Shown: positions 1 through 40,055 of the stretch, piece after piece
How positions within the stretch are numbered: position 1 is the stretch's first letter
Layout of the letters: each line of letters starts with the position of its first letter
Virus record (IMG/VR): IMGVR_UViG_3300025846_000006
Span: 1 to 40,055 of that record
Strand: one strand, 5' to 3'
Origin: a virus
DNA length: 40,055 nucleotides
Position numbers and translations under genes: made by a program
Notes under the pieces: generated by a model
The model's input: only the letters and a program-made list of their open reading frames with translations
Databases searched by the model: none
Told to the model about the DNA's origin: nothing

Positions 1-127
1 GTGCAGGTCAGGAATTCGTCGTTGGTAAGTCCGAAGGTGACGCGGGCAATTCCCCAGAGCTCGGTAGCACTGGGGTCGCTGCGTTTGGGTCCGCACCCTC
101 CGTGTCCTTCCCCGCCTTCATCGCATG
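1..127. repeat. Terminal direct repeat copy 1 (127 bp, identical to 39929..40055); circular-assembly overlap
   Basis: Bases 1..127 (gtgcaggtcaggaattcgtc...ccttcatcgcatg) recur exactly at 39929..40055. The repeat lies inside the tail-chaperone coding sequence, so it is not a physical genome end. Unique length is 39928 bp. Confidence 0.9.
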
Positions 128-595
128 CAAGCCGTAGACCTCGACAATCAGCACCATGAGCGTAGGGAACGCGTCCAGGTCCAGCTGCGTGTTCATGTCC
201 TCGTAGGTCAACTCACCAGGAAGCGGGACGTCTTTTCGGCCTTGCGGACGGTTCGTAATATCTTCCCAGTGAGCCAAGGCGAATACTGCAGCGATCACGT
301 CCGGGATCATGTCCGCAACATCGATCTTATCTTTGGGATCCAATATTGAATCAGGATCGACGACTTCATCAGCTGGCAACTGCTCGACCGGGACACCAAG
401 CGCCTCAGCGTGCGCGTCATTCACCCGTTTGGCGGCCATGCCAGCCGACAATTGGCGCTGCAGCTGCATGATCAGGTCGTCGAGCCGCTTGTGCGTGATT
501 GTTTTGTACCATCCTGGCGCGGCAAGGGTCAGTCTCAAATGACGGGTCTTCCCCAGAAGTTCAACTGGAACACTTTCTACTGTGCTGAAGTCCAT
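8..595 (-). CDS. Tail assembly chaperone (gpG-like), zero-frame product
   Basis: ORF track 8..607. The likely start is ATG 595 (GGGAGG-N4-ATG). Once the circle is closed the gene lies between the major tail protein and tape measure genes. It contains the slippery CCCAAAC 26 codons before its stop. Confidence 0.7.
   Translation of the reverse strand: MDFSTVESVPVELLGKTRHLRLTLAAPGWYKTITHKRLDDLIMQLQRQLSAGMAAKRVNDAHAEALGVPVEQLPADEVVDPDSILDPKDKIDVADMIPDVIAAVFALAHWEDITNRPQGRKDVPLPGELTYEDMNTQLDLDAFPTLMVLIVEVYGLHAMKAGKDTEGADPNAATPVLPSSGELPASPSDLPTTNS
83..89 (-). promoter_or_regulatory. -1 programmed frameshift slippery heptamer C_CCA_AAC (copy in the 5' terminal repeat)
   Basis: The zero frame reads GAC CCA AAC (D-P-N). 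The heptamer has X_XXY_YYZ form. The -1 frame is open from here through the junction to the stop at 39673. Confidence 0.55.
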
Positions 596-610
596 GTTAC
601 CTCCCATGTA

Positions 611-636
611 GGGGGCAAAGCATCAGCCCTGCCCCC
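611..636 (-). other. Intergenic stem-loop between the major tail protein and chaperone genes (7-bp GC stem, 12-nt loop)
   Basis: gggggca(611..617) pairs with tgccccc(630..636). There is no U-tract. It could be an attenuator or stabiliser after a highly expressed gene. Confidence 0.4.
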
Positions 637-673
637 GATGTTGACGCTGGTTGTTATCGCCAGCCTGCTCACG

Positions 674-1390
674 TTACGCTGAAGCTCTGGCGACGTGAAC
701 CAGGTAAGTCTTGGAGACCTTCCCTGTTTCCTGAACCACAATGGTGACGTCCGTAATCGAACCAGCAGCGCCTAGAGCAATTGCGCTCGAATCAACACCG
801 CTAGTAACGATTGCGCCATTGACTGTAATGACTCCTGCCGCGGCTGTCGGCTTGACGACGACCGAAGTTGTCGCTGTCACCTGGTTATTGACAAACACGC
901 CCGGTGTCGCACTGGCCACAGGAACGTTCACCCCAGCCGGTGTGAATACGAAGAATGTGGTGGTGAGTCCGGCGCTGAGCGTCTTGTTCAGGGTCACGGC
1001 ACCGGAGACCTTCATGGTAACATCGAAGCCGACAGCGTCGCCCTTTGTGGTAAATGGCGAGAGGCCGAACTTCAGGACGACCACTGAGAAGCTGAAGCTG
1101 GCGCCCCATGCCGTCGGGAACACGAGAGTGTAGGCATGAACCAAGCCATCTGCCTGATCCGCCAGGAGTAGGGCCTGCCCGGCATCAGCGAGAATAAAGT
1201 TGCCTGTAATCTTGACGTCATCGCTGGACCGCATGCCTCCAATGAACTCTGCCATGCGCCCCAGACTGTCATGGGACGTGACGTCGATCGTCTCACTGTT
1301 GAATGTTGGCGGCGTGATGGATGTGATTTCTGCAATAGGGGTGACGCCCCGAAGCAGACTTACCCCAAATGAAGTTAATGCCTGTGACAT
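674..1390 (-). CDS. Major tail protein with a C-terminal Ig/cadherin-like beta-sandwich domain
   Basis: 238 aa, with AGGAGG-N5-ATG. The N-terminal ~140 aa follow the TP901/phi13-type major tail pattern (ETIDVTSHDS..AEFIGG..DDVKITGNF). The C-terminal ~90 aa (VVVKPTAAAGVITVNGAIV...SKTYLVHVARA) look like a cadherin-like/Ig decoration domain. Confidence 0.75.
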   Translation of the reverse strand: MSQALTSFGVSLLRGVTPIAEITSITPPTFNSETIDVTSHDSLGRMAEFIGGMRSSDDVKITGNFILADAGQALLLADQADGLVHAYTLVFPTAWGASFSFSVVVLKFGLSPFTTKGDAVGFDVTMKVSGAVTLNKTLSAGLTTTFFVFTPAGVNVPVASATPGVFVNNQVTATTSVVVKPTAAAGVITVNGAIVTSGVDSSAIALGAAGSITDVTIVVQETGKVSKTYLVHVARASA

Positions 1391-1399
1391 GTGAGCCTC

Positions 1400-1789
1400 C
1401 TAATAGCTCGAATATTGAATGATGAAATCGGTAATCATTGCATACAGCGTAGTTGCCGGGTCATACATGGGGATCGTGTTCTGCCATATAACCGATTGCA
1501 CGCCACCAGTCGACGGCCAAGTATCCAGTGCAGTCATAACCTGCGTATTAATTGCTTTTGCACCGCCAAAGGACGAAGCATACGATGAAACCTGAACCCT
1601 TGGTTGCCGAAAGCCGGTATCTCCATCGTGTGCATAGCTCGAGGGGTCGTCGATCGTCTGATAGACCACATAGGGGGTCAAGATTCCCTGTGCGATCGTC
1701 ACTGCCGCGATATGCGTCGCCGGAACAAGCGCGGTGAGGGGCGCAAAGGTGGAGAGCCGAGTGAAGATCGCTGCATCAAGATCGGTCAT
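1400..1789 (-). CDS. Tail terminator / tail completion protein (DUF3168-like)
   Basis: 129 aa. It has the pattern FTRL..F.PLTALVP..I....A.Q....PYVVYQ and sits directly upstream of the major tail gene. ATGA overlap with the upstream gene. Confidence 0.6.
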   Translation of the reverse strand: MTDLDAAIFTRLSTFAPLTALVPATHIAAVTIAQGILTPYVVYQTIDDPSSYAHDGDTGFRQPRVQVSSYASSFGGAKAINTQVMTALDTWPSTGGVQSVIWQNTIPMYDPATTLYAMITDFIIQYSSY

Positions 1790-2196
1790 GGCAACTGTAC
1801 CTTTTCCAACTCTTCATTGAGAGCGCCAACGAAGATGTCAATGAGTTTGTCCTTCTCTGCATCGAACGTGTTCCGCATCATGGGGTGAGCGGGCGTCGTG
1901 GGAAAGCCAAACTCCTGAGCCATAGCCACAGCGGTCTTGCTCTTGTTGGGTCCCACGTTGACCACCGTGTTTTCGCCATCCTTATGCGTCGCACCCGCGA
2001 GAAACGAGTTCTTCAGTCTAACGCGTGGGTTGTCGCGCCCTATATACGTGGCCCGTTCGATGCGGACTACGAGATATGCGGCGGCGTCCTGGAGCGCTTG
2101 TGCTATTTTATGCTTCGCAACGCGCTCGCTCAGCGACTTCAATTTCGCGTCGCAATTTTCTAGTCCCTGGATCTGAATCGTAATTTTGTCGCTCAT
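1786..2196 (-). CDS. HK97 gp10-like neck / tail-attachment protein
   Basis: The start was trimmed to ATG 2196 (ATGA overlap with 2193..2513). It has the size and position of the HK97 gp10 family. Confidence 0.6.
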   Translation of the reverse strand: MSDKITIQIQGLENCDAKLKSLSERVAKHKIAQALQDAAAYLVVRIERATYIGRDNPRVRLKNSFLAGATHKDGENTVVNVGPNKSKTAVAMAQEFGFPTTPAHPMMRNTFDAEKDKLIDIFVGALNEELEKVQLP

Positions 2197-2513
2197 GCAT
2201 TCACTTCCGAGCACATAAGCTCAAGCGACGAATGTTCCATTGCGGGATCAATGAGGTAGAGGATGGTGTAGGTATGCGGCCCATAGACCACCTGCATATC
2301 CTCTTCCACCGTCGCAAGGTAGCGGATCGTGACTTTCAGGGTAATCTCGCTCTGCGCCTGCTTGGATGCAAACAGCGCCCGCCCTTCCAGGGGTTCTACG
2401 GCAGCCCACACCGTCGCCAGGGCCGTGAAGCCCACAACAGGTTGCCCGTAAGCGTCCTGTGTCGTGGACGGATACTGTATCGTGACTCTGCGGTTCAGGC
2501 GGCTGCTATCCAT
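2193..2513 (-). CDS. Head-tail adaptor / head closure protein (HK97 gp9, SPP1 gp16-like)
   Basis: 106 aa. LNRRVTIQ...DAYGQPV..F..LATVWAAVEPL.GRA......Q..SEITLKVTIRY is the typical head-tail joining pattern. Confidence 0.75.
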   Translation of the reverse strand: MDSSRLNRRVTIQYPSTTQDAYGQPVVGFTALATVWAAVEPLEGRALFASKQAQSEITLKVTIRYLATVEEDMQVVYGPHTYTILYLIDPAMEHSSLELMCSEVNA

Positions 2514-3293
2514 CTACAGGTACCAGTGATAGAGACTCAGGAGTGCTTCGACGGCGTGCGGGAGAGCCGCGACAATATGTCCGCTGATGATGCTCGCCCG
2601 GTTGTCATACCATTCCTCAATCAACAGAAGCATGGCCTGAGTCAGTGGAGCGGGCACCGCGGCGACCGTGCCATACACGAGTGCAAAGTGCACAGTGAAC
2701 GGCAACTCGGGAGGAGTGGCAAATGCTACCGCGCCCGCTGTGACGGTATAGTCGGCTGGTGGAATGACCTGTGGATCTCCGTTACCGTCCACATAGGTGA
2801 CAGACGACACGGTGAGCGTCTCCGTCGGTGCACCATACCCGGCGGTGAACGTGATCGTGATCGGATAGCCAGCCGTTGCAATCTCTGGCCAGCTGAAGGT
2901 CGATGATGGTTCGATCGTCCCTGGGTCGCCCGGCGTAACAACGTATTCACTCACGGGCAGCGTGTGGGGTGTATTGCTTGCGTCCAGGTACGTGATGGAC
3001 ACGACTGACTGGAGCGGGGGCCTCGGCATGACGACCTTGCTACCCCACGCATTACGTGACATCCTGCTCCACGAACCCCTGAACAGCGTAGTCCAGCTGA
3101 TGTGCTGCCAGGTCCACGTTTGGGTGACAAGCGCCCGCCCCGTGGTCTCTTCAACATACGCGCGGGCTGCCGCGATCAGGGCACCAATGGAAGCGTCCTC
3201 GTCGGCCGTCTCCACTTTTGCCTGGACCTTGCCCTGGACCAGCGTGACCGGTTCGACAGCAGGCGGTACTGAGAGCAACAGGATGTCGTCCAT
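2514..3293 (-). CDS. Head-tail connector (gp6-like N-terminus) with a long C-terminal extension
   Basis: 259 aa. The N-terminus VQGKVQAKVETADEDASIGALIAAARAYVEETTGRALVTQTW matches the gp6-like connector pattern. The remaining ~160 aa are extra. Confidence 0.6.
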   Translation of the reverse strand: MDDILLLSVPPAVEPVTLVQGKVQAKVETADEDASIGALIAAARAYVEETTGRALVTQTWTWQHISWTTLFRGSWSRMSRNAWGSKVVMPRPPLQSVVSITYLDASNTPHTLPVSEYVVTPGDPGTIEPSSTFSWPEIATAGYPITITFTAGYGAPTETLTVSSVTYVDGNGDPQVIPPADYTVTAGAVAFATPPELPFTVHFALVYGTVAAVPAPLTQAMLLLIEEWYDNRASIISGHIVAALPHAVEALLSLYHWYL

Positions 3294-3296
3294 GGA

Positions 3297-3683
3297 TTAT
3301 GCGCCCGCTAGGACAGCTTTCGCGGCAGCCGCGACTGTTGAGTCTTTAACCTGATTCGCAAGATACTCGAGGTACTCGGGATCCTGCTCCTTGATCTGCG
3401 CGAGGGTGAGTGGCTTGTCCTTGTACTCGCCATTGTGGTACTTCCCAAAGCCCGGCACAAGATCACCGGGGTTCTCAGGAGTGGCCACTTCCACTGTCTC
3501 CCTCGTTTCGACAGGAGCAGTAATCGGTTGAGCGGGTGCAAGCATGGCCGTCTCGACAACGCCGCCAATGGGTCTAGCATAACCGCCGGCGATATAACGA
3601 CGCGCCTCTTCATCGGGGCATTCGCAATCGCCCTGGTAAATGCCCGCCGGTCCCGCAGCTAAGGTGAACATATGTATCTTCAT
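3297..3683 (-). CDS. Hypothetical protein between the capsid and connector genes
   Basis: 128 aa, with GGAGG upstream of the ATG. The C-terminus FGKYHNGEYKDKPLTLAQIKEQDPEYLEYL resembles the DUF3820/ExoX-C-like FGK(Y/H)KG..L..I...DP.YL.WL motif. Confidence 0.5.
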   Translation of the reverse strand: MKIHMFTLAAGPAGIYQGDCECPDEEARRYIAGGYARPIGGVVETAMLAPAQPITAPVETRETVEVATPENPGDLVPGFGKYHNGEYKDKPLTLAQIKEQDPEYLEYLANQVKDSTVAAAAKAVLAGA

Positions 3684-3699
3684 AAGTGGTCCTCCATAG

Positions 3700-3722
3700 G
3701 GGGCGAGTGATTAGCTCGCCCC
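3700..3722 (-). terminator. Stem-loop immediately downstream of the major capsid gene (8-bp GC stem, 7-nt loop, no clear U-tract)
   Basis: ggggcgag(3700..3707) pairs with ctcgcccc(3715..3722). It lies 13 nt after the capsid stop codon. Confidence 0.4.
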
Positions 3723-3735
3723 TCATCACTATTGA

Positions 3736-5037
3736 CTAGCCAGTAGCAGCGAGTTTGAGTCTGACGAAGGCCTGTGCGTCGATAGGACCACCGTCAGTGA
3801 ACTTGCGACCAATAAAGCCAACCTTGGAGTTGCGCGCAAGGAGTTCGTTCAGACGCTGGATGGTCACGTCCATCAGATCAGCGATGAAATAACCCTTGTT
3901 CCAGTTAACCAAGGCGCCAAAGTACAAACCCGCGGTGAACGTGTTCGGAGAATACTCGCTCTCGTCTACAGGGAAGCCGTCGATTGTGTCAGCGACACCA
4001 GCGATGAGTGAAGGCTGCCACATGTAGCTGCCGTTGACCGCATCTTTGAACAAATAGATTTTCGACAGAGCATCAGTACAGAGAAGCCAGCGAGCGCCCG
4101 AACGATAGGCAGGACGCAGCATGAATCGAGCTGCACGCAGGATGTCGGACGTGAATGCCGTTGTGGTCGTAGCAGTAGTACAGTCACGACTAGTCGGGAT
4201 AGCGCCCGTTCCAGAGGTGGCGAAGATACCGAGAGGCTTGCCTGAGCCGTCGCCGGTCAGATATGCCTTCTCTTCAGCGGCGGCGAACTTTGCCGCCATA
4301 CGGTCCCTGACGATGCTCTCAGGAGAGAGAGCAGCCGTCCGCAGGAGCTTCATGCTGACGTCGATCTCCTTCGTCAGCTGCTGCGGCTTGAAATCGCGCT
4401 CAGTGAGCACGGCGCTCTCATCGGGTACGATCGTCCCGACTTCGGGCGTCCAGTCGGCATCCGCGAAATCCGTAGTCAATGCCGGGAAGCCGATGGAATC
4501 CGAGGTTGTGACCGGGACCACCTGGGCATAGCGACGGACAAACACCTCAGCATCCACAGACTGGAGGAGCTTGGCAACCCACTGGACAGGAGCATGCAGG
4601 TATCCGCCGTCGGCATCCACATCGTTGGCAAAGGCCGCGGCAGTACGCTGCTCACCCATGAGATACTTCCTGAAGAACTTACCGAATTCTTTAGTTGATC
4701 TGCGCTGGAACTGAGGGTCTGCCTCTTCGCCAGTCAGTTTGATACCACGGTACTCTGCCGTCACGCCGGGAACAGCGTCACGCTTGCTCGGGTCATCCTT
4801 GCCCCCGGCGATCGTGTCACGAGCCTCGTTTAGACCAGCCTCTTCCGCCTGCAACCCCAGTTCGCGGTCGATCTGATCCTTGAGCTTCCGGGCATCGGTG
4901 AGCATGGCATCATACTGGCCCTTTTCCTCACCGGACATGTCCCTCTTTTCTTTGAGGGGAAGATCGTTTAGCGTACGCGCCTGACCAACAAGGCCAGCTC
5001 GCTTCTGCGCCAATGCATTGAGTTCTGTAACAGTCAT
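3736..5037 (-). CDS. Major capsid protein, HK97 family (with N-terminal delta/scaffold-like coiled coil)
   Basis: 433 aa. It has a charged coiled-coil N-terminus followed by an HK97-fold-type body, and lies directly downstream of the S78 prohead protease. Confidence 0.9.
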   Translation of the reverse strand: MTVTELNALAQKRAGLVGQARTLNDLPLKEKRDMSGEEKGQYDAMLTDARKLKDQIDRELGLQAEEAGLNEARDTIAGGKDDPSKRDAVPGVTAEYRGIKLTGEEADPQFQRRSTKEFGKFFRKYLMGEQRTAAAFANDVDADGGYLHAPVQWVAKLLQSVDAEVFVRRYAQVVPVTTSDSIGFPALTTDFADADWTPEVGTIVPDESAVLTERDFKPQQLTKEIDVSMKLLRTAALSPESIVRDRMAAKFAAAEEKAYLTGDGSGKPLGIFATSGTGAIPTSRDCTTATTTTAFTSDILRAARFMLRPAYRSGARWLLCTDALSKIYLFKDAVNGSYMWQPSLIAGVADTIDGFPVDESEYSPNTFTAGLYFGALVNWNKGYFIADLMDVTIQRLNELLARNSKVGFIGRKFTDGGPIDAQAFVRLKLAATG

Positions 5038-5057
5038 ATCATTGTCCTTTCGAAGGC

Positions 5058-5717
5058 TTATCCCTCGAGATCCAACCGTTCAAGCTCTTTCCGGCGAGCT
5101 TCAGAAGCCGTGGCATAGTCAGGTTCAGTGGTGCTATCGGTTGCCGAGTGATCCTCCTGGATCGGCTCGATAATCTTCTCAGTGGGTTTGATGCTCGAAC
5201 GGTGTTCAGCCAAGATGGATTCAGCTGATCTGCCACCAATGCCGACATCGGTCGTTGGATAAGCAGGAAACGTCACCGGACTTACATCGAATAATTTGAC
5301 TTCTTTGAGGGTGCGAATCGGATTATTAGGATCCGACTCATCCCACTCTTCCTGTATGGTCTGGAAGGCGAAACTCATCTGGTCCAGATCTTTTCGCTTA
5401 ACCGACACCATCAGATCGCGGCCCAACGTCGTGTCTGGCATATCGATTTCCGTGGCAAGTCCCGTGTCGTCTTCATGCAGCCTCAATGTTCCTGATTTAG
5501 TACGTCCTAGCAGATGATTGGCGTCGTGGTTGAACAGCGCCCGTACGTCGGCATTATCAGCAAGGGTCTTCTTGAATGCGCCCGGGGCAACCTTTTCGCT
5601 GAAGAAGCCCAGGTCAACAACCGTGTTAAAAACTGCAGCATGGCCGACAAGAACATGACCATCGTCGACAGCGCGAACCTCATCCAAACTAAACGTGCGA
5701 TATTCTCTGTCAGGCAT
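5058..5717 (-). CDS. Prohead maturation protease, HK97 gp4 / S78 family
   Basis: The start was trimmed to ATG 5717 (GGAGG-N6-ATG, overlapping the portal stop). The sequence GHAAVFN...GFFSEKVAPGAFKKTL....DVRALFNHD.NHLLGRT is the S78 signature. Confidence 0.9.
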   Translation of the reverse strand: MPDREYRTFSLDEVRAVDDGHVLVGHAAVFNTVVDLGFFSEKVAPGAFKKTLADNADVRALFNHDANHLLGRTKSGTLRLHEDDTGLATEIDMPDTTLGRDLMVSVKRKDLDQMSFAFQTIQEEWDESDPNNPIRTLKEVKLFDVSPVTFPAYPTTDVGIGGRSAESILAEHRSSIKPTEKIIEPIQEDHSATDSTTEPDYATASEARRKELERLDLEG

Positions 5718-7407
5718 GATGAACCTCCATGATTTGAGCCTCAATTCCCGTCATAACGTCGTTCGCAAGAGCTAAAGATGACCGATCTGCATAGAAACTC
5801 TCGACGGCAAATATCAAGTCCTGCTTCTCGGACTCTGCCCGTACGACACGAATCATCAATGCTGCCCCTTCAGACAGGCTGTAACGCCTTGCCTGGGCTG
5901 CTGAAAACAGCTCAATCGTGGCATCGTCTACACCATTTCCATTACCGAGTGCTCGGACTGTTGACGCAATGGGTGCTGAAAGTCGCTGTTTAACGAAGGT
6001 TTCAAGTGATGTAACCATATAATCGGCCAACCACGAGGAAAAGCCCTGAACGTCGCCTACTGCAAGGCGTTTCCGCGCTTCCTTCAGGACGTCCTCGCTC
6101 TCGCGCTTGGCGATGTGATCAAACGCATCCGAAAGGATGGGTTCGACGACAGAACGCCCAACCACAAAAGTGGGTGCCGGAACATCGGGCTTAGCGGGTG
6201 CCGGGGCGGGTAATGCACCAGCTTCGACCATATTCAACGGTTGCAGATAGACTTTCCCTTTGTCATCGGGCAAGGGGTTCATGTTTTCCAGGCTTCTGAT
6301 GTCATCTGCCGACATCCAGCCCCAGTTACGGGCAACAGCATAGGCGGCATACCGGCTCGCCATGTCGCCTCGCATAAAACCGTCCATCTTGAATTCGGCG
6401 AAATACTTATAGGTGGGAAAGAGCATGCGATTGAAGCCCTGCTCCAGCCGGACAGCCCATGGCATGAGAGCATCGGTCACAAACTCCATCCCCAGGTGCT
6501 CGACGTTCGAGAACGTAGCGTGCGTCAGGTCGTTGATCTTGTGCGCCGGCACGCGGAACCATCCGGCAATCTCAGACCGCTCATACTCTCTGGTTGCCAG
6601 CAGCTGCGCATCCTCGGCATTGAGGGCGATCGACTTGTATTCGAGCCCGCCATCAAGAATGGCGATCTTGTGCTGGTTATGGCCGCTGTGTGCGCCGACC
6701 CATGCCTTGGCGAAGTCGATCTTCTTTTTCTCGTCCGTCATCGGCGCGGCAGACTGCAAATACCCGCCCGGCGTGCTGTCGTTGCCGAAGAAGCGAGCAG
6801 CATAGTCCTGAGCGGCTTGGGAAAGTCCCAGCGATTCGCGTTGGATGGCGATCGGGGAATGTCCGATTAGACCGTCGAAGGACAGGCCGGGGATATGCAG
6901 GACCTGAGTGGGGTCGAGATGGCGCACGCCGGTATACGGAGAAGAAAAGGTGTAGACCAAGCTGCCAGTCGCGAAATCGCGCTGCACGGTCATCCAGTCG
7001 GGGCGAAGCGGCCACAAGGCACATGGTAGTCCGGCGTAGTTAAACTGGATCTCGGAGTAGGAGTTTCCCCACAGTAGCAAATGCTCCATCATGGTTTCAC
7101 GGTAGATGAACGATGTCATCTCGCGATTGGGCTCATCATGCAACACGTGATAGAGCGGATGGGTTGTCGCCACTGTTTTGCCGTTCTCATCGCGAATATA
7201 GACCATGAGCGGCATGCAAGCCATGGACTCTGCCAGGACACGCACGCAGGCATAGACGGTCGGGAGGTTTATGGCTGAATGCTCCGTGACGGGGACGCCT
7301 GATTCTGTCCCGCCTTGTGAGGACAACCAGTTGGCAAGGTTCTCACCAAATGCCGCTTCTGAGCGCTTGCCACCAAATACCCGCTGCATCGCTGTTTTGA
7401 TTGTCAC
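5710..7407 (-). CDS. Portal protein, HK97 family, with a C-terminal extension
   Basis: 565 aa, GTG start with AGGAGG-N4. The gene order TerL-portal-protease-capsid supports the call. The portal core pattern is YACVRVLAESMA..PL.VY. Confidence 0.9.
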   Translation of the reverse strand: MTIKTAMQRVFGGKRSEAAFGENLANWLSSQGGTESGVPVTEHSAINLPTVYACVRVLAESMACMPLMVYIRDENGKTVATTHPLYHVLHDEPNREMTSFIYRETMMEHLLLWGNSYSEIQFNYAGLPCALWPLRPDWMTVQRDFATGSLVYTFSSPYTGVRHLDPTQVLHIPGLSFDGLIGHSPIAIQRESLGLSQAAQDYAARFFGNDSTPGGYLQSAAPMTDEKKKIDFAKAWVGAHSGHNQHKIAILDGGLEYKSIALNAEDAQLLATREYERSEIAGWFRVPAHKINDLTHATFSNVEHLGMEFVTDALMPWAVRLEQGFNRMLFPTYKYFAEFKMDGFMRGDMASRYAAYAVARNWGWMSADDIRSLENMNPLPDDKGKVYLQPLNMVEAGALPAPAPAKPDVPAPTFVVGRSVVEPILSDAFDHIAKRESEDVLKEARKRLAVGDVQGFSSWLADYMVTSLETFVKQRLSAPIASTVRALGNGNGVDDATIELFSAAQARRYSLSEGAALMIRVVRAESEKQDLIFAVESFYADRSSLALANDVMTGIEAQIMEVHHA

Positions 7408-7415
7408 GATTCCTC

Positions 7416-8996
7416 CTATCCCGAGTACACGAATATCCCGGGGTTGGCCGGCGGGGCTTCCGGCGTCATGATGAACCGGAACAGTGCGTCGATTGCGGCA
7501 GCGATGCCGTCAATGCGCTTGGTCACCTTGACCTTCGTGGGTTTTATATTGCCAGCAGGATCACGGACAACCGAAACATTGTCCGCCATCCATCGAAGTA
7601 CTGGGTTACCGCCATGTGCCAATTGCTCTGACAGCATCAGGCGCTCGAATTCCTTCGATGCTGGGGATAGGCTCTTATACCCTTGCTGGACAGTGACAAC
7701 GTCCCATCCGTCAGCCATGAGCGACGTGGCGAACTGTGTAGCATTCCAGGGATCTGTCGCCGCGCCCGCGATACCGGAACAAAGAGCCTTCCGCGCATTG
7801 GCGTATGCCCTGATGAACTCGTAGTCAACGACATTCCCTGGCGTGGTGCGGATAAATCCCTGCTGCACCCATGCCTCGTAGTTCACGTGATCGCGCTCGC
7901 TGCGCCCTTTGATGTTGTCGCCAGGGATGAAGAACATCGGCACGATGTCCCAGCGCCCACCAACAACCTTCGGCTGCCAGACTTCGACGGCCGCGGCAAT
8001 ATCCGTGGTCGACGCCAGATCGAACCCGATATATCCTCGGCGCCCCTCGAGCGAGGCAATTGGAACCTTGCACTTGTCCCAGTACCCGAGGTCGAGCCAG
8101 CGCACGGCCTGGTGCACCCACATGTTGAGCCGCAGCTGCTTGAAAGCGTTCTGTTCCCCAGGGTTGTTCTCGGCCTTATGCGCCGCATCCGCAATCTCTT
8201 CCGGCTTGATGATGACGCCATAGGAGGGATTGGCAGCCTTCCAGGTCGTCTCAGCCGTCCAGTCGTCGCCTTCGTCCGCCTGCTGGATGAACACAAAGTA
8301 CGAGGGATCATCCACGTGTCCGCGGGCGATGTTGAGCGCATACTCATACTGCTCGCCGCAGATCGTCGTGTCGTCGTCGCCCGCTGTGGTGATCGCCACA
8401 ACCATTGGCTGCTCTCGCGCCATGGTCGAGGTCGTGAGAACGTCCCAGAGCATGCGGGACTTCTGCGCGTGGAGTTCGTCGAACACGATACATGAGGCAT
8501 TGAGACCATGCTTGGAACCGACCTCGCGGGAGAGAACACGGTAACGCCCGTTGTTGCCTGAACACCTGAGCTGAGCAGCGTAATGAGTGACGCGCTCCGT
8601 AAGGGCAGGCGACGTCATAGCCATATCCTTGGCGACCTCAAACACGATCGCGGCCTGGTACTCATCCGCTGCGGCCGAGTACACCTCGGGTGAAGACTCG
8701 CCGTCTGCCAAGAGATGATACAATGCTATACCCGCACAAATCTCCGACTTACCATTCTTCCGGGGCACAGAGATGTACGCCCGCCGGTAGAGTCTCAGCC
8801 CATCTGTCATACGTTTCCATCCATAGAGGTTACGAAGGACATACCGCTGCCACTCCATGTCCACTTTGAACGGCTCACCAGCCCACTTACCCTTCGTGTG
8901 AACCAGGTACTTCTCGAAGAACTCAACGGCGTAGGAGGCTGCAGCTTCGTCGAAGTAGGCGGTATCAGAGGAAGGAATTGGGTTAATAAACCTCAT
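7416..8996 (-). CDS. terL: Terminase large subunit (Terminase_1 type)
   Basis: 526 aa. Walker A-like VPRKNGKSE is present, with a nuclease half downstream. ATGA overlap with terS. Confidence 0.92.
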   Translation of the reverse strand: MRFINPIPSSDTAYFDEAAASYAVEFFEKYLVHTKGKWAGEPFKVDMEWQRYVLRNLYGWKRMTDGLRLYRRAYISVPRKNGKSEICAGIALYHLLADGESSPEVYSAAADEYQAAIVFEVAKDMAMTSPALTERVTHYAAQLRCSGNNGRYRVLSREVGSKHGLNASCIVFDELHAQKSRMLWDVLTTSTMAREQPMVVAITTAGDDDTTICGEQYEYALNIARGHVDDPSYFVFIQQADEGDDWTAETTWKAANPSYGVIIKPEEIADAAHKAENNPGEQNAFKQLRLNMWVHQAVRWLDLGYWDKCKVPIASLEGRRGYIGFDLASTTDIAAAVEVWQPKVVGGRWDIVPMFFIPGDNIKGRSERDHVNYEAWVQQGFIRTTPGNVVDYEFIRAYANARKALCSGIAGAATDPWNATQFATSLMADGWDVVTVQQGYKSLSPASKEFERLMLSEQLAHGGNPVLRWMADNVSVVRDPAGNIKPTKVKVTKRIDGIAAAIDALFRFIMTPEAPPANPGIFVYSG

Positions 8997-9526
8997 TTCT
9001 TCTTCCTCTCAGGCGGCTTTGACGTCGGCGGCCTGAATGGATCAGCGGATGCCTGGTTGTTGGAAACGCCAAAGTTGGGTTTTGTAGATTCCGGGACTTT
9101 GATACCGGTTCTGGCCGACGGCGTGAAGCCCATCTCGCGTGCTGACTTCATCATCGCATCGTGATAGGTCTTCGAGATATTGACCCAGGGAGAGACCTGT
9201 TCAGCGCAATACCCATGCTGGCCGGTAATGATCACGGTCGGACCTTCTCCATTCGGTGGCATTTCAAGATGCTTCTCGGCTTGACGCCAGCGAGCGTACC
9301 CTTGGCAGTACGAAGACAGGACTGCTCTGTCGACGGACGTCAGAAGGCCGGGAACCTTCGAGAGGATCGTGATGACTCTGCGCCATTCTGTTTTTGCCTC
9401 GCCCGTCAGCCAATTGGGGCAACTGATGACTGCGGTCTCGAACTTCGGCTCGTTCAGGTTCTTGATGCGCCCACTACCGAGCTTTTTCAGGGAAGAAGGC
9501 ATGGCTTTCGGGCCTCTTCTACCCAT
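8993..9526 (-). CDS. terS: Terminase small subunit, P27 family
   Basis: The start was trimmed to ATG 9526 (AGGGG-N8-ATG). The N-terminus MGRRGPKAMPSSLKKLGSGRIKNLNEPKFE and the segment W..V...L......T..D...L..YC are typical of the P27 family. Confidence 0.85.
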   Translation of the reverse strand: MGRRGPKAMPSSLKKLGSGRIKNLNEPKFETAVISCPNWLTGEAKTEWRRVITILSKVPGLLTSVDRAVLSSYCQGYARWRQAEKHLEMPPNGEGPTVIITGQHGYCAEQVSPWVNISKTYHDAMMKSAREMGFTPSARTGIKVPESTKPNFGVSNNQASADPFRPPTSKPPERKKK

Positions 9527-9711
9527 TTCGATGGCCCCTATGGCTGAAAACTCGGACATTCGTGGTTTGCTTGCCCACCACCGGCTCTGAGGCGTTCACG
9601 TTGTAGAGATTTGACCCGCCCCTCCCACCATGCATGACCACTACGTTTACAGTCACGCGGTCGCGCCCTGGAACGCAGTCATAGAGAGCAGAACTCGATG
9701 TCAAAGAAGGG

Positions 9712-10083
9712 CTAGTCATCATGCGTGCCGCCCTTCTCAGGGTGCTTCTTGTTATGGCATGGATCACAGGACGATCGAAGGTTCGATTGTTCAAGAGCAA
9801 GGAGGGGGTAGTCTCTGAGTTCCTTAATATGGTGCACCATCGTGGCAGGTGTGATCCTACCCTCAGCAAGGCAGTCCTCACAGAGAGGGTGTGCCGCGAG
9901 TTTCCACTCTCTAGCCTGTCTCCACTTTGCACTCTTATAGAACTCATGTTCAAACTCGCCCTGTCTTGCCTTGTCATACTCATGGGCAGTCGACTGTTGA
10001 TGATCGACACAGTATGAGGATGAGGGCATAGCATAGTTGTGACATCCTGCCTTGCCACAGTAGCGATGTGCGGCATATGGCAT
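9712..10083 (-). CDS. HNH endonuclease (terminase-associated, HK97 gp74-like)
   Basis: 123 aa. The HNH core is CEDCLAEGRITPATMVHHIKELRDYPLLALEQSNLRSSCDPCHNKKH. It lies immediately upstream of terS. Confidence 0.85.
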   Translation of the reverse strand: MPYAAHRYCGKAGCHNYAMPSSSYCVDHQQSTAHEYDKARQGEFEHEFYKSAKWRQAREWKLAAHPLCEDCLAEGRITPATMVHHIKELRDYPLLALEQSNLRSSCDPCHNKKHPEKGGTHDD

Positions 10084-10084
10084 G

Positions 10085-10294
10085 TCATCTGTCCTTGTAC
10101 TTGAGAACCCTGACCATGAACCAGTAGACGAGTGGACTCACAGTGTTGGCTTTGACCTTGTACCGGATGTCCAGCACTGAGTCGCCAGTCTGCGGTTGCG
10201 TGTCTGAGGGTGTCATCGTAACATGCACATAAGTGGCGCGACCTGTGATCTTGTCATGCCCGGTGATGATGAATGACCCTGTTGAGAGAGTCAT
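10085..10294 (-). CDS. Hypothetical protein
   Basis: 69 aa, with GGTGA-N4-ATG. Its stop is 1 nt from the HNH start codon. Confidence 0.45.
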   Translation of the reverse strand: MTLSTGSFIITGHDKITGRATYVHVTMTPSDTQPQTGDSVLDIRYKVKANTVSPLVYWFMVRVLKYKDR

Positions 10295-10459
10295 GCTGTC
10301 ACCATAGGTGAGAGCGGGGGCTGCACGAGTGTGGTGCTAGCAATCAGGGAAGATGCAGTCATGTTTAACCCGCTCTCAATGTAGTTGTAGGAGCTATGGG
10401 AGTCGCACCCACATCGGTACCCAGACCGATTGCTGCTATCGCTCCATGTGTAGACCATG

Positions 10460-10705
10460 TCAGTACCCTGCCCTCTTATACAGCCAAGCAGATAGCCGCA
10501 TACACAGGCGCGCCAGAGAGCCGGAGGTCATGAGTTGAACATGACGTTCGCGCAAAGTCAGCACGTATTCCACAGCGGGCTCCGGCATAGGCATAAGCGA
10601 TGACGTCAATGCAAGCGACGGAAGGAGTTGCTCTTTCGAGCTGGGAGGAACGTCGCCTGCATTCACGCGACCATTCATGTCGATCGTGCGGTCAATTGGC
10701 ATCAT
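10460..10705 (-). CDS. Questionable ORF (no SD; overlaps the preceding ORF in the +1 frame)
   Basis: 81 aa counted from the internal ATG pair. The C-terminus LTLRERHVQLMTSGSLARLCMRLSAWLYKRA is faintly sigma-region-4/ArpU-like. Confidence 0.25.
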   Translation of the reverse strand: MMPIDRTIDMNGRVNAGDVPPSSKEQLLPSLALTSSLMPMPEPAVEYVLTLRERHVQLMTSGSLARLCMRLSAWLYKRAGY

Positions 10706-10910
10706 GGGCGATGACGAACGACGCATAGAGCGTCACGTGCGACTGGTTCTTGATAGTGGACAGTTTGTTGACTTCTGGCAGTTGGGATGCAGATGCGACA
10801 ATGACAACTTTGGTCTCGCCGTAGCGATCTGTCGTCGAGTGATCGAAGTAGCACTCGAAGCAGCAGAGGGCATCTGCGACGCGTTCTGGTTCTTTTCTCT
10901 GCTTAGGCAT
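10692..10910 (-). CDS. Hypothetical small Cys-containing protein
   Basis: 72 aa, with GGGGG-N7-ATG. Contains ALCCFECYFDH. Confidence 0.4.
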   Translation of the reverse strand: MPKQRKEPERVADALCCFECYFDHSTTDRYGETKVVIVASASQLPEVNKLSTIKNQSHVTLYASFVIAHDAN

Positions 10911-11054
10911 GCGAAATCCCCCATGCGTTCAGGGACAAACAGCGGGCCTGACCCTGGTACATGGGGGATCTGTGGGGAGTATGGTAAGAAGCCGCGAGAA
11001 GCACGGCATACTGCGCTATCTGCTGCTGACCACACTCGTTGTGCAAGAGTAGAC

Positions 11055-11068
11055 CCCCAAGTCTGCTA
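11055..11068 (-). promoter_or_regulatory. Start-associated-like box TAGCAGACTTGGGG (exact), here ~145 nt upstream of the next supported start
   Basis: Plus strand ccccaagtctgcta. It is preceded on the coding strand by TTGTCA-17-TAGACT. Confidence 0.6.
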
Positions 11069-11076
11069 CTTCGAAT

Positions 11077-11105
11077 AGTCTACAAGCGTGTTTATGAGTT
11101 GACAA
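11077..11105 (-). promoter_or_regulatory. Candidate sigma-70-type promoter TTGTCA-N17-TAGACT
   Basis: The -35 is plus tgacaa (11100..11105) and the -10 is plus agtcta (11077..11082). The box at 11055..11068 begins 8 nt downstream of the -10. Confidence 0.35.
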
Positions 11106-11634
11106 GTTCCTCACTAGTCCTATTTCCGATATGCGGTTTTGGACCCCGACGACCCCCTATTTCAGTGACATACAGCGCTTTCGCATCCACGGCTTCTGCA
11201 TAGGTCGGGTAGGTCCCGATATAGTGCGGTCCGCACCTCGCCCGAAACTTGCCTTCGACTGTTATGCGAATGCCAGGTGTTTCTGTTGGCAGAAGCACTT
11301 CCTCGATGTGCGGTTTCTGCGGCTTCTCTTGCCTGTTGGGAACATGCCGCCAATAGAGGAACTTCACGGCAGTCTTCGTCCTGCCGTCAATCGTCTCCCT
11401 GTCCAGCTCGAACAGGATGTCGTACTTCTTGGAAAGTCCACGGATGATGACCCCGGCGACATCCTTTTCGTTCCGTTCGATCATCTGGTCACGTAAAGCA
11501 TGGACGGCGTCACGCGCATTGCCTCCTTGATACTCAAGCACGACATTTCTGCCGTTGCCGTCCCTGCCGTCTCGTTTCATCGTCTTAAACCCAGCCACTC
11601 GTAGTAAAGGGGCCTTCTGTTCCTTTCCTTGCAT
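11092..11634 (-). CDS. AP2-like DNA-binding domain protein (possible regulator)
   Basis: 180 aa, with GGAGG-N6-ATG. The C-terminal GIRITVEGKFRARCGPHYIGTYPTYAEAVDAKALY fits the AP2 pattern (G+...gk..A.i.....lG.f.t.eEA..A). Confidence 0.55.
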   Translation of the reverse strand: MQGKEQKAPLLRVAGFKTMKRDGRDGNGRNVVLEYQGGNARDAVHALRDQMIERNEKDVAGVIIRGLSKKYDILFELDRETIDGRTKTAVKFLYWRHVPNRQEKPQKPHIEEVLLPTETPGIRITVEGKFRARCGPHYIGTYPTYAEAVDAKALYVTEIGGRRGPKPHIGNRTSEELVNS

Positions 11635-11761
11635 ACCTCGCCTCCGTGCTTCTTTCCGTGATGCCCTTCATTTCAGTTATGCAAGACCCCTCACCTGAAC
11701 TTGTCACTGGCCCGCTTTGGTAGGACGCGGCGAAGGGTATCTGCTCCCTTACGTCAAGTAG

Positions 11762-12061
11762 TCAGCACCCATTCGCAAAACGGTCTGTAACTCTGACGAC
11801 CTTGGCCTTTCCTGTCTTTACCTTTCGAAAATCCTTACAGCTCGAGCTAGAACATACAGATTCCGGCGGCCACGGGACCTCTGGCTGGCACACCTTCAAA
11901 TTGCAACTCCGGGACAAGCGAACGCACCAACCTTCGCCCTCAGGTTCAGATCCATCTTCACGCTGCTGAGCCACGCGCGAAACGAGCTCTTTTTGCATTA
12001 CGTGTGGAAACAGCTCGCCGACATATCCTTCGTCAACAACTTTCACGTCTGAGTCGTTCAT
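11762..12061 (-). CDS. Hypothetical protein, paralogous N-terminus (VDEGYVGELFP) with 13053..13259
   Basis: The start was trimmed to ATG 12061 (ATGA overlap). It shares the GYV.ELFP motif, and the DNA segment tggaaacagctcg, with 13053..13259. The tail is Cys-rich. Confidence 0.5.
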   Translation of the reverse strand: MNDSDVKVVDEGYVGELFPHVMQKELVSRVAQQREDGSEPEGEGWCVRLSRSCNLKVCQPEVPWPPESVCSSSSCKDFRKVKTGKAKVVRVTDRFANGC

Positions 12062-13056
12062 GCCTCTACCTCTGCCCCGACGTATTCCTTGCACTTCATG
12101 CGTGGCTTGTCACATCGGATAGGTCCAACGCATTGCTCACAGTCCGTTCCAATGAGCTGGCACTTGAAGCAGAGACAGCCGTTCTCCAAGCAATGCTGTT
12201 CCTTGCCTTCTTCTGTGCGAAAATCAGGACAAGCGCCGATCTTGCCGCCGGTGCCACCGATCTTCTTACAACGCTCGAACCCCTTGCAGTCGTGACAGCT
12301 CTTGCCCTCGTTGGCACAGGCAAGGCAGAGGCAATCGGAACAGTCCCACAGCATCTTGCCCGCGGAATACCATTTGCCGTCCAGGAGCACAGCGATCGGC
12401 TCTTTCACAGGCTTGACGGCCGGGGCTAGAATCGCCAACCGTTCTTCGTGCTCTTGCTTCCTCGATTCAAAACCTAGGCGTTCAATAACGTGGTCGGCTG
12501 GAAGTTCCGAAAGCAACCGGTCTATTGCCACGATGTCAGAGCGCAGAAACTGCATCTCCTGGTCATTCTTGGTGAATGGAGCAGGAGCTGGTTCGAGCTT
12601 TGGCTTCTTCGCCTTGACCGGCTTCTTCGTAGGTTCGATGGCAGGAGCTGGTGGGACAGCAAGCCAGGCGAGGTACGGCCCATAAGTGCAGTGAGGGTTG
12701 TCGCCATATGGGCTCCAATATTCGCAGGTGCTTCCGTTACAATGCGCACTGTTGAAATAGGCGCAGGGATGGAGCTTGAAAAAACGGATGCAGTGGATTT
12801 CCTCGCGTGGTTCGCTCCGGATGCATTCGTCACAGGGAAGATGGTTGCGGATAGCGTTTCCCGAGGCACAGTAGTACCACTCCTTGCTGAAGTCGAGACC
12901 CTCGTCCTGGCTAGATTCGATCTTCGGGACTGGCTGACGGAATGCCGCGCCCGCGAAGGTATCCACTGCCTTGCTCGCCCAAGGAGCTGCGACTAGCGTG
13001 ATCGGCTCATCGAACAGAGAGCCACACCATCCCGTATCTTTCGGCTGAGGTCTCAT
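12058..13056 (-). CDS. Cys-rich 332-aa protein of unknown function
   Basis: ATGA overlaps at both ends. There are two Cys-dense regions (CDECIRS..HCIRFFKLHPCAYFNSAHCNGSTCEY and DCSDCLCLACANEGKSCHDCKGFERC...CLENGCLCFKCQLIGTDCEQCVGPIRC). They are separated by a Pro/Lys linker and a helical segment. Confidence 0.6.
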   Translation of the reverse strand: MRPQPKDTGWCGSLFDEPITLVAAPWASKAVDTFAGAAFRQPVPKIESSQDEGLDFSKEWYYCASGNAIRNHLPCDECIRSEPREEIHCIRFFKLHPCAYFNSAHCNGSTCEYWSPYGDNPHCTYGPYLAWLAVPPAPAIEPTKKPVKAKKPKLEPAPAPFTKNDQEMQFLRSDIVAIDRLLSELPADHVIERLGFESRKQEHEERLAILAPAVKPVKEPIAVLLDGKWYSAGKMLWDCSDCLCLACANEGKSCHDCKGFERCKKIGGTGGKIGACPDFRTEEGKEQHCLENGCLCFKCQLIGTDCEQCVGPIRCDKPRMKCKEYVGAEVEA

Positions 13057-13259
13057 TCCAACACCGCATCCGGATCACAACGACCCAACAGGAAACAGGG
13101 CCACTGACCGTCCCCAGTTCCTTCTTTCTCAAACCTGCAGTGCACGCACTCAGACGCTCCTACATGCCTTCCACCATCATCCTCAGATCCACGGTTCCTC
13201 GACTGTGTGTTTGGAAACAGCTCGTCAACATAGCCACTGTCGACCGGCCCGCGTCTCAC
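13053..13259 (-). CDS. Hypothetical protein, paralogous N-terminus (VDSGYVDELFP)
   Basis: 68 aa. The GTG start overlaps the upstream stop (GTGA). Confidence 0.5.
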   Translation of the reverse strand: MRRGPVDSGYVDELFPNTQSRNRGSEDDGGRHVGASECVHCRFEKEGTGDGQWPCFLLGRCDPDAVLE

Positions 13260-13789
13260 TTCGCACCACCTATCCGCAGAATCTCAACAGGAACATTCTT
13301 GCGCCTGCCAAAATGTGTTGCTTCGTGCGTTGACCATAAGAACACATCTAGTTTGTAGCCTCTGATACTGCCACCAGTGTCAAGTACCTCACATACTTTT
13401 CCATTGTTATACCCGGGTATCCGTACTAGCGAGTGCATCGGCAATAAACACAAGTCTGCGGCGACACCTCCGACTCTTACTCGTTGTCCGGAAGCGGTCA
13501 TAAGAGGATTGCCGTCACATTCAGCCGCAGTCGGCGAATAACACGTTATCTCGAACTTTAGTAGTGCCTTAACAGGTTTTGACACCCTTGTCGTCACCTT
13601 TTCAGTGGGAAGTGCTACGCTTGCCAGCCTGCGAGCGACCCGGAAGTTGACGATATCCCCTGCGGTGGCCTGCCTGGGCGCCAGAAGCATGAGCATCAGA
13701 ACGAACAGCGCGACAAGGGCTGCCACGAGCAGGACAATGGCGATCTGGCTGTAGTCGACGCGCGCCCGCTTGCGAGAGGACGACTTCAT
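13256..13789 (-). CDS. Membrane-anchored 3D-domain protein (MltA/YabE-type cell-wall-binding or lytic fold)
   Basis: 177 aa. The N-terminal TM segment is IAIVLLVAALVALFVLMLMLLA. The 3D pattern is ITCYSPT..ECDGNPLMTASGQRV..GGVAAD...LPMHS.VRIPG.....CEVLDTGGSIRGYKLDVF. Confidence 0.7.
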   Translation of the reverse strand: MKSSSRKRARVDYSQIAIVLLVAALVALFVLMLMLLAPRQATAGDIVNFRVARRLASVALPTEKVTTRVSKPVKALLKFEITCYSPTAAECDGNPLMTASGQRVRVGGVAADLCLLPMHSLVRIPGYNNGKVCEVLDTGGSIRGYKLDVFLWSTHEATHFGRRKNVPVEILRIGGAK

Positions 13790-13932
13790 TTCTTCGCCCG
13801 CTTCTTGGCTTTCTTGTGAGACTTTAACTTGAGGTGCTTGAGGCCTTTGACAACTTGTTTGGCAGTGAGGTCTTCCCGCCAGAATTTCATGTAAGGAGGA
13901 TTGTAAGGTGCGAACTGCTCGCCTGAGGTCAT
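13786..13932 (-). CDS. Small basic protein
   Basis: 48 aa counted from ATG 13932 (ATGA overlap). It has a Lys-rich C-terminus. Confidence 0.4.
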   Translation of the reverse strand: MTSGEQFAPYNPPYMKFWREDLTAKQVVKGLKHLKLKSHKKAKKRAKK

Positions 13933-14147
13933 GGTATCCTCAATAACAGGTCGCCGAACGTCCGCGCCAAACTTCTGGCATAATCCTTGCACTTTCCGTC
14001 AGAGTTCTTGTCTCTACAGTTGGGTGCGTTTTCTAGCAACTTCCAACCACTTCCCGTTACGGGGTCAATATAAAAAGTCGCGCCAACGGCACACCGTTCG
14101 CCCGAGTATCGATCAAGGTAATGATGACAACTCGAACAAGTGTTCAT
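13929..14147 (-). CDS. Small Cys-rich protein
   Basis: 72 aa counted from ATG 14147 (ATGA overlap). The N-terminus is MNTCSSCHHY, followed later by C..G and NCRDKNSDGKCKDY. Confidence 0.45.
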   Translation of the reverse strand: MNTCSSCHHYLDRYSGERCAVGATFYIDPVTGSGWKLLENAPNCRDKNSDGKCKDYARSLARTFGDLLLRIP

Positions 14148-14629
14148 GCCTTGCCCCACGGATGCCCGGCGAGATCAAGATACTCGAACTTTAAGCGCTT
14201 GAACTCAGTATCACGATACCAGGGCGTCACCTTGACGAGCAACTGAGAGGATCGAACGAGATACTGCCACCGGGCTGGGGAAAGATGTTGTTGCCACCAT
14301 TCCTGACAGAGCTTCGGGTCGGCGTGTGGCGCGCCACTATTGACCTGATGGTCGTCATGGCAGCGCATTTCGATGTTCTCCGTGAGCCAACGCATGGACT
14401 TGTAGATGCCCTTTGGGAAGATGTGCGAGGCCTCGAGGTTTTCGGTTGCAGGGCAGACGACACAGTGGCCGCTGTCCCGGACCATGCAGATGTCACGAGC
14501 GATTGAATCAAGCGTCTTGACAGTCACATGCTGTGCTGCCACTTTCGCGATGCCCCCCTCAGAGCTTCGAGAACTTTTCCGTAGTGCCGTGCGACGTAAT
14601 GGTGTTCGCCGTAACTCCGTTCTTGTCAT
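14144..14629 (-). CDS. NinG/Rap-like recombination-associated protein (tentative)
   Basis: 161 aa. It has a basic N-terminus (RRTPLRRTALRKSSR), then RDSGHCVVC....LEASHIFPKG and RCHDDH, resembling lambda NinG-type proteins. It is preceded by the start-associated box. Confidence 0.5.
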   Translation of the reverse strand: MTRTELRRTPLRRTALRKSSRSSEGGIAKVAAQHVTVKTLDSIARDICMVRDSGHCVVCPATENLEASHIFPKGIYKSMRWLTENIEMRCHDDHQVNSGAPHADPKLCQEWWQQHLSPARWQYLVRSSQLLVKVTPWYRDTEFKRLKFEYLDLAGHPWGKA

Positions 14630-14636
14630 CTGAGAC

Positions 14637-14650
14637 CCCCAAGTCTGCTA
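14637..14650 (-). promoter_or_regulatory. Start-associated-like box TAGCAGACTTGGGG (exact), G-run 6 nt from ATG 14629
   Basis: The coding strand reads CTAGCAGACTTGGGGGTCTCAGATG. Confidence 0.65.
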
Positions 14651-14803
14651 GATTTTTGGTGCTATACCCCCGACCCCTCGCAGGGCCGAAATACTGTCCT
14701 AGTCTAGTGGTGCTATTCTGTCATGACCCTCTCCAAATACCCTGCTGGGTATGTCTTATCGGGAATACCGCATGAATGGCTCATAGCCTCTACCATAAAT
14801 TCC

Positions 14804-14995
14804 TTATTTACGGACATGACCCGCCGCCTCGAAGACAACTCTGTCGGCCCACTCAGCCTTTTTCCCCTTGTTCCACTGGGAAACAGGCCTCAGATAGCCA
14901 ACCACACGAGAGTAAACTTCCGTCCTGGTGCGCTTGGCTGCCGGGATGATGACACCGTTGTCCAGCTGGAGATCACCGTTTGCAAGTTCAACCAT
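14804..14995 (-). CDS. Stand-alone NrdD C-terminal (glycyl-radical loop)-like mini-protein
   Basis: 63 aa counted from ATG 14995 (GAGGTGG-N6-ATG). EVYSRVVGYLRPVSQWNKGKKAEWADRVVFE matches the conserved class III RNR C-terminal motif (R.xGYL....wN.GK..E...R), which carries the radical glycine. Confidence 0.6.
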   Translation of the reverse strand: MVELANGDLQLDNGVIIPAAKRTRTEVYSRVVGYLRPVSQWNKGKKAEWADRVVFEAAGHVRK

Positions 14996-15260
14996 AGGGT
15001 GCCACCTCACTGATGTCCGCTCCGCAGTTGGCGCAGACCATCGGGTTCTGATGTGCGAACTCTGCCGGGTCAATGAACCCACCTGGAGACCGATAGCCTT
15101 CCGGCTTGTCATCGATCGGGCGATGCCAGAAGTTGATACGCCCGCATTTTGGACAGCCGGTAGCTTTCAGACCAACATCTGCAAGTGTCGATTGCCGAAA
15201 ACGTCCACCGCTACCTCGTGCAATAATGTGTCCGTTTGATGCTTTGTAGGCTCGGTTCAT
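14988..15260 (-). CDS. Zinc-ribbon protein (CPKCG...CANCG), translationally coupled to the NrdD-like ORF
   Basis: 90 aa with two CxxC pairs. An 8-nt overlap (ATGGTTGA) links it to 14804..14995. Confidence 0.5.
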   Translation of the reverse strand: MNRAYKASNGHIIARGSGGRFRQSTLADVGLKATGCPKCGRINFWHRPIDDKPEGYRSPGGFIDPAEFAHQNPMVCANCGADISEVAPYG

Positions 15261-15335
15261 GGCTTCTCTGGGAAGTTGGTAATGGAAGTAACACTGACCG
15301 GCAGCTCGCTCATGGCCAGTGCTTCAAGCGCTGGA

Positions 15336-15611
15336 TCAATAGGGACGTTCACCAGAGGTCTCCTTGAGAATAAGGTCGAACGTTCTGCCCCCGACCTTGA
15401 GTTCTTTAGCTCCAATCGCAACGGGATGTTTATCTGTCGTGAAAAAAACCTGGCCTACGCTTGCCTCTCGGATGACGACCTTGCGAAGGGCGGATTCAAG
15501 AGCATCCATTTCCTCGCAGCCATCTTTCCAGACGGCATGACCGTATTGTGTCCCGATGTCTACCGCCTTTTCCATGAGTTGATGAACGTTCATCTTGCTA
15601 TAGTCAGTCAT
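15336..15611 (-). CDS. Hypothetical protein (paralog of 15608..15976)
   Basis: 91 aa. It shares M(T/N)DY..M.V..L and I(R/E)EASVG with the upstream gene. Confidence 0.55.
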   Translation of the reverse strand: MTDYSKMNVHQLMEKAVDIGTQYGHAVWKDGCEEMDALESALRKVVIREASVGQVFFTTDKHPVAIGAKELKVGGRTFDLILKETSGERPY

Positions 15612-15976
15612 GGCTTCTCCTTTATGTAGGCTAGTTCTTCAGGCGTAGCCAGCAACCCATACCATGCAACGGAATCCTTGGGAAAGAGCCAATAGTCTCC
15701 TACGGGCAGAGACCCGTCATCTTTCGTATAGACGACTGTTTCATCAGGAAAATCACAGGCGTGGATCCACGTTCCCACGCTTGCTTCTTCGATGATCTTA
15801 CGGCGGATAGCGTCAATGATGGCATGTTTTCTTCCTACTGCCTCCAGAGGGTTCTTGTCGACCACGGTCACACCATAAACACCGTGTATCTCCCAGTGAG
15901 TTCCGGCCTCGTTGCGCGCCCAATGCGCATACTCGCAGAACAATTCATCGACAGTCATGTGGTCATAGTCGTTCAT
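15608..15976 (-). CDS. Hypothetical protein (paralog of 15336..15611)
   Basis: The start was trimmed to ATG 15976 (ATGA overlap). The protein is 122 aa. Confidence 0.55.
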   Translation of the reverse strand: MNDYDHMTVDELFCEYAHWARNEAGTHWEIHGVYGVTVVDKNPLEAVGRKHAIIDAIRRKIIEEASVGTWIHACDFPDETVVYTKDDGSLPVGDYWLFPKDSVAWYGLLATPEELAYIKEKP

Positions 15977-16467
15977 ACCGTCACCCCCAGCACTCCGCAA
16001 ACGAGCCGTCCCAGCACATCAACGAGAACTGGGCCCTGAGCTCCTATCTCGACGGGACGATGAAGCTGTACCTGGTATGCCAGAGTCCCCTTGAAGTCAA
16101 TCCTTATCTGTTCGATACGCAGACTGCCACGGTCTCCGTTTTCTGCCAGTGTCCGCACCCCCATCTTCTCGGCGACTTCCTTGGCATCCAGGGAGAGCAG
16201 CCACATCTCGAGGGTGTCGGCACGGTAGGCGGCATACGTGTGTGCACGAATCCCGCCATGCTGGTCTTTGGCTCCTTCGCCACACGCATCAAACTCGTGG
16301 AAATCAAACTTACCATTACCATGCAAGTCTTGTCCAGCGCACTGTTCGAACCACACACCATCGCAGGGACCGTATTCAATCCCATGGTCTGGCTGCGTCC
16401 GCACATGCCTCAGGAACCCTGCGTCATAAAGCCTCCTGCTGACTTCGAGTGATGTGTATTCGATCAT
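15973..16467 (-). CDS. Hypothetical protein
   Basis: 164 aa. ATGA overlap with the antirepressor gene. Confidence 0.55.
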   Translation of the reverse strand: MIEYTSLEVSRRLYDAGFLRHVRTQPDHGIEYGPCDGVWFEQCAGQDLHGNGKFDFHEFDACGEGAKDQHGGIRAHTYAAYRADTLEMWLLSLDAKEVAEKMGVRTLAENGDRGSLRIEQIRIDFKGTLAYQVQLHRPVEIGAQGPVLVDVLGRLVCGVLGVTV

Positions 16468-17195
16468 GCCACCACCTCGCAGATCATGTCAAATACTCGC
16501 CGCTGCCAATGCAACTGGTACACGCACTTGCCATTCTCCAGTTGGACCGGGAGTGTCTTGACGTAGTCCTTGCCCTTGTCAGAAGGAACCCACTCGCCGC
16601 CTACACGGTACTGCAAACCCGCGAATTGAAGGCGCTTGTTGGTCTCTATGCCAGACATACGCGGCGAGAACATCCTGCCGATCTGCGTTGGAGTCACATA
16701 TTCCAGAGCTGCCGATTCAGGCACCGGCAGCGCCGGGATCCCCTGGGCGATCTTGTCGACGCGCTGACTTACTTGGTCAACTTTGGCATTGGCCGCGGCG
16801 ATCTGCTGGTCCTGGCGCTCGAGGTCGTCCACGAGTCCGCGGAGGATACCATAGACGTTCTTCGAGCTTGGCGGGGTATAGCTGCCGGTCTTGCGGATTT
16901 GTGGAAGGACGTCGGACGCTACCCAGCTGGTGAACTTCTCTGCTTCGTCTTTCCGGCTCGTGAAGGCCAGCTTGTAGAGTCCGGCTTCTGTAATAACGGT
17001 CACTGTCTGCTTTCCCCCAAGGGTATCCACAGTACTGAGACCCTTCATGACGTCCGGCAACCGTGCCAACGCCTGCGACGTGTTAGCAATCGCCAGGACT
17101 TCACAGACGTCCCTTGCTATAAACCACGGTTCTCCATCCTTGTTCACGGTCCTCACTTGCTGCGTTTGATACTGAAACACCTGTAGTTCTTCCAT
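16464..17195 (-). CDS. Antirepressor: Bro-N domain plus KilAC/ANT C-terminal domain
   Basis: The start was trimmed to ATG 17195 (GGGGAGG-N6-ATG). The Bro-N pattern is LQVFQY....VRTV..DGEPWFIARDVCEVL, and the KilAC-like C-terminus is YVTPTQIG... Confidence 0.85.
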   Translation of the reverse strand: MEELQVFQYQTQQVRTVNKDGEPWFIARDVCEVLAIANTSQALARLPDVMKGLSTVDTLGGKQTVTVITEAGLYKLAFTSRKDEAEKFTSWVASDVLPQIRKTGSYTPPSSKNVYGILRGLVDDLERQDQQIAAANAKVDQVSQRVDKIAQGIPALPVPESAALEYVTPTQIGRMFSPRMSGIETNKRLQFAGLQYRVGGEWVPSDKGKDYVKTLPVQLENGKCVYQLHWQRRVFDMICEVVA

Positions 17196-17204
17196 TTGTT
17201 GCCT

Positions 17205-17218
17205 CCCCAAGTCTGCTA
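17205..17218 (-). promoter_or_regulatory. Start-associated-like box TAGCAGACTTGGGG (exact) in the 31-nt gap before ATG 17195
   Basis: The coding strand reads TAAGGTAGGACTAGCAGACTTGGGGAGGCAACAAATG. Confidence 0.65.
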
Positions 17219-17226
17219 GTCCTACC

Positions 17227-18024
17227 TTACTTCTGGCGCATACTCTCGCCAATAAAATTGACCCAGCTTGCCATCTCCAAGAGCCGGTCGGTGATACGCT
17301 CGAATCCTGCCCGCTCCTTGAAGTCTTTCCAACTGAGATTCGTGGTCATGACGATTGGCAGTTCGCGCCCATACCGATATTCGACGACTTCCTCCATCTG
17401 CGCCAGGGCGAATGGCTCGACGTACTCTCGGCCGAAGTCATCCACGAAGAAGTACCGTGCGTCCTGATTGTCAATGGACCCTCCATTGTGCAGGGTTGTG
17501 AAGATGCCGGCCGAACGCCAGAAGGCGAAGAGACTCGCCCGGCGAAGGGAATGCTCGATATCCATGCACGCCCGTTCCGCAAGCATCCGGGCAAGATAGG
17601 CCATAGCTGTTGTCTTCCCTGTTCCTTTTGGTCCTGCCAGGATGATGGAGCTCGCCTTGTCCAATGTCGCCTTCTTTTGGATCAGGGCTGGGTCACAGTG
17701 GAGATATCGGGAGCCGTAGACGTCCTGAAAGGCTTTCATCACTTCGTCTGGCACGTTCGCGCGGCTGACGAGCGCTTTGTCCTGGTCCGCTTTGTCGAAC
17801 TGGACGTTATGCTCCCACTTTGGACATGCCGGGAGAAGAGCACACCAGTCCTTCCACGTCGAAGCGTTTGTCAGCTTCGCGTGCCAGAGGTCGGATGCCC
17901 CGACATAGGACGTCTGCCATTGAGTCAGATCATCAGTCAAACCTTCCTCGGCGTTACGAACGAGGCGGGCGAGGATCTCCTGTGTAGAGTCCTTGCGAAT
18001 TTCTGTTGTCTCAATCATGGACAT
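17227..18024 (-). CDS. DnaC/IstB-like AAA+ helicase loader
   Basis: Walker A is LAGPKGTGKTT and Walker B is YFFVDDFG. The start is ATG 18024 or 18018, overlapping the end of the organizer gene. Confidence 0.8.
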   Translation of the reverse strand: MSMIETTEIRKDSTQEILARLVRNAEEGLTDDLTQWQTSYVGASDLWHAKLTNASTWKDWCALLPACPKWEHNVQFDKADQDKALVSRANVPDEVMKAFQDVYGSRYLHCDPALIQKKATLDKASSIILAGPKGTGKTTAMAYLARMLAERACMDIEHSLRRASLFAFWRSAGIFTTLHNGGSIDNQDARYFFVDDFGREYVEPFALAQMEEVVEYRYGRELPIVMTTNLSWKDFKERAGFERITDRLLEMASWVNFIGESMRQK

Positions 18025-18850
18025 GGTCCTCAGCTCCGTCGAAGTCGTGTTCATTCGAGACAGATGTATGGCGTTGAAGGGTCTCACGTTTCGGAGGGTT
18101 AGTCAGATAGCTCTCGAACTTTGTACCGAACAAGGTCTCTGGCCTGAGATACGTCTGCATCTTCACATCGCCGTACCAGGCGAGGACCATGTTGTCGACG
18201 ACGGTCTTAAAGTTCTCCAGAGTGAAGCCTTCATGCCATCTTGCTCTGATCATTGCCTGTGTCTTGTCGGTCGAAGGTTTAAAGAGAGTGTGTGCCTTGG
18301 CGTTCAGATAGGCGATGATTTCAGGGTAGGGGATGGCGGGCGTTTTCTGCCCGACAATGGTTTTCTCTTTGGATAAGGATTCGGATAAGGATAAGGATAA
18401 GGATTCAGACGGCGGATTGTTGCAACTCGCCGCAACTCGCCGCAACTCGCCGCAACTCGCCGCCGATTGTACCAAGGTGTCGAGAGTAGCCGCAATGTGC
18501 TGCGCGTCGCTGCCATCTGCCGCAGGGAGCGGACACTTGTGACGCTTGTTGCGAACGCGCTGATGCTTCTCCCATTTGGACACCTGGAGATATTCTTTGC
18601 CTTCGGCCTGGTACAGGGTAATCAGGCCAACTCTAGCAAGGTCCAGCAGCCAGGTCTTCATATCTTCGACGGGTATTTTGCTGATGCGGAGAGGATAACA
18701 CCGTGCCAAGACAACGACCGGGCGAGCATCAGTACAGCCATAGTCGTCGACGACGACCAGCAATCGATAGAATAGGTTCTCTTGCGATGGACAGAGTTCG
18801 TCCAGGGTTTCAGATGTAAGGAGGGAATCACTGAGGATTCTATTCGACAT
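18011..18850 (-). CDS. Replisome organizer / DnaD-like replication initiation protein (phage TIGR02220-type C-terminus)
   Basis: The N-terminus is ..FYRLLVVVDDYG....GLITLYQAEGKEYLQVSKWEKHQRVR. The C-terminus is IIAYLNAKAHTLFKPSTDKTQAMIRARWHEGFTLENFKTVVDNMVLAWYGD..MQTYLRPETLFGTKFESYL. The start is ATG 18850 or GTG 18859. Confidence 0.8.
   Translation of the reverse strand: MSNRILSDSLLTSETLDELCPSQENLFYRLLVVVDDYGCTDARPVVVLARCYPLRISKIPVEDMKTWLLDLARVGLITLYQAEGKEYLQVSKWEKHQRVRNKRHKCPLPAADGSDAQHIAATLDTLVQSAASCGELRRVAASCNNPPSESLSLSLSESLSKEKTIVGQKTPAIPYPEIIAYLNAKAHTLFKPSTDKTQAMIRARWHEGFTLENFKTVVDNMVLAWYGDVKMQTYLRPETLFGTKFESYLTNPPKRETLQRHTSVSNEHDFDGAEDHVHD
18371..18406. repeat. Six tandem hexamers GGAT(A/T)(A/C) inside the organizer gene
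   Basis: ggataa ggattc ggataa ggataa ggataa ggattc. They encode SESLSLSLSESLS in the inter-domain linker. Confidence 0.85.
18422..18461. repeat. Four perfect tandem 10-bp repeats GCAACTCGCC inside the organizer gene (candidate origin iterons)
   Basis: The 10-bp unit is not a multiple of 3, so it is read in three frames (SCGELRRVAASC). The array is flanked by gattgt on both sides. Confidence 0.85.
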
Positions 18851-19061
18851 CGGGTTCACCGCGGCCTGGTGATCCGGATTCGAGGTCTTTCTGGTCAGCG
18901 ATCCACTTACGGACCCTGTCTTCCGGGAAGAGTTTCTGGCACAGGCGCATGAGTTCCTGACGCTCTGGACCAGAGAGGCTGGATTTCGCCGCCATGTCGA
19001 GGACGATATTTGGAATGAGAGTGCGCCCGCGTAGGGTCAATGGTGTCTTGCTCAGCTTCAT
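18840..19061 (-). CDS. Hypothetical protein, first gene of the replication operon
   Basis: 73 aa, with GGAGG-N6-ATG. Confidence 0.5.
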   Translation of the reverse strand: MKLSKTPLTLRGRTLIPNIVLDMAAKSSLSGPERQELMRLCQKLFPEDRVRKWIADQKDLESGSPGRGEPDVE

Positions 19062-19083
19062 CGCCTGCCTCCGCTATCTGACG

Positions 19084-19104
19084 GTGGCAAGGATGGCTTG
19101 CCAC
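19084..19104. promoter_or_regulatory. Perfect 8-bp inverted repeat GTGGCAAG-N5-CTTGCCAC in the operon leader (operator or RNA hairpin)
   Basis: It lies between the TTGACA-16-TATAGT promoter and ATG 19061. The half-site GGCAAGG recurs at 27294..27300 and, on the other strand, within 19341..19357. Confidence 0.5.
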
Positions 19105-19196
19105 ATGGGTGCTTCACATGGAACAGAGGGAAAAGGGGCCGTCCCCATGTGATGGCGTCGGTCAGTTGCAAGCTGGCCCAAGCCCCTTCCAATCGC

Positions 19197-19224
19197 ACTA
19201 TATCCACGTTTATTTGCATGTCAA
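19197..19224 (-). promoter_or_regulatory. Sigma-70-type promoter TTGACA-N16-TATAGT
   Basis: The -35 is plus tgtcaa (19219..19224) and the -10 is plus actata (19197..19202). It reads into 18840..19061. Confidence 0.55.
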
Positions 19225-19248
19225 GTGCCTATGGCAAAGCCCCGGTAG

Positions 19249-19262
19249 TAGCAGACTTGGGG
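19249..19262 (+). promoter_or_regulatory. Start-associated-like box TAGCAGACTTGGGG (exact), the only copy on the plus strand; no ORF follows
   Basis: GTAGCAGACTTGGGGTAAGCGA shares the GGGGTAAGCGA extension with the variant at 25909..25923. Confidence 0.55.
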
Positions 19263-19271
19263 TAAGCGACC

Positions 19272-19310
19272 ACCGAGGCTCCCCCAATTGTACAACATCC
19301 TCGGTTTTGT
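19272..19310 (+). terminator. Hairpin ACCGAGG-N20-CCTCGGT followed by TTTTG on the plus strand (weak terminator candidate; overlaps a minus-strand promoter)
   Basis: It has a 7-bp stem, a large loop containing the palindrome TTGTACAA, and a T-tract only on the plus strand. Confidence 0.3.
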
Positions 19311-19313
19311 CAA
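19287..19313 (-). promoter_or_regulatory. Second promoter candidate TTGACA-N15-TACAAT
   Basis: The -35 is plus tgtcaa (19308..19313) and the -10 is plus attgta (19287..19292). The spacer is short (15 nt). Confidence 0.4.
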
Positions 19314-19340
19314 GTGAGAGTTTTTTCATCTTGTGAGCAA

Positions 19341-19357
19341 GGCTCCTTGCCCCCTTG
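19341..19357. repeat. 17-nt element GGCTCCTTGCCCCCTTG, inverted copy of 27288..27304
   Basis: Exact reverse-complement identity with 27288..27304. Flanking similarity extends to about 35 nt. Confidence 0.8.
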
Positions 19358-19376
19358 GCTCCTAGGCGCTTAGGCA

Positions 19377-20183
19377 TCATGGCGTCTTGCCGTCAAGCGA
19401 TAGCATCGCCTTTGGGTACTGCTGGATCGTCTTACCATCCGGCCAGAAGTGTGACAGACTCTGCTTCTGGAACAAGGGGATACCATGCTGCAGTGCCTGA
19501 CTGCTAAGATCATAGACCCAGTCCGCCTTTGGCTGCCGGTTCTTTGACCCGGGTCCAGTCATCGCGCCGATCACCAACCAGTCGATGGTATCTCCCCAGT
19601 CCATGTACGGGGCAATGTCCTCGAGGAGGGGTTCTGCTGACGCCCAGGTATGCCAGCCTTCCTCATGGAGTGGCCACAGGTGATCGCGGAAGGTACTCGT
19701 GTCGTTTGCCGTGTCGAAGGTTGCACCCAGCCACCAGTTAGCATGGGGTTTGATCTTCTGCTGGTAGATGAACAGGCGCTCGTACCTCTCCGGGTTCTTG
19801 GTCAAAAACAAATACTGATGCTGCGGGGCTGCTTCACATGCCGCAAGCACCTGATTGATCCACTCGTCCGAGACCCAATCGCCGAACAAGTCGGCCATCG
19901 AGCAGACGAAGATGCGCGACGGCTTCTTGACCCACAACGGCTCACTCAGGCGGTAGCTGTGGAGCGTCGGAGCAAATCCATACTTCCATGCTCCGCCGTT
20001 GCCGACCATGTGTCTGATTTCGTGAAGGCCATTGCCCGGTTGGGTGCAATCGTCCCAGTTGTCAGTTTCCTTAGGAGTGAATCTCTGCGCCATTCGGCGG
20101 GCGTAGCAGTAGTCACAGCCGTGCTGACAGCCCGTAACCGGATTCCAGCTGTATTGCGCCCAGTCGATGCGTGTGCGGTTCAT
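19377..20183 (-). CDS. Gp37/Gp68 family protein (DUF5131, three-Cys motif)
   Basis: 268 aa. The N-terminus RIDWAQYSWNPVTGCQHGCDYCYARRMAQRF is the family signature. Confidence 0.8.
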   Translation of the reverse strand: MNRTRIDWAQYSWNPVTGCQHGCDYCYARRMAQRFTPKETDNWDDCTQPGNGLHEIRHMVGNGGAWKYGFAPTLHSYRLSEPLWVKKPSRIFVCSMADLFGDWVSDEWINQVLAACEAAPQHQYLFLTKNPERYERLFIYQQKIKPHANWWLGATFDTANDTSTFRDHLWPLHEEGWHTWASAEPLLEDIAPYMDWGDTIDWLVIGAMTGPGSKNRQPKADWVYDLSSQALQHGIPLFQKQSLSHFWPDGKTIQQYPKAMLSLDGKTP

Positions 20184-20416
20184 GGCTTCACCTTCGGTTC
20201 AATCGTTACCGTGCCACCATATGGGTACGCTTTCAGACACTCAGCAGTCCGCTGACGTCCGGAACGAACCTCGCTGTCCTTCAGTTCGGGATTGGTGCAA
20301 GCGTCCGGGCCCTCGTTCTCAGATGTGTGCTCGGCCCAGAACGGACATTGACCGTCTGGCCAGTTCTCGCACAGATCGCCACAAGGGATGCACGATTCTC
20401 TAATGAGTGATTTCAT
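20180..20416 (-). CDS. Small Cys-rich protein
   Basis: 78 aa, ATGA overlaps. Contains CIPCGDLCENWPDGQCPFW. Confidence 0.5.
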   Translation of the reverse strand: MKSLIRESCIPCGDLCENWPDGQCPFWAEHTSENEGPDACTNPELKDSEVRSGRQRTAECLKAYPYGGTVTIEPKVKP

Positions 20417-20550
20417 GTCCGTATCTCCATGGCGCGGTCAATAAATTGCTCGTCCGTCGTTGAATTTGCGACAAGTTCTAAACGCTTCAACTGGTTCGCA
20501 ATCTTTAACTGTTCGAGAATCTGTACTAGAAGCTGTTCGAGTATCCTCAT
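20413..20550 (-). CDS. Small helical protein
   Basis: 45 aa counted from ATG 20550 (ATGA overlap). The sequence is MRILEQLLVQILEQLKIANQLKRLELV. Confidence 0.4.
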   Translation of the reverse strand: MRILEQLLVQILEQLKIANQLKRLELVANSTTDEQFIDRAMEIRT

Positions 20551-20726
20551 TTCCCCTTCTTCAGTGAGCACCATTTCGGGGCTTCCGTTGCTGCCATGAC
20601 TGCCTTGGTTGCGCCCGCCACGACCACTTTGTCGCTGCTCGCCTGACAACACAGTTCAGACTTCAGAATGTTTTCGCCAATAGCACAATAGACAAGACCG
20701 TGTTTGCTGCAATCAATGCACTTCAC
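20547..20726 (-). CDS. Small Cys-rich protein
   Basis: 59 aa counted from GTG 20726 (AAGGAGG-N6-GTG). The sequence is VKCIDCSKHGLVYC...LCC. Confidence 0.5.
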   Translation of the reverse strand: MKCIDCSKHGLVYCAIGENILKSELCCQASSDKVVVAGATKAVMAATEAPKWCSLKKGK

Positions 20727-21051
20727 TGTCGGCCTCCTTCGGGGCTGGTTCAATGGAAAGGCCAGTATTGCAATGGCGGTTCACAATGTCTTGCCGCGTC
20801 AGTTCATCAACCGGGATATGCAACCTGTCGAACTCGGCAAGAATCCTTCCTGGCGTTCCTTCGCCAACGATATGCAAAAAGTATTCAATCCAACAATGGA
20901 ACAATGCTCCTACCAATCGAGCGTTGTCCCCACTCACGGTTTTGTAGAACTCATGTGTAGCGGCGGACGCTCCTTTCATCACGCCGTCTTTGACAAAGTA
21001 CCAATCTGATTTTGGCAATGGACGTTCGTCGGCATATTTCCTGCTGCTCAT
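20713..21051 (-). CDS. Hypothetical protein
   Basis: 112 aa, ATGA overlap upstream. Confidence 0.55.
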   Translation of the reverse strand: MSSRKYADERPLPKSDWYFVKDGVMKGASAATHEFYKTVSGDNARLVGALFHCWIEYFLHIVGEGTPGRILAEFDRLHIPVDELTRQDIVNRHCNTGLSIEPAPKEADSEVH

Positions 21052-21338
21052 TTCCCTTCCTCCTTCACCTTGCGCTCGTAGTACCTAATCTGCCGCTGGA
21101 AGCGACGAATATCAGTACGGATGTTCTTCTGCTGCAACGCAGACTGGTACAATGGCTGTGGGAGCTTCGCCTTGTCTTCTTTGAGCCACCGCCTCACCGC
21201 TCTCAGCCGACTCGCGTATATGGTCTTTTTGTCGAATCCACCGCAGCAGTTGCACTTGACGCAAATCTCGCCATACGAGTCGTAGAGGTTCCAGCAGTGC
21301 TTATCGACCTGCTGGTCAAGGAAGATGTGGCCGTTCAC
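21048..21338 (-). CDS. Cys-rich protein with a basic helical C-terminus
   Basis: 96 aa counted from GTG 21338 (GTGA overlap). Contains HCWNLYDSYGEICVKCNCCGG. Confidence 0.5.
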   Translation of the reverse strand: MNGHIFLDQQVDKHCWNLYDSYGEICVKCNCCGGFDKKTIYASRLRAVRRWLKEDKAKLPQPLYQSALQQKNIRTDIRRFQRQIRYYERKVKEEGK

Positions 21339-21682
21339 TTTGGCACCTCTCCTATTGGCAATCGTACAACATTCACGCAACCTGCGCTGTCAATACAGTC
21401 GCCAAATCTCCAGTGCAATTCTTCTCCATTGTCTCTGCATAAACAGCAGTTGCTACAACTGCGAAACTTACCAGCACGACAGCCATCGCAGAGTTTGCCA
21501 CAATGACCGAGGCTACCCAGTGTGCATCCGCAATCATCGCCATTCGAGAGTCCGTCGAGGTTGTTTCGTGTCAGAAAATCGACGACTTCTGTCTTCAGCT
21601 GCTCTTGACTATCACACTCCCGGCCAGCGAGTTTTGCCAGCATCCAGATATCTGTCACACTGACTGCTACGGCGCCCGTCAT
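21335..21682 (-). CDS. Cys-rich protein
   Basis: 115 aa, ATGA overlap. Contains DDCGCTLGSLGHCGKLCDGCRAGKFRSCSNCCLCRDNGE. Confidence 0.55.
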   Translation of the reverse strand: MTGAVAVSVTDIWMLAKLAGRECDSQEQLKTEVVDFLTRNNLDGLSNGDDCGCTLGSLGHCGKLCDGCRAGKFRSCSNCCLCRDNGEELHWRFGDCIDSAGCVNVVRLPIGEVPK

Positions 21683-21936
21683 GACGTCACCCTCTCCTGC
21701 TGCACTTGCTCGCCCACGGACATGAAGTCGGCGGGGGCGTCAGCGTCGCTCATGTTGTTGTAGACGAGATCAGACAGCGACATGATCGTGACCTTCTTAA
21801 CCCCGCAGCTTCCAGCCCGCAACGCTTTGACCATGACACAGCCGCCGCCTGTCTGGATCACTTTGCCGTGCGATAGATGCCCTGGATACCTCGTACTCCA
21901 AAAGCCGACACGATCGCCTACCTTCGGCTCGATCAT
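21679..21936 (-). CDS. Hypothetical protein
   Basis: 85 aa, ATGA overlaps. Confidence 0.5.
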   Translation of the reverse strand: MIEPKVGDRVGFWSTRYPGHLSHGKVIQTGGGCVMVKALRAGSCGVKKVTIMSLSDLVYNNMSDADAPADFMSVGEQVQQERVTS

Positions 21937-22451
21937 GACTGCCTCCGTTCTGCCTCGCGTTCCTCGAATGTCTTCCCAGTCTCGAAGTACCGGTCTATGA
22001 GAAACTGCTCTGGCCGTTCTTTTACGCGAGACTTGATCTTTGGTTCCGGAGGAGGCGCGTTAAAATTCCCTTGATATAGGCTCTCGAACTCTTCGCGTGT
22101 CATGTCGGGCTTCTTCCACTCTTCGTCAATCCCGCACAGTTCTCGCGTGACACTCACTTTCGTGTCGAACTGACGGTCGACGAACTGCCCCGGCGTGGTT
22201 TCCAGCGAGGCGACCAGCGGACGCCAAGCTACCAGGAGGTCAATGCAGTGAGCCAAGGACTCGGTTGCGTGACTGAGTTGTTCTTTCACCGCCGGCAGCC
22301 GGTGACTGTAGCCGCCCGCCGCGTGGAACTTGCGAGCTAGAGCTACCGCCTCGTCTCTGGCACTGATGAGTTCTGCTGTACGCGTCTCGGCATATACCAG
22401 TGCCTTGTACTCCGTCTCCTGCATGATCACGAGCTTGCCCAGGCGCTTCAC
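21933..22451 (-). CDS. Hypothetical protein
   Basis: 172 aa. The GTG start overlaps the upstream stop (GTGA). Confidence 0.55.
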   Translation of the reverse strand: MKRLGKLVIMQETEYKALVYAETRTAELISARDEAVALARKFHAAGGYSHRLPAVKEQLSHATESLAHCIDLLVAWRPLVASLETTPGQFVDRQFDTKVSVTRELCGIDEEWKKPDMTREEFESLYQGNFNAPPPEPKIKSRVKERPEQFLIDRYFETGKTFEEREAERRQS

Positions 22452-22732
22452 CGGGACCTCACGAGATCACCACAGTCGTCGTCTTGTAGCTTGGGTGGCA
22501 GTGGGTCCGGGTTGATATGCGTGATTAGTTTCTGCCGATCTCGATAGATACGGGCAGGACGAGCGGCGATGTCCTGCTGTCGTAATAACAACCCTTGCGG
22601 GCTTACAACCTCCCTTTGAGCGCCGATGAGCGTTCGAACGTCCTCTCTGGCCTGGTCAAGCTGTCCGGCCTTGTAAGCGTCTGAGACCATCTTGCGAACG
22701 AGGAACCGAGGAATCATCAACGGAAGATCCAT
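22448..22732 (-). CDS. Hypothetical protein
   Basis: 94 aa counted from ATG 22732, preceded by CACTTGGGAGG-N6 (a partial start-associated box). Confidence 0.5.
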   Translation of the reverse strand: MDLPLMIPRFLVRKMVSDAYKAGQLDQAREDVRTLIGAQREVVSPQGLLLRQQDIAARPARIYRDRQKLITHINPDPLPPKLQDDDCGDLVRSR

Positions 22733-22733
22733 G

Positions 22734-23090
22734 TCAGGCCTCCCAAGTGAGACACACGACACGGTCGCCGTCAAAGATGTTCGCGTCAAGCTGTGCCCTT
22801 TCCCACGCATAGTCGTCAGAGAAAGCCGCAGTCAGCTCTCCTTTCTTGTTGACCACGCCCCACCCCTTATGCTTCGTGGGGACGAGCATGAGGTTTTGGT
22901 TTGTGTTGAACTCTTGCATCCCGCACGCATCCCAAGTCCCCACATGCTCATCGCCATTCTTGTCTGTCACCAAACCGAGAACTGGCCACCTTAAACCTCG
23001 ATCCACACACAGAATCCTCACGGGCTGGCTTGGATGATTTGTATCTCCGCGGGTCTGGTACTTGCCATCCATCGTAATCAGGCTAGCCAT
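22734..23090 (-). CDS. Hypothetical protein
   Basis: 118 aa counted from ATG 23090, overlapping the end of 23083..23334. Confidence 0.5.
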   Translation of the reverse strand: MASLITMDGKYQTRGDTNHPSQPVRILCVDRGLRWPVLGLVTDKNGDEHVGTWDACGMQEFNTNQNLMLVPTKHKGWGVVNKKGELTAAFSDDYAWERAQLDANIFDGDRVVCLTWEA

Positions 23091-23334
23091 TGCTCTTGAC
23101 CTCAGACTCGTCCGGACATTCATCCAGCAATCGATCAAGGATGACGTCAACTGGTTCAGCATGTTCCGCCTCGAGCGTCTCAGTGAGTTTCTTATTCCGC
23201 TGAATCTCAGCGACGTAGCAATCATGCAAATGTCGTATTGTGAACTCGTACCGGTCCTGTGTCCTGACATGTTCGATGACTGCGCCACAGAAGGCCGCGA
23301 TGATCAGGGCAACGAGGATGATCCAGGGGTTCAC
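23083..23334 (-). CDS. Small membrane protein (one N-terminal TM)
   Basis: 83 aa, GTG start. The TM segment is WIILVALIIAAFCGAVI. Confidence 0.5.
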   Translation of the reverse strand: MNPWIILVALIIAAFCGAVIEHVRTQDRYEFTIRHLHDCYVAEIQRNKKLTETLEAEHAEPVDVILDRLLDECPDESEVKSNG

Positions 23335-24218
23335 TAGAACCTCTCCGCAAATGCTCTCGCATCTGTGTCAGCTGCTTCTTTCGTGTGCTTTGCCAGTTCA
23401 ACGGCGAACTCAGGAGAGACACCATTCGGGACCTCGCCCTTTCCGAGAGTCAGTACCATATCGCAGACCTCATTCAGCAGAGCAGTCCCCGCGTCATAGG
23501 TCATCGTCGACAGAGAAGTGCAGTCAGGATCGTACTTCTTCGCCATTGCGCCGAGCTCGACGGGTGTCAGCTTCAGGAACTCTTGACCCTGTTTGACAAG
23601 GACCATCGTGCCATCGTCGATTGCCTTGACTGCTTCGGTTGGAGCTTCGCCCGTATCAGAGGTCACCACACAGGCAAGAGCCAGTCCGCTCATACTGATC
23701 GTCAGGCGGCGCTTCGCCTTTGTCTCGCACTTCATCATGGCATTGGACAGGTCCTCACCGTGCATGGGGCTGAACGTGCCATCGCCCTTGAAGTAGGATT
23801 TGCCCTCGGCGTTCTTGACCCACGATCCGTTCTCTTTCATAATCGGTACGGATGCAGACGCCTCGTCGAGCCGTTCATCGGCGATGCTCCCAAGTTTGCC
23901 CTGGACCATGACGGTGTAGACGCCATTTTCCTTGTCGGTCTCACGCTTCAGGACCTTCACCGACATCCCCTTGGCCGAGCGAATCTGGTCAAACGCTTCA
24001 GCCCTGGCATAGAGCACGAGCTTCTTGCCCCCGTCGCCCTTCATGGTCAGATACTCAAACGGCTTTGCCAGTGGATTCAGCCCTGCGCTATCACACATCC
24101 TGCGGTAATATGCCAGACGCTGGCTCACGTTTAATCCCGAAAGGTCTCCCTGGAGCAGAACCGTTTCGAGCGTCTTAGCGTCGATCTCAGTGCCAGTTGT
24201 TGCAATGTCTTTGTCCAT
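23334..24218 (-). CDS. RecT/Red-beta superfamily single-strand annealing protein (tentative)
   Basis: 294 aa counted from ATG 24218. LNVSQRLAYYRRMCDSAGLNPLAKPFEYL....KLVLYARAEAFDQI parallels the lambda Bet segment (..AQF..L....NQYGLNPWTKEIYAF). AMMKCETKAKRRLTISMSGLA parallels the conserved C-terminal helix. Confidence 0.6.
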   Translation of the reverse strand: MDKDIATTGTEIDAKTLETVLLQGDLSGLNVSQRLAYYRRMCDSAGLNPLAKPFEYLTMKGDGGKKLVLYARAEAFDQIRSAKGMSVKVLKRETDKENGVYTVMVQGKLGSIADERLDEASASVPIMKENGSWVKNAEGKSYFKGDGTFSPMHGEDLSNAMMKCETKAKRRLTISMSGLALACVVTSDTGEAPTEAVKAIDDGTMVLVKQGQEFLKLTPVELGAMAKKYDPDCTSLSTMTYDAGTALLNEVCDMVLTLGKGEVPNGVSPEFAVELAKHTKEAADTDARAFAERF

Positions 24219-24227
24219 GTAATTTCT

Positions 24228-24241
24228 CCCCAAGTCCGCTA
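24228..24241 (-). promoter_or_regulatory. Start-associated-like box variant TAGCGGACTTGGGG, 9 nt from ATG 24218
   Basis: The coding strand reads CAGAGCCAGGAGCTCTGAGATTAGCGGACTTGGGGAGAAATTACATG. The hairpin at 24246..24262 lies directly upstream. Confidence 0.6.
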
Positions 24242-24273
24242 ATCTCAGAGCTCCTGGCTCTGACTTGTCGTGC

Positions 24274-24936
24274 CTAGGCGCTAACGACCTCCCGTTGCAC
24301 CTTCGCCCGCCATTCCTCCGGCGTCTTGTCTCTCTTGGAATAGTTGCAGTGACCACACGCCGGAACTACGTTGTCCTTGGAGTGCTTTCCGCCCTTCGAC
24401 AGGGGTATGACGTGATCGAGAGTCAAATGGTCAAACTTTTTGTCGCAGTAGGCGCAATGACCGTCGGCTTCAGCAAGGATTGCCAACCACTCAGTCGACG
24501 TGAGCATTTCATCAAGAGGCGTGTTGGCGTATTTCAGAGCGCGGTGTTTGGCAGAATGCAGAACGCATTTCTCTGGATTGGCCTTGCACCAGAGGGCATA
24601 TCGCCGTGACAGTTTCTCTGCATTCTTCTGACGGCGAATGACATCACTAGCTGCCTTTCTCTCGTGATTTGCCGCATACCAAGAAACGCTCATCGCCTTC
24701 ACCTTGTCTGGATTCTTCTGACGCCATATCGCGGTCCTCTTCGCCAGTATCACTCGGTGCCCTTGGCAGTAACGACGACATGAGGCACGCTCCACTTCAA
24801 TGGCCTCCGGATGTTCCAAACGGCGACGTGCATGATACTCGCGCGACAGCTTTTGCAACTTGTCCTGATTGGCCAAGTAGTAGCGACGCCTGGATGCTTT
24901 TGCACCTTCCTTGCGCTCTTCCTCGGTCATCGCCAT
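24274..24936 (-). CDS. HNH endonuclease with an N-terminal basic repeat region
   Basis: 220 aa. The C-terminal HNH core is CAYCDKKFDHLTLDHVIPLSKGGKHSKDNVVPACGHCNYSKRDK. The N-terminus has repeated RR(Y/Q)...N(P/Q)(D/E)K units. Confidence 0.85.
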   Translation of the reverse strand: MAMTEEERKEGAKASRRRYYLANQDKLQKLSREYHARRRLEHPEAIEVERASCRRYCQGHRVILAKRTAIWRQKNPDKVKAMSVSWYAANHERKAASDVIRRQKNAEKLSRRYALWCKANPEKCVLHSAKHRALKYANTPLDEMLTSTEWLAILAEADGHCAYCDKKFDHLTLDHVIPLSKGGKHSKDNVVPACGHCNYSKRDKTPEEWRAKVQREVVSA

Positions 24937-24937
24937 G

Positions 24938-25564
24938 CTATTTCCCCCCAGTCTGCTTGGCTTCTGACTTTACTCGCGCGCCTGCTCCAACTGTTTGCGA
25001 GTGATCCCGGTGAGCTTTGTCAGCCTTGCCATTCGTTCTGGGGAGGGCATGCTTAGACCCCTTTCCCAGAACTGGATCGTTACCAGCGCCACTTTGAGTG
25101 ACCGCGCCATCGCCATCTGCGACAGTCCCTTGTTTGTCCTCCATACCTTTATCGGATGTTCTACCATCTTCAGCCTCCTGGGCTAGTGTATACAATGCTG
25201 CGGTTGCTGCGTCAAAGTGCTCTCTGAAGTAGTGAGCCCACGCGATGCCTGGTCGACCGTAGCCGGTGACACTGCGCCCGTTGCCATCTACAATGTACCA
25301 CAAATGCGAATAAGAGGAATCGAATACGGCCCTTACTGTTTGATCGGGTTGTAACGAGTCGCTCCACTTCTCATCGGTCAGTTCAACGCTGGATGGTGCA
25401 TAGTAGTTCATGTGTTTGAACCCCTGCGTCGCCCATAACAGTACGGTGAGTGGGGTCTTGCTGTCCTCAACGATCTGTGTTACCAAACCATGAAGCCCAT
25501 CAGATGTCGAGCCGTCTCGCACGATTATCACACGGTCGAGGAACTTCCGTTTCAGCTCACTCAT
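24938..25564 (-). CDS. Hypothetical protein; the C-terminal ~75 codons overlap the XRE gene out of frame and may not be genuine
   Basis: 208-aa ORF. The first ~130 aa look protein-like. The tail (GTVADGDGAVTQSGAGNDPVLGKGSK...) is low complexity and is the alternative frame of 24970..25167. Confidence 0.5.
   Translation of the reverse strand: MSELKRKFLDRVIIVRDGSTSDGLHGLVTQIVEDSKTPLTVLLWATQGFKHMNYYAPSSVELTDEKWSDSLQPDQTVRAVFDSSYSHLWYIVDGNGRSVTGYGRPGIAWAHYFREHFDAATAALYTLAQEAEDGRTSDKGMEDKQGTVADGDGAVTQSGAGNDPVLGKGSKHALPRTNGKADKAHRDHSQTVGAGARVKSEAKQTGGK
24944..24958 (-). promoter_or_regulatory. Start-associated-like box variant AAGCAGACTGGGGGG, 7 nt from ATG 24936
   Basis: The coding strand reads CCAAGCAGACTGGGGGGAAATAGCATG. 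Confidence 0.5.
24970..25167 (-). CDS. XRE/Cro-type helix-turn-helix protein
   Basis: 65 aa, with a perfect AGGAGG-N6-ATG. WRTNKGLSQMAMARSLKVALVTIQFWERG fits the HTH_3 pattern. Confidence 0.75.
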   Translation of the reverse strand: MVEHPIKVWRTNKGLSQMAMARSLKVALVTIQFWERGLSMPSPERMARLTKLTGITRKQLEQARE

Positions 25565-25679
25565 CGACGAGTCCCCACTTCACAAGCCAACCCATGCGTT
25601 TGAAAACCAAGATGATGCCAAGACCTACACCCACGATGACGCCAAGACCGAACGCAAGCAGGACCGTCAACGAGGTCAT
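25557..25679 (-). CDS. 40-aa single-TM peptide
   Basis: MTSLTVLLAFGLGVIVGVGLGIILVFKRMGW.... ATGA overlap with the upstream 58-aa ORF. Confidence 0.45.
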   Translation of the reverse strand: MTSLTVLLAFGLGVIVGVGLGIILVFKRMGWLVKWGLVDE

Positions 25680-25852
25680 GCGGCTCTCCCAAATGTGCCG
25701 ACAGAAGGCGCCTGCTGACAGGGTACGATGAAGGACCATGCTTGAAGGATCGACTGCCTGCGCTCAGATCGTTTTGCAGAACGAACGTAACGGTTGTACC
25801 CGTTCGGTGTGGTATGGTGGGACGTACCACTGCTTGTCATAACTGTTTTCAT
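25676..25852 (-). CDS. 58-aa basic protein (below the ORF-track cutoff), first ORF after the early promoter
   Basis: My own translation gives MKTVMTSSGTSHHTTPNGYNRYVRSAKRSERRQSILQAW.... ATG 25852 lies 6 nt after the G-run of the exact box. Confidence 0.45.
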   Translation of the reverse strand: MKTVMTSSGTSHHTTPNGYNRYVRSAKRSERRQSILQAWSFIVPCQQAPSVGTFGRAA

Positions 25853-25859
25853 TCTAAAC

Positions 25860-25873
25860 CCCCAAGTCTGCTA
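25860..25873 (-). promoter_or_regulatory. Start-associated-like box TAGCAGACTTGGGG (exact), 6 nt from ATG 25852
   Basis: The coding strand reads GGCGCCAGGAGTCGCCACTAGCAGACTTGGGGGTTTAGAATG. Confidence 0.65.
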
Positions 25874-25908
25874 GTGGCGACTCCTGGCGCCGCGTCTTAC
25901 TTCGCTTA

Positions 25909-25923
25909 CCCCCATGTCTGCTG
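25909..25923 (-). promoter_or_regulatory. Box variant CAGCAGACATGGGGG at the predicted transcript 5' end
   Basis: It starts about 6 nt downstream of the -10 of the 25928..25956 promoter and is followed by TAAGCGA, as at 19249..19262. Confidence 0.5.
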
Positions 25924-25927
25924 TTTG

Positions 25928-25956
25928 TATTATTATCCGTTGTATTAGTAGGTCAA
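25928..25956 (-). promoter_or_regulatory. Candidate early promoter TTGACC-N16-AATAAT
   Basis: The -35 is plus ggtcaa (25951..25956). The AT-rich -10 region is plus tattattat (25928..25936). Confidence 0.45.
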
Positions 25957-26032
25957 CAGCTCAAATAAGAAGACCTATTCACAATCAGGAACGCCGCTGT
26001 ACAAGCCCAGTAGAGCATGTGCAACGGCGTGA

Positions 26033-26088
26033 TAGGTGCCTTTATCTATTGGTGCCTAGGTGCCTAGCGTCCTTAGCCCCTAGCCTCC
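26033..26088. repeat. Short periodic repeats TAGNNNCC (8-bp period, 4 tandem copies plus one upstream) at and after the end of the RHH gene
   Basis: taggtgcc(26033), then taggtgcc tagcgtcc ttagcccc tagcctcc (26057..26088). Confidence 0.6.
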
Positions 26089-26309
26089 TTGCTGCCGTGG
26101 GGCATTAGTAGCTCGGGTTTCTTTTCCTGCTCCATGATCTTCTCTCGCTCAAGTTTCTCCAAGACTGCAACCTCTGAGAAGCTGGACCTGTTCCAACCCC
26201 GATGATGCACACACCAATCTCCGACCGCCACTGTCGTGCTTGTGTTCCAGTGGATCACCAACTTTTCTCTCGCCGGTTTCTCTTTCAATGCTCGATCAAG
26301 ATAGCCCAA
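26073..26309 (-). CDS. Ribbon-helix-helix protein, ParG-like centromere-binding candidate
   Basis: 78 aa, TTG start with GGAGG-N6. KLVIHWNTSTTVAVGDWCVHHRGWNRSSFSEVAVLEKLE fits a beta-strand, helix, G-x-(S/N), helix layout. It lies directly downstream of parA. Confidence 0.5.
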   Translation of the reverse strand: MGYLDRALKEKPAREKLVIHWNTSTTVAVGDWCVHHRGWNRSSFSEVAVLEKLEREKIMEQEKKPELLMPHGSKEARG

Positions 26310-27039
26310 GGGTGACCTCCAGTTCAGCCAGAAATGCCTTCCACGCCAGCGATACCTTCTCCCTCGGCGCGAACTCCCATACCGGCTCAGGTACGTCCAG
26401 CGCCTGCGTCACTCGAATGCTCGAGGGGATGATCGTGTCGAAGACGGCGGTGTCATACGTATCGTGAAGCATAACCGCGAAGGCCTTGGCATACGTTGTC
26501 CTCTCCTGGACGGCATTTAACAGGAGACCAGCAATCCGTAGGGAGGGGTTTCCATTCTCGCGAACGAAGATGACCTTGTTAAACAACCGCTTCATCGCGT
26601 CCTTGTTGAATTTGTCCGGGCGTACTGGAATGAGGACACAGTCTGCAGCGATGAGCGCGTTCGTGACCATAAGACCAAGGTGCGTCGGCGTGTCGAAGAT
26701 CGTCACCTGGTGGTCAAGTCTGGCGAGCAATTCACGGAGGCGAAAAGACCTTTCATAATCGGGATTCGCCTCGTATTCTCCCAAGGTATCGTCGCTACCG
26801 AGCAGATCCAAATTGAGAGTTACTGTCATAGGGGTCGGAGCCGCGACCTTCGGGGCGAAAACCTGTGTGATGCTATGTTCTTTTGGCAACTCCTGAGTCA
26901 AGAGACCGGTCAAGTTTGCCTGATCGTCCAGGTCAATGGCGAGCGTCGTCTTTCCCTGGGAGGCGAAGTAGCGGGCGATGTGATAGGCAATCGTTGTCTT
27001 GCCTACACCCCCTTTTAAGTTGCAGACGGCGACCTTCAC
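26296..27039 (-). CDS. parA: ParA/Soj-type partition ATPase (small, type Ib-like)
   Basis: 247 aa. It has the deviant Walker A VCNLKGGVGKTT and LAIDLDDQAN. The GTG start overlaps the upstream stop. Confidence 0.9.
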   Translation of the reverse strand: MKVAVCNLKGGVGKTTIAYHIARYFASQGKTTLAIDLDDQANLTGLLTQELPKEHSITQVFAPKVAAPTPMTVTLNLDLLGSDDTLGEYEANPDYERSFRLRELLARLDHQVTIFDTPTHLGLMVTNALIAADCVLIPVRPDKFNKDAMKRLFNKVIFVRENGNPSLRIAGLLLNAVQERTTYAKAFAVMLHDTYDTAVFDTIIPSSIRVTQALDVPEPVWEFAPREKVSLAWKAFLAELEVTLGLS

Positions 27040-27233
27040 AGCAGGCGCTCTGTCTCGGGAATCTGCTCCGTCAGGAGCGTAGCTTCCGGTGGCGTATCAT
27101 TGCAAGCACGGTACATGGCGTCAATTGCCTCATCGATAATCTGCGTTGGGTGCTTCCCCAAAGCCCGAGCCAGATACCTTACCTTTGCTCCCGTCAACTC
27201 ATCCAATTCAGGATGACTCTTCTTGTATGTCAT
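27036..27233 (-). CDS. Small protein upstream of parA
   Basis: 65 aa counted from ATG 27233, preceded by a degenerate box and GGGGAG. Confidence 0.45.
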   Translation of the reverse strand: MTYKKSHPELDELTGAKVRYLARALGKHPTQIIDEAIDAMYRACNDTPPEATLLTEQIPETERLL

Positions 27234-27246
27234 GGACTCCCCTTTT

Positions 27247-27260
27247 CCCAAGTCCACTGG
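27247..27260 (-). promoter_or_regulatory. Degenerate start-associated-like box CAGTGGACTTGGGA
   Basis: The coding strand reads CCAGTGGACTTGGGAAAAGGGGAGTCCATG. Confidence 0.4.
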
Positions 27261-27261
27261 T

Positions 27262-27290
27262 ATCTTGACGCTAAAGTTCCTAGATGTCAA
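27262..27290 (-). promoter_or_regulatory. Candidate par promoter: consensus -35 TTGACA with a weak -10 (CAAGAT)
   Basis: The -35 is plus tgtcaa (27285..27290) and overlaps the 17-nt element at 27288..27304. Confidence 0.3.
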
Positions 27291-27304
27291 GGGGGCAAGG
27301 AGCC
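27288..27304. repeat. 17-nt element, inverted copy of 19341..19357
   Basis: Plus strand caagggggcaaggagcc is the reverse complement of ggctccttgcccccttg. Confidence 0.8.
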
Positions 27305-27595
27305 AAGGAAGCAGGGGGACAAGGCGCTCGTCTTTGAGGATTCGGCCACGACGGCGAAGTTCTCCGAGATCACGGCGTATTAGGGTAAGTCAAACTCGCC
27401 TGCCGTTCGCGAACCGTTGCGATAGCGGGCGTATTTGAAGCCTAGGGGTACTGGCACAAGGCACCGCATTTGAAACCTCTAATTTAGGCCACTTTTCTGC
27501 ATCCCATGTGTCCCAACTATACAAATCTGACTAGTATCGACACATCCATTGCAGATTGATAACACTTTTGATATGTTTCTGTCATGGGGTATCAA

Positions 27596-27613
27596 TTTGT
27601 TGACGTCAACAAA
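27596..27613. repeat. Perfect 18-bp palindrome TTTGTTGACGTCAACAAA
   Basis: Read directly from the sequence. It lies in the AT-rich non-coding region. Confidence 0.9.
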
Positions 27614-27733
27614 ACGATCGGCACACTCCTTAAGATTTTCTGAAGTATCCGGGATTGCCAGAAAATTGCCAAGCTTGCACGCCTACTTACTAAAACTGTG
27701 CGAGAAAGTAAACAATGTATACGTCTTCGGAGG

Positions 27734-27789
27734 TTATCTGCATTAGAGTTGTTGCAAAGTATGCATCTACTGAACCGATATGCAGATAA
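27734..27789. repeat. 10-bp inverted repeat TTATCTGCAT ... ATGCAGATAA with a 36-bp spacer
   Basis: The arms are 27734..27743 and 27780..27789. Confidence 0.85.
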
Positions 27790-27830
27790 TGCATGTTTGG
27801 TATCAATTCGGTCCTGCGTATAAAACCCCG

Positions 27831-27863
27831 CAAGTACCCGTCAAGTACCCAGCAAGTAAGCCG
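27831..27863. repeat. Three tandem 11-bp iteron-like repeats CAAGTA(C/A)(C/G)C
   Basis: caagtacccgt caagtacccag caagtaagccg. The period is one helical turn. Confidence 0.8.
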
Positions 27864-27912
27864 GAACCCTTAACGGAGTTAACCCTTCCGCCTTGCCACG
27901 AAACGTGTAACA

Positions 27913-27940
27913 CAAAGTGCGTTATTCAAAGTGCGTTATT
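27913..27940. repeat. Perfect tandem duplication of the 14-mer CAAAGTGCGTTATT
   Basis: The copies are 27913..27926 and 27927..27940. The second copy overlaps the endonuclease VII stop codon. Confidence 0.9.
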
Positions 27941-28418
27941 GGGTGCGTCTTAGGTATTCGGCAAGAAGTATCGCCCTTTCGGGGTCATCTTTAAGCGAAC
28001 CTGCGGCGATGTTGCAGGAACGGCACAAAAGACCACGAATCTTGCCAGTTACATGATCGTGGTCTACGCACATCATCTTGGCCTTATTCCCCGCAATATT
28101 GTTGCCACAGGCGGCGCACTTCCCGCCCTGAGCAATAAACATTTTACCGTAGTCTGCCATTGTTATTCCGTAAAGGCGCTTAAGATTATACTCGTATACC
28201 TTCTTGGGGTCAGATTTATAAGGACCGTGTATTTCACGAGACCGTTTCTTTGACCCCGCAATGGACGCTCTTCCGCTTGGGGTCCGCCGATATGCGCTCA
28301 TGTACTCTTTGCCATACCCGCGCTTCGGTTTCGGACAATCAAGACAATATTTCTGCGCGGGATTGGTCAGTTGATATTCCCTGCCACAGATTGCACAAAT
28401 CTTTGTTTTGTACCCCAT
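27936..28418 (-). CDS. Endonuclease VII family (T4 gp49-like) junction-resolving nuclease
   Basis: 160 aa. CAACGNNIAGNKAKMMCVDHDHVTGKIRGLLCRSCNIAAG is the Endonuclease_7 signature. The gene has AT-richer codon usage than its neighbours. Confidence 0.85.
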   Translation of the reverse strand: MGYKTKICAICGREYQLTNPAQKYCLDCPKPKRGYGKEYMSAYRRTPSGRASIAGSKKRSREIHGPYKSDPKKVYEYNLKRLYGITMADYGKMFIAQGGKCAACGNNIAGNKAKMMCVDHDHVTGKIRGLLCRSCNIAAGSLKDDPERAILLAEYLRRTQ

Positions 28419-28427
28419 TGTCTCTCA

Positions 28428-28478
28428 CCTAATCCTTTCCTAATCCCTTTTGACTTGTTGGCAGCACCGGGGATTAGG
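28428..28478. repeat. 8-mer CCTAATCC x2 (11-bp spacing) plus one inverted copy GGATTAGG in the endonuclease VII leader
   Basis: The copies are 28428..28435, 28439..28446 and, inverted, 28471..28478. In RNA, CCUAAUCCC could pair with either GGGAUUAGG-type copy next to the SD. Confidence 0.75.
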
Positions 28479-28522
28479 TCCGGGGTCATGCGGGTAATTA
28501 AACCGCATCAGCTGCCACATAT

Positions 28523-28550
28523 ATTATACTGAGAAACGCTAGTGATGCAA
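28523..28550 (-). promoter_or_regulatory. Promoter candidate TTGCAT-N16-TATAAT for the endonuclease VII cassette
   Basis: The -10 is a perfect match (plus attata, 28523..28528). The -35 is plus atgcaa (28545..28550). Confidence 0.45.
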
Positions 28551-28580
28551 GCAGGAACAAGGATTTAGCGTTTTACCCAT

Positions 28581-28606
28581 TTGGAATAATTCCAAGAGAA
28601 TAATTC
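28581..28606. promoter_or_regulatory. Operator-like palindromes TTGGAATAATTCCAA and GAATAATTC, 14 bp apart
   Basis: The 15-bp palindrome is 28581..28595. The core GAATAATTC repeats at 28584..28592 and 28598..28606, upstream of the -35. Confidence 0.45.
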
Positions 28607-28689
28607 ACCACCTAGTCCCCACCGGAGTAGTATTGATGCAGCGACTTGACACCCGTGTACGATGCAGTCACGGGATGTCTCCATTGTCG

Positions 28690-29019
28690 TCACCAGGGGT
28701 TCTTCTTCTTTTTGCGCTTCGGGATCAGCCCGGCGATCATGGCGTCACGCAGTGCATCAGCGCCCGCCTCATTGAGCGAGCTGCCGGTCAAATACTGGCC
28801 TACGTGCGCCAGCTCATGGATGATGATCATGTTGGTCTTTTCCTTACTGAGCCCCTCTCGGATGTAGATATGAATTACACGAAGGCCTCGAAAGACGGGG
28901 GCCTTGTCATGTGGAGTGACCGTCAGCCCATGGCAGACTCCCGGCTTGTATTCCGGTGCCGCTGCAACGTCAATCAGCGCCTGTGGCACCTTCTCGATCT
29001 GAACCACGACCATCGCCAT
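28690..29019 (-). CDS. Minimal HExxH zinc metallopeptidase (ImmA/IrrE- or SprT-like, tentative)
   Basis: 109 aa. RVIHIYIREGLSKEKTNMIIIHELAHVGQYL resembles the ImmA/IrrE segment (..I.in..ls......FtiaHElgH). AGGAG-N8-ATG. It lies 5 nt downstream of the HTH-phosphoesterase gene. Confidence 0.55.
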   Translation of the reverse strand: MAMVVVQIEKVPQALIDVAAAPEYKPGVCHGLTVTPHDKAPVFRGLRVIHIYIREGLSKEKTNMIIIHELAHVGQYLTGSSLNEAGADALRDAMIAGLIPKRKKKKNPW

Positions 29020-29024
29020 GCGGT

Positions 29025-30236
29025 CTACTCCTGGTGATATTCGTAGAATTGCTTGTCGAAGAAGCTCTTGAATCGGCAGCCCACCTCGTCGATGATGCCG
29101 CCGTCATTCACGTGGATGTCCAGGATGCATCCGCCGACATGTGCCTGAATCTGCTTCTTCCGCATGAACGGTGTCTGATCTTGACAGCAGCCGGGCTGTA
29201 GAACATAAACCTCCCTAGGATAGCCGAACTCGAACTTGTGGTAGTGCCCCATCACGACAATGCGCGGCTTCTCACCACCCTGTAAGCTCTCGACATACTT
29301 CTGTGCCTTGTAACTCGTGGCGTAGGCACTCCCGCCGCCCGCATGGATGACGCGCATGATCTGTCCCGAGGCAAGTTCGATGTCGCGTTCCATGTAGCCG
29401 ATGTCTTCAATGTCATCGCGCCCGGCCTTGTGCGCCTCGAGAGCAAGCAGCTGCCCGATGTTGATCCCCTCTCTCTGGACCCACCAGCCTTCGTGATCGT
29501 CTCCGGATAGTACCTTGGTCTTGATGCCGGGGATCTGAGGGCAGACGCGCAAGAACTCGTGAATCTGCGGGGTCACGCCATGGATCAGCAGGTCGAACTC
29601 GTTGAACTTCGCCTGACCATCGCACCAGTTTCCCGCATGATAGACCGTCGTGACGCCCTCTGCAGCATACCATTCATAGAGCTTCGTGATCACGTCCTCG
29701 CGGCAGTACTTCGAGCTCGTGTGCCAGTCCGCCGTGTGCCCAATGACAAAGTGTCCGGCTCGGGCTCCGAGCCCTTCGAGAGTTTCCTTGACCGGTTCCT
29801 CCGGAGGCCGGATGTCGTTTTGAATGGAGTAGATTCCATTCTCGCAATCAAGGGTGACCGCTCGTTCCTTCAGCTCGTCGAGTCCAGCTTGAATGACCTT
29901 CGGCGCAACCTCGAAGAAATCGGCGAGCTCATCTTTGGTACACAGGTACTTCATCAGGTATTTGCGTATGCGTTCTGCCAGACTGTTGTCTTTGGCGACA
30001 AGGGGAACGCTCGGGTTTACTTCTCTAGGAAGGATCGGCTTTCCGATCGAATACCCCTTACGTGGCCCTGGCATCTTCATGTTCAGTCCGAACTGCTTCG
30101 CATAATGCCGGACGGTGTTCATCGGGATGTTCAGAGCAAGGGCAGCCTTGGCATAGTCACCCGCCTGTTCGAAGGGATGTTGCTGAGCATACTCGACAAC
30201 CAGCCGCTGACGTTCCGTTCGGATTGCCAAGCTCAT
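29025..30236 (-). CDS. HTH + winged-HTH + calcineurin-like metallophosphoesterase fusion protein
   Basis: 403 aa. The N-terminal HTH is YAKAALALNIPMNTVRHYAKQFG. The wHTH is CTKDELADFFEVAPKVIQAGLDELKERAVTLDCENGIYSI. The phosphoesterase motifs are GHTADWH, HAGNWCDG, LSGDDHEGW and VVMGHYH. Confidence 0.65.
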   Translation of the reverse strand: MSLAIRTERQRLVVEYAQQHPFEQAGDYAKAALALNIPMNTVRHYAKQFGLNMKMPGPRKGYSIGKPILPREVNPSVPLVAKDNSLAERIRKYLMKYLCTKDELADFFEVAPKVIQAGLDELKERAVTLDCENGIYSIQNDIRPPEEPVKETLEGLGARAGHFVIGHTADWHTSSKYCREDVITKLYEWYAAEGVTTVYHAGNWCDGQAKFNEFDLLIHGVTPQIHEFLRVCPQIPGIKTKVLSGDDHEGWWVQREGINIGQLLALEAHKAGRDDIEDIGYMERDIELASGQIMRVIHAGGGSAYATSYKAQKYVESLQGGEKPRIVVMGHYHKFEFGYPREVYVLQPGCCQDQTPFMRKKQIQAHVGGCILDIHVNDGGIIDEVGCRFKSFFDKQFYEYHQE

Positions 30237-30303
30237 GCGTCCTCTTGCTGAAAAGATACGACCTTGCTATAGTGTGTGCCGTCCATGGAGACAGCCTCCT
30301 TTG

Positions 30304-30336
30304 GATAAAACGAGAGGGGCCGTCGATAACGGCCCC
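30304..30336 (-). terminator. Rho-independent terminator after the lysis cassette
   Basis: The coding strand reads GGGGCCGTTATCGACGGCCCC (7-bp GC stem, 7-nt loop) followed by TCTCGTTTTATCC. It begins 13 nt after the holin stop. Confidence 0.65.
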
Positions 30337-30348
30337 TTGGCAATTCGA

Positions 30349-30744
30349 TCAGACTGAAGGCGGTACTGTCGGCGTTGTCGCCGGGACGATCGGCTTGCCA
30401 GCATCTATAATGGGTATCGCCTGGTCGACGTAGAGAACTTGCTTCAAATCGACCGTCGCTTGCTTTTCGACCGCAGTCGTCAATAGATGTGGTTCCCATA
30501 CCTGCTTGAAGGCGAACTCTGCTTCACCAAGGACAGCACCCAATATGATAGGCCAGTTTCCGCTTGCAACGACGGTCTTGAGCGAACCGTCCAGCCACAT
30601 CACAAGAATGGCCAGACCGACTGCCAGTGCGAAGGCAATCAGTTGTTTGATGCGCCCGTCCCAGTTCTTCTTGAGCAGGACAGACGCGATGATGGGCGCG
30701 AAGAAGCCAATCACCCAGATCCACATACTCGGTAAATTGTTCAC
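30349..30744 (-). CDS. Holin candidate (three predicted TM segments)
   Basis: 131 aa, GTG start with AGGAGG-N5. The hydrophobic segments are MWIWVIGFFAPIIASVLL, LIAFALAVGLAILVMWL and WPIILGAVLG. It is adjacent to the endolysin. Confidence 0.55.
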   Translation of the reverse strand: MNNLPSMWIWVIGFFAPIIASVLLKKNWDGRIKQLIAFALAVGLAILVMWLDGSLKTVVASGNWPIILGAVLGEAEFAFKQVWEPHLLTTAVEKQATVDLKQVLYVDQAIPIIDAGKPIVPATTPTVPPSV

Positions 30745-30753
30745 GTGTACCTC

Positions 30754-31590
30754 CTACTTCTTTACAAGATTCTTCATCCACGCCAGCATCTCTGCCGGGG
30801 TCATGATGTGGATGGCTGGTTTGGTGACGGGTGTTGCAACTACTGGTTTTACTACAACGACAGGCTTGCCAACGTTCTTGACCCAGGCCAGCATTTCGGC
30901 CCCAGTCATTATGTGGATCGTCGGTTTTGCTACCGGTTTAACTGCTGGCTTTGGCGGGTTTATGGCGGGCTTTGCAACAACGGGCCTCACGACAACGGGC
31001 GCCCTCACCGGCTCCCATGCGCCGAAGTCAAACTGTTGTGACTCATTCAGATCCACTGAGGCCCCGGCCACGGTTTGACCATTCGAGTATTGCAGCAGGT
31101 GGGCATGGGCCGAGACCTTCCCGGCCGACCACGCGTAGGTCTGCCAGAACCAGCAGGCAAAACCAGAAGCATGGCAACGTTCAACAACACCATAGGAACC
31201 ATAGACCCCAACTCTGGCAGTGTAGATAACGCTACCCACGCCATACAGGTAAGCATCAATCGCAGGCTGTTGTGCCGCCGTAGCGGGAATGTCCACGGCA
31301 AAGTAGATCGGCTTGTTGTCAGGGAATCCGATAGCGCGGGCATACGCGAGAGCTCTCTTACCGTCTGCCACGCCTGCTGTCTGGCCTTCAAGCGCCCTTC
31401 CAGCATAGCTCTCATATATAACGAGAAGCCCGAGTCCTGCTGCCCTGATTGCAGCGGCTTCGGCCTTGGAAACGCCCTTTCCGCTAGCGACAGTACCGTC
31501 GCCGAACAGGTAGCGAACACAGAAACCATAACCAAGGGCCTTGACCCGCCTCAGATCGGGGCGCGAGTGGGAGTAGTCGAGACCCTTCAT
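30754..31590 (-). CDS. Endolysin: DUF1906 (Rv2525c-like glycoside-hydrolase fold) catalytic domain plus two C-terminal repeats
   Basis: 278 aa. The N-terminal domain reads GLDYS......VKALGYGFCVRYL...K.VSKAEAAAIRAAGLGLLVIYE...IYFAVD...VGVYGSYG...WFWQTYAWS. The C-terminus is KP(T/A)IHIMT(G/P)AEMLAW(V/M)KN x2. Confidence 0.75.
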   Translation of the reverse strand: MKGLDYSHSRPDLRRVKALGYGFCVRYLFGDGTVASGKGVSKAEAAAIRAAGLGLLVIYESYAGRALEGQTAGVADGKRALAYARAIGFPDNKPIYFAVDIPATAAQQPAIDAYLYGVGSVIYTARVGVYGSYGVVERCHASGFACWFWQTYAWSAGKVSAHAHLLQYSNGQTVAGASVDLNESQQFDFGAWEPVRAPVVVRPVVAKPAINPPKPAVKPVAKPTIHIMTGAEMLAWVKNVGKPVVVVKPVVATPVTKPAIHIMTPAEMLAWMKNLVKK

Positions 31591-32084
31591 TTTAGGAACC
31601 CATTGATAACGAACCCAAGGATGCCCCCGACAAGAGAGACAAGCGCCAAGAGCAGCGGAATGGAAAGGCCGGACCTGCCCTGGCTTTCGTTTTGCGCTTT
31701 CTGTATCAAGCCGATTGCCGCAAGAAATGCGTCATCCTTTAGTTGTTGCTGCCGCTGCTGCTCTTGTGCCTTATCATTTATTTCTTTAGTCACCTGCTGT
31801 AAATTCTTGGCAACGACATCGGCTGTCGTGTTTACGAGCGCTCTCTGATTGTCATTGAACGCACTCACCTGGCTCGCCAAGGTTGCTTGTGTGTCTAGCG
31901 CGCGGTCAGCCGCAACGCGAACCGCAGTTGCATCTACATCCCGTATGGCGTCAATGCGCTTGGTCTCAGCAACGCTACGTTCATCAACGCGCTTCATTTC
32001 CGCCTTGAACCAATTAGTCAGTCCGTTGACTGTGGTATTGACCAGCAACAATGTGTTTGGTGTCGGATCGCTTTTTTCGTTCAT
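31587..32084 (-). CDS. XhlA-like coiled-coil protein with a C-terminal TM (lysis-associated)
   Basis: 165 aa. It has a long helical region and the C-terminal TM LSIPLLLALVSLVGGILGFVINGF. ATGA overlap with the endolysin gene. Confidence 0.45.
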   Translation of the reverse strand: MNEKSDPTPNTLLLVNTTVNGLTNWFKAEMKRVDERSVAETKRIDAIRDVDATAVRVAADRALDTQATLASQVSAFNDNQRALVNTTADVVAKNLQQVTKEINDKAQEQQRQQQLKDDAFLAAIGLIQKAQNESQGRSGLSIPLLLALVSLVGGILGFVINGFLK

Positions 32085-32085
32085 G

Positions 32086-32433
32086 TTACCCCCCCCCTAA
32101 CTGCTCAGTTGCCGGTGCTACGCTAGCCGTCTGCAACAGCGTATCTGCTACCACTTGTAGGTCTGTCAACTCTACTGTTGCCTTGTCCAACTTGACTTTC
32201 AGATCCACCACCTGTTCTTTCTTTTCTGTTACCTGCTGCGTTACGACAGCCAAGTCCAGTACACCGGTAATGTCTGAGTCAGGCAATACAACACCGCCGA
32301 CTGCAGCCCTGAACGCCTCGATAGCCTCATCACTGCCAGTCACGTGCCACACCCTGAGAGGCTCAGCGATGATGCTGTCCAGCTTTCCAGCAGTCGGGTC
32401 AAGGTATGCGTCCATCTTCGCACGTATATACAT
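32086..32433 (-). CDS. Hypothetical protein downstream of the tail fibre gene
   Basis: 115 aa. Confidence 0.5.
   Translation of the reverse strand: MYIRAKMDAYLDPTAGKLDSIIAEPLRVWHVTGSDEAIEAFRAAVGGVVLPDSDITGVLDLAVVTQQVTEKKEQVVDLKVKLDKATVELTDLQVVADTLLQTASVAPATEQLGGG
32089..32097 (-). repeat. Homopolymeric G9 tract (coding strand) at a gene junction
   Basis: It encodes the terminal GGG of 32086..32433 and also serves as the SD for ATG 32084. Confidence 0.9.
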
Positions 32434-32435
32434 GC

Positions 32436-35141
32436 CTACGCCTTCCTTTCGAGGGTACCAATACGCCTCGCATACTCTGCCAATTGTGTTTTGAGAATGT
32501 CCATGGCCCTTCCAGCCGCAATTGTTTTGCCGTCGGCCCTATAATCCACGGCATAAACAGTCATAGGTACTCCATCACCTGAGATAGTGTCGCCTACTGA
32601 GAGGTCGGTTGACAGTGGAACGTCCCGCGTGTACTGCTCTCGTGCTACTGAGACGACCGGCAGCAGTCCGTTCGCGTATGCCTGTGCACCAGCCTCTGAG
32701 CCAAAGTCGTCAGTAACCGGATAGGCTCTTGACCCTGTTCCAGCCCGCACAGTAACGGGTGAGGGGTTATCGACCACCATCACAAGGGTGTCCACGTAGT
32801 TGTCGCCGCTGAACGTGAGGACTATCGTAGCGAGGTTCATGGGGTTACCGGTGCGGGTCATGCTTGCAAGTGAAATATCCACGGCCTCAAACAGGTTGAA
32901 TACTGAACTCCAAGCGAAGAGTGATGGCACCCATGCGTAATCGGTGACAGTCTCTCGAAGAGTCACCGCAACAGATATAGAGTAGTACCCGTGTATATCG
33001 GAACCGGTACCTTGGTACGACGCGTGAACGTGTTCGGAGTCTAACGTCAGACTATCACAAGGGCCACCGCCCAAAAAGCCAACCTCATACCATTGGCTGC
33101 TTGTCGTCGCAGGGAGTCCCTGAGCGCCCATAAAGAAATAATTTCCGATGTCGTGCATGAGGACGGAATAGGTCACAGACGAAACGACGCTCACATGAGT
33201 CCCGACAGCGATGTACGACTGTACCGTGATGTCGCAGGTGACGACCTGAACGCCGTAGTGAACTCCGTCGACAAGGTACAGGTCCTTGAACTCGATTCTG
33301 ACGGTCGTGATTTGATATTCCTGTGATACTGCTGGAGGTACATTTGCCACAAAGGTGTTGCCGAAGGTGTTGCTCCATCCGTCTTGCCACAACAGCTCAC
33401 CAGCACCACCAAACAGACTTACGCGATACGAGCAGAATGCAGTTGTAGTTCCTGCTACTGTCTTGACTTGCCGGATAGGCGATAGCGTAATGTCCTTAAC
33501 CAAGGTATCTGCTGACGCGGTGCCGGTATTAAGGATGAAGCCCGAACTGGACTGTCCAGCGAATGTGTGGGTCAGTTCCAGCTTGTTCAGGGTATCCTGC
33601 AGAAGTGAGACGGTGATGGTAGAACCTACATCGGGCGGGTTCCAGTTGAACCGGATGCGGTCAAAGTTCTTGAACGCCGCATTCAATCCCGCTCTGCTAC
33701 AGTTACCAGCCGATTTCAGCATACCAAGCGCACCCGATGGCGGTAGTAGCAGGGTCATTGCCACCTGCGTCACATCTGTAACCACACCTATCCAATTAGC
33801 TGCATCGTGAAGGGTCAAGTAGGTGTCGGGTGTCGGGTACTGCTTAACAATGTAGTGTGCTTCGACAGCATCATAAACATCTGAGTCTCGTTGCCAGCCC
33901 GTAAGTGGGTCAAGACGTTGCATGTGATAGTCGGGGGTCTGTCCACGAACATCCAACGGGAAGGCATGCAGGATGCCGTCGCGGACTGAGGCTTGCGCGA
34001 GGGCCTGAATCAGGAGCTGCTCGATAACGTCCAAGGGCTGGATTTTGTTGAACATCTGAGGATAAGTAGGCTGTGCTAAGAGATTCACGTTGCTCACGAG
34101 GGTGAGATCATAACAAGTCACGCTGTCTATAACAAGACTCTCACCGGTGAGACCACCGGCAAGCGTTGCAGCTAAGTTTAGTGCCACAGCAACGGCGGTA
34201 AAAACAAAAGTGAGCGTTGCCTCCGTAGAACAATCAACGGCTGTGCCACTTGTCCATCCCGCCAATTCATACAGGTAGGCCAGACGTCCTGCTGCCGCTG
34301 TAGACTTGGCACGACAAGTCACAATATACTGATGACCAACAGTAAGCCCTATCCATTGGCGACCATCGCCGCCGTTGGATGTCAGCAAGATTTTCAATGA
34401 GCCAGTTCCCGCCAATGGAGCAACCGTCTCGCGAGAAAGGGTGGCTCCAATTCCGACCCATCCCGCCGTATTCGCCTCAAACTCTCCGTTTGCCACGAGG
34501 TTCACCGTAGAATGTGTCGGCACATCTACGTTGATAATGTTCAACGATGGCACTAGCAACTTGATAGTGTCCGATATGGCACCGTAAGCCGTTTGCAATA
34601 CCATAATTGCGGTCGTGAGAGCATACGACTCAGCAGCAAGGCATGTGTAAACATAAAGCGGGCCGGAAATGGCGACCGTGGCAATCTCGAATTGGTACCG
34701 CCTGAGGCCGCGCTCTCGGATGACCGCTCCGATAGTTCCAGTAAGCAGCGTCGCACAGGAAAAGTTCAACGTCGGCAAAACGGGCAACAGTTCATCGTGG
34801 ATTATAGGCTCAATGGCGTCCAACTTGGCATCGCCTGAGTACACGTCTATGCCATAGTCGGTCAGCTCATAGGTCATTACATAGATGAGCGGTGCTGTCA
34901 AGACAGTGCCAGCTGAATCAGTGGCCTGTCCACAGACAACGTGTGAACCGCGCTCTAGCGCTATGTCATAAGTAGAGACTGGATGCGTTGAATCATACAC
35001 AGAAACAATGGGTATAAGTAGTCCGGCGTATGCCTTGCCGTCGATGATGATGGTGGCAGACGGAGGACTGGCAGCACCGGCACAGGCAAGAGTAACCGTG
35101 AGCCGCTCTTGTGCCTGCACCACACTGAGGGTCAAAATCAT
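32436..35141 (-). CDS. Large distal tail / receptor-binding protein with an internal CBM-like module
   Basis: 901 aa, ATGA overlap with the upstream gene. NLVANGEFEANTAGWVGIGATLSRETVAPLAGTGSLKIL resembles the start of CBM_4_9-type carbohydrate-binding modules. Confidence 0.65.
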   Translation of the reverse strand: MILTLSVVQAQERLTVTLACAGAASPPSATIIIDGKAYAGLLIPIVSVYDSTHPVSTYDIALERGSHVVCGQATDSAGTVLTAPLIYVMTYELTDYGIDVYSGDAKLDAIEPIIHDELLPVLPTLNFSCATLLTGTIGAVIRERGLRRYQFEIATVAISGPLYVYTCLAAESYALTTAIMVLQTAYGAISDTIKLLVPSLNIINVDVPTHSTVNLVANGEFEANTAGWVGIGATLSRETVAPLAGTGSLKILLTSNGGDGRQWIGLTVGHQYIVTCRAKSTAAAGRLAYLYELAGWTSGTAVDCSTEATLTFVFTAVAVALNLAATLAGGLTGESLVIDSVTCYDLTLVSNVNLLAQPTYPQMFNKIQPLDVIEQLLIQALAQASVRDGILHAFPLDVRGQTPDYHMQRLDPLTGWQRDSDVYDAVEAHYIVKQYPTPDTYLTLHDAANWIGVVTDVTQVAMTLLLPPSGALGMLKSAGNCSRAGLNAAFKNFDRIRFNWNPPDVGSTITVSLLQDTLNKLELTHTFAGQSSSGFILNTGTASADTLVKDITLSPIRQVKTVAGTTTAFCSYRVSLFGGAGELLWQDGWSNTFGNTFVANVPPAVSQEYQITTVRIEFKDLYLVDGVHYGVQVVTCDITVQSYIAVGTHVSVVSSVTYSVLMHDIGNYFFMGAQGLPATTSSQWYEVGFLGGGPCDSLTLDSEHVHASYQGTGSDIHGYYSISVAVTLRETVTDYAWVPSLFAWSSVFNLFEAVDISLASMTRTGNPMNLATIVLTFSGDNYVDTLVMVVDNPSPVTVRAGTGSRAYPVTDDFGSEAGAQAYANGLLPVVSVAREQYTRDVPLSTDLSVGDTISGDGVPMTVYAVDYRADGKTIAAGRAMDILKTQLAEYARRIGTLERKA

Positions 35142-36835
35142 ACGTCAGTCCTCTTCAACTCGACATACCAGCGAGCCGCTAAACCTTGTGTTTGCGCGAT
35201 AGTCACTGCTGCTGAACCAATAGCGATGTCTGTACCGCCCAACAACGCACTAATGTCACTTCCGGCAGCATTGAGTAATCGTTTGTCACTACCCTTGATA
35301 ATCTCTCCTGCGTACCGGTTGCCGGCATACAACGAATTGAACAGCAGAGACAGTGAGGAATAGGCCAATGCTTGATACTCTGCCGATGTGAGGACATAGC
35401 CATACTCAATCAGGTTGGCAATACCACCTTCGAGGTTTCCAAGTGTCAACTGCGGCCAAGTGAGAGCCGCAAGCGTTCCCGTATTTGTAGTCCATGCCCC
35501 GCCCGCCGGATGGACCGCAAGGGTCACGGCATGAGAGGTATCATCAAACAATACCACGTCTATGACCGCACCAGACATATATGCCGCAGGGAGCGCAAGA
35601 AAGAGGTTCGCGTATTGGTCATTCCATTGCAGTAGATTGTACCCCATGTCAATTGTGAGTTTGTTGTGCGCAGAAGTCCAGACGGTCAGGGTCGTCGGGA
35701 TGGCCTCCAACATGAGGCTGTCGACCCAGAGGACTTCGCCGCTTATGGATAAGTCAAGATATATGCGTATGTCGCACACAGTCGCTCCAGCCGGAGCCTG
35801 ACCTATCGCAGAGAGATGTGTTGGCACTCCCTCTGCGGCAACGGCACCTCCCATAGTGTTGGACATCCATCCGCTCGCGTTATACCATCCCATTTGTAGG
35901 TGAACAGTATGGCCTCCCTGCCAGTGATACGTGTTGAAAAATACCTGAAAAGCATACCATCGTCCAGCCGTTACTGCGGAAGTAACAGAAAGGGATGCGT
36001 CTCCTCCACCACCGGCGACCAGCTTGAAATCAGCCGTTCCGACAAGGGGTGCGGACGTATTGCGTGTGAGCGTTCCCCACGAGCTGGTTACTCCTGTCGT
36101 GTTCGTCTCTGCATTGCTCTGGTTCGCTGTCAGGAGGTTGACCCCACCACCACCGATTGACCACGGACTCGGATAGCGCGTCTGCTTGAGCTGCATTGCG
36201 ACCGTTCTCAGAGTCGATGCTGGCGGCGTCCACGTTGCCACGTCCTGCGCGGTATCAGAACCTAAATAAAGCCCGCTGTCGAAGATGGGGGTATTGATGG
36301 GATAGGTTACACCACCGTGAACCTTGCTCGCAGTCCGCAGGAACGTAACCGACTGACCGGTTATGTCTACAAGGGTGTTGCTCAGAGGCGCATAAAACAA
36401 CGGAGCCAAGTAGTGGATAGTCGGGTATGCTACGGTGTTCCCGAGCTGACTGATGCCGGTAATGGCTTGGTTACCCCACTTAAAGCCGCTGGCAGGGTAA
36501 CGGACAGCCGCGCCCTCCAGGATCGGCGAGACCAACATGGTCAGCTCATACGTACTCTGCTGATAATTGTTCGTGGGGAACGCCGTCGCTTGGACCCTGC
36601 ATGCTCTCCAAGCAACGTTATCGAGACTGAGCCAGATGATATCGTGCCAACGGACACTCATAGAGTCAGCGATGACGCCGGAGATCGTCCATGTCTGCCA
36701 ATCCAGGCCAAGAGGAATTGCGCCGTTGATGTCTGAAAGCGGGACATGATAAGTCGAGAGGATTTGTGGATCCGTCCTGGCATACTTGGCCTGCACGAGC
36801 TGGATCAGGGAGCCGTCACTGTATTTTGCGTACAT
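35138..36835 (-). CDS. Distal tail protein (Dit-like position) with an inserted CBM-like module
   Basis: 565 aa, immediately after the tape measure gene. NLLTANQSNAETNTTGVTSSWGTLTRNTSAPLVGTADFKLV...WVDSLMLEA parallels the module in 32436..35141. Confidence 0.6.
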   Translation of the reverse strand: MYAKYSDGSLIQLVQAKYARTDPQILSTYHVPLSDINGAIPLGLDWQTWTISGVIADSMSVRWHDIIWLSLDNVAWRACRVQATAFPTNNYQQSTYELTMLVSPILEGAAVRYPASGFKWGNQAITGISQLGNTVAYPTIHYLAPLFYAPLSNTLVDITGQSVTFLRTASKVHGGVTYPINTPIFDSGLYLGSDTAQDVATWTPPASTLRTVAMQLKQTRYPSPWSIGGGGVNLLTANQSNAETNTTGVTSSWGTLTRNTSAPLVGTADFKLVAGGGGDASLSVTSAVTAGRWYAFQVFFNTYHWQGGHTVHLQMGWYNASGWMSNTMGGAVAAEGVPTHLSAIGQAPAGATVCDIRIYLDLSISGEVLWVDSLMLEAIPTTLTVWTSAHNKLTIDMGYNLLQWNDQYANLFLALPAAYMSGAVIDVVLFDDTSHAVTLAVHPAGGAWTTNTGTLAALTWPQLTLGNLEGGIANLIEYGYVLTSAEYQALAYSSLSLLFNSLYAGNRYAGEIIKGSDKRLLNAAGSDISALLGGTDIAIGSAAVTIAQTQGLAARWYVELKRTDV

Positions 36836-36838
36836 ATT

Positions 36839-39643
36839 TTACACTCTTCCTAAGCCGTTTACGGCCGAGCCGACGCCAGGTGCTACCTGACGTACTGCGA
36901 ACGTGAGCATGTCCAGTTTCAGGCCGAGTTGCCGCAGGAGAGCGTCGTTGGAGCCTCCCATCTGCTTGGCGAACGATGACGCCTGAGACTGTGGTACGAC
37001 CGCCTCAGGGCCATTCTCTGCGATGAGTGCGATGTGGGGTGTCGTGAAATAGCCACCGTTGGCGTGCGCCATGAGGGACCTGCCACTACCACCGCCGAAC
37101 GAGGCAGACTGCAAGCCCGCACTTACGTTGGAAGCCACGGCAGCCTTGGCAGCCACGGTGACAGGATTCGCAGTACTGCCAAGAATCCCAGTGGAAGCGA
37201 TGGCAGCTCTGTAATCGGCTGCGAAAGCATTGCCCGCCGCGGCCCCCATACTCGCAAACTCTGGAAGGTGACTTTCCAATGTCTTGATAATGTCGATTGT
37301 CGTCGTATTCGCCAGCAGTTCTTCGGCCTCAGCATTGACATTCGCTGCCGCCATTTTTTGGTCATAGAAGGTGACGATCGACGCAATCATGCCCGTGCTG
37401 GAGTTGTTGTACTTATCGGCAACTGTTTCCTGCTCTTTTTTCAAACTCGCAAGCTGGTTTTGGTAGGCTTCCTCATTTACCGCATCCATAAGAGCCTTTG
37501 ATGCAGCCGCCCGATCCTCTTCAGTCGTGGCGTTCGCAAAATTGGCGGCAAGTCCTGCCATCTTGTCCGATTGTGCTGCCTTATCATGTTGCCCCGTCAG
37601 GTCACTAATCTGAGTATTGATGGCGGCAAGACGTGCATCACGTTCGTCTTTCAACTGTTTGACGGCAGCATTTTCTCGGATCTGGTAGTTGTCGACGATG
37701 GTCTGCGTGAGGGTCGTGACAGCGTCCTTCTCTTTGCTCGCATAATCAGCTACAGAGGCGAGATATTTGTCCTGTGCTTCCTTGTCGGCTGCTGCCTTTT
37801 CCTTCCGGGCATCGTCATAGACTTTCTTTGAGGCTAGCACATAGACCTTGTCGGCTTCTAACTTCGAACCCCCATCGGCGATTGCCGCATCACGTTCTTT
37901 TGCCAGGTCATAGATTTGGCCCTCGACCGCCGTATGACTGAGCTTGTAGCTCTTGTCGTTCAGATCAGCATTAATCCCGAGGATTTTTGCAGCCTCCTCA
38001 GAAGTCTTTTTGGTTGCAGCCTCAGTCAGTTTACCTGCAGCATCGGCAGCATCCTTATTGGCCGCAGCCTTGGCAACCTTTACCCACGTGGCGACCTGGA
38101 CCGCATTCTTTCCGGCAGCGAGGTCGGCGGCGGCCGTAACATCAATGGCATGAAGCTTGGCCTGCAGCACCGAGTGCGTGAGATCATAAATCTTGTTTGC
38201 TAAATCTGCATCCTGCGCCACTGTTTTGGCGTTGTTGGCCACCGTCTTTGCATATTCGTCTTGTTTCTCTTTGGCATATGCTACCGACGTCGCGTTGCGT
38301 GAGGCAAGGGCAGTCTTAGCTAGATCATCATTCTGCTGTTTGATCGCATCGACATACTTTTGATGACCTGCCACACGTGAGGCATAATAGGCTGTTGGAT
38401 CCTGACCTGCATCGGTCATGGAAGTTCCGGTATTTCGCGTCTCGGTATCATATGCAGCCATTCCCGCCGCAGTCATAGAGTTCAAGAGCGCCTTTTGCTG
38501 GTTCAGCTTCTCTATCAGGTACACAACGCCCGCAGTCAATGTAGCAACGGCCCCGATAATCAATGCGATCGGACCAAGGGCAGCAATCGAAGCGGCAGAA
38601 CCAAAGAGTTTGATTGCAGTAGCGGCAAGGGTGACGTAGGTTGAAACAATCTTGAAACCCACGAATGCCCCAACAACGGCAGCCACAACGGGAACAATCG
38701 CCTGCCAGTTCTTGGCGATCCACGTGGCGATATTCACGAGCCATTCGAAGACGATCTTGGCGCCGTTGAAGAACGCGGTGATTGCTTGGCCGACATCGGA
38801 AGCCCACCGTTGCAACGAACCATTTGCCTTCCACTCGTCGATCTTGGCGATGATCATGGTGACCGCTTTCTTGAAAGTGTCAGCCAGCCCGCCCGCCAGG
38901 ATGTCACCTTGATCTGTAACCCCTGCAATGGTCCTCAGAGCATCGTCAGCTGCGTCCTGGAGACGTGTTTTCAACCCACTGATACTATTGGCCTGCTTGT
39001 TGGCACCATCGGCAAAGCGTTTGTCCATGAGGGACAACAGAGCCGCATTGTAGGCTGCCTCGTTGACGATGGTACCCTTTTCGTTCGCAATTTGTATTCC
39101 TTGCTCTGTCGCCGCGCCCTCTGCGAGGACCGCAGCCTTCGTTATGCCATAGGAGGCCAAGGCCTTGACCCGACCCTGCAGGAACGCGCCAAAGGCCTCG
39201 GCGGCCCCGGCCACGTCCTTGTTGGTAGCTGCCGCCATATTCGCAACCTGCGGCAAGACTGTTTGCGCATCCTGCCCGAACTTCTCCAACGCTACGGTAG
39301 CCGCAAGGAGCTGTTCATCAGTGAAAGGAGTTTTTGAGGCCAGATTTATGGCGCTCGCTACCGCCTCGCCCGCTGCCTTACTACTGCCCATAAGAGTGTC
39401 CAAGGAGAGCCGGTACTGTTCGATTTTTGCCGCGCTCACCAGGGCTGCAGTTCCGCCGCCGACAAAAGCGCCAATCATCGCAACGCCCACTACCTTAATG
39501 GCGTTACCAATGGCGTCAAAGGCGGGCGATAGAACCTTTACGTCATTCGAAAAACCCTTAAGTTGAGTCGAGGCCTTTTTGAGGTTCGATTCGAACTCAG
39601 CGGTATTTGCGCCGATGCTGACTATGAGCTTGGCGAGAGTCAT
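36839..39643 (-). CDS. Tail tape measure protein
   Basis: 934 aa, Ala/Lys-rich and helical, with a central hydrophobic block (IVPVVAAVVGAFVGFKIV...IALIIGAVATLTAGVVYLI). AGGAGG-N8-ATG. It follows the G/GT chaperone. Confidence 0.9.
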   Translation of the reverse strand: MTLAKLIVSIGANTAEFESNLKKASTQLKGFSNDVKVLSPAFDAIGNAIKVVGVAMIGAFVGGGTAALVSAAKIEQYRLSLDTLMGSSKAAGEAVASAINLASKTPFTDEQLLAATVALEKFGQDAQTVLPQVANMAAATNKDVAGAAEAFGAFLQGRVKALASYGITKAAVLAEGAATEQGIQIANEKGTIVNEAAYNAALLSLMDKRFADGANKQANSISGLKTRLQDAADDALRTIAGVTDQGDILAGGLADTFKKAVTMIIAKIDEWKANGSLQRWASDVGQAITAFFNGAKIVFEWLVNIATWIAKNWQAIVPVVAAVVGAFVGFKIVSTYVTLAATAIKLFGSAASIAALGPIALIIGAVATLTAGVVYLIEKLNQQKALLNSMTAAGMAAYDTETRNTGTSMTDAGQDPTAYYASRVAGHQKYVDAIKQQNDDLAKTALASRNATSVAYAKEKQDEYAKTVANNAKTVAQDADLANKIYDLTHSVLQAKLHAIDVTAAADLAAGKNAVQVATWVKVAKAAANKDAADAAGKLTEAATKKTSEEAAKILGINADLNDKSYKLSHTAVEGQIYDLAKERDAAIADGGSKLEADKVYVLASKKVYDDARKEKAAADKEAQDKYLASVADYASKEKDAVTTLTQTIVDNYQIRENAAVKQLKDERDARLAAINTQISDLTGQHDKAAQSDKMAGLAANFANATTEEDRAAASKALMDAVNEEAYQNQLASLKKEQETVADKYNNSSTGMIASIVTFYDQKMAAANVNAEAEELLANTTTIDIIKTLESHLPEFASMGAAAGNAFAADYRAAIASTGILGSTANPVTVAAKAAVASNVSAGLQSASFGGGSGRSLMAHANGGYFTTPHIALIAENGPEAVVPQSQASSFAKQMGGSNDALLRQLGLKLDMLTFAVRQVAPGVGSAVNGLGRV

Positions 39644-39672
39644 TTCACTAACCTCCTACCATAACAACCACT

Positions 39673-40017
39673 TCAGTTCACAACTCGTGTGCCCTTAAAC
39701 CCGTCGACAAGCATATCCACCATCGCAAGCATCTGCTCAGGGGTCTGCCCCTGTTTCACCGGCCGGTCATAGAGTAGGAAATCGGCCAGTTCAACTGGAT
39801 TGCTATCAGAAGATCGCTGCATATTCACCATGACCTCACAAATCTTTGCAGCCTGATAATCTGCTGCCACTTCAGCCCGATGTTCACGTGCGTCAAATGC
39901 CTTCCACAACTCTTGCCATTCCAGCGGCGTGCAGGTCAGGAATTCGTCGTTGGTAAGTCCGAAGGTGACGCGGGCAATTCCCCAGAGCTCGGTAGCACTG
40001 GGGTCGCTGCGTTTGGG
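39673..40017 (-). CDS. gpT-like -1 frame extension of the tail assembly chaperone (G-T fusion C-terminal part)
   Basis: The frame is exactly -1 relative to 8..595 after closing the circle. The only independent start is a TTG at 39909 without a Shine-Dalgarno (SD). The frame stays open upstream to the slippery site. It sits immediately upstream of the tape measure gene, the canonical G/GT arrangement. Confidence 0.6.
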   Translation of the reverse strand, partial: PKRSDPSATELWGIARVTFGLTNDEFLTCTPLEWQELWKAFDAREHRAEVAADYQAAKICEVMVNMQRSSDSNPVELADFLLYDRPVKQGQTPEQMLAMVDMLVDGFKGTRVVN

Positions 40018-40055
40018 TCCGCACCCTCCGTGTCCTTCCCCGCCTTCATCGCATG
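39929..40055. repeat. Terminal direct repeat copy 2 (identical to 1..127)
   Basis: Exact 127-bp identity with the window start. 127 is a common maximal assembler k-mer. Confidence 0.9.
40011..40017 (-). promoter_or_regulatory. Same slippery heptamer C_CCA_AAC (copy in the 3' terminal repeat, contiguous with the T-frame ORF)
   Basis: Plus strand gtttggg. The -1 frame continues as PKRSDPSATELWGIARVTFGLTNDEFLTCTPLEWQELWKAF... Confidence 0.55.

Follow-up and report, generated by a model that had tools for sequence, protein, structure and literature searches.

Why does one 14-nt sequence recur at the gene starts of a phage genome, and why does a single copy run the opposite way? The question arises from the box TAGCAGACTTGGGG in a 40,055-nt stretch of viral DNA (IMG/VR record IMGVR_UViG_3300025846_000006), hereafter called the window. 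The original prediction offered three roles for this box: an RNA element for translational control, a binding site for a phage regulator, or a module-boundary recombination linker. Our analysis supports this interpretation in part. Control of translation fits best, and the inverted copy, which had been counted as just another copy, lies instead in a promoter-proximal hairpin, as an exact complement of the box that co-varies with it across lineages.

A box within ribosome-binding regions

All five predicted exact copies were found in place and on the predicted strands (Table 1). The expectation from base composition is 0.0003 copies in the window, and none of 100 shuffled windows contained one, in agreement with the claim that the box should occur far less than once by chance. 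The excess persisted when mismatches were allowed, with six copies at up to one mismatch (0.014 expected) and eight at up to two (0.29 expected). Three proposed variants hold, at 24228-24241, 24945-24958 and 25910-25923, the last with two mismatches to TAGCAGACTTGGGG. The variant proposed at 27247 is the string CAGTGGACTTGGGA at 27246-27259, with four mismatches, and we counted it only because its orthologue in L077/L081 carries the box of that lineage (type B, see below). A partial copy proposed at 22739 shares only ACTTGGG and is marginal.

Six forward copies have 6-9 nt between the end of the box and the start codon. The six starts that had been assigned to the box are all real ATGs. Five of them (14629, 17195, 24218, 24936 and 25852), which belong to copies with at most two mismatches, lie 7-9 nt past the box, while the sixth, at 27233, lies at 12 nt and has a separate Shine-Dalgarno, GGGGAG. 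The copy at 11055 precedes an ORF of 47 amino acids whose L077 counterpart is 63% identical. This copy lies downstream of the late promoter, at the head of the packaging/structural operon, contrary to the view that all copies belong to the early half and none to packaging genes. The argument that the gaps are too short to hold a promoter also fails for this copy and for the variants at 25910 and 27247. At least three box copies lie directly downstream of sigma70-like promoters, and the orthologues of the 14637 copy in L069 and L077 are preceded by a promoter-like TTGAGC-N18-TATAGC/TATGGC, as read by eye in their flanks.

Table 1. Positions of the box copies, the reversed copy and the associated promoters in the window
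Feature	Position	Strand	Context
Forward box, exact	11055..11068	minus	8 nt past late-promoter -10; 8 nt before TTG of first late-operon ORF (10903-11046)
Late promoter TTGTCA-17-TAGACT	11077..11105	minus	conserved in relatives
Forward box, exact	14637..14650	minus	7 nt before ATG 14629; HNH-like 161-aa gene (14144-14629)
Forward box, exact	17205..17218	minus	9 nt before ATG 17195; Ant/Bro anti-repressor gene (16464-17195)
Promoter P2, TTGACA-16-TATAGT, 11/12	19197..19224	minus	directly 3' of hairpin
Hairpin, 13 pairs, apical loop CCCAA	19236..19282	minus	encloses anti-box
Anti-box CCCCAAGUCUGCUA (transcribed-strand reading)	19249..19262	minus	exact complement of box; the plus-strand inverted copy
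Promoter P1, TTGACAAAA, 15-nt spacer, TACAAT	19287..19313	minus	-35 motif CTTGACAAA/CTTGACAAT
Forward box variant TAGCGGACTTGGGG, 1 mismatch	24228..24241	minus	9 nt before ATG 24218; 294-aa gene
Forward box variant AAGCAGACTGGGGG, 2 mismatches	24945..24958	minus	before ATG 24936; HNH endonuclease gene (24274-24936)
Forward box, exact	25860..25873	minus	7 nt before ATG 25852; conserved 58-aa gene (25676-25852), first of the early operon
Early-operon 5' leader	25884..25923	minus	directly 3' of promoter 25956-25929; holds variant CAGCAGACATGGGG and GGGGGTAAGCGA
Weak box-like element	27246..27260	minus	at about +1 of promoter 27290-27262; RHH-ParA operon leader (ATG 27233)

We infer that the box is best explained as a lineage-specific extension of the Shine-Dalgarno region that tags a regulon. 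This regulon would comprise the first cistrons of the early and late operons, Ant, two HNH-type nuclease genes and the 294-aa gene. In the partition (RHH-ParA) operon, the first cistron would be tagged by the weak box-like element only.

Box types in related phages

A search of related phages, as the original prediction had advised, recovered the box exactly in relatives at 70-90% identity and returned five box types overall: A (TAGCAGACTTGGGG), B (GCGGACTGGGGAG), C (CGATCTAGGAGGATC), D (TCGATCTGGGAGGATC) and E (GAGACCTTGGAGG). Since the box remains exact in these relatives while its flanks diverge, sequence comparison indicates that it is under selection. In more distant relatives, the box at orthologous genes (Ant, the first late gene and RHH) is a different one. 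In types A to D the Ant orthologue bears the box of its own lineage, and in type E (L088 905) the gene 3' of the box is Ant-like, judged from its first codons only. A purine-rich Shine-Dalgarno is present in every box type, and in most copies 5-9 nt separate the box from a start codon.

These comparisons bear on the proposed linker, in which the box would be a mobile-cassette boundary, identical as the crossover point of module exchange and possibly stimulated by the adjacent HNH endonucleases. Some homology blocks do have a box as their precise end (L004 2063-2329, aligned with window 24945-25208, is one), short homology islands surround 14637 and 17205, and two box genes encode HNH nucleases. 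However, 11 HSP ends fall near seven boxes compared to 31 near 38 other gene starts, which is only about a twofold difference, and some of the 11 derive from locus ends or from included type-B loci (L081, L090). The different boxes at orthologous genes in each lineage reflect concerted change rather than shared linkers, and an inverted linker would promote inversions. We consider a recombination role very improbable.

The reversed copy and its hairpin

The inverted copy at 19249..19262, hereafter the anti-box, is not start-associated. The predicted hairpin that encloses it has a minimum free energy of -26.4 kcal/mol (z = -4.1; none of 200 shuffles folds as well), and about half of the anti-box is paired in the minimum-energy fold. 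The -35 motif of P1 was found in all nine relatives that have the region. The promoter scan missed P1 in the window, where the spacer is 15 nt, and scored it 10/12 in L080 and L081 (TTGACA-17-CAGAAT). Downstream of P2 lie a 73-aa ORF, the replication initiator, a DnaC-like loader and Ant, and P2 transcripts do not include the anti-box. No canonical intrinsic terminator was found 3' of the hairpin.

Eight contigs, of types A-D, contain exactly one inverted copy each. In all of them it lies on the transcribed strand, approximately 25-35 nt past the -10 of the conserved promoter and upstream of rep/DnaC/Ant, and it corresponds to the box type of its own genome (exactly in types A-C, at 11 of 12 positions in the type-D locus L083). 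All eight anti-boxes occupy the apical part of a hairpin with 8-14 enclosing pairs and a C-rich loop (CCCAA, CCCC, CUCCUA or CCC; longer or shifted, also C-rich, in L065 and L260). The z-scores of these hairpins range from -1.5 to -4.6, and four of them are equalled by at most one of 200 shuffles. Stem arms pair at 9.5 of 10 positions with the partner of their own lineage and at 4.6 of 10 with cross-lineage arms. L065, which has the box type of the window on a rebuilt stem, pairs at 10 of 10 positions with its own arm and at 3 of 10 with that of the window. Judged from these alignments, the stems co-vary, their sequence changing while pairing is kept. The region appears not to be conserved as protein: its reading frames differ between window/L080 and L065, and L081 and L090 show radical amino-acid changes with pairing kept.

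We scanned the hairpin loop against both strands of the window for duplexes, in an unbiased way. The best seven minus-strand sites were six box translation-initiation regions and the early-operon leader (-26.6 to -33.3 kcal/mol, against a median of -9.8). This leader was the best non-self site in the window (-33.3 kcal/mol); its GGGGGTAAGCGA pairs with the loop flank UCGCUUACCCC and extends the complementarity 7 nt past the box. Complementarity between box and anti-box is perfect over 11-16 nt, with the same box at each target. The A-to-G change in TAGCGGACTTGGGG is G.U-compatible with the anti-box, and in our reading of the copies five single-base box variants are G.U-compatible (A>G or C>T) compared to two incompatible transitions.

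Boxes at the ribosome-binding sites of about seven genes, together with one reversed copy at a hairpin tip, suggest one small antisense RNA that silences all of them together. From the sequences, their conservation and co-variation, the predicted fold and the promoter-like sites, we infer that this RNA is produced, pairs with the box and represses by pairing. We tentatively favor this trans-acting antisense RNA or leader, which would block translation of the regulon much as the c4 RNA of phages P1 and P7 acts on ant, and give it a little less than an even chance of being correct. Transcription from promoter P1, located immediately before the replication module, would yield a hairpin of about 50 nt that acts as a short sRNA or forms the 5' leader of P1 transcripts. 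The reversed copy would be the active part of the regulator, the apical region providing a perfect complement of the box and the C-rich loop an anti-Shine-Dalgarno. Its targets would be the boxes in trans and additionally, in cis, the rep box variant in the C and D lineages. Once paired, the RNA would occlude the ribosome-binding site and repress translation, with polar effects likely in the operons headed by box genes. The outcome would be an RNA-based control of Ant and of lytic functions.

Several of the observations above count against such an RNA, namely the 15-nt P1 spacer with no call by the promoter scan in the window, the pairing of about half of the anti-box within the fold and the lack of a canonical terminator. 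So does the finding that two box-bearing genomes without an anti-box keep four to five exact forward boxes. L082 retains P1 with only a short hairpin (GTGCCGGCAC), and contigs 3300002071_14 and 3300002072_3 lack the entire P1/P2 segment. Because L082 is about 85% identical to L084, which bears an anti-box, box conservation may not depend on the anti-box. The persistence of exact boxes in such genomes would suit an autonomous cis-acting translation-initiation cassette, in which the box is a ribosome-binding region of high strength or special type that a host factor or a phage RNA-binding protein (cf. T4 RegA) may recognise. The effect of the anti-box would then be confined to the replication-operon leader, where it would serve as a cis anti-Shine-Dalgarno or attenuator. 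The same account would accommodate the conservation of box and spacer before differing N-termini, the box-like TAGACTGGGG 3' of the B-lineage anti-box and the arrangement in the C and D lineages, where the rep gene has a box variant of its own, 30-40 nt downstream of the anti-box and able to pair with it (14 bp in L084, including one G.U, in our reading of the sequence). In the A and B lineages, however, P2 intervenes between the anti-box and the first replication-operon gene, which has no box. Ribosome binding needs no lineage-specific exact 8-10 nt upstream of the Shine-Dalgarno, and the 5' part of the box is, in our reading, not complementary to the canonical (E. coli-type) 16S rRNA 3' tail. 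A protein binding forward-strand RNA leaves the reverse copy on the same transcribed strand unexplained. We regard such a cassette as unlikely.

The stoperators of Cluster A mycobacteriophages are mostly intergenic DNA sites of the immunity repressor, with no known tie to the Shine-Dalgarno or to a fixed start distance. They and the C1 operators of phage P1 are the models for a further account, in which the box is an asymmetric DNA site of a phage regulator, the inverted copy an operator between P1 and P2, and the lineage-specific boxes the result of co-evolution with regulator specificity. Stoperators (L5 gp71 sites) and the box are alike in being asymmetric, dispersed and 13-14 bp long, in lying mostly in one orientation relative to transcription and in differing between related phages (PMC6550527, PMC9283540). 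The ParA-type plasmid prophage of phage P1 has 22 dispersed operators for its C1 repressor (PMC8546580). In the phages compared here, several boxes fall between +1 and +20 of a promoter, boxes are in tandem in the L088 late leader, and a DNA-binding protein would be compatible with boxes that survive without an anti-box and would likewise yield co-variation of inverted and forward copies. This account nevertheless leaves unexplained the Shine-Dalgarno in every box type, the 5-9 nt to the start codon in most copies, the Shine-Dalgarno-like part kept in the inverted copy and the stem with compensatory change around it. Unlike stoperators, the box has an odd copy within a co-varying hairpin, and no HTH or CI-type repressor was detected among the ORFs scanned. 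Other repeats, at 27.3-27.9 kb, suit an operator role better. A protein site is in our judgment an improbable explanation of the box.

Relation to known systems

RNAIII and the Rsa RNAs of S. aureus are sRNAs whose C-rich loops mask the Shine-Dalgarno, and CopA-type RNAs are kissing-loop antisense RNAs. The window hairpin resembles these RNAs in that its apical loop is C-rich and complements G-rich ribosome-binding sites, and differs from them in the length of the perfect complementarity (11-16 nt) and in the identical box at each target. Membership in the CopA family was rejected, as the weak CopA-like score of 19231-19310 (minus strand), 20.8 bits, is far under the gathering threshold of 60 bits.

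In phages P1 and P7 the immI region consists of c4-icd-ant, and P22 sar RNA and P4 CI RNA are related to c4. The c4 RNA pairs at the ribosome-binding region and lies on the same strand and transcript as its target; its specificity bases co-vary between P1 and P7, and P4 CI RNA is located in the replication-operon leader. In phage P1, c4 is a trans-acting antisense RNA that represses synthesis of the anti-repressor Ant (PMC8546580, citing Citron and Schuster 1992). We found no homology to c4 in sequence or structure and no Rfam family over its threshold. The predicted targets here are 6-8 dispersed translation-initiation regions, compared to one operon for c4.

The closest known system is the start-associated sequence (SAS) of Cluster K mycobacteriophages (Pope et al. 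2011, PMC3203893), an apt choice of precedent in the original prediction. Both SAS and box are asymmetric 13-14-nt repeats that contain a Shine-Dalgarno core, precede the starts of some genes, mostly non-structural, by a few nucleotides and have nearly all copies in one orientation. K1 phages likewise have one site in the opposite orientation, not at a gene start (PMC3203893). In Anaya this single reverse SAS is located in an apical loop of 10 nt, CCUCCUAUCC, on a hairpin stem of about 17 bp within a 385-bp non-coding gap, and 128 Cluster K phages share the region. The parallel is imperfect, as the Ekdilam loop has drifted with a canonical SAS and the SirPhilip loop is unrelated. The SAS sequence (GGGATAGGAGCCC) is unrelated to the box, and so are the phages: the capsid protein here (major capsid protein) reaches no more than 34% identity to that of any isolate, and its closest TerL relatives come from Acidobacteriota MAGs. 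Upstream of the boxes there are no 17-bp inverted repeats of the ESAS type. Copies number 7-8 here and 11-19 in Cluster K, and the box varies by sub-lineage with a co-varying reverse copy, whereas one consensus holds for all Cluster K subclusters. The function of SAS was still called unknown in 2024-2025 (PMC11373665, PMC12699233), and the antisense pairing proposed here could be tested on such boxes of mycobacteriophages as well.

A start-associated box with lineage-specific types

The 14-nt box occurs five times exactly in the window, four times on the '-' strand and once on the '+' strand, at the coordinates originally predicted. Base composition would give 0.0003 exact copies and shuffled sequence gave none, in agreement with the rarity claimed for it. 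With up to one mismatch there are six copies (0.014 expected) and with up to two mismatches eight, seven forward and one reverse (0.29 expected). Shuffles and composition-based expectation thus exclude a chance origin of the repeats. The start codons quoted in the original prediction are all real, and six forward boxes have their 3' end 7-9 nt ahead of an ATG or TTG, where the G-run of the box is the only Shine-Dalgarno present. The listed variants held up only in part: on the '-' strand, the copy at 27247 has four mismatches and the partial copy at 22739 shares 7 nt, and both are weak taken alone.

The box had been thought to be limited to early genes. This is not the case, as the 11055 copy follows the late promoter and heads the packaging/structural operon, directly before its first gene, a conserved 47-aa ORF. 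Across all lineages, a recognisable promoter lies ahead of only about one third of the boxes, which excludes the box as a promoter or as a 5' end common to all transcripts; the 3' part of the box is the Shine-Dalgarno, correctly spaced from the start. A local AGAC/GTCT hairpin in the box region was also rejected, since only two sites have one. By eye, the 5' part of the box showed no complementarity beyond the Shine-Dalgarno to the canonical 3' tail of 16S rRNA, which may not be that of the host. Upstream of the 14637 box, the window and its orthologues share a conserved element (GGCCCTGCGAGGGG...GGGGTATAGCA), which in two related loci (L069 and L077) reads by eye as promoter-like TTGAGC-N18-TATAGC/TATGGC and is not rated highly by the promoter scorer.

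A search of related phages, as the original prediction had proposed, returned five related contigs (70-90% identity; IMG/VR 14-mer scan) with multiple copies, in which the flanking bases differ and the box is exact. More distant relatives, found by protein-anchored searches, carry other boxes at the orthologous gene for the Ant/Bro anti-repressor (Ant), first late ORF, RHH gene, 58-aa gene and HNH-like gene. All five types (A to E, see the table) have a purine-rich Shine-Dalgarno as their 3' end, which in most copies is 5-9 nt from the start codon. The unit is composed of the Shine-Dalgarno and 8-10 specific bases, and within one genome all copies change together. Further IMG/VR scans for types B, C and D gave mostly chance matches and one new contig, and the box system is absent from the more distant relatives L079, L089, L091, L092 and L101-L105. 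The element is genuine, selected and similar to the start-associated sequences (SAS) of Cluster K mycobacteriophages, in a new phage clade. Boxes are in places arrayed in tandem: the type-E phage has three in the leader of its late operon, and in each type-B phage a pair flanks the ATG of the HNH-like gene.

The idea that the box is a recombination linker at module boundaries fared poorly. Homology does end at boxes about twice as often as at other gene starts, but only so, and some of these ends derive from locus ends or type-B loci. We consider a linker very improbable.

The window, about 40 kb, is a circularly permuted genome of siphophage type with almost all genes on the '-' strand, among them TerL, portal, major capsid protein, tape measure, a ParA-like protein, the replication initiator (rep), a DnaC-like loader, Ant/Bro, several HNH/EndoVII nucleases and DUF5131. 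A known phage was rejected, as megablast against 50,697 phage records gave no match to the window. The major capsid protein has at most 34% identity to any isolate, and the same TerL was found in metagenome assemblies only. A GTDB scan with the lysis protein as query found nothing. The clade probably infects Acidobacteriota; this assignment is tentative because there is no close isolate and the nearest genomic TerL, in Acidobacteriota MAGs, shares 48-53% identity.

Other features of these genomes were recorded along the way. Two of the four HNH/EndoVII-type nuclease genes in the 40 kb follow boxes, and their complement varies among relatives. For a 102-aa ORF, similarity to anaerobic ribonucleotide reductase is limited to the C-terminal glycyl-radical end (PF13597, residues 62-94), and the product may be a 'spare part' (GrcA-like) protein. 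Next to the RHH-ParA partition operon lie 650 bp with no convincing '-' ORF, where two sets of repeats are possible operators or centromere sites. Twelve tandem 24-bp repeats (AAACTCAAGCGTAG and a GC-rich spacer), unrelated to the box, end a 34%-GC contig (L078) in which DUF5131 is the only gene in common.

Coordinates of the features and sequences of the box types (L-numbers are loci of related contigs; L400 is the Anaya locus)
Feature	Location	Strand	Sequence or remark
Box, exact copies	window 11055-11068, 14637-14650, 17205-17218, 25860-25873	-	17205 copy precedes Ant (ATG 17195)
Anti-box	window 19249-19262	+	inverted copy
Anti-box hairpin	window 19236-19282	-	
P1	window 19287-19313	-	before hairpin
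Sigma70-like promoters (promoter scan)	window 27290-27262, 25956-25929, 19224-19197, 11105-11077	-	third is P2; last is late promoter
Early-operon leader	window 25884-25923	-	
Element upstream of box	window 14651-14700	-	
56-aa ORF	window 19210-19380		
P2 leader	window 19120-19197	-	
73-aa ORF	window 18840-19061		
HNH/EndoVII-type genes	window 9712-10083, 14144-14629, 24274-24936, 27936-28418		
102-aa ORF	window 14804-15112	-	
Region beside partition operon	window 27300-27950		
Repeats in that region	window 27493, 27734; inverted 27780		TT(A/T)TCTGCAT
Three tandem 11-bp repeats	window 27825-27858		ACCCnnCAAGTA
Box type A	window, L080, L065, L085 and others		TAGCAGACTTGGGG
Box type B	L081, L090		GCGGACTGGGGAG
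Box type C	L084, L082, L260		CGATCTAGGAGGATC
Box type D	L083		TCGATCTGGGAGGATC
Box type E	L088		GAGACCTTGGAGG
Tandem boxes	L088 6900-6948; L081 8888-8918; L090 8837-8869		
Reverse copy	L087 14150-14236 (region)	+	UCUCCUUUGG
P1 region, anti-box loop lost	L082 4010-4090		short hairpin GTGCCGGCAC
Region of 3300002071/2072 phage	L037 3650-4100		
24-bp tandem repeats	L078 1-277		
Reverse SAS, Anaya (JF704106)	59870-59882		GGCCUCCUAUCCC in apical loop
Reverse-SAS hairpin, Anaya	59840-59900 (L400 39841-39901)		
Adephagia counterpart (NC_051610)	~58631-58744		

A single inverted copy in a conserved hairpin

Each of eight contigs of types A-D has exactly one inverted copy, the anti-box, which is read on the transcribed strand as the complement of the box. 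In types A-C it is an exact match to the box of its own genome; in type D, 11 of 12 positions agree. Its place is always upstream of the replication module and downstream of a conserved promoter, P1 (-35 CTTGACAAA). The promoter-scan score of P1 is 10/12 in L080 and L081; the scan did not call it in the window because of its 15-nt spacer to TACAAT. The A and B lineages have a strong second promoter, P2, directly after the anti-box hairpin, and in the C and D lineages the anti-box is followed by rep, which has a box variant of its own.

All eight anti-box sequences fold into one hairpin with 8-14 pairs around the anti-box (predicted -19 to -28 kcal/mol, z -1.5 to -4.6), half of the anti-box being paired inside it in the minimum-energy fold. 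The apical loops are C-rich (CCCAA, CCCC, CUCCUA and CCC), including those of L065 and L260, which are longer or shifted. Because the stems are unalignable by sequence, we relied on a helix-anchored comparison rather than on MAFFT and RNAalifold. Stems were paired at 9.5 of 10 positions with their own partner arm, compared with 4.6 of 10 across lineages, and L065 has the box type of the window yet a different stem. Lineage-specific box alleles together with a co-varying anti-box hairpin are new here.

Other readings of the region were rejected. The 56-aa ORF is no candidate, as beyond P1 its reading frame is no longer conserved. For the inverted copy, an sRNA or terminator on the '+' strand was discarded because the T-run there simply arises as the opposite strand of TTGACAAAA, the conserved P1 motif, and neither a promoter nor a start codon was found nearby on '+'. 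Rfam assigns the hairpin to no known RNA family; the CopA-like match (RF00042; 20.8 bits, E = 0.21) is far under the gathering threshold of 60 bits. No canonical terminator was found after the hairpin.

P2 transcripts would begin with a structured leader of about 90 nt, whose 5' end GGAAGGGGC pairs by eye with GCCCCUUUUCC, followed by a U-rich tract ahead of a 73-aa ORF. Similar long-range stems and U-runs occur in L080 and L065, and the leader may serve the replication operon as an attenuator or as a second small RNA. In one more distant relative (L087), eight forward CAAAGGAG(A) copies precede start codons by 5-9 nt, and there is a single reverse copy. The latter lies in an intergenic gap, with TTGTAG-N17-TATAAT before it and a strong terminator hairpin with U7 after it, and resembles a canonical sRNA gene that has its anti-box at the 5' end. 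The case is ambiguous because the L087 box is close to a plain Shine-Dalgarno.

Predicted targets and competing mechanisms

The 21-nt hairpin loop was scanned for duplexes against both strands of the window. On '-', the seven best sites are the translation-initiation regions (TIRs) of six boxes and the early-operon leader, with energies of -26.6 to -33.3 kcal/mol compared with a median of -9.8; at the leader, complementarity reaches 7 nt beyond the box. The predicted duplex with the Ant TIR, on the same strand, has -32.3 kcal/mol and 14 perfect base pairs over the Shine-Dalgarno. P1 transcripts would carry the hairpin, whose apical region would pair with the box and cover the Shine-Dalgarno, leading to translational repression of the regulon. 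As box or box-like genes are the first cistrons of the early, late and partition operons, polar effects are likely on the first two and perhaps extend to the third. Such an antisense-RNA regulon is the best-supported mechanism, and we give it slightly less than an even chance. Like c4 of P1/P7, a trans-acting antisense RNA that represses Ant synthesis, it would involve same-strand complementarity to the ant ribosome-binding region; unlike c4, the window has no Rfam match at the gathering threshold, and the C4 model found none in 19050-19400 even at E <= 10. The proposed mechanism also recalls P22 sar and P4 CI.

Two genomes bear on whether the boxes need an anti-box. L082, only about 85% identical to L084, has kept P1 and lost the anti-box loop, with only a short hairpin left, and the 3300002071/2072 phage is devoid of DUF5131, P1, hairpin and P2. 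Both keep four to five exact forward boxes, so the boxes may have a reader independent of the anti-box. These genomes, and the C and D lineages, fit a box that is an autonomous TIR cassette and an anti-box that acts purely in cis as an anti-Shine-Dalgarno in the rep leader. The A and B lineages fit less well, and we judge this explanation rather improbable.

The boxes could also be DNA sites bound by a phage protein, as are stoperators or C1 sites, which are likewise asymmetric, dispersed, oriented and lineage-specific (PMC6550527, PMC9283540, PMC8546580). Cluster A stoperators in particular are asymmetric sites of 13-14 bp, dispersed and sharing one orientation relative to transcription, and a DNA-binding regulator would equally give the co-variation of box and anti-box. 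However, stoperators are bound by the phage immunity repressor, and Pfam and PHROGs searches gave no repressor candidate among the ORFs scanned. DNA sites also leave the Shine-Dalgarno content, the fixed start distance and the co-varying stem unexplained, and the other repeats at 27.3-27.9 kb look more operator-like. This makes DNA binding an unlikely account of the boxes.

The parallel with Cluster K phages

SAS were described as 13-nt asymmetric sequences 3-7 nt ahead of the starts of non-structural genes (Pope et al., PMC3203893), and their role was still termed unknown in 2024-2025 (PMC11373665, PMC12699233). Like SAS (about 13 nt), the window box is an asymmetric repeat in many copies of nearly all one orientation. 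Six copies end 7-9 nt before the start (3-9 nt for SAS). The box contains the Shine-Dalgarno core and, as in K1 phages, has a single opposite-orientation copy away from gene starts. The sequences differ, the SAS consensus being GGGATAGGAGCCC in Cluster K Mycobacterium phages and the window phage being unrelated to any isolate. Some SAS also have an extended SAS, 17-bp imperfect inverted repeats with an upstream promoter, whereas no such repeats are common to the upstream flanks of the boxes and only some boxes have ordinary sigma70-like promoters.

In Anaya, the reverse SAS lies in a 385-bp non-coding gap near the right genome end and occupies the loop at the tip of a hairpin of about 17 bp; the K1 reverse SAS lies in a 10-nt apical loop (CCUCCUAUCC). 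Conservation of the hairpin region extends to 128 Cluster K phages. Among eight of them sampled, pairing in the helix is 90.6%, with one compensatory pair, and six of eight loops keep CCTCCTATCCC; the Ekdilam loop has drifted though its SAS are canonical, and the SirPhilip loop is unrelated. As an analogy, the parallel between SAS and anti-box hairpins is real but imperfect, and our literature search found no paper linking SAS to a small RNA.

A broader reading is possible but doubtful. One hairpin RNA of about 50 nt would be the clade's master post-transcriptional repressor, its loop carrying a lineage-specific 'address' set before the first early and late cistrons (weakly at partition) and Ant. 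Changing the address in loop and boxes would create new RNA-based immunity specificities, of which types A-E would be examples, and the same logic, a reverse SAS in a hairpin loop, would explain the Cluster K SAS after 15 years.

Start-associated boxes, described in 2011, are still without a mechanism, and an SAS-type element is now found in an unrelated uncultured phage clade that probably infects Acidobacteriota. This clade offers what Cluster K could not, namely several box 'alleles' at orthologous genes, and also a single reverse copy that co-varies with them in a structurally conserved hairpin behind a predicted promoter. 'Function unknown' thereby becomes a concrete model, testable by compensatory mutation, also in tractable mycobacteriophages. 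If the model is true, these phages would have a multi-target sRNA regulon with a programmable address and a possible RNA basis for heteroimmunity.

Follow-up and report, generated by a model that had tools for sequence, protein, structure and literature searches.

A stand-alone glycyl-radical subunit of anaerobic ribonucleotide reductase predicted in a tailed phage, and a two-piece NrdD in its likely Caldisericota host

Cyanophages carry psbA, a host-derived auxiliary gene for the labile D1 protein, and a split NrdA (phage class I ribonucleotide reductase, RNR) is found in Aeromonas phage Aeh1. NrdJa/NrdJb of Pseudomonas aeruginosa is a split class II RNR (cited in PMC9669993). In such split RNRs the products of the two genes have to reassemble into one catalytic chain. 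It is established that oxygen destroys glycyl radical enzymes by cleavage of the backbone at the glycyl radical, and for pyruvate formate-lyase (PFL), E. coli GrcA/YfiD and phage T4 Y06I serve as autonomous glycyl-radical cofactors (PMC13450708). According to a 2026 review, such spare-part proteins were known only for formate lyases, their existence for other members of the family being given there as undetermined (PMC13450708). In the literature searched, the coverage of which was incomplete and leaves a prior description possible, neither a split class III RNR nor an autonomous NrdD radical piece was found, and the phrase 'split nrdD' did not occur. Here, these systems are compared with a 63-amino-acid (aa) ORF, called the NrdD tail or simply the tail below, in a viral DNA of 40,055 nucleotides (IMG/VR record IMGVR_UViG_3300025846_000006; the whole stretch analysed is referred to as the window).

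The window resembles a complete tailed-phage genome (~40 kb, 55% G+C) in which almost every gene is on the same strand, and the genes around the tail form a co-directional, overlapping array located entirely on the minus strand. A Pfam scan covering the non-structural ORFs identified large and small terminase subunits, ParA, endonuclease VII, a DUF5131 protein, an IstB/DnaC-like ATPase, a Bro-N protein, a 3D-domain protein and an Rv2525c-like lysin. From ORF size, position and sequence, a portal, a capsid and a tape measure were also assigned, and a Phage_portal match was obtained in related loci at the position matching the portal assigned in the window. A sequence-only reading of this DNA had stated that no catalytic barrel is present in the genome, and this was borne out: neither an NrdD barrel nor an NrdG-type activase was detected by Pfam among the non-structural ORFs, and neither was found when a Cryosericum NrdD large subunit and NrdG were compared with the whole window by tblastn. 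Relatives of the region were sought by blastn against GenBank, which returned only a Rha-like match in Geobacillus virus E2.

The translation of the tail ORF is MVELANGDLQLDNGVIIPAAKRTRTEVYSRVVGYLRPVSQWNKGKKAEWADRVVFEAAGHVRK (positions of all features are given in Table 1). Residues 23-55 were aligned with positions 531-562 of the 562 in Pfam NRDD (PF13597; E 8.3e-10) at 38.4 bits, which exceeds the gathering score of 26.2, and the match was confined to the last ~32 profile positions, the RVVGY radical-glycine loop included. TIGR02487 was matched at positions 549-579 of 581 (E 1e-8), and PHROG 487 (NrdD-like) at E 4.6e-4. The proposal that the ORF carries the radical-glycine C-terminus of NrdD, made from inspection of the letters, was thus confirmed by significant matches to the C-terminal ends of both the Pfam and the TIGR02487 profile. 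Among PDB sequences only T. maritima NrdD (4coi) was returned, at an E-value (0.066) that is weak by itself, with Gly33 placed on the radical glycine G621. Pfam Gly_radical (PF01228) did not match the tail, NRDD being the only family reported even at E up to 10. The protein contains no cysteines, and hence no Zn-binding Cys. An AF2 model (mean pLDDT 83.7) predicted a beta-hairpin (E28-31/E34-37) that has Gly33 at the tip and, after the hairpin, a helix (H43-50). A Foldseek search of this model against the PDB gave nothing significant (YfiD, 6owr, ranked second at E 5.3, which is not counted as evidence), while its best structural match in BFVD was a protein of the ANMV-1 virus. Residues 2-22 (pLDDT 88-91) form a segment, ELxNGDLxLxNGxxIPAxKR, that is common to host small subunits and phage copies and absent from ordinary one-piece NrdD, and may represent a docking element. 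Profile matches and residue conservation identify the tail as an authentic NrdD glycyl-radical segment that exists autonomously.

Table 1. Positions of the tail gene and associated features in the window, and coverage of the NRDD profile by the proteins compared
Feature	Position	Strand	Basis or remark
Predicted gene for the 63-aa stand-alone NrdD glycyl-radical subunit	14804..14995, stop codon included	(-)	ORF list, Pfam NRDD, homologues, omega
Tail residues 23-55, match to the C-terminal end of the NRDD profile	14831..14929	(-)	Pfam; complements 1-533 of the host large subunit
RVVGY motif, tail residues 30-34	14894..14908	(-)	Family alignment, T. maritima alignment, AF2 model
Gly33 codon, predicted radical glycine	14897-14899	(-)	Aligns with T. 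maritima G621
Tail residues 2-22, N-terminal segment	14930..14992	(-)	Family alignment, AF2 model
ATGGTTGA, 8-nt overlap of tail start codon and upstream-ORF stop codon	14988..14995	(-)	Sequence; predicted translational coupling
Shine-Dalgarno-like GAGGTGG, 6 nt 5' of the tail ATG	15002..15008	(-)	Read from sequence
90-aa zinc-ribbon ORF	14988..15260	(-)	ORF list; CxxC at 15144-15155 and 15024-15035
DUF5131 protein (CxxxCxxC motif)	19377-20183		Pfam
Host large subunit	NRDD profile 1-533		
Host small subunit (Cryosericum, Caldiserica UBA646)	NRDD profile 525-562		
Phage tail	NRDD profile 531-562		
Ordinary Anaerolineae NrdD	NRDD profile 1-562		

A search of 5.8 billion proteins with the tail produced 1,415 matches, the best 120 of which were all 51-93 aa long and 58-97% identical across nearly the whole query. 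When 1.84 billion cluster representatives were searched exhaustively with HMMER, 2,533 matches were obtained at E<=1e-3, and the best 150 of these were all 45-124 aa. Some of the weaker short HMMER matches may be gene fragments at contig ends; databases already auto-label such short proteins 'anaerobic ribonucleoside-triphosphate reductase'. The stand-alone proteins of the family were about 57-93 aa long, and nine positions (G14, R22, S29, R30, G33, Y34, P37, G44 and R52) were invariant in a 71-sequence alignment. A survey of phages for similar mini-ORFs, as the sequence-only reading had proposed, was productive: 36 loci on ~33 viral contigs in IMG/VR held a full-length tail of the Caldisericota type, with intact ORFs of 60-93 aa, and no barrel gene or nrdG was seen within 6 kb of these 36 loci. 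The tail-bearing loci and the window have a common mosaic backbone, with Bro-N upstream and the 3D-domain gene downstream. A close relative is present on the 100-kb contig JGI24136J36422_10000004. The phage copies are under strong purifying selection (pS 0.68, near saturation; pN 0.14; pN/pS 0.21; omega of about 0.06-0.2 overall, and 0.06-0.16 between the window's tail and individual relatives). In a neighbour-joining tree all 14 sampled phage copies clustered together, beside host sequences, which is consistent with one old capture; the tree is only indicative because it was built from 54 columns with no bootstrap. Position 20 was diagnostic (A/E in phage copies, C/F/S in hosts), and this consistent difference could reflect a modified function. 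In one related phage lineage (L008/L009) the tail gene was replaced by a 34-aa ORF, and the tail is therefore dispensable there.

When GTDB was scanned with one genome per species, full-length matches (query residues 1-57) were found only in Caldisericota, including Candidatus Cryosericum septentrionale and C. odellii; in other phyla only residues ~20-57 matched, corresponding to the C-terminus of their one-piece NrdD. In the Cryosericum clade (L011-L014, L018-L025), the operon order was nrdD, an ORF of 475-482 aa that Pfam did not match, a 64-65-aa tail gene and nrdG, with a short ORF between the last two in L011-L014. L011 (797 kb), L012 (114 kb), L013 (an NCBI MAG contig) and L014 are large bacterial contigs with this operon, which in L012 has nrdD at 4447-6498 and nrdG at 8302-9006. 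The nrdD product, of 683 aa, has ATP-cone and NRDD domains and ends in ...CPTHGYIAGNHPFCPKCDEEL..., with no glycine loop. Zn-site residues are kept at its C-terminus (...SVCPTHGYIAGNHPFCPKCDEELVVEAQKV...PEN), and the Zn-site CPTH...CPKC is located on the host large subunit and not on the small one. The host small-subunit genes have their own AGGAGG site and start codon, and in Caldiserica UBA646 the large and small genes are adjacent, with a ~20-nt spacer holding AAGGAGG and the ATG. By its profile coverage (Table 1), the Caldisericota nrdD pair is a case of two genes jointly spanning the full NRDD profile, of which the phage has the small piece only. The split is, on the evidence of gene order and spacing, a trait across the Caldisericota sampled, since the UBA646 genes are also separate with a Shine-Dalgarno (SD)-bearing spacer between them, and it is a true two-polypeptide arrangement that does not stem from an intron, intein or assembly error. 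An intein or intron was rejected on two counts, as only the ~20-nt, SD-bearing spacer separates the UBA646 genes, and the intervening 482-aa ORF begins with a putative signal peptide (read from sequence). A two-piece NrdD is apparently also present in the cultured Acetomicrobium hydrogeniformans (L031) and in some Synergistota and DPANN archaea.

Over its full length the phage tail matched small subunits of Caldisericota only, at 80-86% identity to those of the Cryosericum clade, with which it also has an AEWADR signature in common. Tetranucleotide usage in the window was correlated with that of Cryosericum-clade loci at r = 0.86-0.92, compared with <=0.70 for all other bacterial and archaeal loci tested, some of them with similar G+C. 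The tail gene had a 47-nt exact run in common with a gene of the C. septentrionale lineage, at an overall DNA identity of 67-78%, and this run may reflect occasional phage-host exchange. From sequence similarity and k-mer usage the host is likely a member of the Cryosericum clade of Caldisericota, and it would then be an anaerobe, in agreement with the anaerobic or facultative host that the sequence-only reading had deduced.

Like GrcA/YfiD and Y06I, the phage tail is a small free-standing glycyl-radical loop (63 aa, with its own start codon and SD sequence), and by analogy it would be expected to use the activase of its parent enzyme and to act in trans; like Y06I, it is phage-encoded. Unlike these proteins, it has class III RNR and not PFL as its apparent parent enzyme, with no PF01228 homology. 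In a further difference from PFL with GrcA, the predicted host large subunit stops at position 533 of the profile and has no covalent glycyl-radical domain to lose, and the phage protein would therefore duplicate a native subunit and not a cleaved domain. The analogy with GrcA and Y06I, drawn before any of these comparisons, consequently survives in one part only: a free-standing phage glycyl-radical piece is present, but the rescue of a cleaved one-piece NrdD does not suit a host enzyme made in two pieces. The tail agrees with the C-terminal segment of NrdD in motif and in profile segment (EVYSRVVGYLRPVSQWNKGK..E...R), and also in its predicted hairpin with Gly at the tip. Unlike full-length NrdD, it has no barrel and no Zn-binding cysteines and has an extra N-terminal ELxNGDLxLxNG, and the phage has no adjacent NrdG, nrdG adjoining the host small-subunit gene region instead.

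As in the split RNRs NrdJa/NrdJb and Aeh1 NrdA, the Caldisericota catalytic chain appears to be carried by two genes with complementary profile coverage; unlike in these, the enzyme belongs to class III and is interrupted immediately ahead of the radical glycine loop, and the phage has the small piece only. Mini-proteins composed of a zinc ribbon plus a tail were found in ANMV-1 (AJP62049.1, 144 aa) and in CPR Paceibacterota (L059:5842-6102 and L066:6145-6402), those of the ANMV-1 type probably corresponding to PHROG 4132. The window's tail resembles them in being a stand-alone NrdD C-terminal piece, but they include a CxxC...CxxC ribbon (NRDD profile 510-562) that it does not have, and the CPR mini-proteins adjoin a full-length NrdD with its own tail, whereas the window's tail belongs to a lineage with a split host enzyme. 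As with cyanophage psbA, though in a different pathway, the phage tail would be a copy of a damage-prone, presumably high-turnover host component held under purifying selection, and it shows signs of exchange with host copies.

We read the 63-aa ORF, with a probability of roughly 60%, as a host-derived auxiliary gene, a copy of an exchangeable small glycyl-radical subunit that would serve the two-piece NrdD of the host. Within this reading, the comparisons above firmly indicate that the phage has an intact, selected copy of the small radical-glycine subunit and that the host NrdD is naturally two-piece. The host enzyme would consist of a ~683-aa piece comprising ATP-cone, barrel and Zn-site residues, and a ~65-aa piece with the glycine loop only. 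During infection the phage small subunit would be expressed, its translation being coupled to the upstream ORF and provided with its own SD sequence; host NrdG would generate the radical on Gly33, and the small protein would dock into the host large subunit in trans, the likely interface being formed by the conserved N-terminal segment and the C-terminal extension of the large subunit. The expected benefit is that anaerobic dNTP production would be kept up or raised for phage DNA synthesis. The radical piece would be the part that oxygen destroys and presumably also the one with the fastest turnover, which is why the phage copy could work as a replaceable part: in a two-piece enzyme, oxygen damage would be limited to one small, cheaply replaced peptide, and the phage copy would replenish it. 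Since the host enzyme is two-piece, 'replacement subunit' fits better than 'repair of cleaved enzyme'.

That the phage protein instead acts as a decoy or inhibitor, mimicking the host small subunit and titrating NrdG or blocking the large subunit so that host dNTP synthesis is shut down or re-timed, is unlikely. The consistent phage-host difference at position 20 and the lack of a barrel or activase of the phage's own would agree with such a role, but all host-family invariant residues, including the radical glycine and its flanks, are kept in every phage copy, and dNTPs are required if the 40-kb phage genome is to be replicated. We know of no precedent for a decoy of this sort.

Very unlikely is a joint module in which the tail and the 90-aa ORF directly upstream together constitute a detached, split NrdD C-terminal domain, as put forward in the sequence-only reading, or are fused by frameshifting. 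The upstream ORF does contain the two CxxC pairs reported for it (CPKC, residues 36-39; CANC, residues 76-79), and the 8-nt overlap in a different frame was also described correctly, the tail being in the +1 frame relative to the 90-aa ORF. The ATGGTTGA overlap is kept in 7 related loci, and single-ORF zinc-ribbon-plus-tail mini-proteins occur in the ANMV-1 virus, other viral contigs and CPR bacteria, both of which favour a joint module. The likeness of the 90-aa ORF to the Zn ribbon of NrdD was not sustained, however, as no NRDD profile match to it was obtained and the only matches were sub-threshold ones to generic zinc ribbons. Each ORF also occurs without the other: L008/L009 keep the zinc-ribbon ORF but have no tail, and in most tail-bearing viral loci the upstream gene is a different one. 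A profile search with the 90-aa alignment found just two remote homologues, the small phage proteins P0267 and P0268, both in phage-like contigs with no NRDD neighbour and no informative annotation. In the host, moreover, the small subunit is translated alone and the Zn-site residues are on the large subunit. Fusion of the two ORFs was rejected, as the stop codon of the 90-aa ORF is conserved in 7 of 7 homologous loci, and in L010 and L008 the reading frame of the tail is closed two codons ahead of its ATG, leaving almost no room for a frameshift. Homologues in the 7 loci are always 90 aa long (omega 0.05-0.23), with both CxxC pairs and the stop conserved, and by this measure the 90-aa ORF is a real conserved gene, but independent of the NrdD module. 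Its AF2 model (pLDDT 53.5) was too poor for a structure search; a role in nucleic-acid binding may be speculated from its conserved basic N-terminus, RGxGGRFR.

It is highly improbable that the tail serves a phage-encoded radical system, for example one activated by DUF5131 for some other partner enzyme, and not the host NrdD. A DUF5131 gene is present in the window and, in five other loci (L100, L104, L111, L112 and L132), precedes the tail by 0.1-4 kb, but this is a common phage gene, and many tail loci have no DUF5131 within 6 kb. The protein has no Fer4_12 or Radical_SAM match, and so falls outside the glycyl-radical activase family, and the close identity between the tail and the host's small subunit argues for the host enzyme as its partner.

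A non-functional remnant, whether left over from a once full-length phage nrdD in decay or a scrap of host DNA carried passively, is scarcely tenable. It would account for the genome having no barrel and for the 34-aa ORF in place of the tail in one lineage, but the decayed-fragment interpretation, raised earlier as an alternative, is refuted by purifying selection (pN/pS 0.21 with synonymous sites near saturation) and by intact 60-93-aa ORFs across ~33 viral contigs. The tail also has its own SD sequence and start codon, and a full-length nrdD at this locus in related phages, which had been named as the mark of a pseudogene, was found in none of the related phage loci. Barely credible, too, is an integration-site (attP) duplicate, in which the phage would carry the 3' end of the host gene and integration would restore the reading frame: the 47-nt exact match to a host small-subunit gene speaks for it, but the window yielded ParA and no integrase, the tail gene is complete and lies inside the co-directional overlapping array, and identity tracts are variable, the longest exact run shifting between phage-host pairs at a DNA identity of only 67-78%.

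If the tail is, as preferred here, a phage copy of the host's small radical subunit, it would be the first candidate for a free-standing glycyl-radical 'part' outside the PFL family. A broader proposal, for which we consider the odds about even, is that class III RNR can work with a glycyl-radical loop provided in trans by an exchangeable subunit of 5-7 kDa, that whole lineages (Caldisericota and, apparently, some Synergistota and DPANN archaea) are built in this way, that their phages have captured the subunit and that, together with the zinc-ribbon-plus-tail mini-proteins located beside full-length nrdD in CPR bacteria and in archaeal and gut viruses, it constitutes the first spare-part system for a non-PFL glycyl radical enzyme. 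Clonable class III RNR candidates are provided by the two-piece NrdD of Caldisericota and, apparently, of Acetomicrobium hydrogeniformans, by the phage radical pieces and by the CPR mini-proteins beside an intact nrdD. The tail gene may also serve as a host-prediction marker for these phages. Should the piece work in trans, the radical domain of RNR would be shown to be modular, a way in which anaerobes and their viruses cope with transient oxygen would be suggested, and a new class of viral auxiliary genes would be recognised in the peat, permafrost and lake-sediment habitats of Cryosericum.

A 47-nt stretch of the phage tail gene (14862-14908 of the window) was exactly identical to the small-subunit gene of the Cryosericum septentrionale lineage (L012 and L023), whereas over its whole length the phage gene shares 67-78% of its DNA sequence with host small-subunit genes, which suggests that the stretch is a recombination tract linking the phage and host copies. 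Evidence of loss came from one related phage lineage (L008 and L009), in which both the zinc-ribbon ORF of 90 aa and the junction ATGGTTGA were retained. The ORF that follows in this lineage is only 34 aa long; it opens with MVELANGDL and diverges thereafter, the glycine loop having been lost recently. Three viral contigs (IMGVR_UViG_3300025600_000014, carrying L101 and L105; 3300025750_000007; and 3300002565_000008) each contained two differing tail genes, approximately 10.6 kb apart and in unlike gene contexts, and these pairs could be paralogues or assembly chimeras.

Division of nrdD into a loop-less gene and a separate tail appears to extend to other lineages. Genes for nrdD that apparently lack the glycine loop, accompanied by what appear to be separate tail ORFs of 46-62 aa, were found in a metagenome-assembled genome (MAG) of Acetomicrobium hydrogeniformans (L031; gene order nrdD, nrdG, tail), in DPANN archaea (L036, L044 and L045) and in a member of the Thermoplasmatota (L030). 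In the Cryosericum clade the two nrdD pieces are separated by an ORF of 475-482 aa, which had no Pfam match and is missing in Caldiserica UBA646; judged from its sequence, its N-terminus resembles a membrane anchor or a signal peptide.

The window also encodes a protein of the DUF5131 (Gp37/Gp68) family, which carries a CxxxCxxC motif (GCQHGCDYC) near its N-terminus. In related phages (L100, L104, L111, L112 and L132) the tail gene is preceded by a homologue at a distance of 0.1-4 kb upstream, the two genes directly adjoining each other in L112. One possibility is that the protein is a radical-SAM partner supplied by the phage; another is that the closeness of the two genes is a coincidence. 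A very Cys-rich protein of 332 aa with many CxxC-like pairs gave no match in Pfam, and several related phages encode homologues of it downstream of their tail genes; two more small Cys-rich ORFs were present in the window. With regard to lifestyle, a ParA gene was detected and no integrase was found by Pfam among the window's non-structural ORFs, a combination that could reflect either a prophage maintained like a plasmid or an exclusively lytic lifestyle. A close relative is carried on a 100-kb contig (L016).

Coordinates of features in the window and in the comparison loci
Feature	Locus	Position	Strand	Remark
34-aa ORF downstream of zinc-ribbon ORF	L008	2281-2385		also in L009
ORF between nrdD pieces	L012	6513-7961		equivalents in L011, L018-L025
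Apparent loop-less nrdD and tail ORF	L031	3221-6135		
Ribbon-plus-loop protein	L059	5842-6102		CPR Paceibacterota
Ribbon-plus-loop protein	L066	6145-6402		CPR Paceibacterota
Ribbon-plus-loop protein	L001	2677-3111		ANMV-1 virus
Ribbon-plus-loop proteins	L136, L151, L153, L155, L161			viral
332-aa Cys-rich protein	window	12058-13056	-	
Further small Cys-rich ORFs	window	21048-21682	-	
DUF5131 (Gp37/Gp68) protein	window	19377-20183	-	Pfam
ParA	window	26296-27039	-	Pfam

A second type of stand-alone piece was also observed, consisting of proteins of 85-144 aa that combine a CxxC...CxxC ribbon with the glycine loop and share the motif KCxxCFxKDPxLxNxQ.EVYSRVVGYLRPV. The corresponding gene of the CPR genomes is flanked by nrdG and by a full-length nrdD that has its own tail, and this arrangement is a true GrcA-like layout. 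Following ANMV-1, the nearest structural matches to the tail model in BFVD were A0A8S5TPU0 (69 aa), A0A8S5RZZ1 (98 aa) and A0A8S5V4E4 (47 aa), labelled 'anaerobic ribonucleoside triphosphate reductase' in records of uncultured Myoviridae, Podoviridae and Siphoviridae. Given these short matches, stand-alone tails seem to be present in phages far outside the Caldisericota group.

Follow-up and report, generated by a model that had tools for sequence, protein, structure and literature searches.

What function is served by a two-gene cassette in which a protein carrying two DNA-binding-type domains and a phosphoesterase is followed directly by a minimal HExxH protein? The cassette lies in the window (i.e. 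the whole 40,055-nucleotide stretch of viral DNA analysed here), which represents a complete, circular genome of 39.9-kb with a 127-bp exact overlap of its termini and with all genes co-directional. An earlier, sequence-only reading of this DNA did not recognise the fusion as a known system and preferred an ImmR/ImmA-like lysogeny or plasmid-prophage switch, with a nucleotide-signal-degrading anti-defence or a defence module as the alternative. Much of its description holds: the two ORFs of 403 aa and 109 aa are present in the ORF list with an intergenic gap of 5 nt, and the ORFs scanned include neither an integrase nor a CI-type repressor. The replication genes of this complete genome comprise a DnaD-like initiator and a DnaC-like loader only, a polymerase being absent. 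The features of the cassette and its flanks are collected in Table 1.

Table 1. Coordinates of the cassette, its domains and motifs, and the flanking features (positions in the window)
Feature	Position	Strand	Details and basis
Gene 1	29025..30236	(-)	403 aa, ATG start; ORF list
N-terminal three-helix HTH, gene 1 residues 8-48	30093..30215	(-)	AF2 helices 8-19, 27-35 and 39-48, pLDDT >90
Winged HTH (wHTH), gene 1 residues 86-138	29823..29981	(-)	AF2: three helices and a beta-hairpin
Calcineurin-like metallophosphoesterase (MPE) domain, gene 1 residues ~160-395	29052..29759	(-)	Sub-threshold Metallophos_2; invariant columns; DP1 similarity
Gene 2	28690..29019	(-)	109 aa, ATG start; ORF list
HELAH motif, gene 2 residues 68-72	28804..28818	(-)	Family alignment
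Putative third ligand E84, gene 2	28768-28770	(-)	Family alignment
Terminator-type GC-rich hairpin (AGGGGCCGTTATCGACGGCCCCT then CTCGTTTTAT)	30315..30337	(-)	Terminator scan; 5' edge of the cassette
17-codon upstream ORF (MDGTHYSKVVSFQQEDA)	30233..30286	(-)	Read directly from the sequence
Endonuclease VII (context gene, outside the cassette)	27936..28418	(-)	Pfam Endonuclease_7, E 5e-22; PHROG endonuclease VII
Putative sigma-70-like promoter of the endonuclease VII gene, TTGCAT-16-TATAAT	28523..28550	(-)	By eye

The 5' edge of the cassette is marked by a hairpin located directly 3' of a holin-like ORF (30349..30744), with a 10-bp stem (7 GC pairs) and a T-rich tail in the terminator scan. An identical hairpin precedes the MPE gene in the related loci L005, L012 and L013, and in L005 the cassette occupies another genome position. 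The scan detected no canonical terminator 3' of gene 2; the cassette, previously described as terminator-bounded, is therefore so on its 5' side only. Its 3' boundary is a sharp mosaic breakpoint at the stop codon of gene 2 (28688-28692), and a second breakpoint of gene 2 is located at 28988. The 17-codon ORF upstream of gene 1 follows a strong Shine-Dalgarno sequence (AAGGAGG, 30301-30295), ends in a TGA that overlaps the ATG of gene 1 as ATGA, and is conserved in part (L012, L013 and L111); it may encode a leader peptide or provide translational coupling to gene 1. Upstream of gene 1, the terminator and the Shine-Dalgarno sequence are present, and neither a promoter of its own nor a divergent promoter or operator was detected, a layout which argues against a lysogeny switch. 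Downstream, the endonuclease VII gene expected from the sequence is confirmed by Pfam, and its own promoter is plausible as read by eye, the consensus promoter scanner having made no call on it. The stretch from 28528 to 28375 is ~90% conserved in L110 and L111 despite a differing allele of gene 2.

The domain calls made for gene 1 (HTH, winged HTH and a deviant calcineurin-like phosphoesterase) are correct on a confident AF2 model (pLDDT 89, pTM 0.77), in which residues 58-82 form a disordered linker. The N-terminal HTH is common to only some distant relatives, the first ~30 query residues being matched in L019, L035, L044, L054 and L093. Against winged HTH structures, the family profile yields GntR/MarR/ArsR-type matches (E 0.002-0.03), and relatives carry precomputed Pfam HTH_11 or HTH_24; such HTH_11/MarR-like affinities, instead of an Xre/HTH_3-type domain, speak against a switch repressor. 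Some members are without a recognisable winged HTH, their matches beginning near residue 160.

Members of the MPE superfamily are characterised by the signature motifs DxH, GDxxDR, GNH[DE], H and GHxH. In gene 1, motifs I (D170-W-H172), IV (H298) and V (G-H331-Y-H333) are canonical, while two family-wide replacements affect motif II (G-N203-W-C-D-G, with Asn in place of the bridging Asp) and motif III (G-D-D247-H248-E, with Asp in place of Asn). A set of ligands is thus in place, although it departs from the canonical one, and an Asn at the bridging position of motif II is unusual among active MPE nucleases. The motifs singled out from the sequence (ADWH, GNWCDG, GDDHE and GHYH) are invariant in 68 family members, with D170, H172, N203, D247, H248, H298, H331 and H333 as the invariant MPE residues. 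Furthermore, the domain harbours two family-specific invariant motifs, QKYVESLQGGEKP and CxxDQTPFMRK, and is rich in invariant Arg and Lys. In the Pfam comparison with the Metallophos/Metallophos_2 models, gene 1 itself stays below the gathering thresholds, with two scores of 22.8 bits (threshold 27) and 16.6 bits (threshold 21.5); many relatives carry precomputed PF12850. By Pfam, the relatives belong to Metallophos_2, the generic phosphodiesterases around YfcE, MJ0936 and Vps29, and not to the DP1/B-subunit family.

The structural comparison points elsewhere. In a Foldseek search of the PDB with the gene 1 model, ranks 1-10 are all PolD DP1, the 3'-5' proofreading exonuclease (PDB 5IHE, 6HMF, 8PPT, 6KNB; E 2.5e-9 to 8.5e-8), followed by Vps29/YfcE-like proteins (~1e-6), LpxH and GpdQ (~1e-5) and Mre11 (2e-5). 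A Foldseek probability of 1.00 to many MPE structures indicates the two-layer beta-sandwich MPE fold, and the extra domains keep the TM-scores of the full-length model low (0.4). With the MPE-only profile, DP1 entries from two species are the sole PDB matches (E ~0.1; local, and not significant alone), and the alignment covers GHxH and the QxQTxF stretch that follows it in both proteins, with AGNWIDG against AGDVVDG. Two NCBIfam DP1 models match residues 322-373 of gene 1 (E 3.8e-5 and 2.8e-4) with scores of 22.8 and 19.7 bits, compared to equivalog cut-offs of 445 and 425 bits, and the sole PHROG match is ‘DNA repair exonuclease’. Moreover, the seven metal-ligand positions and the proton-donor His named for DP1 (PMC4996933) all correspond to invariant residues in the gene 1 family. 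Fold and sequence alike thus favour a place among the nucleases of the MPE superfamily. Homology to a housekeeping-type nuclease devoid of DNA-binding function had been named as an argument against the switch: the nearest solved relatives are indeed nucleases (DP1, then Mre11 among others), which comes close to that argument, with the exception that gene 1 does carry DNA-binding domains.

Gene 1 is nonetheless distinct from each of these enzymes. DP1 has an OB fold and an N-terminal domain (PMC4996933) where gene 1 has HTH and winged HTH; motifs II and III differ by the Asn and Asp replacements; DP1 is archaeal, while the gene 1 family belongs to viruses, those of bacteria and of archaea alike; and neither the partner DP2 nor a PolB with a C-terminal zinc-finger domain is encoded in the complete 39.9-kb genome. 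Mre11/SbcD shares superfamily and fold (more weakly than DP1), acts at DNA ends and, in eukaryotes, works together with Spartan, a protease of SprT type, where proteins block the DNA; however, gene 1 has no capping domain and no Rad50/SbcC partner was found in the genome. Among phage proteins, the mycobacteriophage enzymes Bxb1 gp47 (a recombination directionality factor, L5 gp54-like) and A10ZJ24 gp48 are reported to show nuclease activity and host DNA damage, and the mycobacteriophage MPEs are encoded amid replication genes, with phage DNA replication depending on them (PMC11795197, PMC5050341, PMC12287305), with A10ZJ24 gp48 disrupting host DNA (PMC12287305). They resemble gene 1 as phage calcineurin-like MPEs with a predicted DP1/Mre11-like fold and with inteins beside catalytic motifs, but are of ~255 aa and have neither HTH/wHTH nor a zincin partner. 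No significant sequence similarity was observed between gene 1 and Bxb1 gp47 or L5 gp54 (hhalign probability 0.6%; best BLASTP E 0.21), and the window genome is without the serine integrase that a directionality factor such as Bxb1 gp47 serves.

The family of gene 1 comprises at least 1436 protein clusters at 90% identity, found in viral contigs and MAGs of many bacterial phyla as well as Heimdall-, Bathy-, Nano- and Woesearchaeota, with halovirus BLv36 as the only cultured virus. It is unnamed, PHROG and Pfam barely recognise its members, and the fusion of HTH, winged HTH and MPE is, as surmised earlier, not a described system. Inteins occur at two independent sites, both inside the family-specific invariant motifs, a placement typical of DNA-metabolism enzymes (PMC5050341). 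These insertions in the catalytic core would mark the family as an important DNA-metabolism enzyme and, together with the invariant catalytic centre, show selection on enzymatic function, contrary to expectation for a repressor. Across 76 non-redundant loci, the neighbourhoods consist mostly of DNA metabolism and modification genes, with DNA methylase, DUF4406, primase-helicase, PolA/PolB, RecA, YqaJ, UvrD/DnaB/SNF2 helicases, RNR and Mom as recurrent neighbours. In BLv36, the homolog also shows a weak match to a PHROG SbcD-like family.

Gene 2 is an orphan, fast-evolving putative mini-zincin of HExxH...E type, as judged from its sequence. The minimal HExxH protein noted before is confirmed, H68, E69, H72 and E84 being invariant in the family; remote relatives (P0130-P0135) retain HExxH(x11)E, and the ligands are invariant to ~30% identity. 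The basic C-terminal tail (KRKKKKNPW) is likewise invariant. The protein is rare (8 representatives among 1.84 billion proteins), and its structure model (pLDDT 47) is unusable, the predicted order of elements being beta-alpha-beta-alpha(HExxH)-alpha. No peptidase family is matched above threshold; sub-threshold Pfam matches are restricted to zincins (DUF6782 at E 3.7e-4, M56, M91, Aminopep and eCIS_core), and at E<=1 neither SprT-like nor M78 (PF06114) is matched. The M78/COG2856 (ImmA/IrrE) context formerly suggested for the HELAH motif therefore finds no support, which also counts against a switch. Gene 2 can be compared with the small HExxH domains tied to DNA metabolism (SprT-like/Spartan/Wss1 and ArdC-type zincins), and its basic tail recalls the DNA-binding segments that activate Spartan. 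Nevertheless, gene 2 differs from SprT-like proteins (PF10263) in its size of 109 residues and in its third ligand, which is apparently Glu (HExxH-x11-E) and not His.

The linkage of the two genes, claimed earlier for this genome, is kept in every inspectable relative of the window's MPE sub-clade, in which the zincin lies directly 3' of the MPE gene with gaps of 1-12 nt (including L005, at its different genome position). Small HExxH ORFs are enriched in the slot behind the MPE (7/47 vs 6/364; Fisher p=1.7e-4), and other small HExxH proteins fill the same slot in at least 3 other MPE lineages; zincin-linked MPEs are scattered over at least 4 positions of the MPE tree. Two of these same-slot proteins (L050 and L052, from a lineage other than that of the window) match Pfam SprT-like at E<=0.001, with L050 at 26.2 bits vs a gathering threshold of 25.6. 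About 85-90% of the gene 1 family is without an HExxH neighbour, and the zincin is therefore not needed for the core function. Alleles of the two genes are shuffled independently (MPE 91%, zincin 40%), which argues against a tight co-evolving interface, and such free swapping against near-identical MPEs is unexpected for a specific protease-substrate pair as required by a switch. Gene 2 is exchanged as a module while its slot behind the MPE stays fixed, and the cassette as a whole is a mobile, moron-like element whose mosaic boundaries are sharp.

On sequence and structure models, the explanation tentatively favoured here, at just short of an even chance, is that gene 1 encodes a DNA-tethered MPE nuclease of the DP1/Mre11 type and gene 2 a DNA-associated accessory protease. 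The HTH and winged HTH would hold the enzyme on DNA, and a di-metal centre of D170, H172, N203, D247, H298, H331 and H333, with H248 as proton donor, would cleave the phosphodiester bonds of DNA, acting as an endonuclease and/or a 3'-5' exonuclease. The family would then represent an accessory DNA-metabolism enzyme in viruses of Bacteria and Archaea, its likeliest roles being the processing of DNA ends or of replication/recombination intermediates, or damage to host DNA. The lysine-rich invariant tail of gene 2 would bind DNA, and the protein may remove proteins that are bound or cross-linked to the DNA in front of the nuclease, following the SprT/Spartan-plus-Mre11 logic; alternatively, it may attack a variable host protein. 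The domain architecture, the invariant ligands, the closest fold, the size and spread of the family, its neighbourhoods, the linkage of the pair and the shuffling of its alleles are observed directly, whereas we infer DNA as the substrate, the nuclease polarity, the protease activity and any cooperation of both proteins.

Two alternatives, both unlikely, compete most seriously with the DNA-tethered nuclease. Gene 1 could be a small-molecule phosphodiesterase, i.e. a counter-defence enzyme degrading an immune second messenger (cyclic nucleotides or oligonucleotides, cADPR-type molecules or Ap4A), with the winged HTH serving dimerisation or regulation. The Metallophos_2 placement among YfcE-type phosphodiesterases, GpdQ-type and other diesterases among the fold matches, counter-defence neighbours (methylases, Mom and two Acb1/2H-like genes directly downstream) and the moron-like mobility of the cassette fit such an enzyme. 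However, all small-molecule diesterases trail DP1 in the fold search, their E-values being worse by two to four orders of magnitude; the enzyme is fused to two domains of DNA-binding type, and its numerous invariant basic residues hint at a polyanion as substrate; in addition, scans of both window proteins yielded no PADLOC match at E<=1 and no named anti-defence family.

With a similarly low probability, the cassette may encode, in this sub-clade, a late-expressed effector pair, possibly virion-delivered, which would either be packaged and injected to act at the outset of the next infection, by analogy to T4 Alt/IPI* and P1 Dar, or act in DNA maturation at packaging. Late operons carry the gene 1 homolog, inside or at the end, in three cases: in L005, the cassette lies between portal/HNH genes and head genes; in BLv36, the homolog is flanked by portal/minor-head genes on one side and by the gene of the major head protein on the other; and in the window, the cassette follows the lysis genes, its own promoter being undetected. 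Such placement implies a timing that does not fit a replication enzyme, and the rapid evolution and shuffling of the zincin alleles agree with an arms race against host targets. Nevertheless, adjacency to structural modules is a minority arrangement (2 portal matches among 99 large neighbours), and in the window a strong terminator precedes gene 1.

A bifunctional repressor-enzyme of the BirA/NadR kind is very unlikely. By that analogy, the winged HTH would occupy a specific operator, its occupancy set by the substrate or product of the phosphoesterase; the HTH_11 domains of relatives (BirA-type N-terminal domain), the MarR/GntR-type profile matches and the label ‘biotin operon repressor / predicted phosphodiesterase’ given to relatives by some sources agree with it. 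Against it stand the lack of an operator-like palindrome beside gene 1 (upstream are the terminator and ribosome-binding site), the widely varying genome positions and the members devoid of a recognisable winged HTH.

The ImmR/ImmA-type switch, in which the HTH-wHTH-MPE protein would keep the phage quiescent until cleaved by the HExxH protein after a signal, is highly improbable and is set aside: the gene order with its 5-nt gap recalls ImmR/ImmA (ICEBs1, phi105) and IrrE/DdrO, likewise an HTH protein beside an HExxH protein on a mobile element, and unconventional maintenance control is conceivable in a genome encoding ParA and an Ant-like gene without integrase or CI, but those systems have an M78 domain, an Xre-type HTH and an integrase or divergent promoters, whereas here the upstream protein is a conserved enzyme with nucleases as nearest solved relatives, co-directional with all other genes behind a terminator, mostly unpaired across its family and surrounded by PolA/PolB, primase-helicase and other DNA-metabolism modules instead of immunity regions.

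Returning to the DNA-tethered nuclease, a far-reaching version of it, which is unlikely as a whole, would regard the wHTH-MPE family as a viral lineage, so far unrecognised, that is sister to DP1 (and thereby to the eukaryotic polymerase B-subunits), acting as a free-standing nuclease and, in several lineages, repeatedly recruiting mini-zincins to form a machine for protein removal followed by resection. If true, the nuclease and mini-zincin would be the viral counterpart of Spartan/Wss1 plus Mre11, and the machine could free phage or host DNA of host proteins, defence proteins among them, that are attached covalently or tightly.

Annotation of the cassette as an immunity or lysogeny module should be avoided. 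The gene 1 family is large and unstudied and, if a nuclease, would be a widespread additional player in phage replication, recombination or host takeover, while its affinity to DP1 bears on the origin of the PolD proofreading subunit. Furthermore, that tiny HExxH proteins of rapid diversification are paired with it again and again suggests a partnership of nuclease and protease new to phages.

The two open reading frames of the cassette, their sizes and their spacing are exactly as the sequence-only reading had described them, and they are embedded in a genome whose genes are all carried on the minus strand. Since its two ends overlap exactly over 127 bp (1-127 and 39929-40055), the window is a complete, circularly closed or circularly permuted phage genome of ~39.9 kb. 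A search with 27000-32000 for near-identical DNA gave no match among 50,697 phage records, and the window is therefore not a known phage. Neither an integrase nor a CI-type repressor was found in the complete genome, as had been noted earlier, nor was a DNA polymerase.

Features of the window, genes in transcription order
Feature	Coordinates	Strand	Remark
Small terminase	8993-9559	-	
Large terminase	7416-8996	-	
Portal, capsid and tail genes		-	between large terminase and endolysin
Rv2525c-type endolysin	30754-31590	-	
Holin-like ORF	30349-30744	-	cassette comes next
Strong terminator-type hairpin	30337->30315	-	just 5' of gene 1
17-codon upstream ORF	30233-30286	-	stop overlaps gene 1 start as ATGA
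Gene 1 (metallophosphoesterase, MPE), 403 aa	29025..30236	-	
Gene 2 (zincin-like), 109 aa	28690..29019	-	5 nt from gene 1
Endonuclease VII	27936-28418	-	after cassette
ParA	26296-27039	-	
HNH		-	between ParA and DnaD-like initiator
DnaD-like initiator	18011-18859	-	
DnaC-like loader	17227-18087	-	
Ant/Bro-N protein	16464-17252	-	

The genome holds further genes of interest. A second cell-wall-hydrolase-like gene (13256-13789, minus strand; PHROG L-alanyl-D-glutamate peptidase family, E 1e-9) is located in the early region, distant from the endolysin and holin (30349-31590). A 102-aa ORF (14804-15112, minus strand) matches the extreme C-terminus of the anaerobic ribonucleotide reductase NrdD alone, in the glycyl-radical region (Pfam NRDD, 36.9 bits, over threshold), and may represent a phage-borne, stand-alone 'spare-part' glycyl-radical protein of the GrcA/YfiD-like type.

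The description of the cassette as terminator-bounded holds upstream, where the hairpin precedes gene 1, but not downstream, where no canonical terminator was found 3' of gene 2. Between the hairpin and gene 1 no promoter was matched; this interval carries a strong ribosome-binding site (Shine-Dalgarno) and the upstream ORF, the C-terminal part of which (VVSFQQED) is kept in the related locus L013 despite an altered start. Of two palindromes proposed as binding sites, that at 27596..27613 is real (15 nt, 27591-27618) but belongs to the intergenic region upstream of ParA, while that at 28581..28606 turns out to be a direct repeat, GAATTATTC-N5-GAATTATTC (28584-28606, minus strand), in the variable spacer after gene 2; neither is upstream of gene 1. 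Copies of a 37-nt stretch around the repeat (28604-28568) occur with 86% identity at other positions in the loci L004, L013 and L110. The 645-bp, AT-richer intergenic stretch between endonuclease VII and the ParA operon (27291-27935) contains several inverted repeats, the 15-nt palindrome among them, and may be the centromere (parS), the origin or an operator region of the partition operon, with no relation to the cassette.

Library scans with the gene 1 protein remained below threshold throughout (Pfam Metallophos_2, E 1e-4; PHROG 'DNA repair exonuclease', E 1e-3), and phmmer against PDB sequences, with the full protein and with the MPE domain alone, returned nothing meaningful. A large homology search recovered at least 1436 clusters, most of them without a name and 370-400 aa long; the label 'biotin operon repressor / predicted phosphodiesterase' is attached to some, inteins are present in some, and a look-up for the NCBI-sourced members yielded no names. 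The AlphaFold2 model, built from an alignment of 68 relatives, is confident (pLDDT 89) and bears out the proposed domain order: a disordered linker (58-82) separates a three-helix HTH (8-48) from a winged HTH (86-138), and the MPE domain follows at ~160-395. In a Foldseek comparison of this model with the PDB, ten entries of DP1, the small subunit of archaeal PolD and a 3'-5' proofreading exonuclease, take the lead (E 2.5e-9 to 8.5e-8), outranking Vps29/YfcE-type proteins, LpxH, GpdQ and Mre11. The sole matches of an MPE-only profile in the PDB sequence set are likewise the DP1 proteins of two archaea, weakly (E about 0.1), in an alignment spanning GHxH and a common QxQTxF stretch, and two NCBIfam DP1 models match gene 1 in the same region. 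True family members rank first in a viral structure library, followed by many phage MPEs named 'DNA polymerase II small subunit' by their depositors. In Pfam, the family falls among the generic diesterases of the YfcE type.

DP1 binds its metals through D363, H365, D407, N453, H500, H563 and H565, and H451 is its proton donor (PMC4996933). Their counterparts in gene 1 are D170, H172, N203, D247, H298, H331 and H333, with H248 at the proton-donor position, and all are invariant across the family. The deviant phosphoesterase motifs noticed in the sequence-only reading are thus real and family-wide: the bridging Asp of motif II is replaced by Asn, which is unusual, and the Asn of motif III by Asp. 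Furthermore, inteins have entered two independent sites (at the slash) within family-specific invariant motifs, QKYVE/SLQGGEKP and QPG/CxxDQTPF, in relatives P0005, P0117 and P0035, P0073 across both sites; inteins in such motifs are a pattern reported for phage DNA-metabolism enzymes (PMC5050341). A 693-aa family member (L064, 4119-6200) is probably intein-bearing too.

Family loci were retrieved from IMG/VR (80) and from MAGs (17), the titles of the latter being both bacterial (Atribacterota, Leptospira, Acidobacteria, Alphaproteobacteria, Planctomycetota, Verrucomicrobiota, Paceibacterota) and archaeal (Heimdall-, Bathy-, Nano- and Woesearchaeota). A tblastn search of the 50,697 phage records with the MPE gave a single match, the Halorubrum tailed virus BLv36, which is the sole cultured virus with a homolog and has all its genes annotated as hypothetical. 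Within 5 kb of the MPE gene, the 76 non-redundant loci encode N6/N4 DNA methylases (11/76), DUF4406 proteins (7/76), DUF5906 primase-helicases and PolA (6/76 each), lysozymes and Mom (4/76 each), and RecA, YqaJ, UvrD and dGTP diphosphohydrolases (3/76 each). A census of the largest neighbours (n=99) yielded methylases, integrases, DnaB/UvrD/SNF2 helicases, PolA/PolB and RNR, with portals in 2/99. Such neighbourhoods are characteristic of an accessory enzyme of DNA metabolism and not of immunity regions. The gene directly downstream of the MPE is highly variable, and there is therefore no universal partner, none having emerged from a Pfam census of 79 proteins in this slot.

The DUF4406 protein (nucleoside 2-deoxyribosyltransferase-like) lies downstream of the MPE in 7/76 lineages (for example, L032, 2016-2453) and its gene is immediately adjacent in at least two (L032, L034), while small dATP/dGTP-diphosphohydrolase-like proteins recur near the MPE in 3/76 lineages; these neighbours hint at a connection with pathways of nucleotide or base modification. 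In a Woesearchaeota MAG (L106), two MPE-family genes stand in tandem (5908-7095 and 7092-8345) with a 4-nt overlap.

Gene 2 belongs to a far smaller group, with 9 close clusters only and 8 representatives only in an exhaustive profile search of 1.84 billion proteins. Residues H68, E69, H72 and E84 persist in relatives with as little as about 30% identity, and a lysine-rich tail (KKKKNPW in the close clusters) stays basic in most remote relatives. The Pfam and PHROG matches are weak, all to metallopeptidase families and aligned on the HExxH helix; the AF2 model (10-sequence alignment, pLDDT 47) is unusable. The pairing of the two genes is kept throughout the inspectable MPE sub-clade, a zincin lying 1-12 nt downstream in every such relative of at least 68% identity, but across the family the MPE is usually without a HExxH neighbour. 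L005 retains the linkage though its cassette and 5' hairpin have moved elsewhere in the genome. Identities of MPE and zincin to the window proteins are decoupled, at 99% and 82% in L012, 91% and 98% in L013, 91% and 40% in L111, 74% and 32% in L115, and 68% and 78% in L005. DNA homology, in addition, ends precisely at the stop codon of gene 2 (28688-28692) and close to the start of this gene (28988); gene 2 is therefore a rapidly evolving module that can be exchanged while its slot stays fixed. In L004, a contig otherwise 99.8% identical, the 109-aa gene runs on into a 256-aa ORF (1902-2672), identical over the first 109 aa and unrelated thereafter. The stop codon may have been lost, or a recombination junction may lie right at the 3' breakpoint of the cassette.

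Outside this sub-clade, the slot is filled in L008, L033, L036 and L050/L052 by other small ORFs of 104-136 aa that have HExxH at residues 59-86. Small HExxH ORFs are enriched there (7/47, including one probably spurious ORF, versus 6/364 among small genes at other positions of these loci; Fisher p=1.7e-4), and the MPEs that they accompany are dispersed over a crude NJ tree. The L050 protein is just over the Pfam SprT-like threshold, and its near-twin in L052 matches SprT-like too. The L036 protein is a probable remote homolog of gene 2, judged by sequence similarity (E=0.003 in a search limited to 82 slot proteins, with the Glu column aligned). The remaining ones align with gene 2 on the HExxH helix only; hhalign of the gene 2 profile with the L050 and L008 proteins was not significant, and an iterated gene 2 HMM run over all ORFs of L001-L115 picked up none of the other HExxH proteins in the slot.

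The best-supported reading makes gene 1 a di-metal phosphodiesterase that is tethered to DNA and is of the same type as the DP1/Mre11 nucleases; its predicted substrate would be DNA during phage replication, recombination or host takeover. Two phage MPEs of similar fold have experimentally supported DNA roles: Bxb1 gp47, which the phage needs to replicate its DNA, is weakly active as a 3' exonuclease (PMC11795197), and A10ZJ24 gp48 disrupts the genomic DNA of the host and, through this, the expression of defence genes (PMC12287305). Membership of gene 1 in the gp47 family was rejected, as direct comparison detected no sequence relationship, and the functional analogy is retained. A virion-delivered or packaging-linked role is also conceivable, given the late-operon placement of the MPE gene in three viruses, namely after the lysis genes in the window, between portal/HNH and head genes in L005, and between portal/minor-head and major head protein in BLv36. 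Hydrolysis of a second messenger is a less probable activity and has no positive support, neither protein having a match in PADLOC. The ImmR/ImmA-like switch favoured by the sequence-only reading is not supported, because an M78 domain, an Xre-type partner and an immunity-region architecture are all absent, the supposed 'repressor' is a conserved enzyme mostly unpaired with a HExxH protein, and zincin alleles are exchanged against near-identical MPEs.

Neither the MPE superfamily nor the notion that phages have MPE nucleases is new. In the literature searched, neither a viral family of wHTH-MPE proteins nor a pairing of MPE and zincin is described, in agreement with the earlier impression that the fusion is not a described system; likewise not found there were the HTH-wHTH-MPE architecture, an MPE with this swap of ligands and affinity to DP1, the size and cross-domain viral spread of the family, and the mini-zincin slot. 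Gene 2 is most simply a putative DNA-associated mini-protease. In eukaryotes, SprT-type proteases are paired with Mre11 at protein-blocked DNA; the recurrence of HExxH proteins behind the MPE recalls this pairing, and by analogy we infer that the two proteins may cooperate. The free exchange of zincin alleles counts against a tight MPE-zincin complex and would be in keeping with a protease directed against variable targets in the host.
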